From: Heptranchias perlo
Taxonomy: Eukaryota
Direction of reading: 5' to 3'
DNA: 64,000 bases
Assembly: GCF_035084215.1 (NCBI RefSeq)
Contig: NW_027138796.1
Location: 372,001 to 436,000, forward strand
Shown here: positions 1-64,000 of the stretch, one piece after another
How the letters are laid out: every line of letters starts with the position of its first letter
How positions within the stretch are numbered: the stretch's first letter is position 1
Notes under the pieces: generated by a model
The model's database searches: none
What the model was told of the DNA's origin: nothing
The model's input: the letters and a program-made list of their open reading frames with translations, nothing else
Translations under genes and position numbers: made by a program

Positions 1-210
1 AACCATCAGACCCCATCAATCTGATCCCCATCAATCTGATCCCCATCAATCTGATCCCTATCTATCAGACCCAGATCTATCAGACCCACATCAATCAGAC
101 CCAGATCTATCAGATTCCCATCTATCAGATTCCCATCTATCAGATTCCCATGTCAGACTCCCATCTATCAGAACCCCATCTATTAGACTCCCATCTATCA
201 GACCTCCGTC
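1..210. repeat. Degenerate CAGACCCCATCAAT satellite
   Basis: Same as the end of the array at 9479-9630. Confidence 0.85.
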
Positions 211-319
211 CGTTGCTCAATGTGGGTCGCTCACTCCCTGAGGCACACCTCGTATTTCATGAGGATCCCACACTCCCTGCAGATCTCCCTACTCCATGTG
301 AACGCCAACCTCTCTAGAT

Positions 320-1372
320 CCATTTCTGCCCTCACCCCTTCTCCACCCTCCTAGAACCATGATAGGATCCCCCTTGTCCTCACCTTCCACTCCAACAGCC
401 TCCACATTCAACAGATCATCCTCCGCCATTTCCGCCACCTTCAGCACCACCAAACAGATCTTCCCCTCCCCTCCCCTTTCAGGATTCCGAAGGGATCATT
501 CCTCCGTGACACCCTTGTCCACTCTTCCATCACCCCCAACACCCACTACCCTTCCTACGGCACCTTCCTGTACAAGCGCAGGAGATGCATCACCTGCTCT
601 TTCACCTCCCTTCCCACCGTCCAGAGCCCCAAACACTCTTCCAGGTGAAACAGTGATTTACTTGTACTTCTTTCAGTTTGGCATACTGTATTCGCTGCTC
701 ACGATGCGGAATCCTGTACATTGGAGAGACCAAACGAGTTTGGGTGATCGCTTTGCTGAACATCTCCGTCCGGTCTGCAAGCGTGACCCTGAGTTTCCGG
801 TCACTTGCCATTTTAATTCCCCGTCCCACTCCCACTGTGACCTCTCTGTCCTCGGCCTCCTACACTATTCCAGTGAAGCTCAACGGAAGCTCGAGGAACA
901 GCACCTCATCTTTCGATTAGACACTTTGCAACCTTCTGGACTCAACATTGATTTGATTAAGTTCAGATCAGAACCACTGCCCCCACTTTTTCAGGCAGCA
1001 GGTGCTGCTAATGGTTCTGCTGTTGCCATTTACAGTTCCTCTGGACCCATCTTTTGTTCCTTTACTTGCCCCATTACCACCCTCCTTGCCTTGCACCATC
1101 ATCTCTTTTGTCATTTAATCACTCCTGCCTTCCACCCTCTCACAGACCCTCCCTTTTGTTCTTTCCTCCTCTCCCCTTCCTCCCCTGTTTCCCTGGTTCT
1201 GTACTTGCTTCAGAACTGTTAAATCTTTCACATCTTCCAGTTCTGACAAAAGGCCATTGACCTGAAAGGTTAACTCTGTTTCTTTCTCCACAGATGCTGC
1301 CTGACCTGCTGAGTAATTCCAGCATTTTCTGTTTTTATTTCAGATTCCAGCGTCTGCAGTATTTTGCTTTTG
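320..1372 (+). mobile_element. Degenerate Penelope-like element, 3' part (GIY-YIG remnant and terminal region)
   Basis: Frameshifted pieces AYCIRCSRCGILYIGETKR, HFNSPSH and LEEQHLIFRLDTLQPSGLN match the Penelope GIY-YIG endonuclease; degenerate hammerhead at 1239-1275. Boundaries approximate. Confidence 0.75.
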
Positions 1373-1554
1373 ATTCAGTGTTTTAATGACTGAAGTGCTG
1401 TGTGACTGCAGCTCTGTGGAGTTTGATTAAGCCCCATTCTGGGTCCATTGATCCTCTTTCAAGTTCTAACGTCTTCTTTTACACGTGTTTCTCAATCTCT
1501 TGTCATGTATTTGTGGCTTTTAAATCGACACAATTCCAAAATCATTCAAAAATA

Positions 1555-1560
1555 TTTATT
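1555..1560 (-). terminator. Putative polyadenylation signal, copy 1
   Basis: AATAAA on minus strand about 130 nt after the stop, in an AT-rich 3'UTR, with TTGTGT downstream; conserved in all copies. Confidence 0.55.
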
Positions 1561-3411
1561 TTCTTAAATATAATTTGTAAGATAAATGTGAAATTAAGTT
1601 AAACTCTTTTTATGTTCTAAATTAATGTCATTTTGTAAAATAAATATGATTTAAAGTTAAACTCTTTTTACTTTCTAAATGAATAAATCTTATTCTTCCT
1701 CCTCCGCCTTTCTGTCCAGCGCGGAAGAATCGACGGCCACCTCTTCGTAATCCTTCTCGAGTGAGGCCAGGTCCTCCCGTGCGTCCTGGAACTCCCCTTC
1801 CTCCAGCCCCTCCCCCACGTACCAGTGGACAAAGGCCCGCTTGGCGTACATCTTATCGAATTTGAGGTTGAGGCGGGTCCAAGCCAAGGAAATGGCGGTG
1901 GTGTTGCTCAGCATACAGAGGGCACGCTGCACCTTTGCCAGATCGCCCCCTGGCACCACCGTCGGGGGCTGGTAGTTGATGCCAACCTGTGGGAAAAGAA
2001 AATTCTTTAGATTTCAGTTGCACAGAAAGGAGCTTCAAAATCAGAGCCGTTGGGAACCACTTAACTATCAGAAAGATAAATTAATGTACCAATGTGTGTC
2101 TATCACTGTACAAAAACCCAGATCTGGTTATTCAGTGGGCTCTTCCCCCAGTTTTAGAGCCTCAGTTTCTGATGGATGGATGCTGTGTAATGAGGCCAGA
2201 TTCCGGGGCTAATTCCTTTCTTCAGTTCATCTTGTCCAATGAGGCCTTGATTTTTCAGGATGCCTTTTCCTTGTTCAAGCAAGGACTTCTCCTGGAACAT
2301 TCAGGGCAAAAATCAAGGATCAGAGCTGAGACAATTCCACCAACAGCCTCAGAGGGAGCTCCTCTTTGGGCCAAGAATGGGGAGGGTCTGAAAGGAGCGA
2401 CAGCTTTTGACCCAGACTGAACAGACGTATTGTTCACGTGGGATATGAGATTGTCAGAATCCATGTTTCCCCAGAGCCCCATGGATTGAACACAAAATCC
2501 ACACTTCCCTTGAACCCGGTCGGGCACCAATCAACAAACTGGATCGAGCGCTTGGTTTTGATGGTGGCGATGGAGGCGTTGACATTCTTTGGCACGACAT
2601 CTCCTCGGTACAGCATGCAGCACGCCATGTACTTGCCCTGGCGGGGGTCGCACTTCACCATCTGATTGGCTGGTTCAAAGCAGGCGTTGGTGATCTCTGA
2701 CACAGATATTTGCTCGTGGTAAGCCTTCTCGGCCGAAATAAGGGGGGAGTAGGTTAATAATGGGAAGTGAATGCGGGGATAAGGGACCAGGTTGGTTTGG
2801 AACTCAGTCAGGTCCACATTGAGGGCACCGTCGAACCGTAGTGACGCCGTGATGGATGACACCAACTGTCCAATGAGACGGTTGAGGTTGGTGTATGTTG
2901 GACGCTCAATGTCAAGATTACGCCGACATATATCATAAAGGGCCTCGTTGTCGACCATGAAGCCGCAGTCAGAGTGCTCAAGGGTGGAGTGGGTGACGAG
3001 CACGGAGTTGTACGGTTCGACCACCGCAGTGGAAATCTGCGGCGCAGGATAAACAGAAAACTCCAGTTTGGATTTCTTGCCGTAGTCTACAGATAGTCTC
3101 TCCATCAGGAGGGATGTAAAACCCGAGCCGGTCCCACCCCCGAAACTGTGGAAAATGAGGAAACCCTGGAGTCCCGTGCACTGGTCAGCCTGTGGGCAAA
3201 GAAGGTACAAAACATTAAAAGGGAGCAGGAAATGGAATCTATCGTCAAAGGACAGTGAACACAGGACAGGAGCAAAAATACTGACCGTCCCTGGTGGGAC
3301 AGGGCAGTGGGAGCTGGTGAGAAGGGGCAGTGGGAGATGGGGAGAAGGGAGAGCGGGAGATGGTGAGAAGGGGCAGCGGGAGCTGTTGGGACTAGACAGT
3401 GGGAGATGGTG

Positions 3412-3687
3412 AACATAGGAACAGGAGTAGGCCATTCAGCCCCTCATGCCTGCTCCGCCATTTGATAAGATCATGGCTGATCTGTTATCTAGCTGCATAT
3501 ACCCGCCTTTGGCCCATATCTCTTAATACCTTTGGTTGCCAAAAAGCTATCCATCTCACATTTAAATGTAGCAATTGAGCTAGTATCAATTGCCGTTTGC
3601 GGAAGAGAGTTCCAAACTTCTACCACCCTTTGTGTAGAAATGATATCCCTTGCAAGTTTCTTTTCATACTCTCTTTTTGTAGCTCTT
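3412..3687 (-). mobile_element. CR1 LINE in intron 3 of copy 1, internally deleted
   Basis: Same two ends as the 1.88-kb intronic CR1 of copies 2-4, with about 1.6 kb removed at 3641-3642. Confidence 0.85.
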
Positions 3688-4465
3688 GTGAGAAGGGGCA
3701 GTGGTAGCTGCTGGGATGGGGCAGTGGGAGATGATAGGATGGGTCAGCGGGAGATGCTGGGAATGGGCAGGGGGAGTTGATTGTAATGGTCAGGGGGAGA
3801 TGATGGGACTGGGCAGTGGGAGATGATGTGATGGGTCAGTGGGAGACGATGGGAGAGACAGTGGGAGATAATGAGATGGGGCAGTGGGAGATGATGGGAT
3901 GGGTCAGTGGGAGATGTTGGGAATGGGCAGGGGGTGTTGATGGGAATGGGCAGGGGGAGATGATGTGATGGGTCAGTGGGAGACGATGGGAGAGACAGTG
4001 GGAGATATTGAGATGGGGCAGTGGGAGATGATGGGATTTGTCAGTGTTGGGAATGTTGGGAATGGGGAGGGCGAGCTGATGGGAATGGGCAGGGGGAGAT
4101 GATGGGACGGGGCAGTGGTAGACTGTGGGACTGGGCAGTGGGAGACTGTGGGAATGGGCATTGGGAGACTGTGGGACTGGGCAGTGCGAGATTATGTGAC
4201 GGAGCAGTGGAAGACTGTGGGACTGGGCAGTGGGAGATGGTGGGACGTGGCAGTGGGAGATGATGGGATGGGGCAATGAGAAATGATGAGACGGGGCAGC
4301 GGGAGATGATGGGACGGGGTAGTGGGAGATGGTGAGAAGGAGCAATGGGAGATGATGGAGGGGTAGTGGGAGATGGTGAGAAGGAGCAGTGGTTGCCGGT
4401 TCGATTAGGCAGTGGGAGATGATGGAGGGGTAGTGGGAGATGGTGAGAGGGGGCAGTGGTTGCCA
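3688..4465. repeat. Intron-3 purine-rich minisatellite, GGCAGTGGGAGATG core (also 17066-18373, 31387-32649, 45899-46848)
   Basis: 22-23-bp units with higher-order blocks; length differs among copies. Confidence 0.9.
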
Positions 4466-4912
4466 GTACACAACTTACCACCTTCCGTATGCGATCCAAG
4501 ACCAGATCCACTATCTCCTTGCCGATGGAACAGTGGCCCCGTGCGTAGTTATTGGCCGCATCCTCCTTGCCGGTGATGAGTTGCTCGGGGTGAAAGAGCT
4601 GTCGGTAGGTGCCGGTGCGGACCTCATCTGGGGGCAGGGAACGGAGAGTTAAAAACCTGAATATGCATCATTTCAAGTATTTTGATACAAGTCTGGCCAT
4701 TTTTCTGGGAACATCTCTCAGTCCTGGGACCACCACCTTTGATCCAGACTGGAAATCCCTGACTGTCCACAGTGACTGGAGTATTGGAGATTGGGAGGAG
4801 AGGGGGAGAGACGATTGGCCAAGCAGCTTCAACTGTCGAGATCTCATGACCAACCCAGCAGCTGGAAGCAGCAAACCAGGAGGATGCCAGGAGCATGAAG
4901 GCCGTGTTCTGC

Positions 4913-5135
4913 TGTCTCAGTTGGTAGCTGGTGCGACAAATTGATCATAGGAGTCGCAGGTTCCATTTGTGGCCTGTGCTGGGTCAGCTGATCTCAGCTA
5001 AGGTGGATATGAGCCCTGATATTAACCTCAGGACCCTGGGTGGGGGGTGGGACAGTAAACAATCCACCTGGGTACCTGCTGCTGTTCCTTACCCAATAAC
5101 TGCACCTGGCAAATGAGTGTATGTGGGGGATGGGG
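4913..5135 (+). mobile_element. Possible degenerate tRNA-derived SINE in intron 2 (also in copies 2-4)
   Basis: A-box-like TGTCTCAGTTGG and B-box-like GGTTCCAT at tRNA-like spacing; boundaries uncertain. Confidence 0.3.
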
Positions 5136-6509
5136 TTAAGGTGGGGACAGTACTGAGCTCAGCTGTGATGGTGCCTGTGGTTGAATTGCTTGCAGGGACT
5201 CAATGTTTGGCCTAATACTTGAAAGAATTGGTGAAGCACCGGAGAGACACGTGGGCCAGTGGAACCAGATTCTGGTAACGGGAAACACCTTCGGGGGAGG
5301 AGGGGAGATACTTGGAGGGGCCAAGACTTGGTCTGTGAGAAGGGAGTTTGTATCAAACAGCAACAAGAGGTAGCAGAACAGTGCCTGTCTGTATCAGGAG
5401 GAAGGACTGTACATGAGTAGGTGTATTGCAATGAGTTTAGTGACACACGACTAACCCATCAACAATCTCTCCCCTTACCGATCACAGTGGGCTCCAGATC
5501 TACAACCACGGCTCGGGGGATGTGCTTGCCCGCCCCCGTCTCACTGAAGAAGGTGTTGAAGGAGTCGTCCCCACCTCCGATGGTCTTGTCACTGGGCATC
5601 TGCCCATCTGGTTGGATCCCATGCTCCAGGCAATACAGCTCCCAGCAAGCATTGCCGACCTGCACGCCGGCCTGGCCAATGTGGATTGAAAGACACTCAC
5701 GCTAAAGAGTGGAGAACACAGGATTATTTACACAGGTAGGAGGACAATGCTTTATACAGTCAGTGGAGGTGGAAGGGAGAAGGGTGTGTGGGCAGCAACA
5801 CGTTCCATTACAGTAACCTGTGGATCCCGTCCATTCCCTGTAGATCTCACCTGCTGCCTGCTGGATCCCTTCTGTCCCCGTGCTATGTTCCACTACCTGT
5901 CGACCCCACCCCCTTCCGATGGACCCCTCTGCTCACGATGGATGTCTTCTCTCCGTGTGCGTTCCCACTCCCTATGGACTCCCTCTCTTCCTCTGGATCC
6001 CCCATTTTCTGTGGTTTCCCACGCCCTGTGTATTGCAGTGCTTCCTGTACATTCCCACTCCCTGTGGACTGCCCTGTCCCAGAGGATTTGCCCACTGACT
6101 GTGGATCCATTGCTCAATGTGGGCCACTCGCTTCCTGAGGAATTCCCCATATTTCTTAAAGATCCCACATTCTGTCACTGACCACCCTCGTTTGCTGTGG
6201 ATATGCATCACCCTGTGGATTCCCAATCTCCCTGTTACTCCTCTCTCCAGATGAATTTCCCACTTTCTCCCTGTGGCTGCCCCGAATCTCCCTGTGGATG
6301 CCCCCAGTCTCCCTGTGGTTCACTCCTCACTCTCTTTTCTGAAGCCCCTCCTCTCAACATCGGTTACTGCTCTCCCTGTCGTTCTTCCTCTCTCCATGTG
6401 GATCCTTCTCTCCCTGTGGATTCCCACCCTCCCTGTGGGTCCTTTCCCTCTCCCTTGGGATGCATTACTCTGACTGGTTCCCTTCTCTCTCCCGACAGAT
6501 TCCCACTCT

Positions 6510-6960
6510 CCTAGTGGATCACACTCTCTCAGTGGATCCCACTCTCTCTGGATCCCTTCTCTCCCTGTCAGATTCCCACTCTCCCAGTGGATCCCCCCTC
6601 CCAGTAGTTCCCTCTCTCCCAGTGGACCGCTCTCTTTCTATGGGTCCCACTCTCCCTGTGAATCCCTCTCCCAGTGGATCCCTCTCTCCTAGTGGATCCC
6701 TCTCTTCCTATGGATCCCACTCTCCCTGTGGATCCCTTCTCTCTCCCAGTCGATCCCACTCTCCCTGTGAATTCCACTCTCCTCGTAGATCCCACTCTCC
6801 CTGTGGATCCCTCTCTCCCAGTAGATCCCACTCTCCCTGTGGATCCCTCTCTCCCAGTGGATCCCACTCTCCCTGTGAATCCCTCTCTCCCTGTGGATCC
6901 CACTCTCCCTGTGAATCCCTCTCTCCCAGTGGATCCCCCTCTCCCTGTGGATCCCTCTGT
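6510..6960. repeat. Intron-1 18/36-bp minisatellite GGATCCCACTCTCCCTGT (also about 20330-20520, 34605-34797, 48805-49105)
   Basis: Copy 4 intron 1 is 108 bp (6x18) longer than in copies 2 and 3. Confidence 0.9.
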
Positions 6961-7064
6961 CTCGGTGGAACACCCTCGCTCTGTGCATTGCCCAGTGAGC
7001 TCTCACCATAATCTCCTCCTATTCTCGCAGCTCTTGAGAATGTGCCTCGTGCTGCCGCTCCCGC

Positions 7065-7183
7065 TATTTATACCCCGCCCGATAGAACCCTCCTATTCAG
7101 CAAATCGGGCTCTGATTGGTCTGTGAGAACAATGGCCTATTGTTGCTTTGTTAAACGTAGCGACGTTGCTCAGTGCTGATTGG
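7065..7183 (-). promoter_or_regulatory. Core promoter of tubulin copy 1: TATA, GC box, two CCAAT boxes
   Basis: Minus-strand TATAAATA 7072-7065 (56 bp upstream of ATG), GGGCGGGG 7080-7073, CCAAT at 7119-7115 and 7183-7179, each followed by CAG. Confidence 0.8.
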
Positions 7184-7267
7184 TTCATTGTGTAAAAGGC
7201 GGAACCAAGAATTCGCAACATTCTGTTATGGGAGGAGCGCCAGGGAACAAGAGAATTCCCCTTACCC

Positions 7268-9630
7268 CCAGACCCCATCAATCAGACCCCCAACCCCCAG
7301 ACCCCATCAATCAGACCCCCAACCCCCAGACCCCATCAATCAGACCCCCAACCCCCAGACCCCATCAATCAGACCCCCAACCCCCAGACCCCATCAATCA
7401 GACCCCCAACCCCCAGACCCCATCAATCAGACCCCCAACCCCCAGACCCCATCAATCAGACCTCCAACCCCCAGACCCCATCAATCAGACCCCCAACACC
7501 CAGACCCCATCAATCAGACCCCCAACCCCCAGACCCCATCAATCAGACCCCCCAACCCCCAGAGCCCATCAATCAGACCCCCAACCCCCAGACCCCATCA
7601 ATCAGACCCCCAACCCCCAGACCCCATCAATCAGACCCTCAACCCCCAGACCCCATCAATCAGACCCCCAACACCCAGACCCCATCAATCAGACCCCCAA
7701 CCCCCAGACCCCATCAATCAGACCCCCAACCCCAGACCCCATCAATCAGACCCCCAACCCCCAGACCCCATCAATCAGACCCTCAACCCCCAGACCCCAT
7801 CAATCAGACCCCCAACCCCCAGACCCCATCAATCAGACCCCCAACCCCCAGAGCCGATCAATCAGACCCCCAACCCCCAGACGCCATCAATCAGACCCCC
7901 AACCCCCAGACCCCATCAATCAGACCCCCAACCCCCAGACCCCATCAATCACACCCCCAACCCCAGCCTCCATCAATCAGACCCCCAACCCCCAGACCCC
8001 ATCAATTAGACCCTCAACCCCCAGGCCCCATCAATCAGACCCCCAGACCCCATCAATCAGACCCACAACCCCCAGACCCCATCAATCAGACCCCCAACCC
8101 CCAGACCCCATCAATCACACCCCCAACCCCCAGACCCCATCAATCAGACCCCCAACACCCAGATCCCAACAATCAGACCCCCGACCCCCAGACCCCATCA
8201 ATCAGACCCCCAACCCCCTGAGCCCATCAATCAGACCCCCAACCACTAGACCCCATCAATCAGACCCCCAACCCCCAGACCCCATCAATCAGTCCCCCAA
8301 CCCCCAGACCCCATCAATCAGACCCCCAACTCGCAGGCCCCATCAATCAGACCCCCAAACCCCCAGACCCCATCAATCAGTCCCCCAACCCCCAGACCCT
8401 ATCAATCAGACCCACAAACCCCAGACCCCATCAATCAGACCCCCAAATCCCCAGACCCCATCAATCAGACCCCCAACCCCCAGACACCATCGATCAGACC
8501 CCCAACCCCCAGACCCCATCAATCAGACCCCCAACCCCCAGACCCCATCAATCAGACCACCAAACCGCAGACCCCATCAATCAGACCCCCAACCCCCAGA
8601 CCCCATCAATCATACCCCCAAACCCCATCAATCGGACCCTCAACCCCCAGACCCCATCAATCAGACCCCCAACCCCCAGACCCCATCAATCAGACCGCCA
8701 ACCCCCAGACCCCATCAATCAGACCACCAAACCGCAGACCCCATCAATCAGACCCCCAACCCCCAGACCCCATCAATCAGACACCCAACCCTCAGACCCC
8801 ATCAATCAGACCCCCAAACCCCAGACCCCATCAATCAGAGCCCCAACCTCAGATCCCCAACCATCAGACCCCATCAATCAGACTTCCAACCACAGACCCT
8901 ATCAATCAGACCACCATCGATCAGACCCCCATCAATCAGACCCATCACTCTGATCCCCATCAATCAGACCCCCAACCCTCAGACCCCATCAATCAGACCC
9001 CCAAACCTCAGACCCCATCAATCAGAGCCCCAACCTCAGATCCTCAACCATCAGACATCCAACCACAGACCCTATCAATCAGACCCCCAACCTTCAGGCC
9101 CCATCAATCAGACCACCAACCATCAGACCCCCATCAATCAGACCCATCAATCTGATCCCCATCAATCAGACCCCCAACCCTCAGACCCCATCAATCAGAC
9201 CCCCAAACCTCAGACCCCATCAATCAAAGGCCCAACCTCAGAACCCCAACCATCAGACCCCATCAATCAGACCTCCAACCACAGACCCTATCAATCACAC
9301 CCCCAACCCCCAGTCCCCATCAATCACACCCCCAACCTCAGACCCCATCAATCTCAACCCCAACTATCAGACCCCATCAATCAGACCCACATCAATCTGA
9401 TCCCCATCAATCACACCCCCAATCTCAGACCCTATCAATCACACCTCCAACCATCAGACCTCATCAATGTCACCCCCAACCATCAGACCCCATCAATCTG
9501 ATCCCCATCAATCTGATCCCTATCTATCAGACTCAGATCTATCAGACCCACATCAATCAGACCCAGATCTATCAGATTTCCATGTCAGACCCCCATCTAT
9601 TAGACTCCCATCTATCAGACCTCCGTCCGT
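7268..9630. repeat. 29-bp minisatellite CAGACCCCATCAATCAGACCCCCAACCCC upstream of copy 1
   Basis: Homogeneous next to the promoter, degenerating distally. Confidence 0.95.
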
Positions 9631-9739
9631 TGCTCAATGTGGGTCGCTCACTCCCTGAGGCACACCCCGTATTTCATGAGGATCCCACACTCCCTGCAGA
9701 TCTCCCCACTCCATGTGAACGCCAACCTCTCTAGATCCA

Positions 9740-10406
9740 TTTCTGCCCTCACCCCTTCTCCACCCTCCTAGAACCATGATAGGATCCCCCTTGTCCTCAC
9801 CTACCACTCCAACAGCCTCCACATTCAACAGATCATCCTCCGCCATTTCCGCCACCTTCAGCACCACCAAACAGATCTTCCCCCTCCCCTTTCAGGATTC
9901 CGAAGGGATCATTCCTCCGTGACACCCTTGTCCACTCTTCCATCACCCCCAACACCCACTCCCCTTCCTACGGCACCTTCCTGTACAAGCGCAGGAGATG
10001 CATCACCTGCTCTTTCACCTCCCTTCCCACCGTCCAGAGCCCCAAACACTCTTCCAGGTGAAACACTGATTTACTTGTACTTCTTTCAGTTTGGCATACT
10101 GTATTCGCTGCTCACGATGCGGAATCCTGTACATTGGAGAGACCAAACGAGTTTGGGTGATCGCTTTGCTGAACATCTCCGTCCGGCCTGCAAGCGTGAC
10201 CCTGAGTTTCCGGTCACTTGCCATTTTAATTCCCCGTCCCACTCCCACTGTGACCTCTCTGTCCTCGGCCTCCGACACTATTCCAGTGAAGCTCAACGGA
10301 AGCTCAAGGAACAGCACCTCATCTTTCGATTAGACACTTTACAACCTTCTGGACTCAACATTGATTTGATTAAGTTCAGATCAGAACCACTGCTCCCATT
10401 TTTTCA
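9740..10406 (+). mobile_element. Duplicate of the degenerate Penelope-like element (interrupted by a younger PLE; resumes 11879-12022)
   Basis: Near-identical to 320-993. Confidence 0.75.
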
Positions 10407-11878
10407 TGATGTGGAGATGCCGGTGATGGACTGGGGTTGACAATTGTAAACAATTTTACAACACCAAGTTATAGTCCAACGATTTTTATTTGAAATCTAC
10501 AAGCTTTCGGAGGCTTCCTCCTTCCTCAGGTAAATGTCAGGAGCTCCTTGAAGCCCACGCATTTATACATCATAGAACAATAGATGGTGTTTACAGACTG
10601 CCCCTGCAACTGCCCGTTGCCAAGGCAATCACCGTGTTCAGACAGAGAGGTGTCACCGACAGAACCCCCGAATACACATTCAACAAAAAAGCAAACAGGA
10701 AAAAAAGCAGAGAGAGAGAGAGGCAGAAGCATCCGGAAGGCAGAGAAAGCCAGCAAATGACCCATTATATTAAAAACAGATAGCTTTTGTTCGCTGGTGG
10801 GGTAACGTGTAGCGTGACATGAACCCAAGATCCCGGTTGAGGCCGTCCTCATGGGTGCGGAACTTGGCTGTCAATTTCTGCTCGACGATTTTGCGTTGTC
10901 GTGTGTCTCGAAGGCCGCCTTGGACCCACGGCGACGAATCACTAAAGAGACTACACGATAACATCAACAAGTTCCATCCCACCATCAGGCTCACCATGGA
11001 CTACTCCTCAGAATCAGTTTCTTTCTTGGACACACGAATCTCCATCAAAGACGGGCACCTCAGCACCTCACTCGACCGCAAGCCCACGGACAACCTCACG
11101 ATGCTCCACTTTTCCAGCTTCCACCCTAACCACGTCAAAGAGGCCATCCCCTATGGACAGGCCCTGCGAATACACAGGGTCTGCTCAGACGAGGAGGAAC
11201 GGGATGGACACCCACAGACTCTGAAAGACGCCCTGGTAAGAACGGGATATGACGCTTGATTCATCGATCGACAGTTCCGACGGGCCACAGCGAAAAATCG
11301 CATAGACCTCCTCAGAAGACTAACACGGGACACAACCAACAGAGTACCCTTCGTCGTCCAGTACTTCCCCGGAGCGGAGAAACTACGCCATGTTCTCCGC
11401 AGCCATCAACATGTCATCAATGACGACGAACACCTCGCTATGGCCTTCCCCACACCTCCACTACTCGCCTTTAAACAGCCACCCAACCTCAAACAGACTA
11501 TCGTTCGCAGCAAATTACCCAGCTTTCAGGAGAACAGCGTCCACGACACCACACAACCCTGCCACGGTAACCTCTGCAAGACATGCCAGATCATCGACAC
11601 AGATACCACCATCACACGAGAGGACTCCACCCACCAGGTGCATGGTTCATACTCCTGTGACTCGGCCAACGTTGTCTACCTCATGCGCTGCAGGAAAGGA
11701 TGCCCTGGAGCATGGTACATTGGCGAGACCATGCAGACACTGCGACAACGGATGAACGGACACCGCGCAACAATCGCCAGACAGGAGGGTTCCCTCCCAG
11801 TCGGGGAACACTTCAGCAGTCAGGGACATTCAGCCACCGATCTTCGGGTAAGCGTTCTCCAAGGCGGCCTTTGAGACA
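10407..11878. mobile_element. Younger Penelope-like element with inverted 3' segment
   Basis: Plus strand 10921-11878 encodes RT C-terminus/thumb (WTHG..FLD..RKPTD..HP..IPYGQALRIHRVCS), Cys-rich linker and GIY-YIG (VVYLMRC..WYIGET). Minus strand 10924-10407 continues the same protein (QGGLRDTRQRKIVEQKL..GLNRD) into the 3' terminal region. Confidence 0.88.
10495..10535 (-). ncRNA. Minimal type-I hammerhead ribozyme in the Penelope terminal region
   Basis: Minus strand AUUUAC-CUGAGGA-A-GGAGG(AAG)CCUCC-GAAA-GCUU-GUAGAU: intact core, 5-bp stem II, 6-bp stem I, palindromic AGCU helix III. Confidence 0.8.
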
Positions 11879-12022
11879 CACATCTTCCAGTTCTGACAAA
11901 AGGCCATTGACCTGAAAGGTTAACTCTGTTTCTTTCTCCACAGATGCTGCCTGACCTGCTGAGTAATTCCAGCATTTTCTGTTTTTATTTCAGATTCCAG
12001 CGTCTGCAGTATTTTGCTTTTG

Positions 12023-12649
12023 ATTCAGTGTTTTAATGACTGAAGTGCTGTGTGACTGCAGCTCTGTGGAGTTTGATTAAGCCCCATTCTGGGTCCATTG
12101 ATCCTCTTTCAAGTTCTAACGTCTTTTTTTACACGTGTTTCTCAATCTCTTGTCATGTATTTGTGGCTTTTAAATCGACACAATTCCAAAATCATTCAAA
12201 AATATTTATTTTCTTAAATATAATTTGTAAGATAAATGTGAAATTAAGTTAAACTCTTTTTATGTTCTAAATTAATGTCATTCTTTAGATTTCAGTTGCA
12301 CAGAAAGGAGCTTCCAAATCAGAGCCGTTGTGAACCACTCAACTATCAGAAAGATAAATTAATGTACCAATGTGTGTCTATCACTGTACAAAAACCCAGA
12401 TCTGGTTATTCACTGGCTCTTCCCCCAGTTTTAGAGCCTCAGTTTCTGATGGATGGATGCTGTGTAATGAGGCCAGATTCCGGGGCTAATTCCTTTCTTC
12501 AGTTCATCTTGTCCAATGAGGCCTTGATTTTTCAGGATGCCTTTTCCTTGTTCAAGCAAGGACTTCTCCTGGAACATTCAGGGCAAAAATCAAGGATCAG
12601 AGCTGAGACAATTCCACCAACAGCCTCAGAGGGAGATCCTCTTTGGGCC
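12023..12649 (-). pseudogene. Deleted remnant of another alpha-tubulin copy (3' flank/3'UTR fused to intron 4; no coding exon left)
   Basis: 11879-12282 duplicates 1229-1632, then joins the equivalent of 2005 (exon-5 CDS removed) and follows copy-1-type intron 4 to the equivalent of 2372, where it fuses to a CR1 3' end. Confidence 0.8.
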
Positions 12650-12798
12650 TGGATGTGAACCTGAAGAGCCGTGACCTGCAGGGCTACGGACCAAATGCGG
12701 GAAAGAGGGATTGGGCTGGATAGCTCGTTCCTCAGCCGGTGCGGACATGATGGGCCGAATGGCCTCCTTCTGTGCTGTAACTTTTCTATGATTTTATG
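12648..12798 (+). mobile_element. 3' tip of the intergenic CR1 left by a deletion
   Basis: Matches 26850-27000. Confidence 0.85.
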
Positions 12799-13185
12799 AC
12801 CCCCATCAATCAAACCCCTTCAATCAGACCCCACTTCTCTCAGTCCCCATCAATCAGACCCCCAACAATCAGACCCCCATCGATCAGACCCCCATCAATC
12901 AGACCCCCATCAATCAGACCTTCATCAATCAGACCCCCATCCATCAGACCCCATCGATTAGAGTCCCATCACTCAGACCCCATCACTCAGACCCCATCAC
13001 TCAGACCCCATCAATCAGATTCCAGTCAATCAGATTCCCATCTATCAGACCCCATTAATCAGACCCCATCGATCAGACCCCCATCGGTCAGACCCCATCA
13101 ATCTCACCCCATCAATCAGGCCCCATCCAACCTGACCCCATCAGTCAGACCCCATCTATCTGACTCCAATCGATCAGACCCCATC
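12799..13185. repeat. 14-15-bp CAGACCCC(C)ATCAAT satellite (also 27001-27507, 41538-42045, 55727-55817, 60483-60908)
   Basis: Tandem degenerate units just downstream of the tubulin 3' end in copies 2-5. Confidence 0.9.
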
Positions 13186-13305
13186 CATTCTGGGTTCAGT
13201 GATCCTCTTCTAACTTCTAACGTCTTCTTTTACACGTGTTTCTCAATCCCTTGTCGTGTATTTGTGGCTTTTAAATTGACACAATTTCAAAATCATTCAA
13301 AAATA

Positions 13306-13311
13306 TTTATT
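13306..13311 (-). terminator. Putative polyadenylation signal, copy 2 (same site present in copies 3-5)
   Basis: AATAAA on minus strand in the same context as copy 1. Confidence 0.55.
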
Positions 13312-13477
13312 TTCTTAAATATAATCTGTAACAACAATGTGAATTAAAGTCAAACCCCTTTTACTTTCTAAATAAATGCCATTTTGTAACATAAATGTGA
13401 AATTAAGTTAAACTTTTTACATTCTTAAATTAATAAGTCATTTTGTAAACACTTTTTACTTTCTAAATGAATAAATC

Positions 13478-16400
13478 TTATTCTTCCTCCTCCGCCTTTC
13501 TGTCCAGCGCAGAAGAATCGACGGCCACCTCTTCGTAATCCTTCTCGAGTGAGGCCAGGTCCTCCCGTGCGTCCTGGAACTCCCCTTCCTCCAGCCCCTC
13601 CCCCACGTACCAGTGGACAAAGGCCCGCTTGGCGTACATCTTATCGAATTTGAGGTTGAGGCGGGTCCAAGCCAAGGAAATGGCGGTGGTGTTGCTCAGC
13701 ATACAGAGGGCACGCTGCACCTTTGCCAGATCGCCCCCTGGCACCACCGTCGGGGGCTGGTAGTTGATGCCAACCTGTGGGAAAAGAAAATTCTTCAGAT
13801 TTCAGTTGCACAGAAAGGAGCTTCAAAATCAGAGCTGTTGGGAACCACGTAACGATCAGAAAGATAAATTTTTGAATCAGTGTGTGTCTTTGTACAAGAA
13901 CCCAGCTCTGGTTATTCACTGGGCTCTTCCCCCAGTTTTCGAGCCTCAGTTTCTGATGGATGGATGCTGTGTAATGAGGCCAGATTCCGGGGCTAATTCC
14001 TTTCTTTAGTTCATCTTTTCCAATGAGGCCTTGATTTTTCAGGAAGCCTTTTCCTTGTTCGAGCAAGGACTTCTCCTTGGACATTCAGGGCAAAAATCAA
14101 TGATTAGAGCCTCAGAGGGAGCTATTGTTTGGGCCAGGAATGGGGGACAGCTTTTGACCCAGACTGAACAGACGTATTGTTCACGTGGGATATGAGATTG
14201 TCAGAATCCATGTTTCCCCAGAGCCCCATGGATTGAACACAAAACCCACACTTACCTTGAACCCGGTCGGGCACCAATCAACAAACTGGATCGAGCGCTT
14301 GGTTTTGATGGTGGCGATGGAGGCGTTGACATCCTTTGGCACGACATCTCCTCGGTACAGCATGCAGCACGCCATGTACTTGCCCTGGCGGGGGTCGCAC
14401 TTCACCATCTGATTGGCTGGTTCAAAGCAGGCGTTGGTGATCTCTGACACAGATATTTGCTCGTGGTAAGCCTTCTCGGCCGAAATAAGGGGGGAGTAGG
14501 TTAATAATGGGAAGTGAATGCGGGGATAAGGGACCAGGTTGGTTTGGAACTCAGTCAGGTCCACATTGAGGGCACCGTCGAACCGTAGTGACGCCGTGAT
14601 GGATGACACCAACTGTCCAATGAGACGGTTGAGGTTGGTGTATGTTGGACGCTCAATGTCAAGATTACGCCGACATATATCATAAAGGGCCTCGTTGTCG
14701 ACCATGAAGCCGCAGTCAGAGTGCTCAAGGGTGGAGTGGGTGACGAGCACGGAGTTGTACGGTTCGACCACCGCAGTGGAAATCTGCGGCGCAGGATAAA
14801 CAGAAAACTCCAGTTTGGATTTCTTGCCGTAGTCTACAGATAGTCTCTCCATCAGGAGGGATGTAAAACCCGAGCCGGTCCCACCCCCGAAACTGTGGAA
14901 AATGAGGAAACCCTGGAGTCCCGTGCACTGGTCAGCCTGTGGGCAAAGAAGGTACAAAACATTAAAAGGGAGCAGGAAATGGAATCTATCGTCAAAGGAC
15001 AGTGAACACAGGACAGGAGCAAAAATACTGACCGTCCCTGGTGGGACAGGGCAGTGGGAGCTGGTGAGAAGGGGCAGTGGGAGATGGGGAGAAGGGAGAG
15101 TGGGAGATGGTGAGAAGGGGCAGTGGGAGCTGGTGAGAAGGGGCAGCGGGAGCTGTTGGGACTAGACAGTGGGAGATGGTGAACATAGGAACAGGAGTAG
15201 GCCATTCAGCCCCTCATGCCTGCTCCGCCATTTGATAAGATCATGGCTGATCTGTTATCTAGCTGCATATACCCGCCTTTGGCCCATATCTCTTAATACC
15301 TTTGGTTGCCAAAAAGCTATCCATCTCACATTTAAATGTAGCAATTGAGCTAGTATCAATTGCCGTTTGCGGAAGAGAGTTCCAAACTTCTACCACCCTT
15401 TGTGTGTGTAGAAATGTTTTCTAATCTCACTCCTGAAAGGTCTGGCTCTAATCTTAAGACTGTGCCCCCTGCTCCTAGAATCCCCAACCAATGGAAATAG
15501 TTTCTCTCTATCCGTTCCCCTTAATATCTTATAAACTTCGATCAGATCACCCCTTAACCTTCTGAACTCCAGAGAATACAACCCCAATTTGCGTAATCTG
15601 TCCTCGTAACTTAATCCTTGAAGTCTGGGTATCATTCTGGGAAACCTACGCTGCGCTCCCTCCAAGGCCAATATGTCCTTCCGAAGGTGTGGTGCCCAGA
15701 ACTGCTCACAGTACTCCATGTGCGGTCTAACCAGGGTTTTGTATATCTGCAGCATAACTTCTGCCCCCTTGCACTCCAGTCCTCTAGATATAAAGGCCAG
15801 CATTCCATTAGCCTTATTGATTATTTTCTGCACCTGTTCATGACACTTCAATGATCGATGTACCTGAACCCCGAAGTCCCTTTGGACATCCACTGTTTTT
15901 AATGTTTTACCATTTAGAAAGTACCCTGTTCTATCCTTTTTTGATCCAAAGTGGATGACCTCACATTTGTCTATATTGAATTCCATTTGCCACAATTTTG
16001 CCCATTCACCTAATCTATCAATATCCCTTTGTAATTTTATGTTTTCATCTTCACTGCTTACAATGCCACCAATCTTTGTGTCATCGGCAAACTTAGATAT
16101 GAGACTTTCTATGCCTTCATCTAAGTCGTTAATAAATATTGTGAATAATTGAGGCCCCAAGACAGATCCCTGCGGGACTCCACTGGTCACATCCTGCCAA
16201 TGTGAATACTTACCCATTATCCCTACTCTCTGTCGCCTTTCGCTCCGCCAATTTCCTAACCAAGTCCGTACTTTTCCCTCGATTCCATGGGCTTCTAACT
16301 TAGCTAACAGTCTCTTATGTGGGACCTTATCAAATGCCTTCTGGAAGTCCATATAAATAATATCCATTGATATTCCCCTGTCCACGACTTTAGTCACTTC

Positions 16401-19400
16401 TTCAAAAAATTCAATCAGGTTTGTCAGGCACGACCTACCTTTCACAAATCTATGCTGGCTCTCCCTGATTAACTGAAAATTCTCAAGGTGTTCAGTCACC
16501 CTATCCTTAATTATAGACTCCAGCAATTTCCCCACAACAGATGTTAGGCTAACTGGTCTATCATTCCCCGGTTTCCCTCTCTCTCCTTTCTTAAAAAGCG
16601 GAGTGACGTGCAATTTTCCAATCTAGAGGGACAGTTCCTGAATCTAGAGAACTTTGAAAGATTATAGTTAGGGCATTTGCAATCTGCTCACCTACTTCCT
16701 TTAAAACCCTGGGATGGAAACCATCTGGTCCTGGGGATTTGTCAATCTTTAGTGCTATTATTTTCTTCATTACTGTTGCTTTACTTATGTTAATTTTATC
16801 GAGTCCCTGTCCCCGATTCAATATTAGTTTTGTTGGGATTTCCAGCATGCTATCCTCTTTTTCTACTGTAAATACTGACGCAAAGTAATTATTCAACATG
16901 TCCGCCAGTTCCCCATTGTCAATGACAATATCCCCACTTTCAGTTTTTAAGGGGCCAAACCTGCTCCTGACCACCCTCTTTTTCCTAATATAACTATAAA
17001 AGTTCTTCGTATTGGTTTTGATATCCCTTGCAAGTTTCTTTTCATACTCTCTTTTTGTAGCTCTTGTGAGAAGGGGCAGTGGTAGCTGCTGGGATGGGGC
17101 AGTGGGAGATGATGGGATGGGTCAGCGGGAGATGCTGGGAATGGGCAGGGGGAGTTGATTGGAATGGTCAGGGGGAGATGATGGGACTGGGCAGTGGGAG
17201 ATGATGTGATGGGTCAGTGGGAGACGATGGGAGAGACAGTGGGAGATAATGAGATGGGGCAGTGGGAGATGATGGGATGGGTCAGTTGGAGATGTTGGGA
17301 ATGGGCAGGGGGTGTTGATGGGAATGGGCAGGGGGAGATGATGTGATGGGTCAGTGGGAGACGATGGGAGAGACAGTGGGAGATATTGAGATGGGGCAGT
17401 GGGAGATGATGGGATTTGTCAGTGTTGGGAATGGGGAGGGCGAGCTGATGGGAATGGGCAGGGGGAGATGATGGGACGGGGCAGTGGTAGACTGTGGGAC
17501 TGGGCAGTGGGAGACTGTGGGAATGGGCATTGGGAGACTGTGGGACTGGGCAGTGCGAGATTATGTGACGGAGCAGTGGAAGACTGTGGGACTGGGCAGT
17601 GGGAGATGGTGGGACGGGGCAGTGGGAGATGATGGGATGGGGCAATGAGAAATGATGAGACGGGGCAGCGGGAGATGATGGGACGGGGTAGTGGGAGATG
17701 GTGAGAAGGAGCAATGGGAGATGATGGGAGAGGTTGTGGGAGATGGTGAGAAGGAGCAGTGGTTGCCGGTTCAATTAGGCAGTGGGAGATGATGGAGGGG
17801 TAGTGGGAGATGGTGAGAGGGGGCAGTGGGAGATGATGGGAGAGGTTGTGGGAGATGGTGAGAAGGAGCAGTGGGAGATGGTGAGAAGGAGCAGTGGGAG
17901 ATGGTGAGAAGGAGCAGTGGTTGCCGGTTCGATTAGGCAGTGGGAGATGATGGAGGGGTAGTGGGAGATGGTGAGAAGGAGCAGTGGGAGATGATGGGAG
18001 AGGTTGTGGGAGATGGTGAGAAGGAGCAGTGGGAGATGGTGAGAAGGAGCAGTGGTTGCCGGTTCGATTAGGCAGTGGGAGATGATGGAGGGGTAGTGGG
18101 AGATGGTGAGAGGGGGCAGTGGGAGATGATGGAGGGGTAGTGGGAGATGGTGAGAGGGGGCAGTGGTTGCCGGTTCGATTAGGCAGTGGGAGATGATGGA
18201 GGGGTAGTGGGAGATGGTGAGAGGGGGCAGTGGTTGCCGGTTCGATTAGGCAGTGGGAGATGATGGAGGGGTAGTGGGAGATGGTGAGAAGGAGCAGTGG
18301 TTGCCGGTTCGATTAGGCAGTGGGAGATGATGGAGGGGTAGTGGGAGATGGTGAGAGGGGGCAGTGGTTGCCAGTACACAACTTACCACCTTCCGTATGC
18401 GATCCAAGACCAGATCCACTATCTCCTTGCCGATGGAACAGTGGCCCCGTGCGTAGTTATTGGCCGCATCCTCCTTGCCGGTGATGAGTTGCTCGGGGTG
18501 AAAGAGCTGTCGGTAGGTGCCGGTGCGGACCTCATCTGGGGGCAGGGAACGGAGAGTTAAAAACCTGAATATGCATCATTTCAAGTATTTTGATACAAGT
18601 CTGGCCATTTTTCTGGGAACATCTCTCAGTCCTGGGACCACCACCTTTGATCCAGACTGGAAATCCCTGACTGTCCACAGTGACTGGAGTATTGGAGATT
18701 GGGAGGTGAGGGGGAGAGACGATTGGCCAAGCAGCTTCAACTGTCGAGATCTCATGACCAACCCAGCAGCTGGAAGCAGCAAACCAGGAGGATGCCAGGA
18801 GCATGAAGGCCGTGTTCTGCTGTCTCAGTTGGTAGCTGGTGCGACAAATTGATCAGAGGAGTCGCAGGTTCCATTTGTGGCCTGTGCTGGGTCAGCTGAT
18901 CTCAGCTAAGGTGGATATGAGCCCTGATATTAACCTCAGGACCCTGGGTGGGGGGTGGGACAGTAAACAATCCACCTGGGTACCTGCTGCTGTTCCTTAC
19001 CCAATAACTGCACCTGGCAAATGAGTGTATGTGGGGGATGGGGTTAAGGTGGGGACAGTACTGAGCTCACCTGTGATGGTGCCTGTGGTTGAATTGCTTG
19101 CAGGGACTCAATGTTTGGCCTAATACTTGAAAGAATTGGTGAAGCACCGGAGAGACACGTGGGCCAGTGGAACCAGATTCTGGTAACGGGAAACACCTTC
19201 GGGGGAGGAGGGGAGATACTTGGAGGGGCCAAGACTTGGTCTGTGAGAAGGGAGTTTGTATCAAACAGCAACAAGAGGTAGCAGAACAGTGCCTGTCTGT
19301 ATCAGGAGGAAGGACTGTACATGAGTAGGTGTATTGCAATGAGTTTAGTGACACACGACTAACCCATCAACAATCTCTCCCCTTACCGATCACAGTGGGC

Positions 19401-20573
19401 TCCAGATCTACAAACACGGCTCGGGGGATGTGCTTGCCCGCCCCCGTCTCACTGAAGAAGGTGTTGAAGGAGTCGTCCCCACCTCCGACGGTCTTGTCAC
19501 TGGGCATCTGCCCATCTGGTTGGATCCCATGCTCCAGGCAATACAGCTCCCAGCAAGCATTGCCGACCTGCACGCCGGCCTGGCCAATGTGGATTGAAAG
19601 ACACTCACGCTAAAGAGTGGAGAACACAGGATTATTTACACAGGTAGGAGGACAATGCTTTATACAGTCAGTGGAGGTGGAAGGGAGAAGGGTGTGTGGG
19701 CAGCAACACGTTCCATTACAGTAACCTGTGGATCCCGTCCATTCCCTGTAGATCTCACCTGCTGCCTGCTGGATCCCTTCTGTCCCTGTGCAACGTTCCA
19801 CTACCTGTCGACCCCACCCCCTTCCGATGGACCCCTCTGCTCACGATGGATGTCTTCTCTCCGTGTGCGTTCCCACTCCCTGTGGACTGCCCTGTCCCAG
19901 AGGATTTGCCCACTGACTGTGGATCCATTGCTCAATGTGGGCCACTCACTTCCTGAGGAATTCCCCATATTTCTTAAAGATCCCACATTCTGCCATTGAC
20001 CACCCTCGTTTGCTGTGGATATGCATCACCCTGTGGATTCCCAATCTCCCTGTGACTCCTCTCTCCAGATGGATTTCCCACTTTCTCCGTGTGGCTGCCC
20101 CGAATCTCCCTGTGGATGCCCCCAGTCTCCCTGTGGTTCACTCCTCACTCTCTTTTCTGAAGCCCCTTCTCTCAACATCGATTACTGCTCTCCCTGTCGT
20201 TCTTCCTCTCTCCATGTGGATCCTTCTCTCCCTGTGGATTCCCACCCTCCCTGTGGGTCCTTTCCCTCTCCCTTGGGATGCATTACTCTGACTGGTTCCC
20301 TTCTCTCTCCCGACAGATTCCCACTCTCCCAGTGCATCACACTCTCTCAGTGGATCCCACTCTCCCTGTGGATCTACTCTCCCAGTAGATCCCACTCTCC
20401 CTTTGAATTCCTCTCTCCCAGTAGATCCCACTCTCCCTGTGAATCCCTCTCTCCCAGTAGATCCCACTCTCCCTGTGAATCCCTCTCTCCCAGTGGATCC
20501 CCCTCTCCCTGTGGATCCCTCTGTCTCGGTGGAACACCCTCGCTCTGTGCATTGCCCAGTGAGCTCTCACCAT
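13478..20573 (-). CDS. TUBA: Alpha-tubulin copy 2 (450 aa, 5 coding exons)
   Basis: Exons 20573-20571, 19609-19387, 18535-18387, 14936-14256, 13774-13478; all introns GT-AG. MRECLSIH start, K40, [15 protein letters not shown] (E254), ends [13 protein letters not shown]. Residue 42 is Val. Confidence 0.95.
15182..17065 (-). mobile_element. 5'-truncated CR1 LINE (RT and 3' end) in intron 3 of copy 2
   Basis: ORFs 15390-16613 and 16591-16974: [29 protein letters not shown]; inserted in the intronic minisatellite with a possible GTGA duplication. Confidence 0.92.
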
Positions 20574-20628
20574 AATCTCCTCCTATTCTCGCAGCTCTTG
20601 AGAATGTGCCTCGTGCTGCCGCTCCCGC

Positions 20629-20747
20629 TATTTATACCCCGCCCGATAGAACCCTCCTATTCAGCAAATCGGGCTCTGATTGGTCTGTGAGAACAATGGC
20701 CTATTGTTGCTTTGTTAAACGTAGCGACGTTGCTCAGTGCTGATTGG
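20629..20747 (-). promoter_or_regulatory. Core promoter of tubulin copy 2
   Basis: Same TATA/GC/2xCCAAT arrangement as copy 1. Confidence 0.8.
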
Positions 20748-20831
20748 TTCATTGTGTAAAAGGCGGAACCAAGAATTCGCAACATTCTTTTATGGGAGGA
20801 GCGCCAGGGAACAAGAGAATTCCCCTTACCC

Positions 20832-21695
20832 CCAGACCCCATCAATCAGACCCCCAACCCCCAGACCCCATCAATCAGACCCCCAACCCCCAGACCCCAT
20901 CAATCAGACCCCCAAACCCCAGACCCCATCAATCAGACCCCCAACCCCCAGACCCCATCAATCAGACCCCCAACCCCCAGACCCCATCAATCAGACCCCC
21001 AACCCCCAGACCCCATCAATCAGACCCCCAACCCCCAGACCCCATCAATCAGACCCCCAACCCCCAGACCCCATCAATCGGACCCGCAACCCCCAGACCC
21101 CATCAATCGGACCCCCAACCCCCAGACCCCATCAATCAGACCCCCAACCCCCAGACCCCATCAATCAGACCCCCAACCCCCAGACCCCATCAATCAGATC
21201 CCCAACCCCCAGACCCCATCAATCAGACCCCCAACCCCCAGACCCCATCAATCAGACCCCCAACCCCCAGACCCCATCAATCAGACCCCCAACCCCCAGA
21301 CCCCATCAATCAGACCCCCAACCCCCAGACCCCATCAATCAGACCCCCAACCCCCACACCCCCAACCCTCAGACCCCTAACCCCCAGACCCCATCAATCA
21401 GACCCCCAACCCCCAGACCCCATCAATCAGACCCCCAACCCCCAGACCCCATCAATCAGACCCCCAACCCCCAGACCCCATCAATCGGACCCCCAACCCC
21501 CAGACCCCATCAATCAGACCCCCAACCCCCAGACCCCATCAATCAGACCCCCAACCCCCAGACCCCATCAATCAGACCCCCAACCCCCAGACCCCATCAA
21601 TCAGACCCCCAACCCCCACACCCCCAACCCTCAGACCCCTAACCCCCAGACCCCATCAATCAGACCCCCAACCCTCAGACCCCATCAATCAGACA
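20832..21695. repeat. 29-bp minisatellite upstream of copy 2
   Basis: Tandem 29-mers. Confidence 0.95.
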
Positions 21696-22450
21696 CCCAG
21701 CACGAGGGAAAAACTTTCTTGACCTCGTCCTCACCAATCACCCTGTCGCAGATGCATCTGTTCATGACAGTATTGGTAGGAGTGACCACCGCACAGTCCT
21801 CGTGGAGACGAAGTACCGTCTTCACACTGAGGACACCATCCAACGTGTTGTGTGGCACTATCACCGTGCTAAATGGGATAGATTCAGAACAGCTCTAGCA
21901 GCTCAAAACTGGGCATCCATGAGGCGCTGTGGACCATCAGCAGCAGCAGAATTGTATTCCAGCACAATCTGTAACCTCATGGCCCGGCATATTCCTCACT
22001 CTACCATTACCAACAAGCCAGGGGATCAACCCTGGTTCAATGAGGAGTGCAGAAGAGCATGCCAGGAGCAGCACCAGGCGTACCTAAAAATGAGGTGCCA
22101 ACCTGGTGAAGCTGCATCTCAGGACTATATGCATGCTGAAGAGTTGAAGCAACCTGCTATAGACAGGGCTAAGCGATTCACAACCAACGGATCAGATCAA
22201 AGCTCTGCAGTCCTGCCACATCCAGTCGTGAATGGTGGTGGACAGTTAAACAGTAACGGGAGGAGGAGGCTCTGTAAACATCCCCATCCTCAATGATGGC
22301 AGAATCCAGCGCGTGAGTGCAAAAGAGAAGGCTGAAGCGTTTGCAACCATCTTCAGCCAGCAGTGCCGAGTAGATGATCCATCTCGGCCTCCTCCCGATA
22401 TCGCCACCATCACAGAAGCCAGTCTTCAGCCAATTCGATTCACTCCACGT
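21696..22450 (+). mobile_element. LINE ORF2 fragment (APE endonuclease C-terminus and linker), family distinct from the CR1s here
   Basis: TR..LDLVLTN..GRSDH motif followed by WHYHRAKWD..PWFNEEC; frameshifted. Confidence 0.7.
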
Positions 22451-22602
22451 CAATCTGACCCCTTAAATCAGATTGCCGTCAGTCAGACCCCCATCAATCA
22501 GACGCTATCAATCAGACTCTCATCAATCCGTCCCCCATCAATCTGACCACTATCATCAGACTCCCTCAATCATACCCATCAATCTGACCCCATCAATCAG
22601 AC

Positions 22603-25600
22603 TGAGTGCAGCGGGGAAAGAGTGAGGAACTTGAGAGTTTGGTAAGTGTGGGAGTTTGGTGAAATGAGGGAAGGAGGTGCTCCTTTGCTTTGCCTTGCTT
22701 TTCCTAACTTTTTCTGCAGAGCGGCGGCTGACCTGAGCAGCAGCAGACCAAGAGCGGGGATAACTCGGAGCGCAGCAGGAGGTGGGAGCCGACCTACGGG
22801 ACTACAGGAATCGGCATCGGAGCGCAAATAAAGGTTGAGGCTCGAAGGCCTACACTCACTCGGAGCGCAGCAGGAGGCGGGAGTAGACCCAGCTGTCACA
22901 GGAGAGCAGGTAGGTGATTGGCTGCGAAGTGTTACAGCTGCTTTTTTTTCCCCTCTGAGTTATGGAATTGGGTAAAATTAAAGTAAAAGCTGGGAGCTTA
23001 AAAGAAAACTTAAACTAGTTTATTAACGAGAGTAATAAAACTATAAATAACTGGTTTTAAGGCTTGATTTCCTTTAGTTTAGTTAATAATCTAAAAACAG
23101 AGGCATGGCAGAGCAGCTCACACGCGTCGAAGGCACGGCCTGTGCCATGTGGGAACTCCAGGACGCTTCCCGTGTCCTGGAAAACCACATGTGCAGGAAA
23201 TGTTTCAGAGCTTGAGCAACACTGCAGTGCATCCGCGAGGCTGAGAGCTGCATGGATAGCACGTTTCAGGAGGTGATTACCCGCAGCTTAAGAGAGTGAA
23301 GGCAGAGAGGGACCGGCAGACAGCCAAGGAGGACCAGGCAGGTAGATCAGGAGTCTCCTGAGGGAATCTCACTCTCTAACCGGTATACTGATGGGGGAGA
23401 GGGTTCCCTGGGGAGTGCAGCCAGAGCCAAGACCAGAGCACCATGGGTGGCTCAGCTGTACATTGGGGGAGGAGACAGGTTGGGAGAGCAATAGTGAAAG
23501 AGGATTCTATAGTTAGGGGGGCAGACTGGTGTTTCTGCGGCTGCAGGTGTGGTTCCAGGATGGCATGTCGCCTCCCTGGTGCCAGGGTCATGGACGTCAC
23601 TGAGCGGCTGCAGAATATTCTGGGGGGGGGGAGGGTGAACAGCCAGAGGTCGTGGTCCATATCGGGACCAACGGCATAGTTAGATAGAGGGATGAGGTCC
23701 TGCAGGCAGAGTTTAAGGAGTCAGGAACGAGATTAAAAAGCAGCACCTTGAATGTAGTAATCTCCGGATTACTCTCAGTCTCACGCACCGGTGAGAATCG
23801 AAATAGGAGGATACAGCAGGTGACTGCGTGGCTGCAAAGGTAGTGCAAGAGGGAGGGCTTTAGATTCCTGGGGCATTGGGACCGGTTCTGGGGGAGGTGG
23901 GACCTGTACAAGCCGGACAGGTTGCACCTCAACAGGGCCGGGACCAATATCCTTGCGGGGAGGGTTGCTTGTGCTGTCGGAGAGGGTTTAAACTAGCTTG
24001 GCTGGGGGATGGGAACCTGAGTGTGGATTCAGATGGGGTAAAGTTGGAACTGGAAATGGAAGGCAGAAAATTAGTGAGTGAGTCTGGAAGGCAGAGGGAA
24101 CGAAGGTTAGAAAATAAACAGAGGAGTTTTGCAGTCCTTAAATGTATTTACCTCAATGCAAGGAGGAGAGGAAATAAGGCGGATGAGCTGAGGGCACAGA
24201 TAGACACGTGGCAGTATGATATCTTAACTATTACAGAAACATGGCTTAAAGAGGGGCAGGACTGGCAGCTCAATGTCCCTGGTTACAGCGTTTTCAGACA
24301 TGATAGAGAGGGGGATTAAAAAAGGAGGGGTGGCAATTTTGGTTAAGGAAACAGTTAAAGTTATGAGGAGGGATGATATTTTAGAAGGAGCATCAAATGA
24401 GGCCTTATGGGTTGAGCTCAAGAACAAAAAAGGGGCAGTCATACTCTGGGAGTGTACTATAGACCCCCAAACAGTCAGAGGGAGATAGAGGAGCAAATAT
24501 GTGGGCAAATTTCTGAGAAGTGCAAAGACAATAGGGCAGTAATAGTCGGGGATTTCAACTACCCTAATATTAACTGGGATACAAACAGCGTGAATGGTTT
24601 ATAGGGTGCAGAACTCTTAAATTGCATATAGGAGAATTTTTTTAGCCGGTATATGGCAAGCCCAACGAGAGGCAGGGGCAGTTCTGGATTTAGTTCCAGG
24701 AAATGAAGATGGGCAGGTGGAAGAAGTAGCAGTGGGAGAGCACTTTGGTGGTAGTGATCATAATACAGTTAGTTTTAGCATAGTTATGGAAAAGGACAAA
24801 GACAGAGCAGGAGTTAAAGTTTTCAATTGGGGAAGGCCAATTTTACTCAACTGAGAAGTGATTTAGCAGAAGTAAACTGGAAACAGCTACTTAAAGGTAA
24901 ATCCGTGTCAGAGCAATGGGAGACATTCAAAGGGGAGATTCAAGGGGTTCGGGCTAAACATGTTCCAACAAAGAAAAAGGGAGGGGCTGCCAAATCTCGA
25001 GCCCCCTGGATGTCAAGAAGCATTCAGGGTAAGATAAGGCAGAAAAAGCAAACCAATGATAGACACCGGGAACTCAATACTACGAAAAGCTCAGAGGAGT
25101 ATACAAAGGGCAGGGGTGAAGTTAGAAAGGAAATTCGGAAAGCAAAGAGAGGGCATGAAATAATATTAGCAAGTAAAATCCAAAGAAAACCCAAAGATGT
25201 TTTATCAATACATTAAGAGCAAGAGGATAACTAAGGAAAGATTAGGACCTATTAGAGACCATAAAGGTAAACTGTGTGTGGAGGCAGAAGATATGGGTAT
25301 GGTTCTCAATGAATACTTTGCATCTGAGAGAGGGATGATGCAGGGATTGAAGTTAAGGAGGAGGAGTGTGAAATATTGGATGGGATAAACATAGTGAGGG
25401 AGGAAGTATTAATGGGATTGGCATCTTTGAAAGTGGATAAATCACCAGGGCCGGATGAAATGTATCGCAGGCTGTTTAAAGAAGCCAAGGACGCTTTAAC
25501 AATCATTTTCCAAACTTCGCTGGATACAGGCATAGTACCGGAGGATTGGAGGACTGCTAACGTTGTATCGTTGTTTAAAAAGGGAGCGAAGGATAGACCG

Positions 25601-27000
25601 AGTAATTACAGGCCAGTCAGCCTAACCTCGGTGATGGGAAAATTATTCAAATCAATTCTGAGGGACAGGGTAAACTGTCATTTAGAAAGGCACGGACTGA
25701 TCAAGGACAGTCAGCACGGATTTGTTAAGGGGAGGTCATGTCTGACTAACTTGATTGAATTTTTTGAGGAGGTGACAAGGAGGATCGATGAGGGTAGCGT
25801 AATTGATGTAATCTACATGGATTTTATCAATGCTTTTGACAAGGCCCCACATGGCAGATTGGTCACAAAAGTAAAGGCCCATGGGATCCAAGGGAATATG
25901 GCAAGTTGGATCCAAAATTGGCTCAGTGGCAGGAAGTAAAGGATAATGGTCGACGGGTGTTTATGCGACTGGAAGGCTGTTTCCAGTGGGGTGCTGCAGG
26001 GCTCAGTACTAGGTCCTTTGCTTTTTGTGGCATACATTAACGATTTGGACTTAAATGTAGGGGCATGATTAAAAAATTTGCGGATGACACAAAGATAGGC
26101 CACTTGGTTGATAGTGAGGAGGAAAGCTGTAGACTGCAGGAAAATATCAATGGACTGGTCAGATGGGCAAAAAAGTGGCAAATGGAGTTCAATCCGGAGA
26201 AGTGTGGGGTAATGCATTTGTGGAGAGCAAACAAGGCAAGGGAATACACAATAAATGGGAGGATACTGAGAGGTGTAGAGGGAGTGAGGGACCTTGGAGT
26301 GCATGTCCACAGATCCCTGAAGGTAGCAGGACAGGCAGATAAGATGGTTAAAAAGGCATATGGGATACATTCCTTTATTAGCCGAGGCATAGAATATAAA
26401 AGCAGGGATGTTATGCTGGAACTGCATAAAACGCGAGTTAGGCCACAGCTTGAGTACTGCGTACAGTTCTGGTCACCACATTACAGGAAGGATGTGATTG
26501 CACTGGAGAGGGTGCAGAGGAGATTTACGAGGATGTTGCCAGGACTGGAGAATTTTAGCTATGAGGAAAGATTGGATAGGCTGGGGTTGTTTTCCTTGAA
26601 ACAGAGGAGGCTGAGGGGAGATTTAATTGAGGTGTATAAAATTATGAGGGGCTGAGATAGAGTGGATAGGAAGGACCTATTTCCCTTAGCAGAGGAGTCA
26701 GTAACCAGGGGGCATAGATTTAAAGTGATTGGTAGAAGGATTAGAGGGGAGCTGAGGAGAAATGTTTTCCCCCAGAGGGTGGTGGGTGTCTGGAACTCAC
26801 TGCCTGAGAGGGTGGGAGAGGCAGAAACCCTCAACTCATTTAATAAATACCTGGATGTGAACCTGAAGAGCCGTGACCTGCAGGGCTACGGACCAAATGC
26901 GGGAAAGAGGGATTGGGCTGGATAGCTCGTTCCTCAGCCGGTGCGGACATGATGGGCCGAATGGCCTCCTTCTGTGCTGTAACTTTTCTATGATTTTATG
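22603..27000 (+). mobile_element. Near full-length degenerate CR1 LINE (5'UTR, esterase ORF1, APE-RT ORF2)
   Basis: Fragmented ORF1 (EDSIVRG..LPGARV) and ORF2 (YLNAR, TETW, KSPGPD, FADD) with many stops and frameshifts; TATGA-type tail. Confidence 0.92.
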
Positions 27001-27798
27001 ACCCCCATCAATCAAACTCCTTCAATCAGACCCCACTTCTCTCAGTCCCCATCAATCAGACCCCCAACAATCAGACCCCATCAATCAGACCCCATCGATC
27101 AGACCTTCATCAATCAGACCCCCATCAATCAGACGCCCATCGATCGGACCCCCATCGATTAGATCCCCATCAGTCAGACCCCCATCAATCAGACCCCCAA
27201 CAATCAGACCCCCATCGATCAGACCCCCATCAATCAGACCCCCATCAATCAGACCTTCATCAATCAGACCCCCGTCCATCAGACCCCCATCGATTAGAGC
27301 CCCATCACTCAGACCCCATCACTCAGACCCCATCAATCAGATTCCAGTCAATCAGATTCCCATCTATCAGACCCCATTAATCAGACCCCATCGATCAGAC
27401 CCCCATCGGTCAGACCCCATCAATCTCACCCCATCAATCAGGCCCCAACCAACCTGACCCCATCAGTCAGACCCCATCTATCTGACTCCAATCGATCAGA
27501 CCCCATCCATTCTGGGTTCAGTGATCCTCTTCTAACTTCTAACGTCTTCTTTTACACGTGTTTCTCAATCCCTTGTCGTGTATTTGTGGCTTTTAAATTG
27601 ACACAATTTCAAAATCATTCAAAAATATTTATTTTCTCAAATATAATCTGTAACAACAATGTGAATTAAAGTCAAACCCCTTTTACTTTCTAAATAAATG
27701 CCATTTTGTAACATAAATGTGAAATTAAGTTAAACTTTTTACATTCTAAATTAATAAGTCATTTTGTAAACACTTTTTACTTTTTAAATGAATAAATC

Positions 27799-34849
<7,051 letters not shown>

Positions 34850-34904
34850 AATCTCCTCCTATTCTCGCAGCTCTTGAGAATGTGCCTCGTGCTGCCGCTC
34901 CCGC

Positions 34905-35023
34905 TATTTATACCCCGCCCGATAGAACCCTCCTATTCAGCAAATCGGGCTCTGATTGGTCTGTGAGAACAATGGCCTATTGTTGCTTTGTTAAACGTAG
35001 CGACGTTGCTCAGTGCTGATTGG
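34905..35023 (-). promoter_or_regulatory. Core promoter of tubulin copy 3
   Basis: Same TATA/GC/2xCCAAT arrangement. Confidence 0.8.
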
Positions 35024-35107
35024 TTCATTGTGTAAAAGGCGGAACCAAGAATTCGCAACATTCTTTTATGGGAGGAGCGCCAGGGAACAAGAGAATTCCC
35101 CTTACCC

Positions 35108-36232
35108 CCAGACCCCATCAATCAGACCCCCAACCCCCAGACCCCATCAATCAGACCCCCAACCCCCAGACCCCATCAATCAGACCCCCAAACCCCAGAC
35201 CCCATCAATCAGACCCCCAACCCCCAGACCCCATCAATCAGACCCCCAACCCCCAGACCCCATCAATCAGACCCCCAACCCCCAGACCCCATCAATCAGA
35301 CCCCCAACCCCCAGACCCCATCAATCAGACCCCCAACCCCCAGACCCCATCAATCGGACCCGCAACCCCCAGACCCCATCAATCGGACCCCCAACCCCCA
35401 GACCCCATCAATCAGACCCCCAACCCCCAGACCCCATCAATCAGATCCCCAACCCCCAGACCCCATCAATCAGACCCCCAACCCCCAGACCCCATCAATC
35501 AGACCCCCAACCCCCAGACCCCATCAATCAGACCCCCAACCCCCAGACCCCATCAATCAGACCCCCAACCCCCAGACCCCATCAATCAGACCCCCAACCC
35601 CCAGACCCCATCAATCAGACCCCCAACCCCCAGACCCCATCAATCGGACCCCCAACCCCCAGACCCCATCAATCAGACCCCCAACCCCCAGACCCCATCA
35701 ATCAGACCCCCAACCCCCAGACCCCATCAATCAGATCCCCAACCCCCAGACCCCATCAATCAGACCCCCAACCCCCAGACCCCATCAATCAGACCCCCAA
35801 CCCCCAGACCCCATCAATCAGACCCCCAACCCCCAGACCCCATCAATCAGACACCCAACCCCCAGACCCCATCAATCAGACCCCCAACCCCCACACCCCC
35901 AACCCTCAGACCCCTAACCCCCAGACCCCATCAATCAGACCCCCAACCCCCAGACCCCATCAATCAGACCCCCAACCCCCAGACCCCATCAATCAGACCC
36001 CCAACCCCCAGACCCCATCAATCGGACCCCCAACCCCCAGACCCCATCAATCAGACCCCCAACCCCCAGACCCCATCAATCAGACCCCCAACCCCCAGAC
36101 CCCATCAATCAGACCCCCAACCCCCAGACCCCATCAATCAGACCCCCAACCCCCACACCCCCAACCCTCAGACCCCTAACCCCCAGACCCCATCAATCAG
36201 ACCCCCAACCCTCAGACCCCATCAATCAGACA
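35108..36232. repeat. 29-bp minisatellite upstream of copy 3
   Basis: 261 bp (9 units) longer than in copy 2. Confidence 0.95.
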
Positions 36233-36987
36233 CCCAGCACGAGGGAAAAACTTTCTTGACCTCGTCCTCACCAATCACCCTGTCGCAGATGCATCTGTTC
36301 ATGACAGTATTGGTAGGAGTGACCACCGCACAGTCCTCGTGGAGACGAAGTACCGTCTTCACACTGAGGACACCATCCAACGTGTTGTGTGGCACTATCA
36401 CCGTGCTAAATGGGATAGATTCAGAACAGCTCTAGCAGCTCAAAACTGGGCATCCATGAGGCGCTGTGGACCATCAGCAGCAGCAGAATTGTATTCCAGC
36501 ACAATCTGTAACCTCATGGCCCGGCATATTCCTCACTCTACCATTACCAACAAGCCAGGGGATCAACCCTGGTTCAATGAGGAGTGCGGAAGAGCATGCC
36601 AGGAGCAGCACCAGGCGTACCTAAAAATGAGGTGCCAACCTGGTGAAGCTGCATCTCAGGACTATATGCATGCTGAAGAGTTGAAGCAACCTGCTATAGA
36701 CAGGGCTAAGCGATTCACAACCAACGGATCAGATCAAAGCTCTGCAGTCCTGCCACATCCAGTCGTGAATGGTGGTGGACAGTTAAACAGTAACGGGAGG
36801 AGGAGGCTCTGTAAACATCCCCATCCTCAATGATGGCAGAATCCAGCGCGTGAGTGCAAAAGAGAAGGCTGAAGCGTTTGCAACCATCTTCAGCCAGCAG
36901 TGCCGAGTAGATGATCCATCTCGGCCTCCTCCCGATATCGCCACCATCACAGAAGCCAGTCTTCAGCCAATTCGATTCACTCCACGT
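36233..36987 (+). mobile_element. LINE ORF2 fragment, duplicate
   Basis: Paralogue of 21696-22450. Confidence 0.7.
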
Positions 36988-37139
36988 CAATCTGACCCCT
37001 TAAATCAGATTGCCGTCAGTCAGACCCCCATCAATCAGACGCTATCAATCAGACTCTCATCAATCCGTCCCCCATCAATCTGACCACTATCATCAGACTC
37101 CCTCAATCATACCCATCAATCTGACCCCATCAATCAGAC

Positions 37140-40100
37140 TGAGTGCAGCGGGGAAAGAGTGAGGAACTTGAGAGTTTGGTAAGTGTGGGAGTTTGGTGAA
37201 ATGAGGGAAGGAGGTGCTCCTTTGCTTTGCCTTGCTTTTCCTAACTTTTTCTGCAGAGCGGCGGCTGACCTGAGCAGCAGCAGACCAAGAGCGGGGATAA
37301 CTCGGAGCGCAGCAGGAGGTGGGAGCCGACCTACGGGACTACAGGAATCGGCATCGGAGCGCAAATAAAGGTTGAGGCTCGAAGGCCTACACTCACTCGG
37401 AGCGCAGCAGGAGGCGGGAGTAGACCCAGCTGTCACAGGAGAGCAGGTAGGTGATTGGCTGCGAAGTGTTACAGCTGCTTTTTTTTCCCCTCTGAGTTAT
37501 GGAATTGGGTAAAATTAAAGTAAAAGCTGGGAGCTTAAAAGAAAACTTAAACTAGTTTATTAACGAGAGTAATAAAACTATAAATAACTGGTTTTAAGGC
37601 TTGATTTCCTTTAGTTTAGTTAATAATCTAAAAACAGAGGCATGGCAGAGCAGCTCACACGCGTCGAAGGCACGGCCTGTGCCATGTGGGAACTCCAGGA
37701 CGCTTCCCGTGTCCTGGAAAACCACATGTGCAGGAAATGTTTCAGAGCTTGAGCAACACTGCAGTGCATCCGCGAGGCTGAGAGCTGCATGGATAGCACG
37801 TTTCAGGAGGTGATTACCCGCAGCTTAAGAGAGTGAAGGCAGAGAGGGACCGGCAGACAGCCAAGGAGGACCAGGCAGGTAGATCAGGAGTCTCCTGAGG
37901 GAATCTCACTCTCTAACCGGTATACTGATGGGGGAGAGGGTTCCCTGGGGAGTGCAGCCAGAGCCAAGACCAGAGCACCATGGGTGGCTCAGCTGTACAT
38001 TGGGGGAGGAGACAGGTTGGGAGAGCAATAGTGAAAGAGGATTCTATAGTTAGGGGGGCAGACTGGTGTTTCTGCGGCTGCAGGTGTGGTTCCAGGATGG
38101 CATGTCGCCTCCCTGGTGCCAGGGTCATGGACGTCACTGAGCGGCTGCAGAATATTCTGGGGGGGGGGAGGGTGAACAGCCAGAGGTCGTGGTCCATATC
38201 GGGACCAACGGCATAGTTAGATAGAGGGATGAGGTCCTGCAGGCAGAGTTTAAGGAGTCAGGAACGAGATTAAAAAGCAGCACCTTGAATGTAGTAATCT
38301 CCGGATTACTCTCAGTCTCACGCACCGGTGAGAATCGAAATAGGAGGATACAGCAGGTGACTGCGTGGCTGCAAAGGTAGTGCAAGAGGGAGGGCTTTAG
38401 ATTCCTGGGGCATTGGGACCGGTTCTGGGGGAGGTGGGACCTGTACAAGCCGGACAGGTTGCACCTCAACAGGGCCGGGACCAATATCCTTGCGGGGAGG
38501 GTTGCTTGTGCTGTCGGAGAGGGTTTAAACTAGCTTGGCTGGGGGATGGGAACCTGAGTGTGGATTCAGATGGGGTAAAGTTGGAACTGGAAATGGAAGG
38601 CAGAAAATTAGTGAGTGAGTCTGGAAGGCAGAGGGAACGAAGGTTAGAAAATAAACAGAGGAGTTTTGCAGTCCTTAAATGTATTTACCTCAATGCAAGG
38701 AGGAGAGGAAATAAGGCGGATGAGCTGAGGGCACAGATAGACACGTGGCAGTATGATATCTTAACTATTACAGAAACATGGCTTAAAGAGGGGCAGGACT
38801 GGCAGCTCAATGTCCCTGGTTACAGCGTTTTCAGACATGATAGAGAGGGGGATTAAAAAAGGAGGGGTGGCAATTTTGGTTAAGGAAACAGTTAAAGTTA
38901 TGAGGAGGGATGATATTTTAGAAGGAGCATCAAATGAGGCCTTATGGGTTGAGCTCAAGAACAAAAAAGGGGCAGTCATACTCTGGGAGTGTACTATAGA
39001 CCCCCAAACAGTCAGAGGGAGATAGAGGAGCAAATATGTGGGCAAATTTCTGAGAAGTGCAAAGACAATAGGGCAGTAATAGTCGGGGATTTCAACTACC
39101 CTAATATTAACTGGGATACAAACAGCGTGAATGGTTTATAGGGTGCAGAACTCTTAAATTGCATATAGGAGAATTTTTTTAGCCGGTATATGGCAAGCCC
39201 AACGAGAGGCAGGGGCAGTTCTGGATTTAGTTCCAGGAAATGAAGATGGGCAGGTGGAAGAAGTAGCAGTGGGAGAGCACTTTGGTGGTAGTGATCATAA
39301 TACAGTTAGTTTTAGCATAGTTATGGAAAAGGACAAAGACAGAGCAGGAGTTAAAGTTTTCAATTGGGGAAGGCCAATTTTACTCAACTGAGAAGTGATT
39401 TAGCAGAAGTAAACTGGAAACAGCTACTTAAAGGTAAATCCGTGTCAGAGCAATGGGAGACATTCAAAGGGGAGATTCAAGGGGTTCGGGCTAAACATGT
39501 TCCAACAAAGAAAAAGGGAGGGGCTGCCAAATCTCGAGCCCCCTGGATGTCAAGAAGCATTCAGGGTAAGATAAGGCAGAAAAAGCAAACCAATGATAGA
39601 CACCGGGAACTCAATACTACGAAAAGCTCAGAGGAGTATACAAAGGGCAGGGGTGAAGTTAGAAAGGAAATTCGGAAAGCAAAGAGAGGGCATGAAATAA
39701 TATTAGCAAGTAAAATCCAAAGAAAACCCAAAGATGTTTTATCAATACATTAAGAGCAAGAGGATAACTAAGGAAAGATTAGGACCTATTAGAGACCATA
39801 AAGGTAAACTGTGTGTGGAGGCAGAAGATATGGGTATGGTTCTCAATGAATACTTTGCATCTGAGAGAGGGATGATGCAGGGATTGAAGTTAAGGAGGAG
39901 GAGTGTGAAATATTGGATGGGATAAACATAGTGAGGGAGGAAGTATTAATGGGATTGGCATCTTTGAAAGTGGATAAATCACCAGGGCCGGATGAAATGT
40001 ATCGCAGGCTGTTTAAAGAAGCCAAGGACGCTTTAACAATCATTTTCCAAACTTCGCTGGATACAGGCATAGTACCGGAGGATTGGAGGACTGCTAACGT

Positions 40101-41537
40101 TGTATCGTTGTTTAAAAAGGGAGCGAAGGATAGACCGAGTAATTACAGGCCAGTCAGCCTAACCTCGGTGATGGGAAAATTATTCAAATCAATTCTGAGG
40201 GACAGGGTAAACTGTCATTTAGAAAGGCACGGACTGATCAAGGACAGTCAGCACGGATTTGTTAAGGGGAGGTCATGTCTGACTAACTTGATTGAATTTT
40301 TTGAGGAGGTGACAAGGAGGATCGATGAGGGTAGCGTAATTGATGTAATCTACATGGATTTTATCAATGCTTTTGACAAGGCCCCACATGGCAGATTGGT
40401 CACAAAAGTAAAGGCCCATGGGATCCAAGGGAATATGGCAAGTTGGATCCAAAATTGGCTCAGTGGCAGGAAGTAAAGGATAATGGTCGACGGGTGTTTA
40501 TGCGACTGGAAGGCTGTTTCCAGTGGGGTGCTGCAGGGCTCAGTACTAGGTCCTTTGCTTTTTGTGGCATACATTAACGATTTGGACTTAAATGTAGGGG
40601 CATGATTAAAAAATTTGCGGATGACACAAAGATAGGCCACTTGGTTGATAGTGAGGAGGAAAGCTGTAGACTGCAGGAAAATATCAATGGACTGGTCAGA
40701 TGGGCAAAAAAGTGGCAAATGGAGTTCAATCCGGAGAAGTGTGGGGTAATGCATTTGTGGAGAGCAAACAAGGCAAGGGAATACACAATAAATGGGAGGA
40801 TACTGAGAGGTGTAGAGGGAGTGAGGAACCTTGGAGTGCATGTCCACAGATCCCTGAAGGTAGCAGGACAGGCAGATAAGATGGTTAAAAAGGCATATGG
40901 GATACATTCCTTTATTAGCCGAGGCATAGAATATAAAAGCAGGGATGTTATGCTGGAACTGCATAAAACGCGAGTTAGGCCACAGCTTGAGTACTGCGTA
41001 CAGTTCTGGTCACCACATTACAGGAAGGATGTGATTGCACTGGAGAGGGTGCAGAGGAGATTTACGAGGATGTTGCCAGGACTGGAGAATTTTAGCTATG
41101 AGGAAAGATTGGATAGGCTGGGGTTGTTTTCCTTGAAACAGAGGAGGCTGAGGGGAGATTTAATTGAGGTGTATAAAATTATGAGGGGCTGAGATAGAGT
41201 GGATAGGAAGGACCTATTTCCCTTAGCAGAGGAGTCAGTAACCAGGGGGCATAGATTTAAAGTGATTGGTAGAAGGATTAGAGGGGAGCTGAGGAGAAAT
41301 GTTTTCCCCCAGAGGGTGGTGGGTGTCTGGAACTCACTGCCTGAGAGGGTGGGAGAGGCAGAAACCCTCAACTCATTTAATAAATACCTGGATGTGAACC
41401 TGAAGAGCCGTGACCTGCAGGGCTACGGACCAAATGCGGGAAAGAGGGATTGGGCTGGATAGCTCGTTCCTCAGCCGGTGCGGACATGATGGGCCGAATG
41501 GCCTCCTTCTGTGCTGTAACTTTTCTATGATTTTATG
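37140..41537 (+). mobile_element. Degenerate CR1 LINE, duplicate
   Basis: Paralogue of 22603-27000 with the same disruptions. Confidence 0.92.
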
Positions 41538-42335
41538 ACCCCCATCAATCAAACTCCTTCAATCAGACCCCACTTCTCTCAGTCCCCATCAATCAGACCC
41601 CCAACAATCAGACCCCATCAATCAGACCCCATCGATCAGACCTTCATCAATCAGACCCCCATCAATCAGACGCCCATCGATCGGACCCCCATCGATTAGA
41701 TCCCCATCAGTCAGACCCCCATCAATCAGACCCCCAACAATCAGACCCCCATCGATCAGACCCCCATCAATCAGACCCCCATCAATCAGACCTTCATCAA
41801 TCAGACCCCCGTCCATCAGACCCCCATCGATTAGAGCCCCATCACTCAGACCCCATCACTCAGACCCCATCAATCAGATTCCAGTCAATCAGATTCCCAT
41901 CTATCAGACCCCATTAATCAGACCCCATCGATCAGACCCCCATCGGTCAGACCCCATCAATCTCACCCCATCAATCAGGCCCCAACCAACCTGACCCCAT
42001 CAGTCAGACCCCATCTATCTGACTCCAATCGATCAGACCCCATCCATTCTGGGTTCAGTGATCCTCTTCTAACTTCTAACGTCTTCTTTTACACGTGTTT
42101 CTCAATCCCTTGTCGTGTATTTGTGGCTTTTAAATTGACACAATTTCAAAATCATTCAAAAATATTTATTTTCTCAAATATAATCTGTAACAACAATGTG
42201 AATTAAAGTCAAACCCCTTTTACTTTCTAAATAAATGCCATTTTGTAACATAAATGTGAAATTAAGTTAAACTTTTTACATTCTAAATTAATAAGTCATT
42301 TTGTAAACACTTTTTACTTTTTAAATGAATAAATC

Positions 42336-45300
42336 TTATTCTTCCTCCTCCGCCTTTCTGTCCAGCGCAGAAGAATCGACGGCCACCTCTTCGTAATCCT
42401 TCTCGAGTGAGGCCAGGTCCTCCCGTGCGTCCTGGAACTCCCCTTCCTCCAGCCCCTCCCCCACGTACCAGTGGACAAAGGCCCGCTTGGCGTACATCTT
42501 ATCGAATTTGAGGTTGAGGCGGGTCCAAGCCAAGGAAATGGCGGTGGTGTTGCTCAGCATACAGAGGGCACGCTGCACCTTTGCCAGATCGCCCCCTGGC
42601 ACCACCGTCGGGGGCTGGTAGTTGATGCCAACCTGTGGGAAAAGAAAATTCTTCAGATTTCAGTTGCACAGAAAGGAGCTTCAAAATCAGAGCTGTTGGG
42701 AACCACGTAACGATCAGAAAGATAAATTTTTGAATCAGTGTGTGTCTTTGTACAAGAACCCAGCTCTGGTTATTCACTGGGCTCTTCCCCCAGTTTTCGA
42801 GCCTCAGTTTCTGATGGATGGATGCTGTGTAATGAGGCCAGATTCCGGGGCTAATTCCTTTCTTTAGTTCATCTTTTCCAATGAGGCCTTGATTTTTCAG
42901 GAAGCCTTTTCCTTGTTCGAGCAAGGACTTCTCCTTGGACATTCAGGGCAAAAATCAATGATTAGAGCCTCAGAGGGAGCTATTGTTTGGGCCAGGAATG
43001 GGGGACAGCTTTTGACCCAGACTGAACAGACGTATTGTTCACGTGGGATATGAGATTGTCAGAATCCATGTTTCCCCAGAGCCCCATGGATTGAACACAA
43101 AACCCACACTTACCTTGAACCCGGTCGGGCACCAATCAACAAACTGGATCGAGCGCTTGGTTTTGATGGTGGCGATGGAGGCGTTGACATCCTTTGGCAC
43201 GACATCTCCTCGGTACAGCATGCAGCACGCCATGTACTTGCCCTGGCGGGGGTCGCACTTCACCATCTGATTGGCTGGTTCAAAGCAGGCGTTGGTGATC
43301 TCTGACACAGATATTTGCTCGTGGTAAGCCTTCTCGGCCGAAATAAGGGGGGAGTAGGTTAATAATGGGAAGTGAATGCGGGGATAAGGGACCAGGTTGG
43401 TTTGGAACTCAGTCAGGTCCACATTGAGGGCACCGTCGAACCGTAGTGACGCCGTGATGGATGACACCAACTGTCCAATGAGACGGTTGAGGTTGGTGTA
43501 TGTTGGACGCTCAATGTCAAGATTACGCCGACATATATCATAAAGGGCCTCGTTGTCGACCATGAAGCCGCAGTCAGAGTGCTCAAGGGTGGAGTGGGTG
43601 ACGAGCACGGAGTTGTACGGTTCGACCACCGCAGTGGAAATCTGCGGCGCAGGATAAACAGAAAACTCCAGTTTGGATTTCTTGCCGTAGTCTACAGATA
43701 GTCTCTCCATCAGGAGGGATGTAAAACCCGAGCCGGTCCCACCCCCGAAACTGTGGAAAATGAGGAAACCCTGGAGTCCCGTGCACTGGTCAGCCTGTGG
43801 GCAAAGAAGGTACAAAACATTAAAAGGGAGCAGGAAATGGAATCTATCGTCAAAGGACAGTGAACACAGGACAGGAGCAAAAGTACTGACCGTCCCTGGT
43901 GAGAAGGGGCAGTGGGAGATGGGGAGAAGGGAGAGTGGGAGATGGTGAGAAGGGGCAGTGGGAGCTGGTGAGAAGGGGCAGCGGGAGCTGTTGGGACTAG
44001 ACAGTGGGAGATGGTGAACATAGGAACAGGAGTAGGCCATTCAGCCCCTCATGCCTGCTCCGCCATTTGATAAGATCATGGCTGATCTGTTATCCAGCTG
44101 CATATACCCGCCTTTGGCCCATATCTCTTAATACCTTTGGTTGCCAAAAAGCTATCCATCTCACATTTAAATGTAGCAATTGAGCTAGTATCAATTGCCG
44201 TTTGCGGAAGAGAGTTCCAAACTTCTACCACCCTTTGTGTGTAGAAATGTTTTCTAATCTCACTCCTGAAAGGTCTGGCTCTAATTTTTAGACTGTGCCC
44301 CCTACTCCTAGAATCCCCAACCAATGGAAATAGTTTCTCTCTATCCGTTCCCCTTAATATCTTATAAACATCGATCAGATCACCCCTTAACCTTCTGAAC
44401 TCCAGAGAATACAACCCCAATTTGCGTAATCTGTCCTCGTAACTTAATCCTTGAAGTCTGGGTATCATTCTGGGAAACCTACGCTGCGCTCCCTCCAAGG
44501 CCAATATGTCCTTCCGAAGGTGTGGTGCCCAGAACTGCTCACAGTACTCCATGTGCGGTCTAACCAGGGTTTTGTATATCTGCAGCATAACTTCTGCCCC
44601 CTTGCACTCCAGTCCTCTAGATATAAAGGCCAGCATTCCATTAGCCTTATTGATTATTTTCTGCACCTGTTCATGACACTTCAATAATCGATGTACCTGA
44701 ACCCCGAAGTCCCTTTGGACATCCACTGTTTTTAATGTTTTACCATTTAGAAAGTACCCTGTTCTATCCTTTTTTGATCCAAAGTGGATGACCTCACATT
44801 TGTCTATATTGAATTCCATTTGCCACAATTTTGCCCATTCACCTAATCTATCAATATCCCTTTGTAATTTTATGTTTTCATCTTCACTGCTTACAATGCC
44901 ACCAATCTTTGTGTCATCGGCAAACTTAGATATGAGACTTTCTATGCCTTCATCTAAGTCGTTAATAAATATTGTGAATAATTGAGGCCCCAAGACAGAT
45001 CCCTGCGGGACTCCACTGGTCACATCCTGCCAATGTGAATACTTACCCATTATCCCTACTCTCTGTCGCCTTTCGCTCCGCCAATTTCCTAACCAAGTCC
45101 GTACTTTTCCCTCGATTCCATGGGCTTCTAACTTAGCTAACAGTCTCTTATGTGGGACCTTATCAAATGCCTTCTGGAAGTCCATATAAATAATATCCAT
45201 TGATATTCCCCTGTCCACGACTTTAGTCACTTCTTCAAAAAATTCAATCAGGTTTGTCAGGCACGACCTACCTTTCACAAATCTATGCTGGCTCTCCCTG

Positions 45301-48300
45301 ATTAACTGAAAATTCTCAAGGTGTTCAGTCACCCTATCCTTAATTATAGACTCCAGCAATTTCCCCACAACAGATGTTAGGCTAACTGGTCTATCATTCC
45401 CCGGTTTCCCTCTCTCTCCTTTCTTAAAAAGCGGAGTGACGTGCAATTTTCCAATCTAGAGGGACAGTTCCTGAATCTAGAGAACTTTGAAAGATTATAG
45501 TTAGGGCATTTGCAATCTGCTCACCTACTTCCTTTAAAACCCTGGGATGGAAACCATCTGGTCCTGGGGATTTGTCAATCTTTAGTGCTATTATTTTCTT
45601 CATTACTGTTGCTTTACTTATGTTAATTTTATCGAGTCCCTGTCCCCGATTCAATATTAGTTTTGTTGGGATTTCCAGCATGCTATCCTCTTTTTCTACT
45701 GTAAATACTGACGCAAAGTAATTATTCAACATGTCCGCCAGTTCCCCATTGTCAATGACAATATCCCCACTTTCAGTTTTTAAGGGGCCAAACCTGCTCC
45801 TGACCACCCTCTTTTTCCTAATATAACTATAAAAGTTCTTCGTATTGGTTTTGATATCCCTTGCAAGTTTCTTTTCATACTCTCTTTTTGTAGCTCTTGT
45901 GAGAAGGGGCAGTGGTAGCTGCTGGGATGGGGCAGTGGGAGATGATGGGATGGGTCAGCGGGAGATGCTGGGAATGGGCAGGGGGAGTTGATTGGAATGG
46001 TCAGGGGGAGATGATGGGACTGGGCAGTGGGAGATGATGTGATGGGTCAGTGGGAGACGATGGGAGAGACAGTGGGAGATAATGAGATGGGGCAGTGGGA
46101 GATGATGGGATGGGTCAGTGGGAGATGTTGGGAATGGGCAGGGGGTGTTGATGGGAATGGGCAGGGGGAGATGATGTGATGGGTCAGTGGGAGACGATGG
46201 GAGAGACAGTGGGAGATATTGAGATGGGGCAGTGGGAGATGATGGGATTTGTCAGTGTTGGGAATGGGGAGGGCGAGCTGATGGGAATGGGCAGGGGGAG
46301 ATGATGGGACGGGGCAGTGGTAGACTGTGGGACTGGGCAGTGGGAGACTGTGGGAATGGGCATTGGGAGACTGTGGGACTGGGCAGTGCGAGATTATGTG
46401 ACGGAGCAGTGGAAGACTGTGGGACTGGGCAGTGGGAGATGGTGGGACGGGGCAGTGGGAGATGATGGGATGGGGCAATGAGAAATGATGAGACGGGGCA
46501 GCGGGAGATGATGGGACGGGGTAGTGGGAGATGGTGAGAAGGAGCAGTGGTTGCCGGTTCAATTAGGCAGTGGGAGATGATGGAGGGGTAGTGGGAGATG
46601 GTGAGAAGGAGCAGTGGGAGATGATGGGAGAGGTAGTGGGAGATGGTGAGAAGGAGCAGTGGGAGATGGTGAGAAGGAGCAGTGGTTGCCGGTTCGATTA
46701 GGCAGTGGGAGATGATGGAGGGGTAGTGGGAGATGGTGAGAAGGAGCAGTGGGAGATGGTGAGAGGGGGCAGTGGTTGCCGGTTCGATTAGGCAGTGGGA
46801 GATGATGGAGGGGTAGTGGGAGATGGTGAGAGGGGGCAGTGGTTGCCAGTACACAACTTACCACCTTCCGTATGCGATCCAAGACCAGATCCACTATCTC
46901 CTTGCCGATGGAACAGTGGCCCCGTGCGTAGTTATTGGCCGCATCCTCCTTGCCGGTGATGAGTTGCTCGGGGTGAAAGAGCTGTCGGTAGGTGCCGGTG
47001 CGGACCTCATCTGGGGGCAGGGAACGGAGAGTTAAAAACCTGAATATGCATCATTTCAAGTATTTTGATACAAGTCTGGCCATTTTTCTGGGAACATCTC
47101 TCAGTCCTGGGACCACCACCTTTGATCCAGACTGGAAATCCCTGACTGTCCACAGTGACTGGAGTATTGGAGATTGGGAGGAGAGGGGGAGAGACGATTG
47201 GCCAAGCAGCTTCAACTGTCGAGATCTCATGACCAACCCAGCAGCTGGAAGCAGCAAACCAGGAGGATGCCAGGAGCATGAAGGCCGTGTTCTGCTGTCT
47301 CAGTTGGTAGCTGGTGCGACAAATTGATCAGAGGAGTCGCAGGTTCCATTTGTGGCCTGTGCTGGGTCAGCTGATCTCAGCTAAGGTGGATATGAGCCCT
47401 GATATTAACCTCAGGACCCTGGGTGGGGGGTGGGACAGTAAACAATCCACCTGGGTACCTGCTGCTGTTCCTTACCCAATAACTGCACCTGGCAAATGAG
47501 TGTATGTGGGGGATGGGGTTAAGGTGGGGACAGTACTGAGCTCAGCTGTGATGGTGCCTGTGGTTGAATTGCTTGCAGGGACTCAATGTTTGGCCTAATA
47601 CTTGAAAGAATTGGTGAAGCACCGGAGAGACACGTGGGCCAGTGGAACCAGATTCTGGTAACGGGAAACACCTTCGGGGGAGGAGGGGAGATACTTGGAG
47701 GGGCCAAGACTTGGTCTGTGAGAAGGGAGTTTGTATCAAACAGCAACAAGAGGTAGCAGAACAGTGCCTGTCTGTATCAGGAGGAAGGACTGTACATGAG
47801 TAGGTGTATTGCAATGAGTTTAGTGACACACGACTAACCCATCAACAATCTCTCCCCTTACCGATCACAGTGGGCTCCAGATCTACAAACACGGCTCGGG
47901 GGATGTGCTTGCCCGCCCCCGTCTCACTGAAGAAGGTGTTGAAGGAGTCGTCCCCACCTCCGACGGTCTTGTCACTGGGCATCTGCCCATCTGGTTGGAT
48001 CCCATGCTCCAGGCAATACAGCTCCCAGCAAGCATTGCCGACCTGCACGCCGGCCTGGCCAATGTGGATTGAAAGACACTCACGCTAAAGAGTGGAGAAC
48101 ACAGGATTATTTACACAGGTAGGAGGACAATGCTTTATACAGTCAGTGGAGGTGGAAGGGAGAAGGGTGTGTGGGCAGCAACACGTTCCATTACAGTAAC
48201 CTGTGGATCCCGTCCATTCCCTGTAGATCTCACCTGCTGCCTGCTGGATCCCTTCTGTCCCTGTGCAACGTTCCACTACCTGTAGACCCCACCCCCTTCC

Positions 48301-49156
48301 GATGGACCCCTCTGCTCACGATGGATGTCTTCTCTCCGTGTGCGTTCCCACTCCCTGTGGACTGCCCTGTCCCAGAGGATTTGCCCACTGACTGTGGATC
48401 CATTGCTCAATGTGGGCCACTCACTTCCTGAGGAATTCCCCATATTTCTTAAAGATCCCACATTCTGCCATTGACCACCCTCGTTTGCTGTGGATATGCA
48501 TCACCCTGTGGATTCCCAATCTCCCTGTGACTCCTCTCTCCAGATGGATTTCCCACTTTCTCCGTGTGGCTGCCCCGAATCTCCCTGTGGATGCCCCCAG
48601 TCTCCCTGTGGTTCACTCCTCACTCTCTTTTCTGAAGCCCCTTCTCTCAACATCGATTACTGCTCTCCCTGTCGTTCTTCCTCTCTCCATGTGGATCCTT
48701 CTCTCCCTGTGGATTCCCACCCTCCCTGTGGGTCCTTTCCCTCTCCCTTGGGATGCATTACTCTGACTGGTTCCCTTCTCTCTCCCGACAGATTCCCACT
48801 CTCCCAGTGCATCACACTCTCTCAGTAGATCCCACTCTCCCTGTGGATCTACTCTCCCAGTAGATCCCACTCTCCCTTTGAATTCCTCTCTCCCAGTAGA
48901 TCCCACTCTCCCTTTGAATTCCTCTCTCCCAGTGGATCCCACTCTCCCTGTGGATCCCTCTCTCCCAGTAGATCCCACTCTCCCTGTGAATCCCTCTCTC
49001 CCAGTGGATCCCCCTCTCCCTGTGGATCCCTCTCTCCCAGTGGATCCCACTCTCCCTGTGAATCCCTCTCTCCCAGTGGATCCCCCTCTCCCTGTGGATC
49101 CCTCTGTCTCGGTGGAACACCCTCGCTCTGTACATTGCCCAGTGAGCTCTCACCAT
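42336..49156 (-). CDS. TUBA: Alpha-tubulin copy 4 (450 aa, 5 coding exons)
   Basis: Exons 49156-49154, 48084-47862, 47010-46862, 43794-43114, 42632-42336; GT-AG introns; intact frame. Residue 42 is Val. Confidence 0.95.
44017..45898 (-). mobile_element. 5'-truncated CR1 LINE in intron 3 of copy 4
   Basis: Same insertion; RT ORF 44076-45446 (456 aa) is uninterrupted to its end here. Confidence 0.92.
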
Positions 49157-49211
49157 AATCTCCTCCTATTCTCGCAGCTCTTGAGAATGTGCCTCGTGCT
49201 GCCGCTCCCGC

Positions 49212-49330
49212 TATTTATACCCCGCCCGATAGAACCCTCCTATTCAGCAAATCGGGCTCTGATTGGTCTGTGAGAACAATGGCCTATTGTTGCTTTGTTA
49301 AACGTAGCGTCGTTGCTCAGTGCTGATTGG
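49212..49330 (-). promoter_or_regulatory. Core promoter of tubulin copy 4
   Basis: Same TATA/GC/2xCCAAT arrangement. Confidence 0.8.
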
Positions 49331-49414
49331 TTCATTGTGTAAAAGGCGGAACCAAGAATTCGCAACATTCTTTTATGGGAGGAGCGCCAGGGAACAAGAG
49401 AATTCCCCTTACCC

Positions 49415-50423
49415 CCAGACCCCATCAATCAGACCCCCAACCCCCAGACCCCATCAATCAGACCCCCAACCCCCAGACCCCATCAATCAGACCCCCAACC
49501 CCCAGACCCCATCAATCAGACCCCCAACCCCCAGACCCCATCAATCAGACCCCCAACCCCCAGACCCCATCAATCAGACCCCCAACCCCCAGACCCCATC
49601 AATCAGACCCCCAACCCCCAGACCCCATCAATCAGACCTCCAACCCCCAGACCCCATCAATCAGACCCCCAACCCCCAGACCCCATCAATCAGACCCCCA
49701 ACCCCCAGACCCCATCAATCAGACCCCCAACCCCCAGACCCCATCAATCAGACCCCCAACCCCCAGACCCCATCAATCAGACCCCCAACCCCCAGACCCC
49801 ATCAATCAGACCCCCAACCCCCAGACCCCATCAATCAGATCCCCAACCCCCAGACCCCATCAATCAGACCCCCAACCCCCAGACCCCATCAATCAGACCC
49901 CCAACCCCCAGACCCCATCAATCAGACCCCCAACCCCCAGACCCCATCAATCAGAACCCCAACCCCCAGACCCCATCAATCAGACCCCCAACCCCCAGAC
50001 CCCATCAATCAGACCCCCAACCCCCAGACCCCATCAATCAGACCCCCAAACCCCCAGACCCCATCAATCAGACCCCCAACCCCCAGACCCCATCAATCAG
50101 ACCCCCAACCCCCAGACCCCATCAATCAGACCCCCAACCCCCAGACCCCATCAATCAGACCCCCAACTCCCAGACCCCATCAATCAGACCCCCAACCCCC
50201 AGACCCCATCAATCAGACCCCCAACCCCCATACCCCATCAATCAGACCCCCAACCCCCAGACCCCATCAATCAGACCCCCAACCCCCAGACCCCATCAAT
50301 CAGACCCCCAACCCCCAGACCCCATCAATCAGACCCCCAACCCCCACACCCCCAACCCTCAGACCCCTAACCCCCAGACCCCATCAATCAGACCCCCAAC
50401 CCTCAGACCCCATCAATCAGACA
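49415..50423. repeat. 29-bp minisatellite upstream of copy 4
   Basis: Tandem 29-mers. Confidence 0.95.
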
Positions 50424-51178
50424 CCCAGCACGAGGGAAAAACTTTCTTGACCTCGTCCTCACCAATCACCCTGTCGCAGATGCATCTGTTCATGACAGTA
50501 TTGGTAGGAGTGACCACCGCTCAGTCCTCGTGGAGACGAAGTACCGTCTTCACACTGAGGACACCATCCAACGTGTTGTGTGGCACTATCACCGTGCTAA
50601 ATGGGATAGATTCAGAACAGCTCTAGCAGCTCAAAACTGGGCATCCATGAGGCGCTGTGGACCATCAGCAGCAGCAGAATTGTATGCCAGCACAATCTGT
50701 AACCTCATGGCCCGGCATATTCCTCACTCTACCATTACCAACAAGCCAGGGGATCAACCCTGGTTCAATGAGGAGTGCAGAAGAGCATGCCAGGAGCAGC
50801 ACCAGGCGTACCTAAAAATGGGGTGCCAACCTGGTGAAGCTGCATCTCAGGACTATATGCATGCTGAAGAGTTGAAGCAACCTGCTATAGACAGGGCTAA
50901 GCGATTCACAACCAACGGATCAGATCAAAGCTCTGCAGTCCTGCCACATCCAGTCGTGAATGGTGGTGGACAGTTAAACAGTAACGGGAGGAGGAGGCTC
51001 TGTAAACATCCCCATCCTCAATGATGGCAGAATCCAGCGCGTGAGTGCAAAAGAGAAGGCTGAAGCGTTTGCAACCATCTTCAGCCAGCAGTGCCGAGTA
51101 GATGATCCATCTCGGCCTCCTCCCGATATCGCCACCATCACAGAAGCCAGTCTTCAGCCAATTCGATTCACTCCACGT
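50424..51178 (+). mobile_element. LINE ORF2 fragment, duplicate
   Basis: Paralogue of 21696-22450. Confidence 0.7.
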
Positions 51179-51330
51179 CAATCTGACCCCTTAAATCAGA
51201 TTGCCGTCAGTCAGACCCCCATCAATCAGACGCTATCAATCAGACTCTCATCAATCCGTCCCCCATCAATCTGACCACTATCATCAGACTCCCTCAATCA
51301 TACCCATCAATCTGACCCCATCAATCAGAC

Positions 51331-54300
51331 TGAGTGCAGCGGGGAAAGAGTGAGGAACTTGAGAGTTTGGTAAGTGTGGGAGTTTGGTGAAATGAGGGAA
51401 GGAGGTGCTCCTTTGCTTTGCCTTGCTTTTCCTAACTTTTTCTGCAGAGCGGCGGCTGACCTGAGCAGCAGCAGACCAAGAGCGGGGATAACTCGGAGCG
51501 CAGCAGGAGGTGGGAGCCGACCTACGGGACTACAGGAATCGGCATCGGAGCGCCAATAAAGGTTGAGGCTCGAAGGCCTACACTCACTCGGAGCGCAGCA
51601 GGAGGCGGGAGTAGACCCAGCTGTCACAGGAGAGCAGGTAGGTGATTGGCTGCGAAGTGTTACAGCTGCTTTTTTTTCCCCTCTGAGTTATGGAATTGGG
51701 TAAAATTAAAGTAAAAGCTGGGAGCTTAAAAGAAAACTTAAACTAGTTTATTAACGAGAGTAATAAAACTATAAATAACTGGTTTTAAGGCTTGATTTCC
51801 TTTAGTTTAGTTAATAATCTAAAAACAGAGGCATGGCAGAGCAGCTCACACGCGTCGAAGGCACGGCCTGTGCCATGTGGGAACTCCAGGACGCTTCCCG
51901 TGTCCTGGAAAACCACATGTGCAGGAAATGTTTCAGAGCTTGAGCAACACTGCAGTGCATCCGCGAGGCTGAGAGCTGCATGGATAGCACGTTTCAGGAG
52001 GTGATTACCCGCAGCTTAAGAGAGTGAAGGCAGAGAGGGACCGGCAGACAGCCAAGGAGGACCAGGCAGGTAGATCAGGAGTCTCCTGAGGGAATCTCAC
52101 TCTCTAACCGGTATACTGATGGGGGAGAGGGTTCCCTGGGGAGTGCAGCCAGAGCCAAGACCAGAGCACCATGGGTGGCTCAGCTGTACATTGGGGGAGG
52201 AGACAGGTTGGGAGAGCAATAGTGAAAGAGGATTCTATAGTTAGGGGGGCAGACTGGTGTTTCTGCGGCTGCAGGTGTGGTTCCAGGATGGCATGTCGCC
52301 TCCCTGGTGCCAGGGTCATGGACGTCACTGAGCGGCTGCAGAACATTCTGGGGTGGGGGAGGGTGAACAGCCAGAGGTCGTGGTCCATATCGGGACCAAC
52401 GGCATAGTTAGATAGAGGGATGAGGTCCTGCAGGCAGAGTTTAAGGAGTCAGGAACGAGATTAAAAAGCAGCACCTTGAATGTAGTAATCTCCGGATTAC
52501 TCTCAGTCTCACGCACTGGTGAGAATCGAAATAGGAGGATACAGCAGGTGACTGCGTGGCTGCAAAGGTAGTGCAAGAGGGAGGGCTTTAGATTCCTGGG
52601 GCATTGGGACCGGTTCTGGGGGAGGTGGGACCTGTACAAGCCGGACAGGTTGCACCTCAACAGGGCCGGGACCAATATCCTTGCGGGGAGGGTTGCTTGT
52701 GCTGTCGGAGAGGGTTTAAACTAGCTTGGCTGGGGGATGGGAACCTGAGTGTGGATTCAGATGGGGTAAAGTTGGAACTGGAAATGGAAGGCAGAAAATT
52801 AGTGAGTGAGTCTGGAAGGCAGAGGGAACGAAGGTTAGAAAATAAACAGAGGAGTTTTGCAGTCCTTAAATGTATTTACCTCAATGCAAGGAGGAGAGGA
52901 AATAAGGCGGATGAGCTGAGGGCACAGATAGACACGTGGCAGTATGATATCTTAACTATTACAGAAACATGGCTTAAAGAGGGGCAGGACTGGCAGCTCA
53001 ATGTCCCTGGTTACAGCGTTTTCAGACATGATAGAGAGGGGGATAAAAAAGGAGGGGTGGCAATTTTGGTTAAGGAAACAGTTAAAGTTATGAGGAGGGA
53101 TGATATTTTAGAAGGAGCATCAAATGAGGCCTTATGGGTTGAGCTCAAGAACAAAAAAGGGGCAGTCATACTCTGGGAGTGTACTATAGACCCCCAAACA
53201 GTCAGAGGGAGATAGAGGAGCAAATATGTGGGCAAATTTCTGAGAAGTGCAAAGACAATAGGGCAGTAATAGTCGGGGATTTCAACTACCCTAATATTAA
53301 CTGGGATACAAACAGCGTGAATGGTTTATAGGGTGCAGAACTCTTAAATTGCATACAGGAGAATTTTTTAGCCAGTATATGGCAAGCCCAACGAGAGGCA
53401 GGGGCAGTTCTGGATTTAGTTCCAGGAAATGAAGATGGGCAGGTGGAAGAAGTAGCAGTGGGAGAGCACTTTGGTGGTAGTGATCATAATACAGTTAGTT
53501 TTAGCATAGTTATGGAAAAGGACAAAGACAGAGCAGGAGTTAAAGTTTTCAATTGGGGAAGGCCAATTTTACTCAACTGAGAAGTGATTTAGCAGAAGTA
53601 AACTGGAAACAGCTACTTAAAGGTAAATCCGTGTCAGAGCAATGGGAGACATTCAAAGGGGAGATTCAAGGGGTTCGGGCTAAACATGTTCCAACAAAGA
53701 AAAAGGGAGGGGCTGCCAAATCTCGAGCCCCCTGGATGTCAAGAAGCATTCAGGGTAAGATAAGGCAGAAAAAGCAAACCAATGATAGACACCGGGAACT
53801 CAATACTACGGAAAGCTCAGAGGAGTATACAAAGGGCAGGGGTGAAGTTAGAAAGGAAATTCGGAAAGCAAAGAGAGGGCATGAAATAATATTAGCAAGT
53901 AAAATCCAAAGAAAACCCAAAGATGTTTTATCAATACATTAAGAGCAAGAGGATAACTAAGGAAAGATTAGGACCTATTAGAGACCATAAAGGTAAACTG
54001 TGTGTGGAGGCAGAAGATATGGGTATGGTTCTCAATGAATACTTTGCATCTGAGAGAGGGATGATGCAGGGATTGAAGTTAAGGAGGAGGAGTGTGAAAT
54101 ATTGGATGGGATAAACATAGTGAGGGAGGAAGTATTAATGGGATTGGCATCTTTGAAAGTGGATAAATCACCAGGGCCGGATGAAATGTATCGCAGGCTG
54201 TTTAAAGAAGCCAAGGACGCTTTAACAATCATTTTCCAAACTTCGCTGGATACAGGCATAGTACCGGAGGATTGGAGGACTGCTAACGTTGTATCGTTGT

Positions 54301-55726
54301 TTAAAAAGGGAGCGAAGGATAGACCGAGTAATTACAGGCCAGTCAGCCTAACCTCGGTGATGGGAAAATTATTCAAATCAATTCTGAGGGACAGGGTAAA
54401 CTGTCATTTAGAAAGGCACGGACTGATCAAGGACAGTCAGCACGGATTTGTTAAGGGGAGGTCATGTCTGACTAACTTGATTGAATTTTTTGAGGAGGTG
54501 ACAAGGAGGATCGATGAGGGTAGCGTAATTGATGTAATCTACATGGATTTTATCAATGCTTTTGACAAGGCCCCACATGGCAGATTGGTCACAAAAGTAA
54601 AGGCCCATGGGATCCAAGGGAATATGGCAAGTTGGATCCAAAATTGGCTCAGTGGCAGGAAGTAAAGGATAATGGTCGACGGGTGTTTATGCGACTGGAA
54701 GGCTGTTTCCAGTGGGGTGCTGCAGGGCTCAGTACTAGGTCCTTTGCTTTTTGTGGCATACATTAACGATTTGGACTTAAATGTAGGGGCATGATTAAAA
54801 AATTTGCGGATGACACAAAGATAGGCCACTTGGTTGATAGTGAGGAGGAAAGCTGTAGACTGCAGGAAAATATCAATGGACTGGTCAGATGGGCAAAAAA
54901 GTGGCAAATGGAGTTCAATCCGGAGAAGTGTGGGGTAATGCATTTGTGGAGAGCAAACAAGGCAAGGGAATACACAATAAATGGGAGGATACTGAGAGGT
55001 GTAGAGGGAGTGAGGGACCTTGGAGTGCATGTCCACAGATCCCTGAAGGTAGCAGGACAGGTAGATAAGATGGTTAAAAAGGCATATGGGATACATTCCT
55101 TTATTAGCCGAGGCATAGAATATAAAAGCAGGGATGTTATGCTGGAACTGCATAAAACGCGAGTTAGGCCACAGCTTGAGTACTGCGTACAGTTCTGGTC
55201 ACCACATTACAGGAAGGATGTGATTGCACTGGAGAGGGTGCAGAGGAGATTTACGAGGATGTTGCCAGGACTGGAGAATTTTAGCTATGAGGAAAGATTG
55301 GATAGGCTGGGGTTGCTTTCCTTGAAACAGAGGAGGCTGAGGGGAGATTTAATTGAGGTGTATAAAATTATGAGGGGCTGAGATAGAGTGGATAGGAAGG
55401 ACCTATTTCCCTTAGCAGAGGAGTCAGTAACCAGGGGGCATAGATTTAAAGTGATTGGTAGAAGGATTAGGGGGCAGCTGAGGAGAAATGTTTTCCCCCA
55501 GAGGGTGGTGGGTGTCTGGAACTCACTGCCTGAGAGGGTGGGAGAGGCAGAAACCCTCAACTCATTTAATAAATACCTGGATGTGAACCTGAAGAGCCGT
55601 GACCTGCAGGGCTACGGACCAAATGCGGGAAAGAGGGATTGGGCTGGATAGCTCGTTCCTCAGCCGGTGCGGACATGATGGGCCGAATGGCCTCCTTCTG
55701 TGCTGTAACTTTTCTATGATTTTATG
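51331..55726 (+). mobile_element. Degenerate CR1 LINE, duplicate
   Basis: Paralogue of 22603-27000; lacks one frameshift near 53043. Confidence 0.92.
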
Positions 55727-56526
55727 ACCCCCATCAATCAAGCCCCTTCAATCAGACCCCACTTCTCTCAGTCCCCATCAATCAGATCCCCAACAATCAG
55801 ACCCCATCAATCAGACCGGTGTGAGGACAACACAGTGTGCTGAGAGTTCGGTAAGTGTGGGAGTTGAAGGGTTAATCTCCTTAAATCTAGTGCATATTGC
55901 TTCAACTGTTTAAGGTCAATTTAAAAGTTTAAATTTCTAAGTTTCTGTCAGGCTTCAGCAGAGAGCTGCTGTAGCAAGTTAATTGGTTAGCTAGATTCAA
56001 TTTGGTACCTGAAGGTGGGGCAGGCCTGACTCATCTGAGTCTCAACTGTAGAAATACAGGGGCCTGTCAGTGCGGACAGCACGGTGTGAGGACAACACAG
56101 TGTGCTGAGAGTTCGGTAAGTGTGGGAGTTTGGTGAAGTGGGGGAAGGAGGTGCTGCTTTGCCTTGCTTTTCCTGCAGAGCGGTAGTGGACCTGAGAGTA
56201 GAAGACTGAGATTGTGGAATAAAAGCAGCAGCAGACCTGCACCAAGAGACCACTACTGTGCGACATCACAGGGACTTAACTCCTGGACCTAAGATAAATA
56301 AGAAGCAAAAAGTAATCCAAGTGGGACGTCACCAAGGAAGAGGTAAGTGATTGGCTGGTGAGTATTTTCCTGCTGAATTTGTCTAAGGTTAGAGTTTGTG
56401 GATTCTCTGGTCTCTGTTGTGTAGTGGGGGACTGCTGTTCAGCAAGGGCCCTTGAGTATACCTTTTTAATTGAAGTGAAATTGGTGGGATTCATTTAATT
56501 TGAATTAATTAGTTAAAGGGTAAGTC

Positions 56527-57477
56527 ATGTCAGGACAGCCCAGCCCCGTGTTATGCTCTTCCTGCTCCATGTGGGAAATCAGGGACCCTTCCGGTGTCCC
56601 TGACGACCATGTGTGCGGGAAATGTATCCAGCTGCAGCTACTGACAAACCGCATTGTGGCACTGGAGCTGCGGATGGATTCATTATGGAGCATTCACGAT
56701 GCTGAGAACGTCGTGGATAGCACGTTTAGTGAGATGGTCACACCGCAGGTAAAGGTTGTACAGGCAGGAAGTAATTGGGTGACCACCAGGCAGAGTAAGA
56801 AGAGCAGGCAGGCAGTGCAGGGGTCCCCTGTGGCTGTTCCCCTCTCAAACAAATATACCGCTTTGGATATTGTTGAGGGGGATGACTTATCAGGGGTAGG
56901 CAGCAGCAGCCAACTTCCTGGCACCAGGGGTAGCTCTGCTGCACAGGCTGGGAGGAAAAAGAGTGGAAGAGCTATAGTGGTAGGGGATTCTATCGTAAGG
57001 GGAACAGACAGGCGTTTCTGTGGCCGTAAACGTGACTCCAGGATGGTTTGTTGCCTCCCTGGTGCCAGGGTCATGAATGTCACTGAGCGGCTACAGGGCA
57101 TTCTCAAGGGGGAGGGTGAGCAGGCAGAGGTCGTGGTCCACATTGGGACCAACGACATAGGTAGGAAGGGAGATGAGGTCCTGCATCAAGAATTTAGGGA
57201 GCTAGGTAGCAGATTAAAGGGCAGGACCTCAAAGGTTGTAATCTCTGGATTACTCCCGGTGCCACGGGCTAGTGAGTATAGAAATAGGAGGATAGAACAG
57301 ATGAATGCGTGGCTAAAGAGTTGGTGCAGGAGGGAGGGTTTCAGTTTCCTGGATCACTGGGCCTGCTTCTGGGGAAGGTGGGACTTGTACAAGTCGGACG
57401 GGTTGCACCTGAACCAGAGCGGGACAAATATCCTTGCGGGGAGGTTTGCTAGCACTGTTGGGGGGGGTTTAAACTAA
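56527..57477 (+). CDS. CR1 ORF1p: zinc finger, coiled coil and SGNH esterase (316 aa, intact)
   Basis: CSSC..CGKC, heptad region, GDSI, HIGTND and DGLH blocks. Confidence 0.9.
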   Translation: MSGQPSPVLCSSCSMWEIRDPSGVPDDHVCGKCIQLQLLTNRIVALELRMDSLWSIHDAENVVDSTFSEMVTPQVKVVQAGSNWVTTRQSKKSRQAVQGSPVAVPLSNKYTALDIVEGDDLSGVGSSSQLPGTRGSSAAQAGRKKSGRAIVVGDSIVRGTDRRFCGRKRDSRMVCCLPGARVMNVTERLQGILKGEGEQAEVVVHIGTNDIGRKGDEVLHQEFRELGSRLKGRTSKVVISGLLPVPRASEYRNRRIEQMNAWLKSWCRREGFSFLDHWACFWGRWDLYKSDGLHLNQSGTNILAGRFASTVGGGLN

Positions 57478-60394
57478 CTTGGCAGGGGGATGGGATACAG
57501 AGTGGAGCTACAATAGGGGGTGATGTGCAGCCAAATATAGAGAAAAAAACAAGTCAGCTTGGAAGACAGGGCAAATATGTAAGGGCAAGGCTGGATGGCA
57601 TCTATTTTAATGCAAGGAGTCTTGCGAATAAGGTGGATGAACTGAAGGTGTTGATAAACACATGGGAGTATGATATTGTTGCTGTCACAGAGACATGGTT
57701 GAGGGAGGGGCAAGACCGGCAGCTCAATATTCCGGGGTACAGAATCTTCAGGCGAGACAGAGGGGGAGGTATAAGAGGAGGGGGGGTCGCAATATTAATT
57801 AAAGAATCAATTACTGCCATAAGAAGGGATGATATATTAGCAGGTTCCTCTAATGAGGCCATATGGGTGGAGCTTAAAAACAAAAAGGGGGCAAGCACTT
57901 TGATGGGAGTGTACAATAGGCCCCCAAACAGTCAGGGGGAGATCGAGGAACAGATATGTCGGCAAATCTCAGAAAATTGTGCAAATAATAGGGTAATAAT
58001 CGTGGGGGATTTCAACTTCCCCAATATTAACTGGGATACTCAGAATGTAAAAGGCTTAGAGGGTACAAAATTCTTAACGTGCATCCAGGAGAGCTTTTTG
58101 AGCCAGCATGTAGAAAGTCCTACAAGAGAGGGGGCGGTACTGGACCTAATTCTAGGGAATGTGGCCGGCCAAGTGGAAGAAGTGCTAGTAGGTGAGCACT
58201 TTGGTGACAGTGACCATAATTCGGTGAGATTTAAGGTGGTCATGGAAAAGGACAGGGAGGGGCCGGAAATAAAGGTTCTAAATTGGGGGAAGGCCGATTT
58301 TAATAGGATAAGGCAGGATCTGGCCAAAATGGACTGGGATCAGCTGCTTGTAGGAAAATCCGCATCGGAGCAATGGGAGTCTTTCAGAAGGGAGATTGAG
58401 ACCATACAATGGCAACATGTTCCCGTAAAGGTCAAGGGTGGTTCCAAGAACTCCAGGGAACCTTGGATGTCAGGGGATATACGAGAATGGATTAGGAAAA
58501 AAAGGAGGGCTTTTGGCAGATACAAAAGGCTAAAGACGGAGGAAGCCCTAGAGGAGTACAAAAAGTGCAGGGGGATACTTAAAAAAGAAATTAGGAGATC
58601 AAGGAGGGGCATTGAAATAACACTGGCGAGCAAAATAAAGGAAAATCCTAAGATGTTTTATAAGTATATTAAGGGTAAGAGGATGACTAGGGAAAAAATA
58701 GGGCCCATTAGGGACAAAAATGGCAATCTGTGTGTGGAGCCGGCAGATGTAGGAGGGGTTCTAAATGAATTTTTTGCATCTGTTTTCACTATGGAGAAGG
58801 ACGATGTAGACATAGAAATACGGCTGGGGGACTGTGATATACTCGAACATATTAACATCGAGCGGGAGGAGGTATTGGCGGTTTTAGCAGGCCTAAAAAT
58901 GGATAAATCCCCAGGCCCGGACGAAATGTATCCCAGGCTACTGTGTGAGGCAAAGGAGGAGATTGCGGGGGCTCTGACACATATATTCAGAACCTCTCTG
59001 GCCACAGGGGATGTGCCAGAGGACTGGAGAACCGCTAATGTAATACCATTATTCAAGAAGGGGAGTAGGGAAAAACCGGGGAACTACAGGCCAGTGAGCC
59101 TAACATCAGTGGTAGGAATATTATTGGAAAAAATTCTGAAGGACAAAATTAGTCTCCACTTGGAGAAGCAAGGATTAATCAGGGATAGTCAACATGGCTT
59201 TGTCAAGGGAAGATCATGTCTGACTAATTTGATTGAATTTTTTGAGGGGGTGACTAGGCGTGTGGATGAGGGTAACGCAGTGGATGTGGTATACATGGAT
59301 TTCAGTAAGGCCTTCGATAAAGTCCCCCACAGGAGACTGGTCAAGAAGGTACGAGCCCATGGAATCCAGGGTGCCTTGGCACTTTGGATACAAAACTGGC
59401 TTAGTGGCAGAAGGCAGAGGGTGATGGTCGAAGGTTGTTTTTGTGACTGGAAGCCTGTGGCCAGTGGGTACCACAGGGATCGGTGCTGGGTCCCTTGCTG
59501 TTTGTGGTCTACATTAATGACTTGGATATGAATGTAAAAGGTATGATCAGTAAGTTCGCTGATGATACAAAGATTGGTAGGGTGGTAAATAGTGAGGAGG
59601 ATAGCCTCAGTCTGCAGGACGATATAGATGGGTTGGTCAGATGGGCGGAACAGTGGCAAATGGAATTTAACCCGGAAAAGTGCGAGGTGATGCACTTTGG
59701 AGGGACTAACAAGGCAAGGGAATACACAATGAATGGGAGGACCCTAGGCAAGACAGAGGGTCAGAGGGATCTTGGTGTGCAAGTTCACAGATCCCTGAAG
59801 GCGGCGGAACAGGTAGATAAGGTGGTAAAGAAGGCATATGGGATACTTGCCTTTATTAGCCGAGGCATAGAATATAAGAGCAAGGAGGTTATGATGGAGC
59901 TATATAAAACACTGGTTAGGCCACAGCTGGAGTACTGTGTGCAGTTCTGGTCGCCACACTACAGGAAGGATGTGATCGCTTTGGAGAGGGTGCAGAGGAG
60001 ATTCACCAGGATGTTACCAGGGCTGGAGCGCTTCAGCTATGAAGAGAGACTGGGAAGATTGGGTTTGTTTTCCTTGGAGCAGAGGAGGCTGAGGGGGGAC
60101 ATGATTGAGGTGTACAAAATTATGAGGGGCACAGATAGGATGGATACTAAGGAGCTTTTTCCCTTCGTTGAGGGTTCCATAACAAGGGGACATAGATTCA
60201 AGGTAAAAGGCGGGAGGTTTAGAGGGGATTTGAGAAAGAACTTTTTCACCCAGAGGGTGGTTGGAGTCTGGAACTCACTGCCTGAAAGGGTTGTGGAGGC
60301 AGGAACCCTCACAACATTCAAGAAGCATTTGGATGAGCACTTGAAATGCCATAGCATACAAGGCTATGGACCAAATGCTGGAATATGGGATTAG
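57474..60394 (+). CDS. CR1 ORF2p: APE endonuclease and reverse transcriptase, one 1-bp frameshift
   Basis: ORFs 57525-59531 and 59483-60394 (YFNARS, TETW, GDFN, SDH, DFSKAFD, FADD). One G is missing in the run at 59466-59468 within SGVPQGS. Confidence 0.88.
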
Positions 60395-61198
60395 AGTAGA
60401 CAGGGCTGATGGCCGGCGCGGACACGATGGGCCGAAGGGCCTCTATCCGTGCTGTATGACTCTATGACTCTATGACTCTATGAATCAGACCCCATCGATC
60501 AGACCTTCATCAATCAGACCCCCATCAATCAGACCCCCATCGATCGGACCCCCATCGATTAGAGCCCCATCAGTCAGACCCCCATCAGTCAGACCCCCAA
60601 CAATCAGACCCCCATCGATCAGACCCCCATCAATCAGACCCCCATCAATCAGACCTTCATCAATCAGACCCCCATCCATCAGACCCCCATCGATTAGAGC
60701 CCCATCACTCAGACCCCATCAACCTGACCCCATCAATCAGATTCCAGTCAATCAGATTCCCATCTATCAGACCCCATTAATCAGACCCCATCGATCAGAC
60801 CCCCATCGGTCAGACCCCATCAATCTCACCCCATCAATCAGGCCCCAACCAACCTGACCCCATCAGTCAGACCCCATCTATCTGACTCCAATCGATCAGA
60901 CCCCATCCATTCTGGGTTCAGTGATCCTCTTCTAACTTCTAACGTCTTCTTTTACACGTGTTTCTCAATCCCTTGTCGTGTATTTGTGGCTTTTAAATTG
61001 ACACAATTTCAAAATCATTCAAAAATATTTATTTTCTTAAATATAATCTGTAACAACAATGTGAATTAAAGTCAAACCCCTTTTACTTTCTAAATAAATG
61101 CCATTTTGTAACATAAATGTGAAATTAAGTTAAACTTTTTACATTCTAAATTAATAAGTCATTTTGTAAACACTTTTTACTTTTTAAATGAATAAATC

Positions 61199-62657
61199 TT
61201 ATTCTTCCTCCTCCGCCTTTCTGTCCAGCGCAGAAGAATCGACGGCCACCTCTTCGTAATCCTTCTCGAGTGAGGCCAGGTCCTCCCGTGCGTCCTGGAA
61301 CTCCCCTTCCTCCAGCCCCTCCCCCACGTACCAGTGGACAAAGGCCCGCTTGGCGTACATCTTATCGAATTTGAGGTTGAGGCGGGTCCAAGCCAAGGAA
61401 ATGGCGGTGGTGTTGCTCAGCATACAGAGGGCACGCTGCACCTTTGCCAGATCGCCCCCTGGCACCACCGTCGGGGGCTGGTAGTTGATGCCAACCTGTG
61501 GGAAAAGAAAATTCTTCAGATTTCAGTTGCACAGAATGGAGCTTCAAAATCAGAGCTGTTGGGAACCACTTAACGATCAGAAAGATAAATTTTTGAATCA
61601 GTGTGTGTCTTTGTACAAGAACCCAGCTCTGGTTATTCACTGGGCTCTTCCCCCAGTTTTCGAGCCTCAGTTTCTGATGGATGGATGCTGTGCAATGAGG
61701 CCAGATTCCGGGGCTAATTCCTTTCTTTAGTTCATCTTTTCCAATGAGGCCTTGATTTTTCAGGAAGCCTTTTCCTTGTTCGAGCAAGGATTTCTCCTTG
61801 GACATTCAGGGCAAAAATCAATGATTAGAGCCTCAGAGGGAGCTATTGTTTGGGCCAGGAATGGGGGACAGCTTTTGACCCAGACTGAACAGACGTATTG
61901 TTCACGTGGGATATGAGATTGTCAGAATCCATGTTTCCCCAGAGCCCCATGGATTGAACACAAAACCCACACTTACCTTGAACCCGGTCGGGCACCAATC
62001 AACAAACTGGATCGAGCGCTTGGTTTTGATGGTGGCGATGGAGGCGTTGACATCCTTTGGCACGACATCTCCTCGGTACAGCATGCAGCACGCCATGTAC
62101 TTGCCCTGGCGGGGGTCGCACTTCACCATCTGATTGGCTGGTTCAAAGCAGGCGTTGGTGATCTCTGACACAGATATTTGCTCGTGGTAAGCCTTCTCGG
62201 CCGAAATAAGGGGGGAGTAGGTTAATAATGGGAAGTGAATGCGGGGATAAGGGACCAGGTTGGTTTGGAACTCAGTCAGGTCCACATTGAGGGCACCGTC
62301 GAACCGTAGTGACGCCGTGATGGATGACACCAACTGTCCAATGAGACGGTTGAGGTTGGTGTACGTTGGACGCTCAATGTCAAGGTTACGCCGACATATA
62401 TCATAAAGGGCCTCGTTGTCGACCATGAAGCCACAGTCAGAGTGCTCGAGGGTGCAGTGGGTGACGAGCACGGAGTTGTACGGTTCGACCACCGCAGTGG
62501 AAATCTGCGGCGCAGGGTAAATGGAAAACTCCAGTTTGGATTTCTTGCCGTAGTCGACAGATAGTCTCTCCATCAGGAGGGATGTAAAACCCGAGCCGGT
62601 CCCACCCCCGAAACTGTGGAAAATGAGGAAACCCTGGAGTCCCGTGCACTGGTCAGC
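61199..62657 (-). CDS. TUBA: Alpha-tubulin copy 5, exons 4-5 only (5' part beyond window)
   Basis: Exon 4 62657-61977 and exon 5 61495-61199, canonical splice sites; variant residues FSIY and THCT. Confidence 0.9.
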
Positions 62658-62760
62658 CTGTGGGCAAAGAAGGTACAAAACATTAAAAGGGAGCAGGAAA
62701 TGGAATCTATCGTCAAAGGACAGTGAACACAGGACAGGAGCAAAGATACTGACCGTCCCT

Positions 62761-64000
62761 GGTGGGACAGGGCAGTGGGAGCTGGGGAGATGGGGAGAAG
62801 GGAGATGGGGAGAAGGGACAGTGGGAGATGGGGAGAAGGGGCAGTGGGAGATGGGGAGAAGGGACAGTGGGAGATGGGGAGAAGGGGCAGTGGGAGATGG
62901 GGAGAAGTGGCAGTGGGAGATGGGGAGAAGTGGCAGTGGGAGATGGGGAGAAGGGGCAGTGGGAGATGGGGAGAAGTGGCAGTGGGAGATGGGGAGAAGG
63001 GGCAGTGGGAGCTGGGGAGAAGGGGCAGTGGGAGATGGGGAGAAGGGGCAGTGGGAGATGTGGAGAAGTGGCAGTGGGAGATGGGGAGAAGTGGCAGTGG
63101 GAGATGGTGAGAAGGGGCAGTGGGAGATGTGGAGAAGTGGCAGTGGGAGATAGGGAGAAGTGGCAGTGGGAGATGGGGAGAAGGGGCAGTGGGAGATAGG
63201 GAGAAGTGGCAGTGGGAGATGGGGAGAAGGGGCAGTGGGAGATGGGGAGAAGGGGCAGTGGGAGATGGTGAGAAGGGGCAGTGGGAGATGGGGAGAAGTG
63301 GCAGTGGGAGATGGGGAGAAGGGGCAGTGGGAGATAGGGAGAAGTGGCAGTGGGAGATGGGGAGAAGGGGCCGTGGGAGATAGGGAGAAGTGGCAGTGGG
63401 AGATGGGGAGAAGGGGCAGTGGGAGATAGGGAGAAGTGGCAGTGGGAGATGGGGAGAAGTGGCAGTGGGAGATGGGGAGAAGGGGCAGTGGGAGATAGGG
63501 AGAAGGGGCAGTGGGAGATAGGGAGAAGTGGCAGTGGGAGATGGGGAGAAGGGGCAGTGGGAGATAGGGAGAAGTGGCAGTGGGAGATGGGGAGAAGGGG
63601 CAGTGGGAGATGGTGAGAAGGGGCAGTGGGAGCTGGGGAGAAGGGGCAGTGGGAGATAGGGAGAAGGGACAGTGGAAGATGGGGAGAAGGGGCATTGGGA
63701 GATGGTGAGAAGTGGCAGTGGGAGATGGTGAGAAGGGGCAGTGGGAGATGGTGAGAAGGGGCAGTGGGAGATAGGGAGAAGGGACAGTGGGAGATGGGGA
63801 GAAGGGGCAGTGGGAGATGGTGAGAAGGGGCAGTGGGAGATGGGGAGAAGTGGCAGTGGGAGATGGTGAGAAGGGGCAGTGGGAGATGGTGAGAAGGGGC
63901 AGTGGGAGATAGGGAGAAGGGACAGTGGGAGATGGGGAGAAGGGGCAGTGGGAGATGGTGAGAAGAGAGTGGGAGATGGGGAGAAGGGGCAGTGGGAGAT
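62761..64000. repeat. Expanded 23-bp minisatellite GGGAGATGGGGAGAAGGGGCAGT in intron 3 of copy 5
   Basis: More than 1.2 kb of homogeneous tandem units running off the window. Confidence 0.95.

Follow-up and report, generated by a model that had tools for sequence, protein, structure and literature searches.

A tandem array of an elasmobranch alpha-tubulin variant in Heptranchias perlo

The stretch of DNA analyzed here (the window; 64,000 nucleotides, positions 372,001 to 436,000 of contig NW_027138796.1 from Heptranchias perlo) contains four complete five-exon alpha-tubulin genes and exons 4 and 5 of a fifth. Copies 1-4 have exons of 3, 223, 149, 681 and 297 nt encoding a protein of 450 amino acids, with introns placed after codon 1, inside codon 76 and after codons 125 and 352; the intron after codon 352, claimed in an earlier note on this DNA, is seen in all four. 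The minus-strand stop codons lie at 1690, 13478, 27799, 42336 and 61199, and the stop-to-stop spacings of 11788, 14321, 14537 and 18863 bp reproduce exactly those given in that note, which had counted at least five head-to-tail copies. The features, with the unit type (A or B) where it is assigned, are:

1..993 (unstranded): type-A spacer, matching 9474-10406 in the spacer upstream of copy 1
1690..7009 (minus strand): copy 1, unit type A, exons 7007-7009, 5479-5701, 4479-4627, 2509-3189 and 1690-1986
11879..12649 (minus strand): what is left of a type-A unit, in which the 3' flank abuts partial intron 4 and exon 5 is deleted
13478..20573 (minus strand): copy 2, type B, intact, all introns GT-AG, carrying I42V
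27799..34849 (minus strand): copy 3, type B, intact
29504..31377 (minus strand): LINE fragment with RT domain in intron 3; also at 15183-17056 and 44018-45889
34850..35103 (minus strand): putative promoter and 5' UTR; one TATA-like and two CCAAT-like boxes, all of them consensus matches only
7010-7263, 20574-20827 and 49157-49410 (minus strand): other putative promoters, with 0-2 differences
35104..36236 (unstranded): 29-bp minisatellite directly upstream of the promoter
7264-9611, 20828-21699 and 49411-50427 (unstranded): further 29-bp minisatellites, one upstream of each promoter
37141..41536 (plus strand): decayed CR1-type LINE in the type-B spacer; also at 22604-26999 and 51332-55725
42336..49156 (minus strand): copy 4, type B, intact, coding sequence identical to that of copy 2
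55818..60482 (plus strand): extra full-length CR1-type LINE, present in one unit only
61199..62657 (minus strand): copy 5, exons 4 and 5 only, the window stopping in intron 3
62364..62556 (minus strand): conversion-like tract in exon 4 of copy 5, codons 159-223

The window starts in spacer and ends inside copy 5, as the earlier note had described: positions 203-993 match the spacer upstream of copy 1 (9620-10406) at 98%, and the window end falls in the intron-3 minisatellite of copy 5. Positions 1..993 are probably the upstream side of a further copy to the left of the window, and extension of the array in both directions, also proposed earlier, is made probable by this spacer match and by the partial state of copy 5. 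No flanking gene was seen in the 64-kb window. The 29-bp minisatellites comprise 30-78 units, a number that varies among copies. The spacing of 18.9 kb is explained mostly by the extra CR1-type LINE, which is flanked by a 9-bp target-site duplication (55809-55817 and 60483-60491) and has an esterase-like ORF1 and an ORF2 with endonuclease and RT split over two frames; the decayed spacer LINEs are 75-79% like this near-intact element. The intron-3 LINE fragment of copy 1 has lost about 1.6 kb, and open reading frames of the type-A spacer gave no match to Pfam.

Copy 1 is likely defective, to judge from an intron-4 donor that reads GG and not GT and from an in-frame stop that lies 75 nt inside the intron if it is read through; it also carries F67V and D327N. 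None of the copy-1 lesions was seen in DNA run X1, which counts neither for nor against them. The remnant announced in the earlier note is present but holds no coding DNA, because exon 5 is deleted, and it is fused to the end of a type-B spacer LINE at ~12648.

Copies 2-4 are 99.75-99.94% identical, with 6 and 27 substitutions per about 10,670 unique bases (6 in 10,673 between copies 2 and 3). Copy 1 differs from type B at 28 of 481 positions in intron 4 and at 29 of 255 in the 3' flank, and its spacer is also different. The near-identity between copies that had been claimed is thus true of copies 2-4 and fails for copy 1, and the array is a mosaic, not a single uniform burst. Recent amplification or homogenisation likewise applies to copies 2-4 but not to the isotype, which is old, common to sharks and batoids and multi-copy elsewhere. 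The conversion-like tract holds 9 of the 15 differences between copies 5 and 3, a clustering with P = 0.00025 in 200,000 shuffles, and 7 of these 9 are synonymous. Exon 5 differs at 1 of 297 positions between unit types A and B while the flanks differ by 6-11%, a homogenisation that is weakly significant (P = 0.03; P = 0.10 using the intron rate alone). The window copies form their own clade in a quick tree (support 99), and this within-species likeness together with the conversion tract points to concerted evolution. Turnover is mixed, because older sub-lineages persist across skates.

The window protein matches the Pfam families Tubulin and Tubulin_C, and its closest solved relatives are alpha chains. 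The catalytic residue E254 is found in 105 of 105 rows, and the window protein keeps K40, the glycine-rich loop and the N-terminal autoregulation tetrapeptide. Between copy 3 and a spliced paralog, among the matches listed, pN/pS is about 0.19 over codons 195-337. The protein is a divergent, specialised-looking isotype, as had been proposed, with 39 differences over 437 residues from a TUBA1-type protein. Twelve positions distinguish the family (108, 109, 188, 190, 193, 386, 389, 393, 397, 413, 420 and 427): each is conserved in 90% or more of the 63 other alpha-tubulins compared and altered in 90% or more of the 38 family members. The window protein has the changed state at all of them. Seven lie within residues 383-439 (p = 0.0002). 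Five coincide with the 39 residues that PMC10032563 and PMC7449697 list as contacts of tau or VASH1 (Fisher p = 0.002); the tau contacts are taken from a paper on simulations, and the test for enrichment was designed once the substitutions were already in view. The C-terminal net charge is -9, compared with -14 to -16 for four reference isotypes, and a terminal Tyr or Phe is found in none of the 38 family members. Work on human TUBA1A (bioRxiv 10.1101/2025.09.29.679168) shows that H393D disrupts microtubules and includes L397R in simulations of variants that impair assembly, so that changes at 393 and 397 could be harmful unless compensated.

Homologues were sought with exon 5 and two skate proteins standing in for the full-length window protein, and the matches are 90%-identity cluster representatives, with up to 15 members per cluster covered, so that a member from a chimaera could have been missed, for instance within the canonical cluster of 5,862 members. 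A signature motif of the family occurs in 53 of 411 retrieved proteins, all 53 of them shark- or batoid-named and from 15 species, among the matches listed. In a quick tree of 57 rows, the 23 rows of the family are monophyletic (stem 0.081), with SH-aLRT of 100 as the sole measure of clade support. Monophyly and the 12 fixed substitutions delimit the subfamily, and the window protein shares both; its private changes A201G, I209L, A273S and L286I are mostly absent from other members. Among the matches listed, the thorny skate (Amblyraja) has 20 models, 14 of them on one 52.9-Mb sequence, and Rhinoraja has 4 on one 17.4-Mb sequence. Several copies of the subfamily occur in skates and in other sharks, and its sub-lineages are common to several genera. 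It is old and has carried its changes since before the shark-skate split. RefSeq/GenBank models named 'tubulin alpha chain-like' or 'alpha-1C/1D/8 chain-like' in sharks and skates (for example XP_032885929.1, XP_067880357.1, XP_043541501.1 and XP_067833590.1) belong to the same clade and have the same signature residues, the closest being 92-96% identical to the window protein over aligned columns, among the matches listed. They bear no family name and carry misleading mammalian isotype names, and the window protein differs from them in a few private changes. A literature search, thin on subscription papers, returned no description of an elasmobranch alpha-tubulin subfamily.

TUBA3 and TUBA8 have five exons and an intron after codon 352, a layout like that of the window gene; this intron may be ancestral. 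In free trees the subfamily forms its own clade and groups with neither gene, and AU tests on 24 rows of a quick tree rejected none of four candidate sisters (p = 0.64 for TUBA8, 0.54 for TUBA3, 0.62 for TUBA1 and 0.46 for TUBAL3-like). Fetched TUBA3- and TUBA8-named proteins end in Tyr or Phe and retain E386, H393 and L397, whereas the family lacks the C-terminal aromatic residue and these three states. TUBA4A is encoded without a C-terminal Tyr, as seen in the pigeon model P0024, and its tail ends in Glu like that of the family and of detyrosinated tubulin, but it has a canonical H11-H12 surface and a more acidic tail (-7 versus -3) and lies on a separate branch. Primate TUBB8, a beta-tubulin expressed in oocytes, and other germline-restricted divergent tubulins resemble the family in being lineage-specific, divergent and multi-copy, with pseudogenes; unlike TUBB8, the family consists of alpha-tubulins. 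Lineage-specific vertebrate alpha-tubulin clusters (human TUBA1A/B/C, mammalian Tub1D/E, sauropsid, frog) are described in PMC4202323, where the words 'shark' and 'cartilaginous' do not occur in the main text. Those clusters share with the window array tandem, branch-specific duplication of alpha-tubulin, but the gene amplified here has 12 family-wide changes at near-invariant sites.

A spliced contig of the subfamily was found in run X5, a probable RNA run, and represents a paralog and not a window copy (40 of 649 nt differ in exon 4, about 94% identity; 20 of 33 changed codons synonymous). Runs X5-X7 yielded no long contig identical to the window copies. This does not indicate that they are silent, since variants are dropped from contigs and records resembling human ones are filtered out. 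In a bamboo-shark single-cell marker table (PMC11372145), none of the first 30 of 37 'tubulin alpha' rows (16 of these 30 from shark) could be matched to family accessions, and a search of the PMC13188829 supplements gave no hit.

That the only long spliced contig seen is a paralog would fit a functional family whose working gene lies elsewhere, with the window array silent or neutral and its unequal crossing-over driven by satellites and LINEs. The private changes of the window protein, the breakage of one of four complete copies and the abundance of minisatellites in the units agree with this. We consider it rather unlikely, given that in copies 2-4 the reading frames are open, the introns GT-AG and the promoter elements intact, and that differences from the paralog, as in the copy-5 tract, are mostly synonymous. 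The narrower view of the earlier note, in which a germline gene of TUBA3/TUBA8 type was amplified for dosage in a single recent event of this lineage, would be consistent with the codon-352 intron, with the differences of only 0.06-0.25% among copies 2-4 and with the AU tests that reject neither TUBA8 nor TUBA3 as sister, but the multi-copy state in skates and other sharks, sub-lineages spanning genera and the missing aromatic C-terminus make it quite improbable. Moreover, at the epaulette-shark rate of 7e-10 per generation given in PMC10587355, hand arithmetic converts 0.06-0.25% into about 0.4-1.8 million generations, assuming that gene conversion played no part.

There is very little probability that the assembly over-expanded some copies or set two alleles in tandem, for which copies 2 and 3 would be the most plausible candidates. 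Their six differences could be read in that way, and none among the contigs listed covers even a 1.8-kb stretch; however, their minisatellites have different unit numbers (30 versus 39, 57 versus 55 and 26 versus 34), copies 1, 4 and 5 have private structural features, and DNA run X1, which may be the source sample, contains both intron-4 types.

A specialised isotype undergoing birth-and-death turnover and gene conversion is the best reading. Because the family is old, shark- and batoid-wide and multi-copy elsewhere, the array represents a single round in a long history of gene birth and death, in which copies are likely gained, lost and re-homogenised via unequal crossing-over and gene conversion; the broken copy 1, the exon-less remnant, the conversion-like tract in copy 5 and the near-identity of exon 5 across unit types are signs of such turnover. 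With reasonable but far from complete confidence, we regard the locus as an array of an elasmobranch alpha-tubulin variant whose changed surface and tail likely alter partner binding and whose copies likely turn over. The changed outer surface and the tyrosine-less, less acidic tail would likely cause microtubules to bind motors, MAPs and tail-modifying enzymes differently. Several copies may be kept by selection and the isotype may have a cell-type-specific role, for which male germ cells are a tentative first guess; copy number may instead drift without selection. Adaptation to urea was considered as a reading and set aside.

It is conceivable, though doubtful, that the subfamily is an elasmobranch class of its own, with a rebuilt MAP/motor face, a fixed tyrosine-less low-charge tail and large arrays, re-amplified time and again, that serve a single microtubule structure peculiar to elasmobranchs, for instance the apparatus that gives their sperm a helical shape. 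If true, nature would here have rewritten the tubulin code of a vertebrate. A tandem array by itself is an ordinary type of structure. Vertebrate alpha-tubulin helices H11-H12 are almost invariant, and changes at some of their sites disrupt human microtubules. Current automatic gene names hide a distinct alpha-tubulin class, which offers a ready-made test of lattice surface versus tail in setting MAP and motor binding and suggests that cartilaginous fishes have a specialised cell structure.

The protein encoded in the window is an alpha-tubulin that differs from a TUBA1-type model at 39 of 437 residues. Its exon-5 region is 95-96% identical to models from bamboo, white and horn sharks and 85-91% identical to skate models, and identity to non-elasmobranch rows does not exceed 87% across the portion matched; the source organism is thus likely a shark. 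A signature motif of the family occurs in 53 of the 411 fetched proteins, all 53 with elasmobranch source names (11 shark and 4 batoid species). In a quick tree of 57 rows, from which poor and partial models were excluded and whose group labels are our own, based on tails and source names, a single clade (SH-aLRT 100) holds all 23 family rows and excludes the proteins named TUBA3, TUBA8 and TUBAL3-like. AU tests of its sister group rejected none of four candidates (TUBA8, TUBA3, TUBA1 and TUBAL3-like; p of 0.46-0.64).

Amplification is recurrent and not unique to the window, since a single 52.9-Mb sequence holds 14 of the 20 Amblyraja models retrieved and a single 17.4-Mb sequence holds four from Rhinoraja, sub-lineages of the family occur in more than one genus of skates, and one fast-evolving sub-clade includes both sharks and a sawfish. 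The latter (proteins P0094, P0111, P0116, P0143, P0145-P0147 and P0224-P0230) has roughly one gene for each species in the retrieved set and has acquired basic residues around positions 35-45 and 280-340, with a whole-protein charge of -4 in P0116; the exon-5 region of its horn-shark member is 96% like that of the window, which suggests exon-level conversion. A second, separate elasmobranch-only alpha-tubulin clade (P0186 and P0231-P0244; a cluster of 26 members, with SH-aLRT 100 among the rows that were tested) retains a short tail ending in Tyr.

We counted a position as changed when at least 90% of 63 other alpha-tubulins conserve it and at least 90% of 38 family members depart from it. There are 12, all changed in the window protein: Y108C, T109S, I188V, T190V, T193S, E386L, A389T, H393L, L397K, M413L, E420D and A427S. 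Seven fall within residues 383-439, the helix 11-12 region. The net charge of the C-terminal region is -9 versus -14 to -16 in four reference isotypes, the tail has four terminal glutamates and no tyrosine, and none of the 38 family members ends in Tyr or Phe; E254 and K40 are retained. Such a protein would be a polymerising subunit, like detyrosinated tubulin from birth. CAP-Gly proteins depend on the terminal Tyr, and basic MAPs, motors and CAP-Gly proteins would be attracted less or differently.

Five of the 12 positions are among 39 published tau-R2 or VASH1 contact residues (p = 0.002, rising to 0.003 when conserved sites alone form the background, in a test designed post hoc, once the changes had been seen), the residues being those found in the parts consulted of a simulation study for tau-R2 (PMC10032563) and of PMC7449697 for VASH1, which also binds the helix 11-12 region. 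A benign reading of the family changes is counted against by human TUBA1A, where, in the portion consulted of bioRxiv 10.1101/2025.09.29.679168, H393D disrupts microtubules and L397R is simulated among assembly-impairing variants.

Anchors and self-BLAST place five exon-5 copies in the window; their stops and two kinds of repeat lie as follows:

1690, minus strand: stop of copy 1
13478, minus strand: stop of copy 2
27799, minus strand: stop of copy 3
42336, minus strand: stop of copy 4
61199, minus strand: stop of copy 5
7264-9611, 20828-21699, 35104-36236 and 49411-50427: promoter-adjoining minisatellite, 25-70 copies of TGATTGAT per array
55818-60482: near-intact CR1-type LINE with esterase-like ORF1 and ORF2 split into two overlapping frames

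The stops reproduce exactly the unit spacings given in the earlier note (11788, 14321, 14537 and 18863 bp). Copies 1-4 each encode 450 residues in five exons, with introns after codon 1, inside codon 76, after codon 125 and after codon 352; copy 5 is present as exons 4-5 only. Sequence like the spacer upstream of copy 1 recurs at 203-993 (98% identity), so a further copy is likely to lie to the left. Every 3' flank has an AT-rich 58-bp tandem duplication (1574-1684 and equivalents). Throughout the window TGATTGAT is always on the gene strand (211 on minus, 0 on plus); we take it to resemble a PBX/HOX or CUX site, and the array may be only a satellite.

Two unit types are distinguished. Type-B copies 2-5 agree in their intron 4, in their 3' flank and in having a spacer with a CR1-type LINE; in unique sequence, copies 2 and 3 show 6 differences over 10,673 bases, and either of them compared with copy 4 shows 27 over 10,669. 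Type A, comprising copy 1 and a remnant (11879-12649), differs from type B at 28/481 bases of intron 4 and 29/255 of the 3' flank, and has another spacer (203-993, 9620-11878), whose retroelement-like remnants, possibly of Penelope type, gave no Pfam match. Exon 5, flanked by these divergent stretches, differs between types at 1 of 297 bases where about 5 synonymous differences are expected (P = 0.03, or 0.10 if the intron rate alone is used). As assembled, copy 1 is likely defective; its intron-4 donor is GG, and it is altered at F67 and D327, kept in 95 and 92 of 105 rows. Exon 5 is missing from the remnant, which is joined to the end of a type-B LINE, the arrangement that a deletion or an unequal crossover would produce. 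In copy 5, 9 of 15 differences from copy 3 are packed in a conversion-like tract of 193 bases in exon 4 (62364-62556, codons 159-223; P = 0.00025), 7 of the 9 being synonymous. The additional 4.7-kb CR1-type element of the 18.9-kb unit (55818-60482) has a tail repeat of 8 bp, is flanked by a 9-bp target duplication and is inserted in a 15-bp satellite. The earlier note had called the amplification recent; at the epaulette-shark mutation rate taken from the part consulted of PMC10587355, 0.06-0.25% copy divergence corresponds by hand arithmetic to about 0.4-1.8 million generations if there was no conversion, so the word holds only in a relative sense.

In X5, a run guessed to be RNA and from the same sample as runs X1, X6 and X7, one contig lacks precisely the 481 bases of intron 4; the resulting joint is absent from the DNA run X1 among the matches listed. 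Compared with the window copies, this contig shows 40 differences in 649 bases of exon 4, 5 in 316 from exon 5 onward, and a distinct 3' end, and is by these differences judged a paralog. Among the matches listed, 36 differences leave 20 of 33 changed codons synonymous, with pN/pS of about 0.19 over codons 195-337; the family therefore appears to be transcribed and under purifying selection, as seen in this paralog rather than in the window copies. X1, which may be the source sample, contains intron 4 of either type, and two of the nine copy-5 alleles occur in its exon-4 contig in a combination absent from the window, which suggests additional copies or a different individual. Candidate sites of use are elasmobranch sperm, whose heads are helical and whose flagella bear accessory columns (PMC11856307, in part), and erythrocytes, whose marginal bands are described in dogfish (PMC2112168, in part).

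Structurally, the array is of a kind already known, given the branch-specific alpha-tubulin clusters of mammals, sauropsids and frogs in PMC4202323, the consulted part of which makes no mention of sharks. The family is present in databases under automatic names only, and the literature searched yielded no description of it; PMC2720389 proved not to bear on the subject. The worth of the find lies in an old, surface-remodelled isotype more than in its tandem copies.

Follow-up and report, generated by a model that had tools for sequence, protein, structure and literature searches.

What has become of an alpha-tubulin whose helix H11, helix H12 and C-terminal tail depart from the standard isotype, and does such a protein still take part in the tyrosination cycle? 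The question is raised by a gene in a 64,000-nucleotide stretch of Heptranchias perlo DNA, hereafter the window. H11 is near-invariant from sponges to mammals, and brain malformations in humans result from some substitutions there; a different H11/H12 face, fixed in one vertebrate lineage and kept in many copies, is a natural experiment on the purpose of this surface.

An intact alpha-tubulin gene with an altered outer surface

Exon 5 of an intact, five-exon gene for a 450-residue alpha-tubulin occupies 13478..13774 (reverse strand); the gene is the second copy of a tandem array (copy 2). The exons measure 3, 223, 149, 681 and 297 nt, the ATG lies at 20573 and the stop at 13478, and all introns are of the GT-AG type. 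On this same strand, the coding part of exon 1 (20571..20573) consists of the ATG alone, followed by a GTGAGA donor, exon 2 (19387..19609) begins with REC and has a canonical K40 loop, exon 3 (18387..18535) carries Y108C and T109S, and exon 4 (14256..14936) encodes residues 126-352, holding GGGTGSG, E254 and H309Q. Exon 5 supplies residues 353-450 and the stop, including H11, H12 and a tail that reads [13 protein letters not shown]; its reverse-strand translation is a 98-residue peptide with the last letters [17 protein letters not shown]. A candidate polyadenylation signal, AATAAA, is found 166 nt past the stop (13306..13311, reverse strand). The Tubulin and Tubulin_C domains are both present, and the best solved-structure matches are alpha chains, in register.

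The promoter-like region (20574..20823, reverse strand), assigned from motif matches only, has CCAAT at -174 and -110, a GC box at -71 and TATAAA at -63 from the ATG, and shows 0-2 differences per 250 nt across copies 1-4. A scan of this region for RFX- and MYB-like sites gave two RFX-type half-sites, which we do not count as evidence, and no MYB-type site. For copy 2 the CpG observed/expected ratio reaches 0.75 over the coding sequence and 0.87 over the promoter, versus 0.35 for the window.

The initial annotation had described a rewritten H11 surface and tail, and comparison with canonical TUBA1 (P0020) bears this out: A385S, E386L, A389T, D392N, H393L and L397K are all present in H11, and S419Q and E420D in H12. 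The tail lacks a terminal Tyr and is less acidic, as had been noted, with six acidic and two basic residues from D438, versus eight and none in the canonical protein, and it ends in EEEE. The MREC, K40, GGGTGSG and E254 elements listed as retained are indeed kept in the spliced 450-residue product. Further changes are M413L, A427S and G436A in exon 5, and Y108C, T109S, T190V, T193S and H309Q outside it. The nucleotide-site residues E71, D98, N101, S140, N206, Y224 and N228 are kept. Overall, the protein is 89% identical to canonical TUBA1A/1B and has the GTP site, E254, K40, MREC, R402, E414 and E415 in common with it, but differs by 40 substitutions in residues 1-439 and by the rewritten tail. 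Residues 384-437 contain twelve of these 40, more than chance would place there (Fisher P = 0.0014), and the six in H11 sit within a helical arc of 140 degrees that keeps clear of W388, L391 and F395 (70 of 5005 possible sets). The AlphaFold model of a skate relative (P0127) is of low confidence, with a mean pLDDT of 50.7 and values below 50 over residues 363-452, and the helical tail that it predicts is set aside.

The proposal that such a chain yields polymerisation-competent microtubules with an altered tubulin code agrees with the intact frame, the kept GTP site and E254, the conservation in sharks and rays and a pN/pS of 0.09 (see below), from which we would expect it to hold. The accompanying suggestion that motor contacts are rewritten fares poorly: R402, E414 and E415, described as critical for dynein and kinesin in the passages available from one study, where the yeast numbering is one higher (PMC4298687), are kept, and E420D is conservative. 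Rewiring of the motor interface as the main effect was rejected because these three residues are in place.

Relationship to other alpha-tubulins

The initial annotation had named BLASTP and phylogeny as checks, and sequence searches and a tree put it in a shark-and-ray clade. The best single-domain matches to exon 5 are shark and ray models called 'tubulin alpha chain-like', at 88-96% identity versus about 85% for canonical chains, and a second search, with the C-terminal region of the Heterodontus protein as query, returned the same shark and ray set on top. These RefSeq models, for example Heptranchias XP_067833590.1, Heterodontus XP_067880357.1, Amblyraja XP_032891365.1 and Carcharodon XP_041037356.1, have the same H11/H12 signature and tail type and are 91-94% identical overall; residues 353-439 of the Heptranchias model match the window gene at 87 of 87 positions. 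They are machine annotations with generic or misleading names, and this unnamed multi-copy family is mislabelled in shark and ray annotations as alpha-1, alpha-1C, alpha-1D or alpha-8. Counting search matches and the cluster members listed (15 of 36 in the main cluster), the family occurs in at least 14 genera: Amblyraja, Leucoraja, Rhinoraja, Pristis, Heterodontus, Heptranchias, Carcharodon, Cetorhinus, Chiloscyllium, Hemiscyllium, Stegostoma, Rhincodon, Scyliorhinus and Mustelus. Of 313 fetched proteins, 43 bore at least two of five marks of the signature, every one of them from a shark or ray, and six further proteins of that set had H309Q alone.

A quick maximum-likelihood tree of 57 rows joins the 22 family rows without exception in a single group (SH-aLRT 100, stem 0.14), which stands apart from the TUBA1, TUBA3, TUBA4A, TUBA8 and teleost tuba8l rows, the comparison covering no TUBAL3 sequence. 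No sister group was resolved in this tree, and the counts of shared diagnostic residues, highest in long-branch invertebrates, gave no clear sister either. The window gene carries the full clade signature, comprising Y108C, T109S, T190V, H309Q, a replaced E386, a hydrophobic residue at 393, L397K, M413L, S419Q, E420D, L442 and no terminal aromatic residue. No holocephalan or bony-vertebrate member appeared among the matches listed, which were searched via 90% clusters; this is weak evidence that the family is absent outside sharks and rays, and orthologues from holocephalans or bony fishes could be concealed inside large canonical clusters. A profile search for non-elasmobranch relatives yielded outgroups; since fused gene models crowded its results, it says little about absence. 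The 90% cluster of P0195 mixes tubulins with POFUT2 proteins, and cluster membership is thus not fully reliable.

The amniote TUBA3 and TUBA8 genes, like the window gene, have five exons and an intron following codon 352, and their proteins have two to three conservative residues in common with its product, but they end in Y or F, keep the TTL patch and fall outside the family clade. Orthology to TUBA8 or TUBA3 was rejected, since there is no grouping in the tree and no terminal Y/F in the window gene. Amniote TUBA4A is likewise encoded without a terminal Tyr and with an EE end, but its H11 is canonical, it retains H309, its tail is purely acidic, and it lies elsewhere in the tree; orthology was again rejected, the window gene neither grouping with TUBA4A nor having a canonical H11. 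Other lineage-specific divergent tubulins are Drosophila alpha67C and primate TUBB8 and TUBAL3. Branch-specific alpha-tubulin duplications are described for frog and sauropsid clusters, in passages that do not mention sharks (PMC4202323); these divergent duplicates arose in a similar way, by branch-specific duplication and divergence, but in independent lineages. Tyr-less tails (TUBA4A) and branch-specific duplications are already known. A literature search at the level of titles and abstract openings, covering sources other than subscription journals and supplements, returned no description of this isotype.

In a nested subfamily, which we call B (support 97), the rewriting extends to the K40 loop, M-loop and tail. 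Its proteins (P0094, P0111, P0116, P0143, P0145, P0160, P0314, P0315 and P0318-P0320), from 10 shark and ray genera, are about 80-85% identical to the window gene and have a basic K40 loop and a weakly acidic tail; the M-loop makes lateral contacts. Subfamily B is possibly more surprising than the window gene itself.

The TTL docking site and the tyrosination cycle

The initial annotation had concluded that this tubulin has no tyrosination cycle. As an argument from the tail this does not follow, since the tail ends in EE, like that of TUBA4A; the conclusion becomes likely once the replacements at H309, E386, H393 and E441 are counted. According to the passages available from a study of the TTL-tubulin complex (PMC3563685), TTL contacts H393, R390, H309, P175, E433, E207, E386 and R308 of alpha-tubulin and anchors the tail at E441, E449 and E450, two terminal Glu being required. 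With E449 and E450 in register, the product of the window gene nominally remains a substrate of TTL, and five of the eight body contacts are kept (P175, E207, R308, R390 and E433), while three are replaced (H309Q, E386L and H393L). The tail anchor at 441 is Ala in the window gene, and Asp in 8 and Ser in 3 of 12 subfamily-A rows. H309Q and E386L leave TTL Arg66 with neither of its listed partners, and Arg51 loses its own through H393L, so that re-tyrosination would fall even though the tail ends in EE. The same passages report that the TTL mutation R66E abolishes tyrosination in neurons and that free tail peptides are tyrosinated at about 1/50 of the efficiency (PMC3563685).

In an enrichment test picked after the H11 changes had been seen, the presence of three of these eight contacts among the seven radical fixed changes has P = 0.00014 over 439 positions, and P = 0.01-0.04 under a null of 60-100 surface positions; with all 14 fixed changes and the surface-only null (60-100 positions) it is not significant (P = 0.08-0.27). 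H309Q lies outside the region of the initial annotation and was checked after the TTL contact list had been read.

Other proteins use the same patch, as far as the passages available from the respective studies describe. For VASH1 the comparison uses a helix-level statement plus Y108: it sits on H11, H12 and Y108 of the adjacent protofilament (PMC7449697). The CKK domain of CAMSAP1 approaches H393 (PMC6868217), and SPEF1 uses E386 and H309 (PMC11642885). The binding of all three would therefore weaken too, and TTL need not be the driver of the change.

This overlap also fits a protein resembling TUBA4A, born untyrosinated and still tyrosinated by TTL, in which H11 and H12 changed for another partner, for example by excluding CAMSAP (through H393) or SPEF1 (through E386 and H309), or by binding a lineage-specific MAP. 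The EE end in register, the five kept body contacts and the conclusion of the TTL study's authors that tail length and composition barely matter to the enzyme (PMC3563685) all speak for it. We nevertheless regard it as somewhat unlikely, given that both Arg66 partners are gone, with the R66E effect in neurons as the reported precedent, and that H11 and H309 are unaltered in the TUBA4A rows, which have none of the diagnostic residues in common with the family.

Proposed role of the family

We therefore favour, with a probability of roughly 0.55, a family member without terminal Tyr whose partly replaced TTL patch would give motor-competent, permanently untyrosinated microtubules with a new hydrophobic H11 face, probably in the germ line. 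As read from the sequence, the alpha chain would assemble into microtubules on which motors can work; TTL Arg66 and Arg51 would lose their partners and the microtubules would stay untyrosinated; and the same replacements would weaken binding of VASH1, the CAMSAP CKK domain and SPEF1. The stripe of hydrophobic residues and Lys at 386, 393 and 397 probably takes a new partner, either a MAP or the conserved tail Leu442 of the family. The tandem array would supply dosage, and expression is probably in a specialised cell with high demand, perhaps the germ line; the tissue is guessed from the example of other amplified divergent tubulins. Untyrosinated microtubules would also disfavour CAP-Gly proteins. 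The family offers a direct test of exit from the tyrosination cycle via the enzyme docking site rather than via the tail, and its substitutions, available as a natural set, could serve to distinguish binding of TTL, VASH1, CAMSAP and SPEF1 from motor function.

Germ-line use is our best guess. In elasmobranchs the sperm head is helical and the flagellum reinforced, according to passages that are silent on tubulin isotypes (PMC11856307). More tentatively, the family may predate the split of sharks and rays and be locked out of the tyrosination cycle twice, by the missing Tyr and by the missing TTL/VASH patch, with the new H11 face and the arrays possibly serving a lineage-specific structure, e.g. 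the spermatid microtubules that shape the helical sperm, and with the K40 loop and M-loop rewritten in addition in subfamily B. If this two-level lock-out is true, it would be a natural vertebrate tubulin that is permanently untyrosinated.

The same isotype might instead be somatic, working in the marginal bands of nucleated erythrocytes or thrombocytes or in another stable bundle and not in germ cells. In the passages available on platelets, the alpha-tubulin of the marginal band is chiefly the Tyr-less TUBA4A, which determines the detyrosinated state of the band (PMC6374996). The promoter motifs are counted in favour of a somatic role, being generic CCAAT, GC and TATA elements with no MYB-type site by the pattern used. 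We count against it that tandem amplification, birth-and-death turnover and a faster-evolving subfamily are seen more often in germ-line genes; the database models without exon 1 may, in addition, mean poor coverage in commonly sampled tissues. On balance we consider it unlikely that the isotype is somatic, and retain permanently untyrosinated microtubules, probably of the germ line, as the preferred reading.

Constraint and turnover in the tandem array

The window contains five alpha-tubulin copies, head to tail on the reverse strand, with a spacing of about 12-19 kb. Copy 1 (1690..7009) has a full frame with a GT>GG change in the intron-4 donor as well as F67V and D327N, and is likely decaying. 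Copy 3 (27799..34849) is intact and differs from copy 2 solely by V42I, copy 4 (42336..49156) is intact with the same coding sequence as copy 2, and copy 5 is represented by exons 4-5 (61199..62657), its exons 1-3 lying past the window end. A remnant at 11901..12649 (reverse strand) is a duplicated 3' end of copy 1, in which intron 4 is joined to the 3' flank and exon 5 is deleted. Intron 4 of copy 1 is 5.8% diverged, yet its exons differ by one base each, a mosaic divergence that suggests gene conversion. Elsewhere in the family, among the proteins listed, at least 13 copies share one contig in Amblyraja, at least four in Rhinoraja and at least two in Heterodontus. Many skate models carry lesions, and many database models lack exon 1.

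The initial annotation had noted that the exon-5 peptide is identical in all five copies. The identity is real, but it does not stand as an argument for selection: the introns of copies 2-4 are as alike as the exons (0/481 differences in intron 4 and 0-2/851 in intron 2), so the identity reflects recent duplication or homogenisation. The comparison of copies 2 and 5 is more telling. Their exons 4 have nine differences, seven synonymous and two non-synonymous, and the dN/dS check named in the initial annotation, run only as pN/pS, gives 0.09 (P = 0.0009); there is purifying selection between these copies. All nine differences fall within codons 159-223, which suggests a conversion boundary.

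Residue tallies across the family were made on 348 fetched proteins, 336 of them with a usable anchor, the family list being hand-picked by signature and cluster; the proteins are search-biased and related, and thus not independent. With these limits, all 50 family members lack E386, which 275 of 286 other proteins retain, and position 393 is L, V, M or I in all 50 versus His in 267/286. Position 397 is Lys in 49/50 and Leu in 286/286 others, M413L is found in 48/49 versus Met in 265/265, S419Q in 49/49, Asp at 420 in 48/49 versus Glu in 263/265, and Y108C in 42/43 versus Tyr in 219/220. A terminal Y/F occurs in none of 46 family members, against 241 of 255 others. Such switches from one fixed state to another suggest a new constraint rather than decay, and the uniformly hydrophobic 393 with the nearly uniform Lys at 397 indicates that the H11 face has probably gained a new contact.

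Relaxed, degenerating duplicates, dispensable copies whose changes amount to tolerated drift, would account for the broken splice donor and the two changes at conserved residues in copy 1, the exon-5-less remnant nearby and the variability of position 386 in subfamily B. Positions 188, 286, 397 and 419, substituted here, are also human TUBA1A disease-variant positions in the passages available from one source (PMC9666403), and L397P is listed among human disease variants in those from another (PMC9975266). Drift is nonetheless very improbable, given that the same replacements are fixed across at least 14 genera while the remainder of the protein is 91-94% identical, that pN/pS is 0.09 and that the changes are confined to one helical face.

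That the five copies are an assembly artefact from one gene, as the near-identity of copies 2-4, introns included, in a repeat-rich region might suggest, is extremely improbable, since intron lengths vary by unit (1305, 961, 961 and 1069 for intron 1; 1289, 3450, 3405 and 3067 for intron 3), SNPs and flanking LINE insertions differ among copies, and the skate, Rhinoraja and Heterodontus assemblies also have several copies per contig.

Mobile elements and repeats surround the copies. Open frames at 9772-11871 and 204-993 of the window resemble what we take to be Penelope/GIY-YIG retroelement fragments, with no Pfam match for the one frame scanned. Between copies 4 and 5 (56524-60391) lies a LINE with a GDSL-esterase ORF1 and an ORF2 with endonuclease and reverse-transcriptase domains (Pfam), and older reverse-transcriptase fragments are found in intron 3 and in the spacers of the array. 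A G-rich tandem repeat of 29 nt (20820-21700 of the window and equivalent positions) is located directly upstream of each promoter and varies in length by copy; it has a possible role in unequal crossing-over.

Follow-up and report, generated by a model that had tools for sequence, protein, structure and literature searches.

Translation of the second open reading frame in LINEs

Mammalian L1 makes ORF2 by reinitiation, L1 ORF2 translation being AUG-independent, and Kajikawa et al. in 2012 reportedly found that ORF2 of zebrafish ZfL2-1 is made by suppressing the ORF1 stop. The coronavirus ORF1a/1b junction (U_UUA_AAC in IBV; PMC5009743) has in common with the locus described here the heptamer, its phase and the joining of an upstream ORF to a polymerase ORF in the -1 frame, and the same review, in the portion available to us, counts U_UUA_AAC as one of the heptamers on which mammalian ribosomes shift most readily. 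Dictyostelium TRE5-A and TRE3-A are APE-type non-LTR elements that the accessible text of PMC5911963 states to require a -1 frameshift for ORF2; these amoeba elements are of another lineage and are likened to CR1 by that statement alone, not by a shift site. SART1, with UAAUG stop-start coupling (PMC3894237, available sections), and mammalian L1 likewise have a bicistronic LINE RNA and low ORF2 output, but they make a separate ORF2 protein for which a slippery heptamer is not required.

The available part of the review PMC3894237 regards the way in which LINEs translate ORF2 as a question that is still open, interesting and important, and the sections of PMC13343379 at hand describe CR1 as the retrotransposon group that dominates in most vertebrate species. 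Our literature search found no published statement of -1 frameshifting for CR1; Haas 1997, Kajikawa 1997, and Kapitonov and Jurka 2003 lay outside that search and may already suggest frameshifting. The word 'frameshift' is absent from the main text of PMC13343379 and 'CR1' from the accessible part of PMC5009743, and the frameshift passages in the available part of a chicken report concern retroviruses.

A CR1 element with a slippery heptamer at the end of ORF1

The window, by which we mean the whole 64-kb stretch of DNA analysed, contains a young CR1 copy whose features lie on the + strand. Its 5′ UTR (56085-56526, start approximate) carries four splice-donor-like motifs (56115, 56342, 56357 and 56519) and no ATG, which is also absent from the longer region 55820-56526 that begins with a 46-base repeat (55820-55865). 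ORF1 (56527-57477) encodes 316 aa comprising a cysteine-rich N-terminus, an SGNH esterase and a C-terminal Leu-Asn-stop, and matches Lipase_GDSL_2 (E 1.6e-15) and the esterase structure PDB 4C1B (E 5.1e-29). ORF2 includes an APE endonuclease domain identified by Pfam match (57606-58217) and a reverse transcriptase with the C-terminal part (59064-60394), with a frame break between 59447 and 59531, and is followed by a 3′ UTR (60395-60483) that terminates in a short 8-base repeat tail. The element thus has the canonical traits of vertebrate CR1, namely an ORF2 with APE endonuclease and reverse transcriptase, an esterase-type ORF1 and a short-repeat 3′ tail without poly(A). Its junction and ORF1 closely resemble, by eye, the CR1-labelled rows of PMC13343379, and it appears to be a CR1 LINE.

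ORF1 ends in ...GGG GGT TTA AAC TAA, and its codons place T_TTA_AAC (57468-57474) in the X_XXY_YYZ phase of a predicted -1 shift site, as a sequence-only reading of this DNA had claimed, with the second heptamer G_GGT_TTA overlapping it at 57465-57471 and the ORF1 stop TAA immediately 3′ (57475-57477; TAA, TAG or TGA in relatives). Of the 102 Leu codons in this element 14 are TTA, and of its 49 Asn codons 19 are AAC. We propose that programmed -1 frameshifting at U_UUA_AAC quite probably yields an ORF1-ORF2 fusion.

Conservation of the junction within and beyond the window

The heptamer recurs in an older, decayed CR1 family at 23987-23993, followed by TAG, and in duplicates of that copy at 38524-38530 and 52715-52721, all on the + strand. 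A 30-base junction block was found at four places in the window at 0 mismatches and in 0/100 shuffles, with a pattern that had been drawn from the same copies. The block copies at 23984, 38521 and 52712 are duplicates sharing one junction sequence; only two families, about 73% alike, are therefore represented. G_GGT_TTA is common to both, and to several shark and ray consensuses; crocodilian consensus rows lack it and read GCT TTA there. Consistent with the earlier statement that the block is kept in two families and that similarity falls just past it, young and older copies are identical at 28/30 positions of the block and at 60% of the linker after it. This level of identity is reached by 102 of 3839 30-base windows (top 2.7%), and several catalytic stretches are at least as conserved between the two families as the junction block. 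The likeness of the young copy to other subfamilies ends, loosely, at 57494-57495, and none of the 40 differences listed (of 362) falls in 57465-57494, which does not by itself prove the block invariant. As synonymous identity of the esterase between the two families already stands at 77/105 codons, selection on the heptamer cannot be demonstrated from the window by itself, and the evidence it provides is modest.

Evidence from outside the window is stronger. We used the published consensus table of PMC13343379, taking the first 400 bases per row of the part available. Judged by eye, 17 of 23 matches to TTTAAACTA and one of three matches to TTTAAACTGA are ORF1/ORF2 junctions, and T TTA AAC stop is the reading in all 18 of these, which span jawed vertebrates from sharks to crocodiles; TTTAAACTA is also present in two shark 5′ UTR rows. 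None of the 45 matches seen (49 in total) to synonymous or first-base variants of the heptamer string was a junction. The rows are related by descent, and this main count derives from a search with the heptamer itself and with single variants only; when junctions were found by an upstream esterase motif instead, the heptamer was present in 6/6 of the available rows that reach the junction. Conservation of TTTAAACTAR across CR1 consensuses, proposed earlier as a check, was borne out in these rows in the form of TTTAAAC plus a stop (TAA, TAG or TGA), and the heptamer appears to be conserved at synonymous positions.

We also examined 11 metagenome loci (L001-L011), one of which, L002, is a CR1 that includes the junction. 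The motif used to find L002 is distant from the junction, at which this locus also reads T TTA AAC TAG, without an ATG before the endonuclease motif. L001, L003, L006, L007 and L010 were set aside as broken or ending before the junction, L009 as decayed, and L004, L005 and L011 as L2-like. One counter-case, L008, ends CTG AAC TAG without the heptamer, 34 aa past the motif, and looks L2-like and decayed. No match to junction or esterase patterns was found in the viral contigs or genome contigs searched, and the junction sequence is absent from the accessible supplements of PMC7140322 (file 1) and PMC2734521.

The -1 frame and the start of ORF2

As the earlier reading stated, the -1 frame is open across the heptamer into the endonuclease (TTT AAA CTA ACT TGG..., open 57453-59531). 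It closes five codons upstream of the heptamer in the young copy and in L002, and the five open codons of the young copy hold neither ATG nor a listed near-cognate start. The variable linker (57474-57602, 45 codons from the heptamer) has no stop in frame -1, four in frame 0 and two in frame +1. Linkers are open in the -1 frame alone in the young family, the old family and L002, where 7%, 1-2% and 18% of shuffled linkers, respectively, are open. The Pfam endonuclease match begins at codon 47 after the heptamer, and the first in-frame ATG of the young ORF2 is at 57903, 145 codons past the heptamer and within the endonuclease domain. The suggestion that ORF2 is AUG-less holds for the young copy and for L002, but not in general, because in the older family an ATG lies in frame at 24056-24058, as codon 24 counted from the heptamer and ahead of the endonuclease.

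In 13 of 109 ORF2-type proteins F-K-L, the -1 reading of TTTAAAC, stands 37-108 aa ahead of the endonuclease, a count whose independence is lessened by the presence of FKL in one search query, and three of the 13 have Met no more than six codons from FKL. In two ray gene models the protein continues from esterase through FKL to ORF2, and P0265, possibly a decayed copy, has FEL at this place, breaking the heptamer. The two codons after FKL vary by family (ACT TGG, GCT TGG, AGC CCG or GGT TCG).

These observations bear on whether ribosomes terminate at the ORF1 stop and then resume translation in the -1 frame, using an AUG close by or a non-AUG codon, to give a separate ORF2 protein. SART1 UAAUG is a precedent (PMC3894237, available sections), and the corresponding TAATG occurs in 3/18 of the CR1 consensus junctions from the available table; P0132, P0192, P0217 and P0263 have Met four to six codons after F, some gene models start MKGE, and the older family offers its ATG at 24056. 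An AUG overlapping the ORF1 stop is, however, absent from both window families and L002, neither a start nor a near-cognate codon is conserved in position across families, and reinitiation leaves T TTA AAC in all 18 junctions unexplained. We consider it unlikely, although it may coexist with frameshifting in AUG-bearing families.

The ORF1 C-terminus

Among 120 ORF1 homologs listed (154 matches), 87 end in Leu-Asn-stop. Homologs ending 14-34 aa past the catalytic D-x-x-H number 89, of which 82 end in LN and 81 end exactly 26 aa past D-x-x-H, and an alignment of 38 proteins 30-70% identical to the window ORF1 shows no variation at L315 and N316. The codon before LN supplies the first T of the heptamer, and E, K, Q, M and W have no codon ending in T; these residues occupy that position in 3/87 proteins, as against 44/87 and 27/87 at the two positions preceding it. 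Their scarcity before LN is only suggestive, because other helix positions likewise avoid them. Glu precedes LN in three proteins, possibly decayed copies, and breaks the heptamer.

An invariant LN could mean that the letters are kept for another reason, either because the esterase end needs Leu-Asn or as a DNA or RNA signal without effect on the reading frame. The palindrome TTTAAA within the block, the occurrence of TTTAAACTA in the shark 5′ UTR rows, and a block no more conserved in the window than several catalytic stretches are all compatible with this. Yet the L2-type esterases of L004, L005 and L011 end without LN, a protein need would permit six Leu and two Asn codons where none of the variant matches seen was a junction, and ORF2 of AUG-less families would be given no way to start; we regard this explanation as improbable. 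Access to ORF2 by splicing, with an acceptor located at the junction (ACTAAC then CAG in the young copy), is very improbable. In its favour one could cite ACTAAC, which we take to be branch-point-like, the AG at 57484-57485 inside the block and the donor-like motifs in the 5′ UTR. Against it, the older family reads CTGG there with its nearest AG (in TAG) in another codon phase, the 5′ UTR contains no ATG for a donor exon to supply, one contig from what is guessed to be an RNA run reads through the junction gap-free, and none of the 15 joints listed (of 42) from that run is at the junction.

Programmed -1 frameshifting as the proposed mechanism

Programmed -1 frameshifting, which the sequence-only reading had put forward, is supported by comparison, through the conserved heptamer and stop, the open -1 frame and the lack of a conserved start, and the comparative evidence fits it better than any rival. 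Since ORF1 ends in U_UUA_AAC plus a stop and ORF2 continues in the -1 frame, a minority of ribosomes would likely slip. The majority would terminate there and yield the 316-aa ORF1 protein with its Leu-Asn end; the others would move one base back with Leu and Asn tRNAs on UUA AAC and read ...G-L-N-L-T-W-Q-G-D-G... through the linker into the endonuclease and reverse transcriptase, giving a fusion product of about 1290 aa in an intact element. Slippage would set the ORF1:ORF2 ratio at a high value, in the manner of gag-pol frameshifting. Esterase-bearing L2 LINEs such as ZfL2-1 have the same esterase ORF1 and a recoded ORF1-ORF2 fusion as the outcome. Unlike CR1, the L2-like loci have no LN end, and ORF2 of L004, L011 and probably L005 is in frame 0 after TGA, which implies readthrough, not slippage.

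Candidate stimulator downstream of the heptamer

A slippery heptamer without a stimulator usually shifts little. The candidate here is a G-rich stretch (GG, G5, G3; 57481-57494, + strand), with GG at 57481, six bases after the heptamer, and the G5 run at 57485, ten bases after it. The G-tracts had been suggested as a stimulator 6 nt downstream; a G-rich stretch does begin there, but no stem-loop stimulator was found. A G-run follows 14/18 of the junctions in the available consensus table and is missing from 4/18. No downstream hairpin was more stable than in shuffles in three lineages (z between -0.6 and +1.1); the folding method cannot model pseudoknots, yet there was no stable first stem in any of the three. 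No Rfam frameshift element matched at the site, and a single weak Rfam match elsewhere was rejected as chance. A two-tier G-quadruplex was predicted in 40-base folds of both window families, but not of L002, and was no better than in shuffles. We also rejected as chance a 15-pair match between the G-run of the older family and its own 3′ UTR, since the young family does not share it.

The description of the site as coronavirus-type consequently fits the heptamer only, because the stem-loop or pseudoknot that coronaviruses place 5-9 bases downstream has no counterpart among the structures found: CR1 has a G-run in place of a pseudoknot-like or hairpin stimulator, has its stop directly after the heptamer, and is a non-LTR retrotransposon. 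The arterivirus motif lies about 10 bases after its shift site. The arterivirus frameshift, driven by nsp1beta and poly(C)-binding protein (PMC5009743, accessible part), similarly uses a short low-complexity motif instead of structure; its motif is C-rich with a known viral activator, whereas that of CR1 is G-rich and has no activator known for it. The stimulator is the least certain part of the proposal. It would probably consist of the adjacent stop together with the G-run that follows at about 10 bases, working through a weak quadruplex or as a site where protein binds, and not through a pseudoknot.

Implications for CR1 and other esterase-bearing LINEs

We tentatively suggest, as a possibility short of an even chance, that all esterase-bearing CR1 LINEs of jawed vertebrates share one ancestral -1 site driven in this manner. 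If so, this frameshift would be one triggered in nature by a G-quadruplex or a protein; the available part of the 2016 review PMC5009743 knows quadruplex stimulation only from synthetic constructs, and a G-run serving as stimulator in nature would merit interest in its own right. Given stop readthrough in the sister L2 group as well, esterase LINEs would then as a rule produce a Gag-Pol-like fusion. The conserved shift site predicts a fused esterase-endonuclease-reverse transcriptase protein, unlike in human L1, which, if true, would change the annotation of CR1 ORF2 and the design of active CR1 constructs. It offers a sharp and cheap test of CR1 ORF2 translation that would help to answer how LINE ORF2 is made.

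CR1 element and surrounding repeats

A nearly full-length CR1-type LINE lies at about 56085-60483 of the window. Domain searches identified an SGNH esterase in its ORF1 (56527-57477, 316 aa) and both an APE endonuclease and a reverse transcriptase in ORF2, whose frame is broken once in this copy, between 59447 and 59531. The sole solved relative of this ORF1 found by structure search was the ORF1 esterase 4C1B, and among the matches listed the closest homologs came from sharks and rays. One further CR1 ORF1 protein (P0008), 64% identical to that of the window, is publicly recorded as a Pseudomonas aeruginosa hydrolase and is probably host DNA inside a bacterial assembly. A 46-base block of the young 5′ end (56085-56130) is present again 265 bases upstream (55820-55865), so the true 5′ end may be near 55817. 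The 5′ UTR, which is ATG-free, carries splice-donor-like motifs at 56115, 56342, 56357 and 56519, the last immediately 5′ of the ORF1 start; similar motifs occur in other shark CR1 consensuses, in the rows for their 5′ UTRs.

Three further decayed copies, about 73% alike, belong to an older CR1 family within repeated segments of the window, giving two families rather than four. A third, 5′-truncated family (65% alike; 15363-16588, 29684-30909 and 44198-45421, minus strand) lacks the ORF1/ORF2 junction. Most of the window is a tandem array with units of about 14.3-14.5 kb, each with the same decayed retroelements and with exons that we take, from their translation, to be alpha-tubulin-like (2434-3435, 14181-15161, 28502-29482 and 43039-44040, minus strand). 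Fragments at 10813-11874 appear from translation to be Penelope-type-like, with a reverse transcriptase end and a GIY-YIG-like domain.

Conservation of the ORF1/ORF2 junction

The 3′ end of the young ORF1 reads GGT TTA AAC TAA, which places T_TTA_AAC (57468-57474) in slippery phase as the sequence-only reading had proposed, and the -1 frame runs without a stop from 57453 to within the endonuclease. The additional claim that no ATG precedes the APE domain held for the young copy, where the first in-frame ATG (57903) is about 100 codons inside the domain, but not for the older family, in which an in-frame ATG at 24056 precedes the endonuclease. The same seven letters, followed by TAG, were found in the older copies, and the 30-base block around the heptamer is identical between the families at 28 positions. 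Since 102 of 3839 30-base stretches reach the same value, and esterase codons are already identical for 77 of 105 shared residues, conservation judged from the window alone is only suggestive.

A metagenome search using a motif far from the junction returned 11 loci; the sole CR1 with a junction among them (L002) reads T TTA AAC TAG at 1125-1134, with no ATG between junction and endonuclease motif. Among the vertebrate consensus sequences of Supplementary Table 2 in PMC13343379, compared by eye over the first 400 bases per row, 17 of 23 TTTAAACTA matches and one of three TTTAAACTGA matches were junctions; these rows share ancestry. Of the 49 matches there to single synonymous or first-base variants of the heptamer, 45 were compared and none was a junction. 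Starting instead from the upstream esterase motif, seven rows of this table were found, and the heptamer was present in all six that extend to the junction. Codon habit does not account for the uniform spelling: the young element writes Leu as TTA at 14 of 102 codons and Asn as AAC at 19 of 49. From their row prefixes, the consensus junctions presumably represent a chimaera, sharks, rays, bowfin, a teleost, coelacanth, a frog, two crocodilians and a lizard.

A Leu-Asn C-terminus was found in 87 of the 120 ORF1 homologs listed (of 154 matches), whose names include sharks, rays, a teleost, frogs, turtles and lizards. It was present in 82 of the 89 listed proteins ending 14-34 residues past the catalytic D-x-x-H, and 81 of those 89 end exactly 26 residues past it; the 31 others, with no D-x-x-H near the end, were left out of this ratio. 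In an alignment of 38 proteins the terminal L and N are invariant and the preceding four residues variable. Immediately before LN, 3 of 87 proteins have an amino acid with no codon ending in T, compared with 44 and 27 at the two preceding positions; in a set thinned to 70% identity the counts are 0 of 23 compared with 11 and 8. This lends weak support to T as the first heptamer base, other helix positions also being low. In the other frame, FKL occurs 37-108 residues upstream of the endonuclease in 13 of 109 ORF2-type proteins, from a search whose query itself carried FKL, and is absent from 28 proteins with at least 60 upstream residues, many apparently chimeric gene models. Two ray gene models run continuously from esterase through FKL into ORF2. 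For the two frames to read LN and FKL, the only possible spelling is T TTA AAY. Counter-cases comprise an ORF2-type protein reading FEL (P0265), three proteins with Glu preceding LN, and a locus that looks L2-like and decayed (L008). Taken across DNA and protein comparisons, these data indicate that the junction signal is real and deeply conserved.

The linker between heptamer and endonuclease spans 45 codons in the young family, 54 in the old family and 33 in L002. All three lineages have no stop in the -1 frame and one to six in either other frame, and after shuffling, 7%, 1-2% and 18% of linkers, respectively, stayed open. Upstream of the heptamer, the -1 frame extends for only five codons in both the young copy and L002, leaving almost no space for a start there. 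An open linker with a closed upstream frame is what fusion at the heptamer predicts.

Downstream sequence and candidate stimulator

The heptamer is identical to that of the coronavirus IBV. No stable hairpin was found 3′ of it in the three lineages (z against shuffles, -0.6 to +1.1), and Rfam gave no match at this site; because no structural stimulator of the coronavirus type was found, the CR1 site, though it would work like a viral -1 site, is not classed as coronavirus-type. The sequence-only reading had placed the downstream G-tracts where a stimulator would be; by eye, 14 of the 18 junctions in the compared part of the PMC13343379 consensus table keep a run of at least four G. The run starts 4-14 bases past the heptamer in these 14; in L002 and the two window families it starts at base 11. 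Similarity does drop past the block, with contigs of other subfamilies ceasing to match at 57494-57495, just past the G-run. In ViennaRNA folds the two window families, though not L002, were predicted to form a two-tier quadruplex, no better than shuffles. The G-run is the least certain step; it may act as a weak quadruplex, bind a protein or simply encode Gly-Asp-Gly. Pairing of the older family's G-run with its own 3′ UTR (23999-24015 with 26920-26945, 15 positions) was rejected, as it is not kept in the young family.

Expression of ORF2

ORF2 is differently placed in three L2-like metagenome loci, lying in frame 0 after TGA and open into the endonuclease (L004 and L011) or to the contig end (L005). 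Their ORF1 ends read TGA then CAT, CAA or CTA, contexts that we take to resemble viral readthrough signals. ZfL2-1 reportedly produces ORF2 by suppression of the stop, which agrees with this arrangement. According to PMC5911963, the Dictyostelium LINEs TRE5-A and TRE3-A require a -1 frameshift for ORF2. The available text of a 2013 review (PMC3894237) gives stop-start coupling, reinitiation and IRES as models, frameshifting not among them, and the word 'frameshift' is not used in that of PMC13343379. Our literature search found no statement of CR1 frameshifting in the papers it covered; an earlier printed suggestion, for example in Kapitonov and Jurka 2003 or the 1997 CR1 papers, is quite possible.

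The main rival, termination at the ORF1 stop followed by reinitiation for ORF2, is unlikely: TAATG occurs at 3 of 18 consensus junctions (PMC13343379 table, first 400 bases per row) and 3 of 13 proteins have a Met no more than six codons from FKL, but no start codon is conserved and the heptamer stays unexplained. Retention of the heptamer letters for a non-recoding role fits worse than frameshifting and has a slim chance of being correct. Splicing to reach ORF2 also fits worse and is very improbable, since the candidate acceptor is not common to the two window families and the 5′ UTR contains no ATG.

PMC5009743, which does not name CR1 in its available portion, counts U_UUA_AAC with the heptamers that shift most on mammalian ribosomes. 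Programmed -1 frameshifting probably makes an ORF1-ORF2 fusion in vertebrate CR1 LINEs: ribosomes at UUA AAC, with the stop next in frame, would occasionally slip back one base, and those that slipped would yield an ORF1-ORF2 fusion protein.
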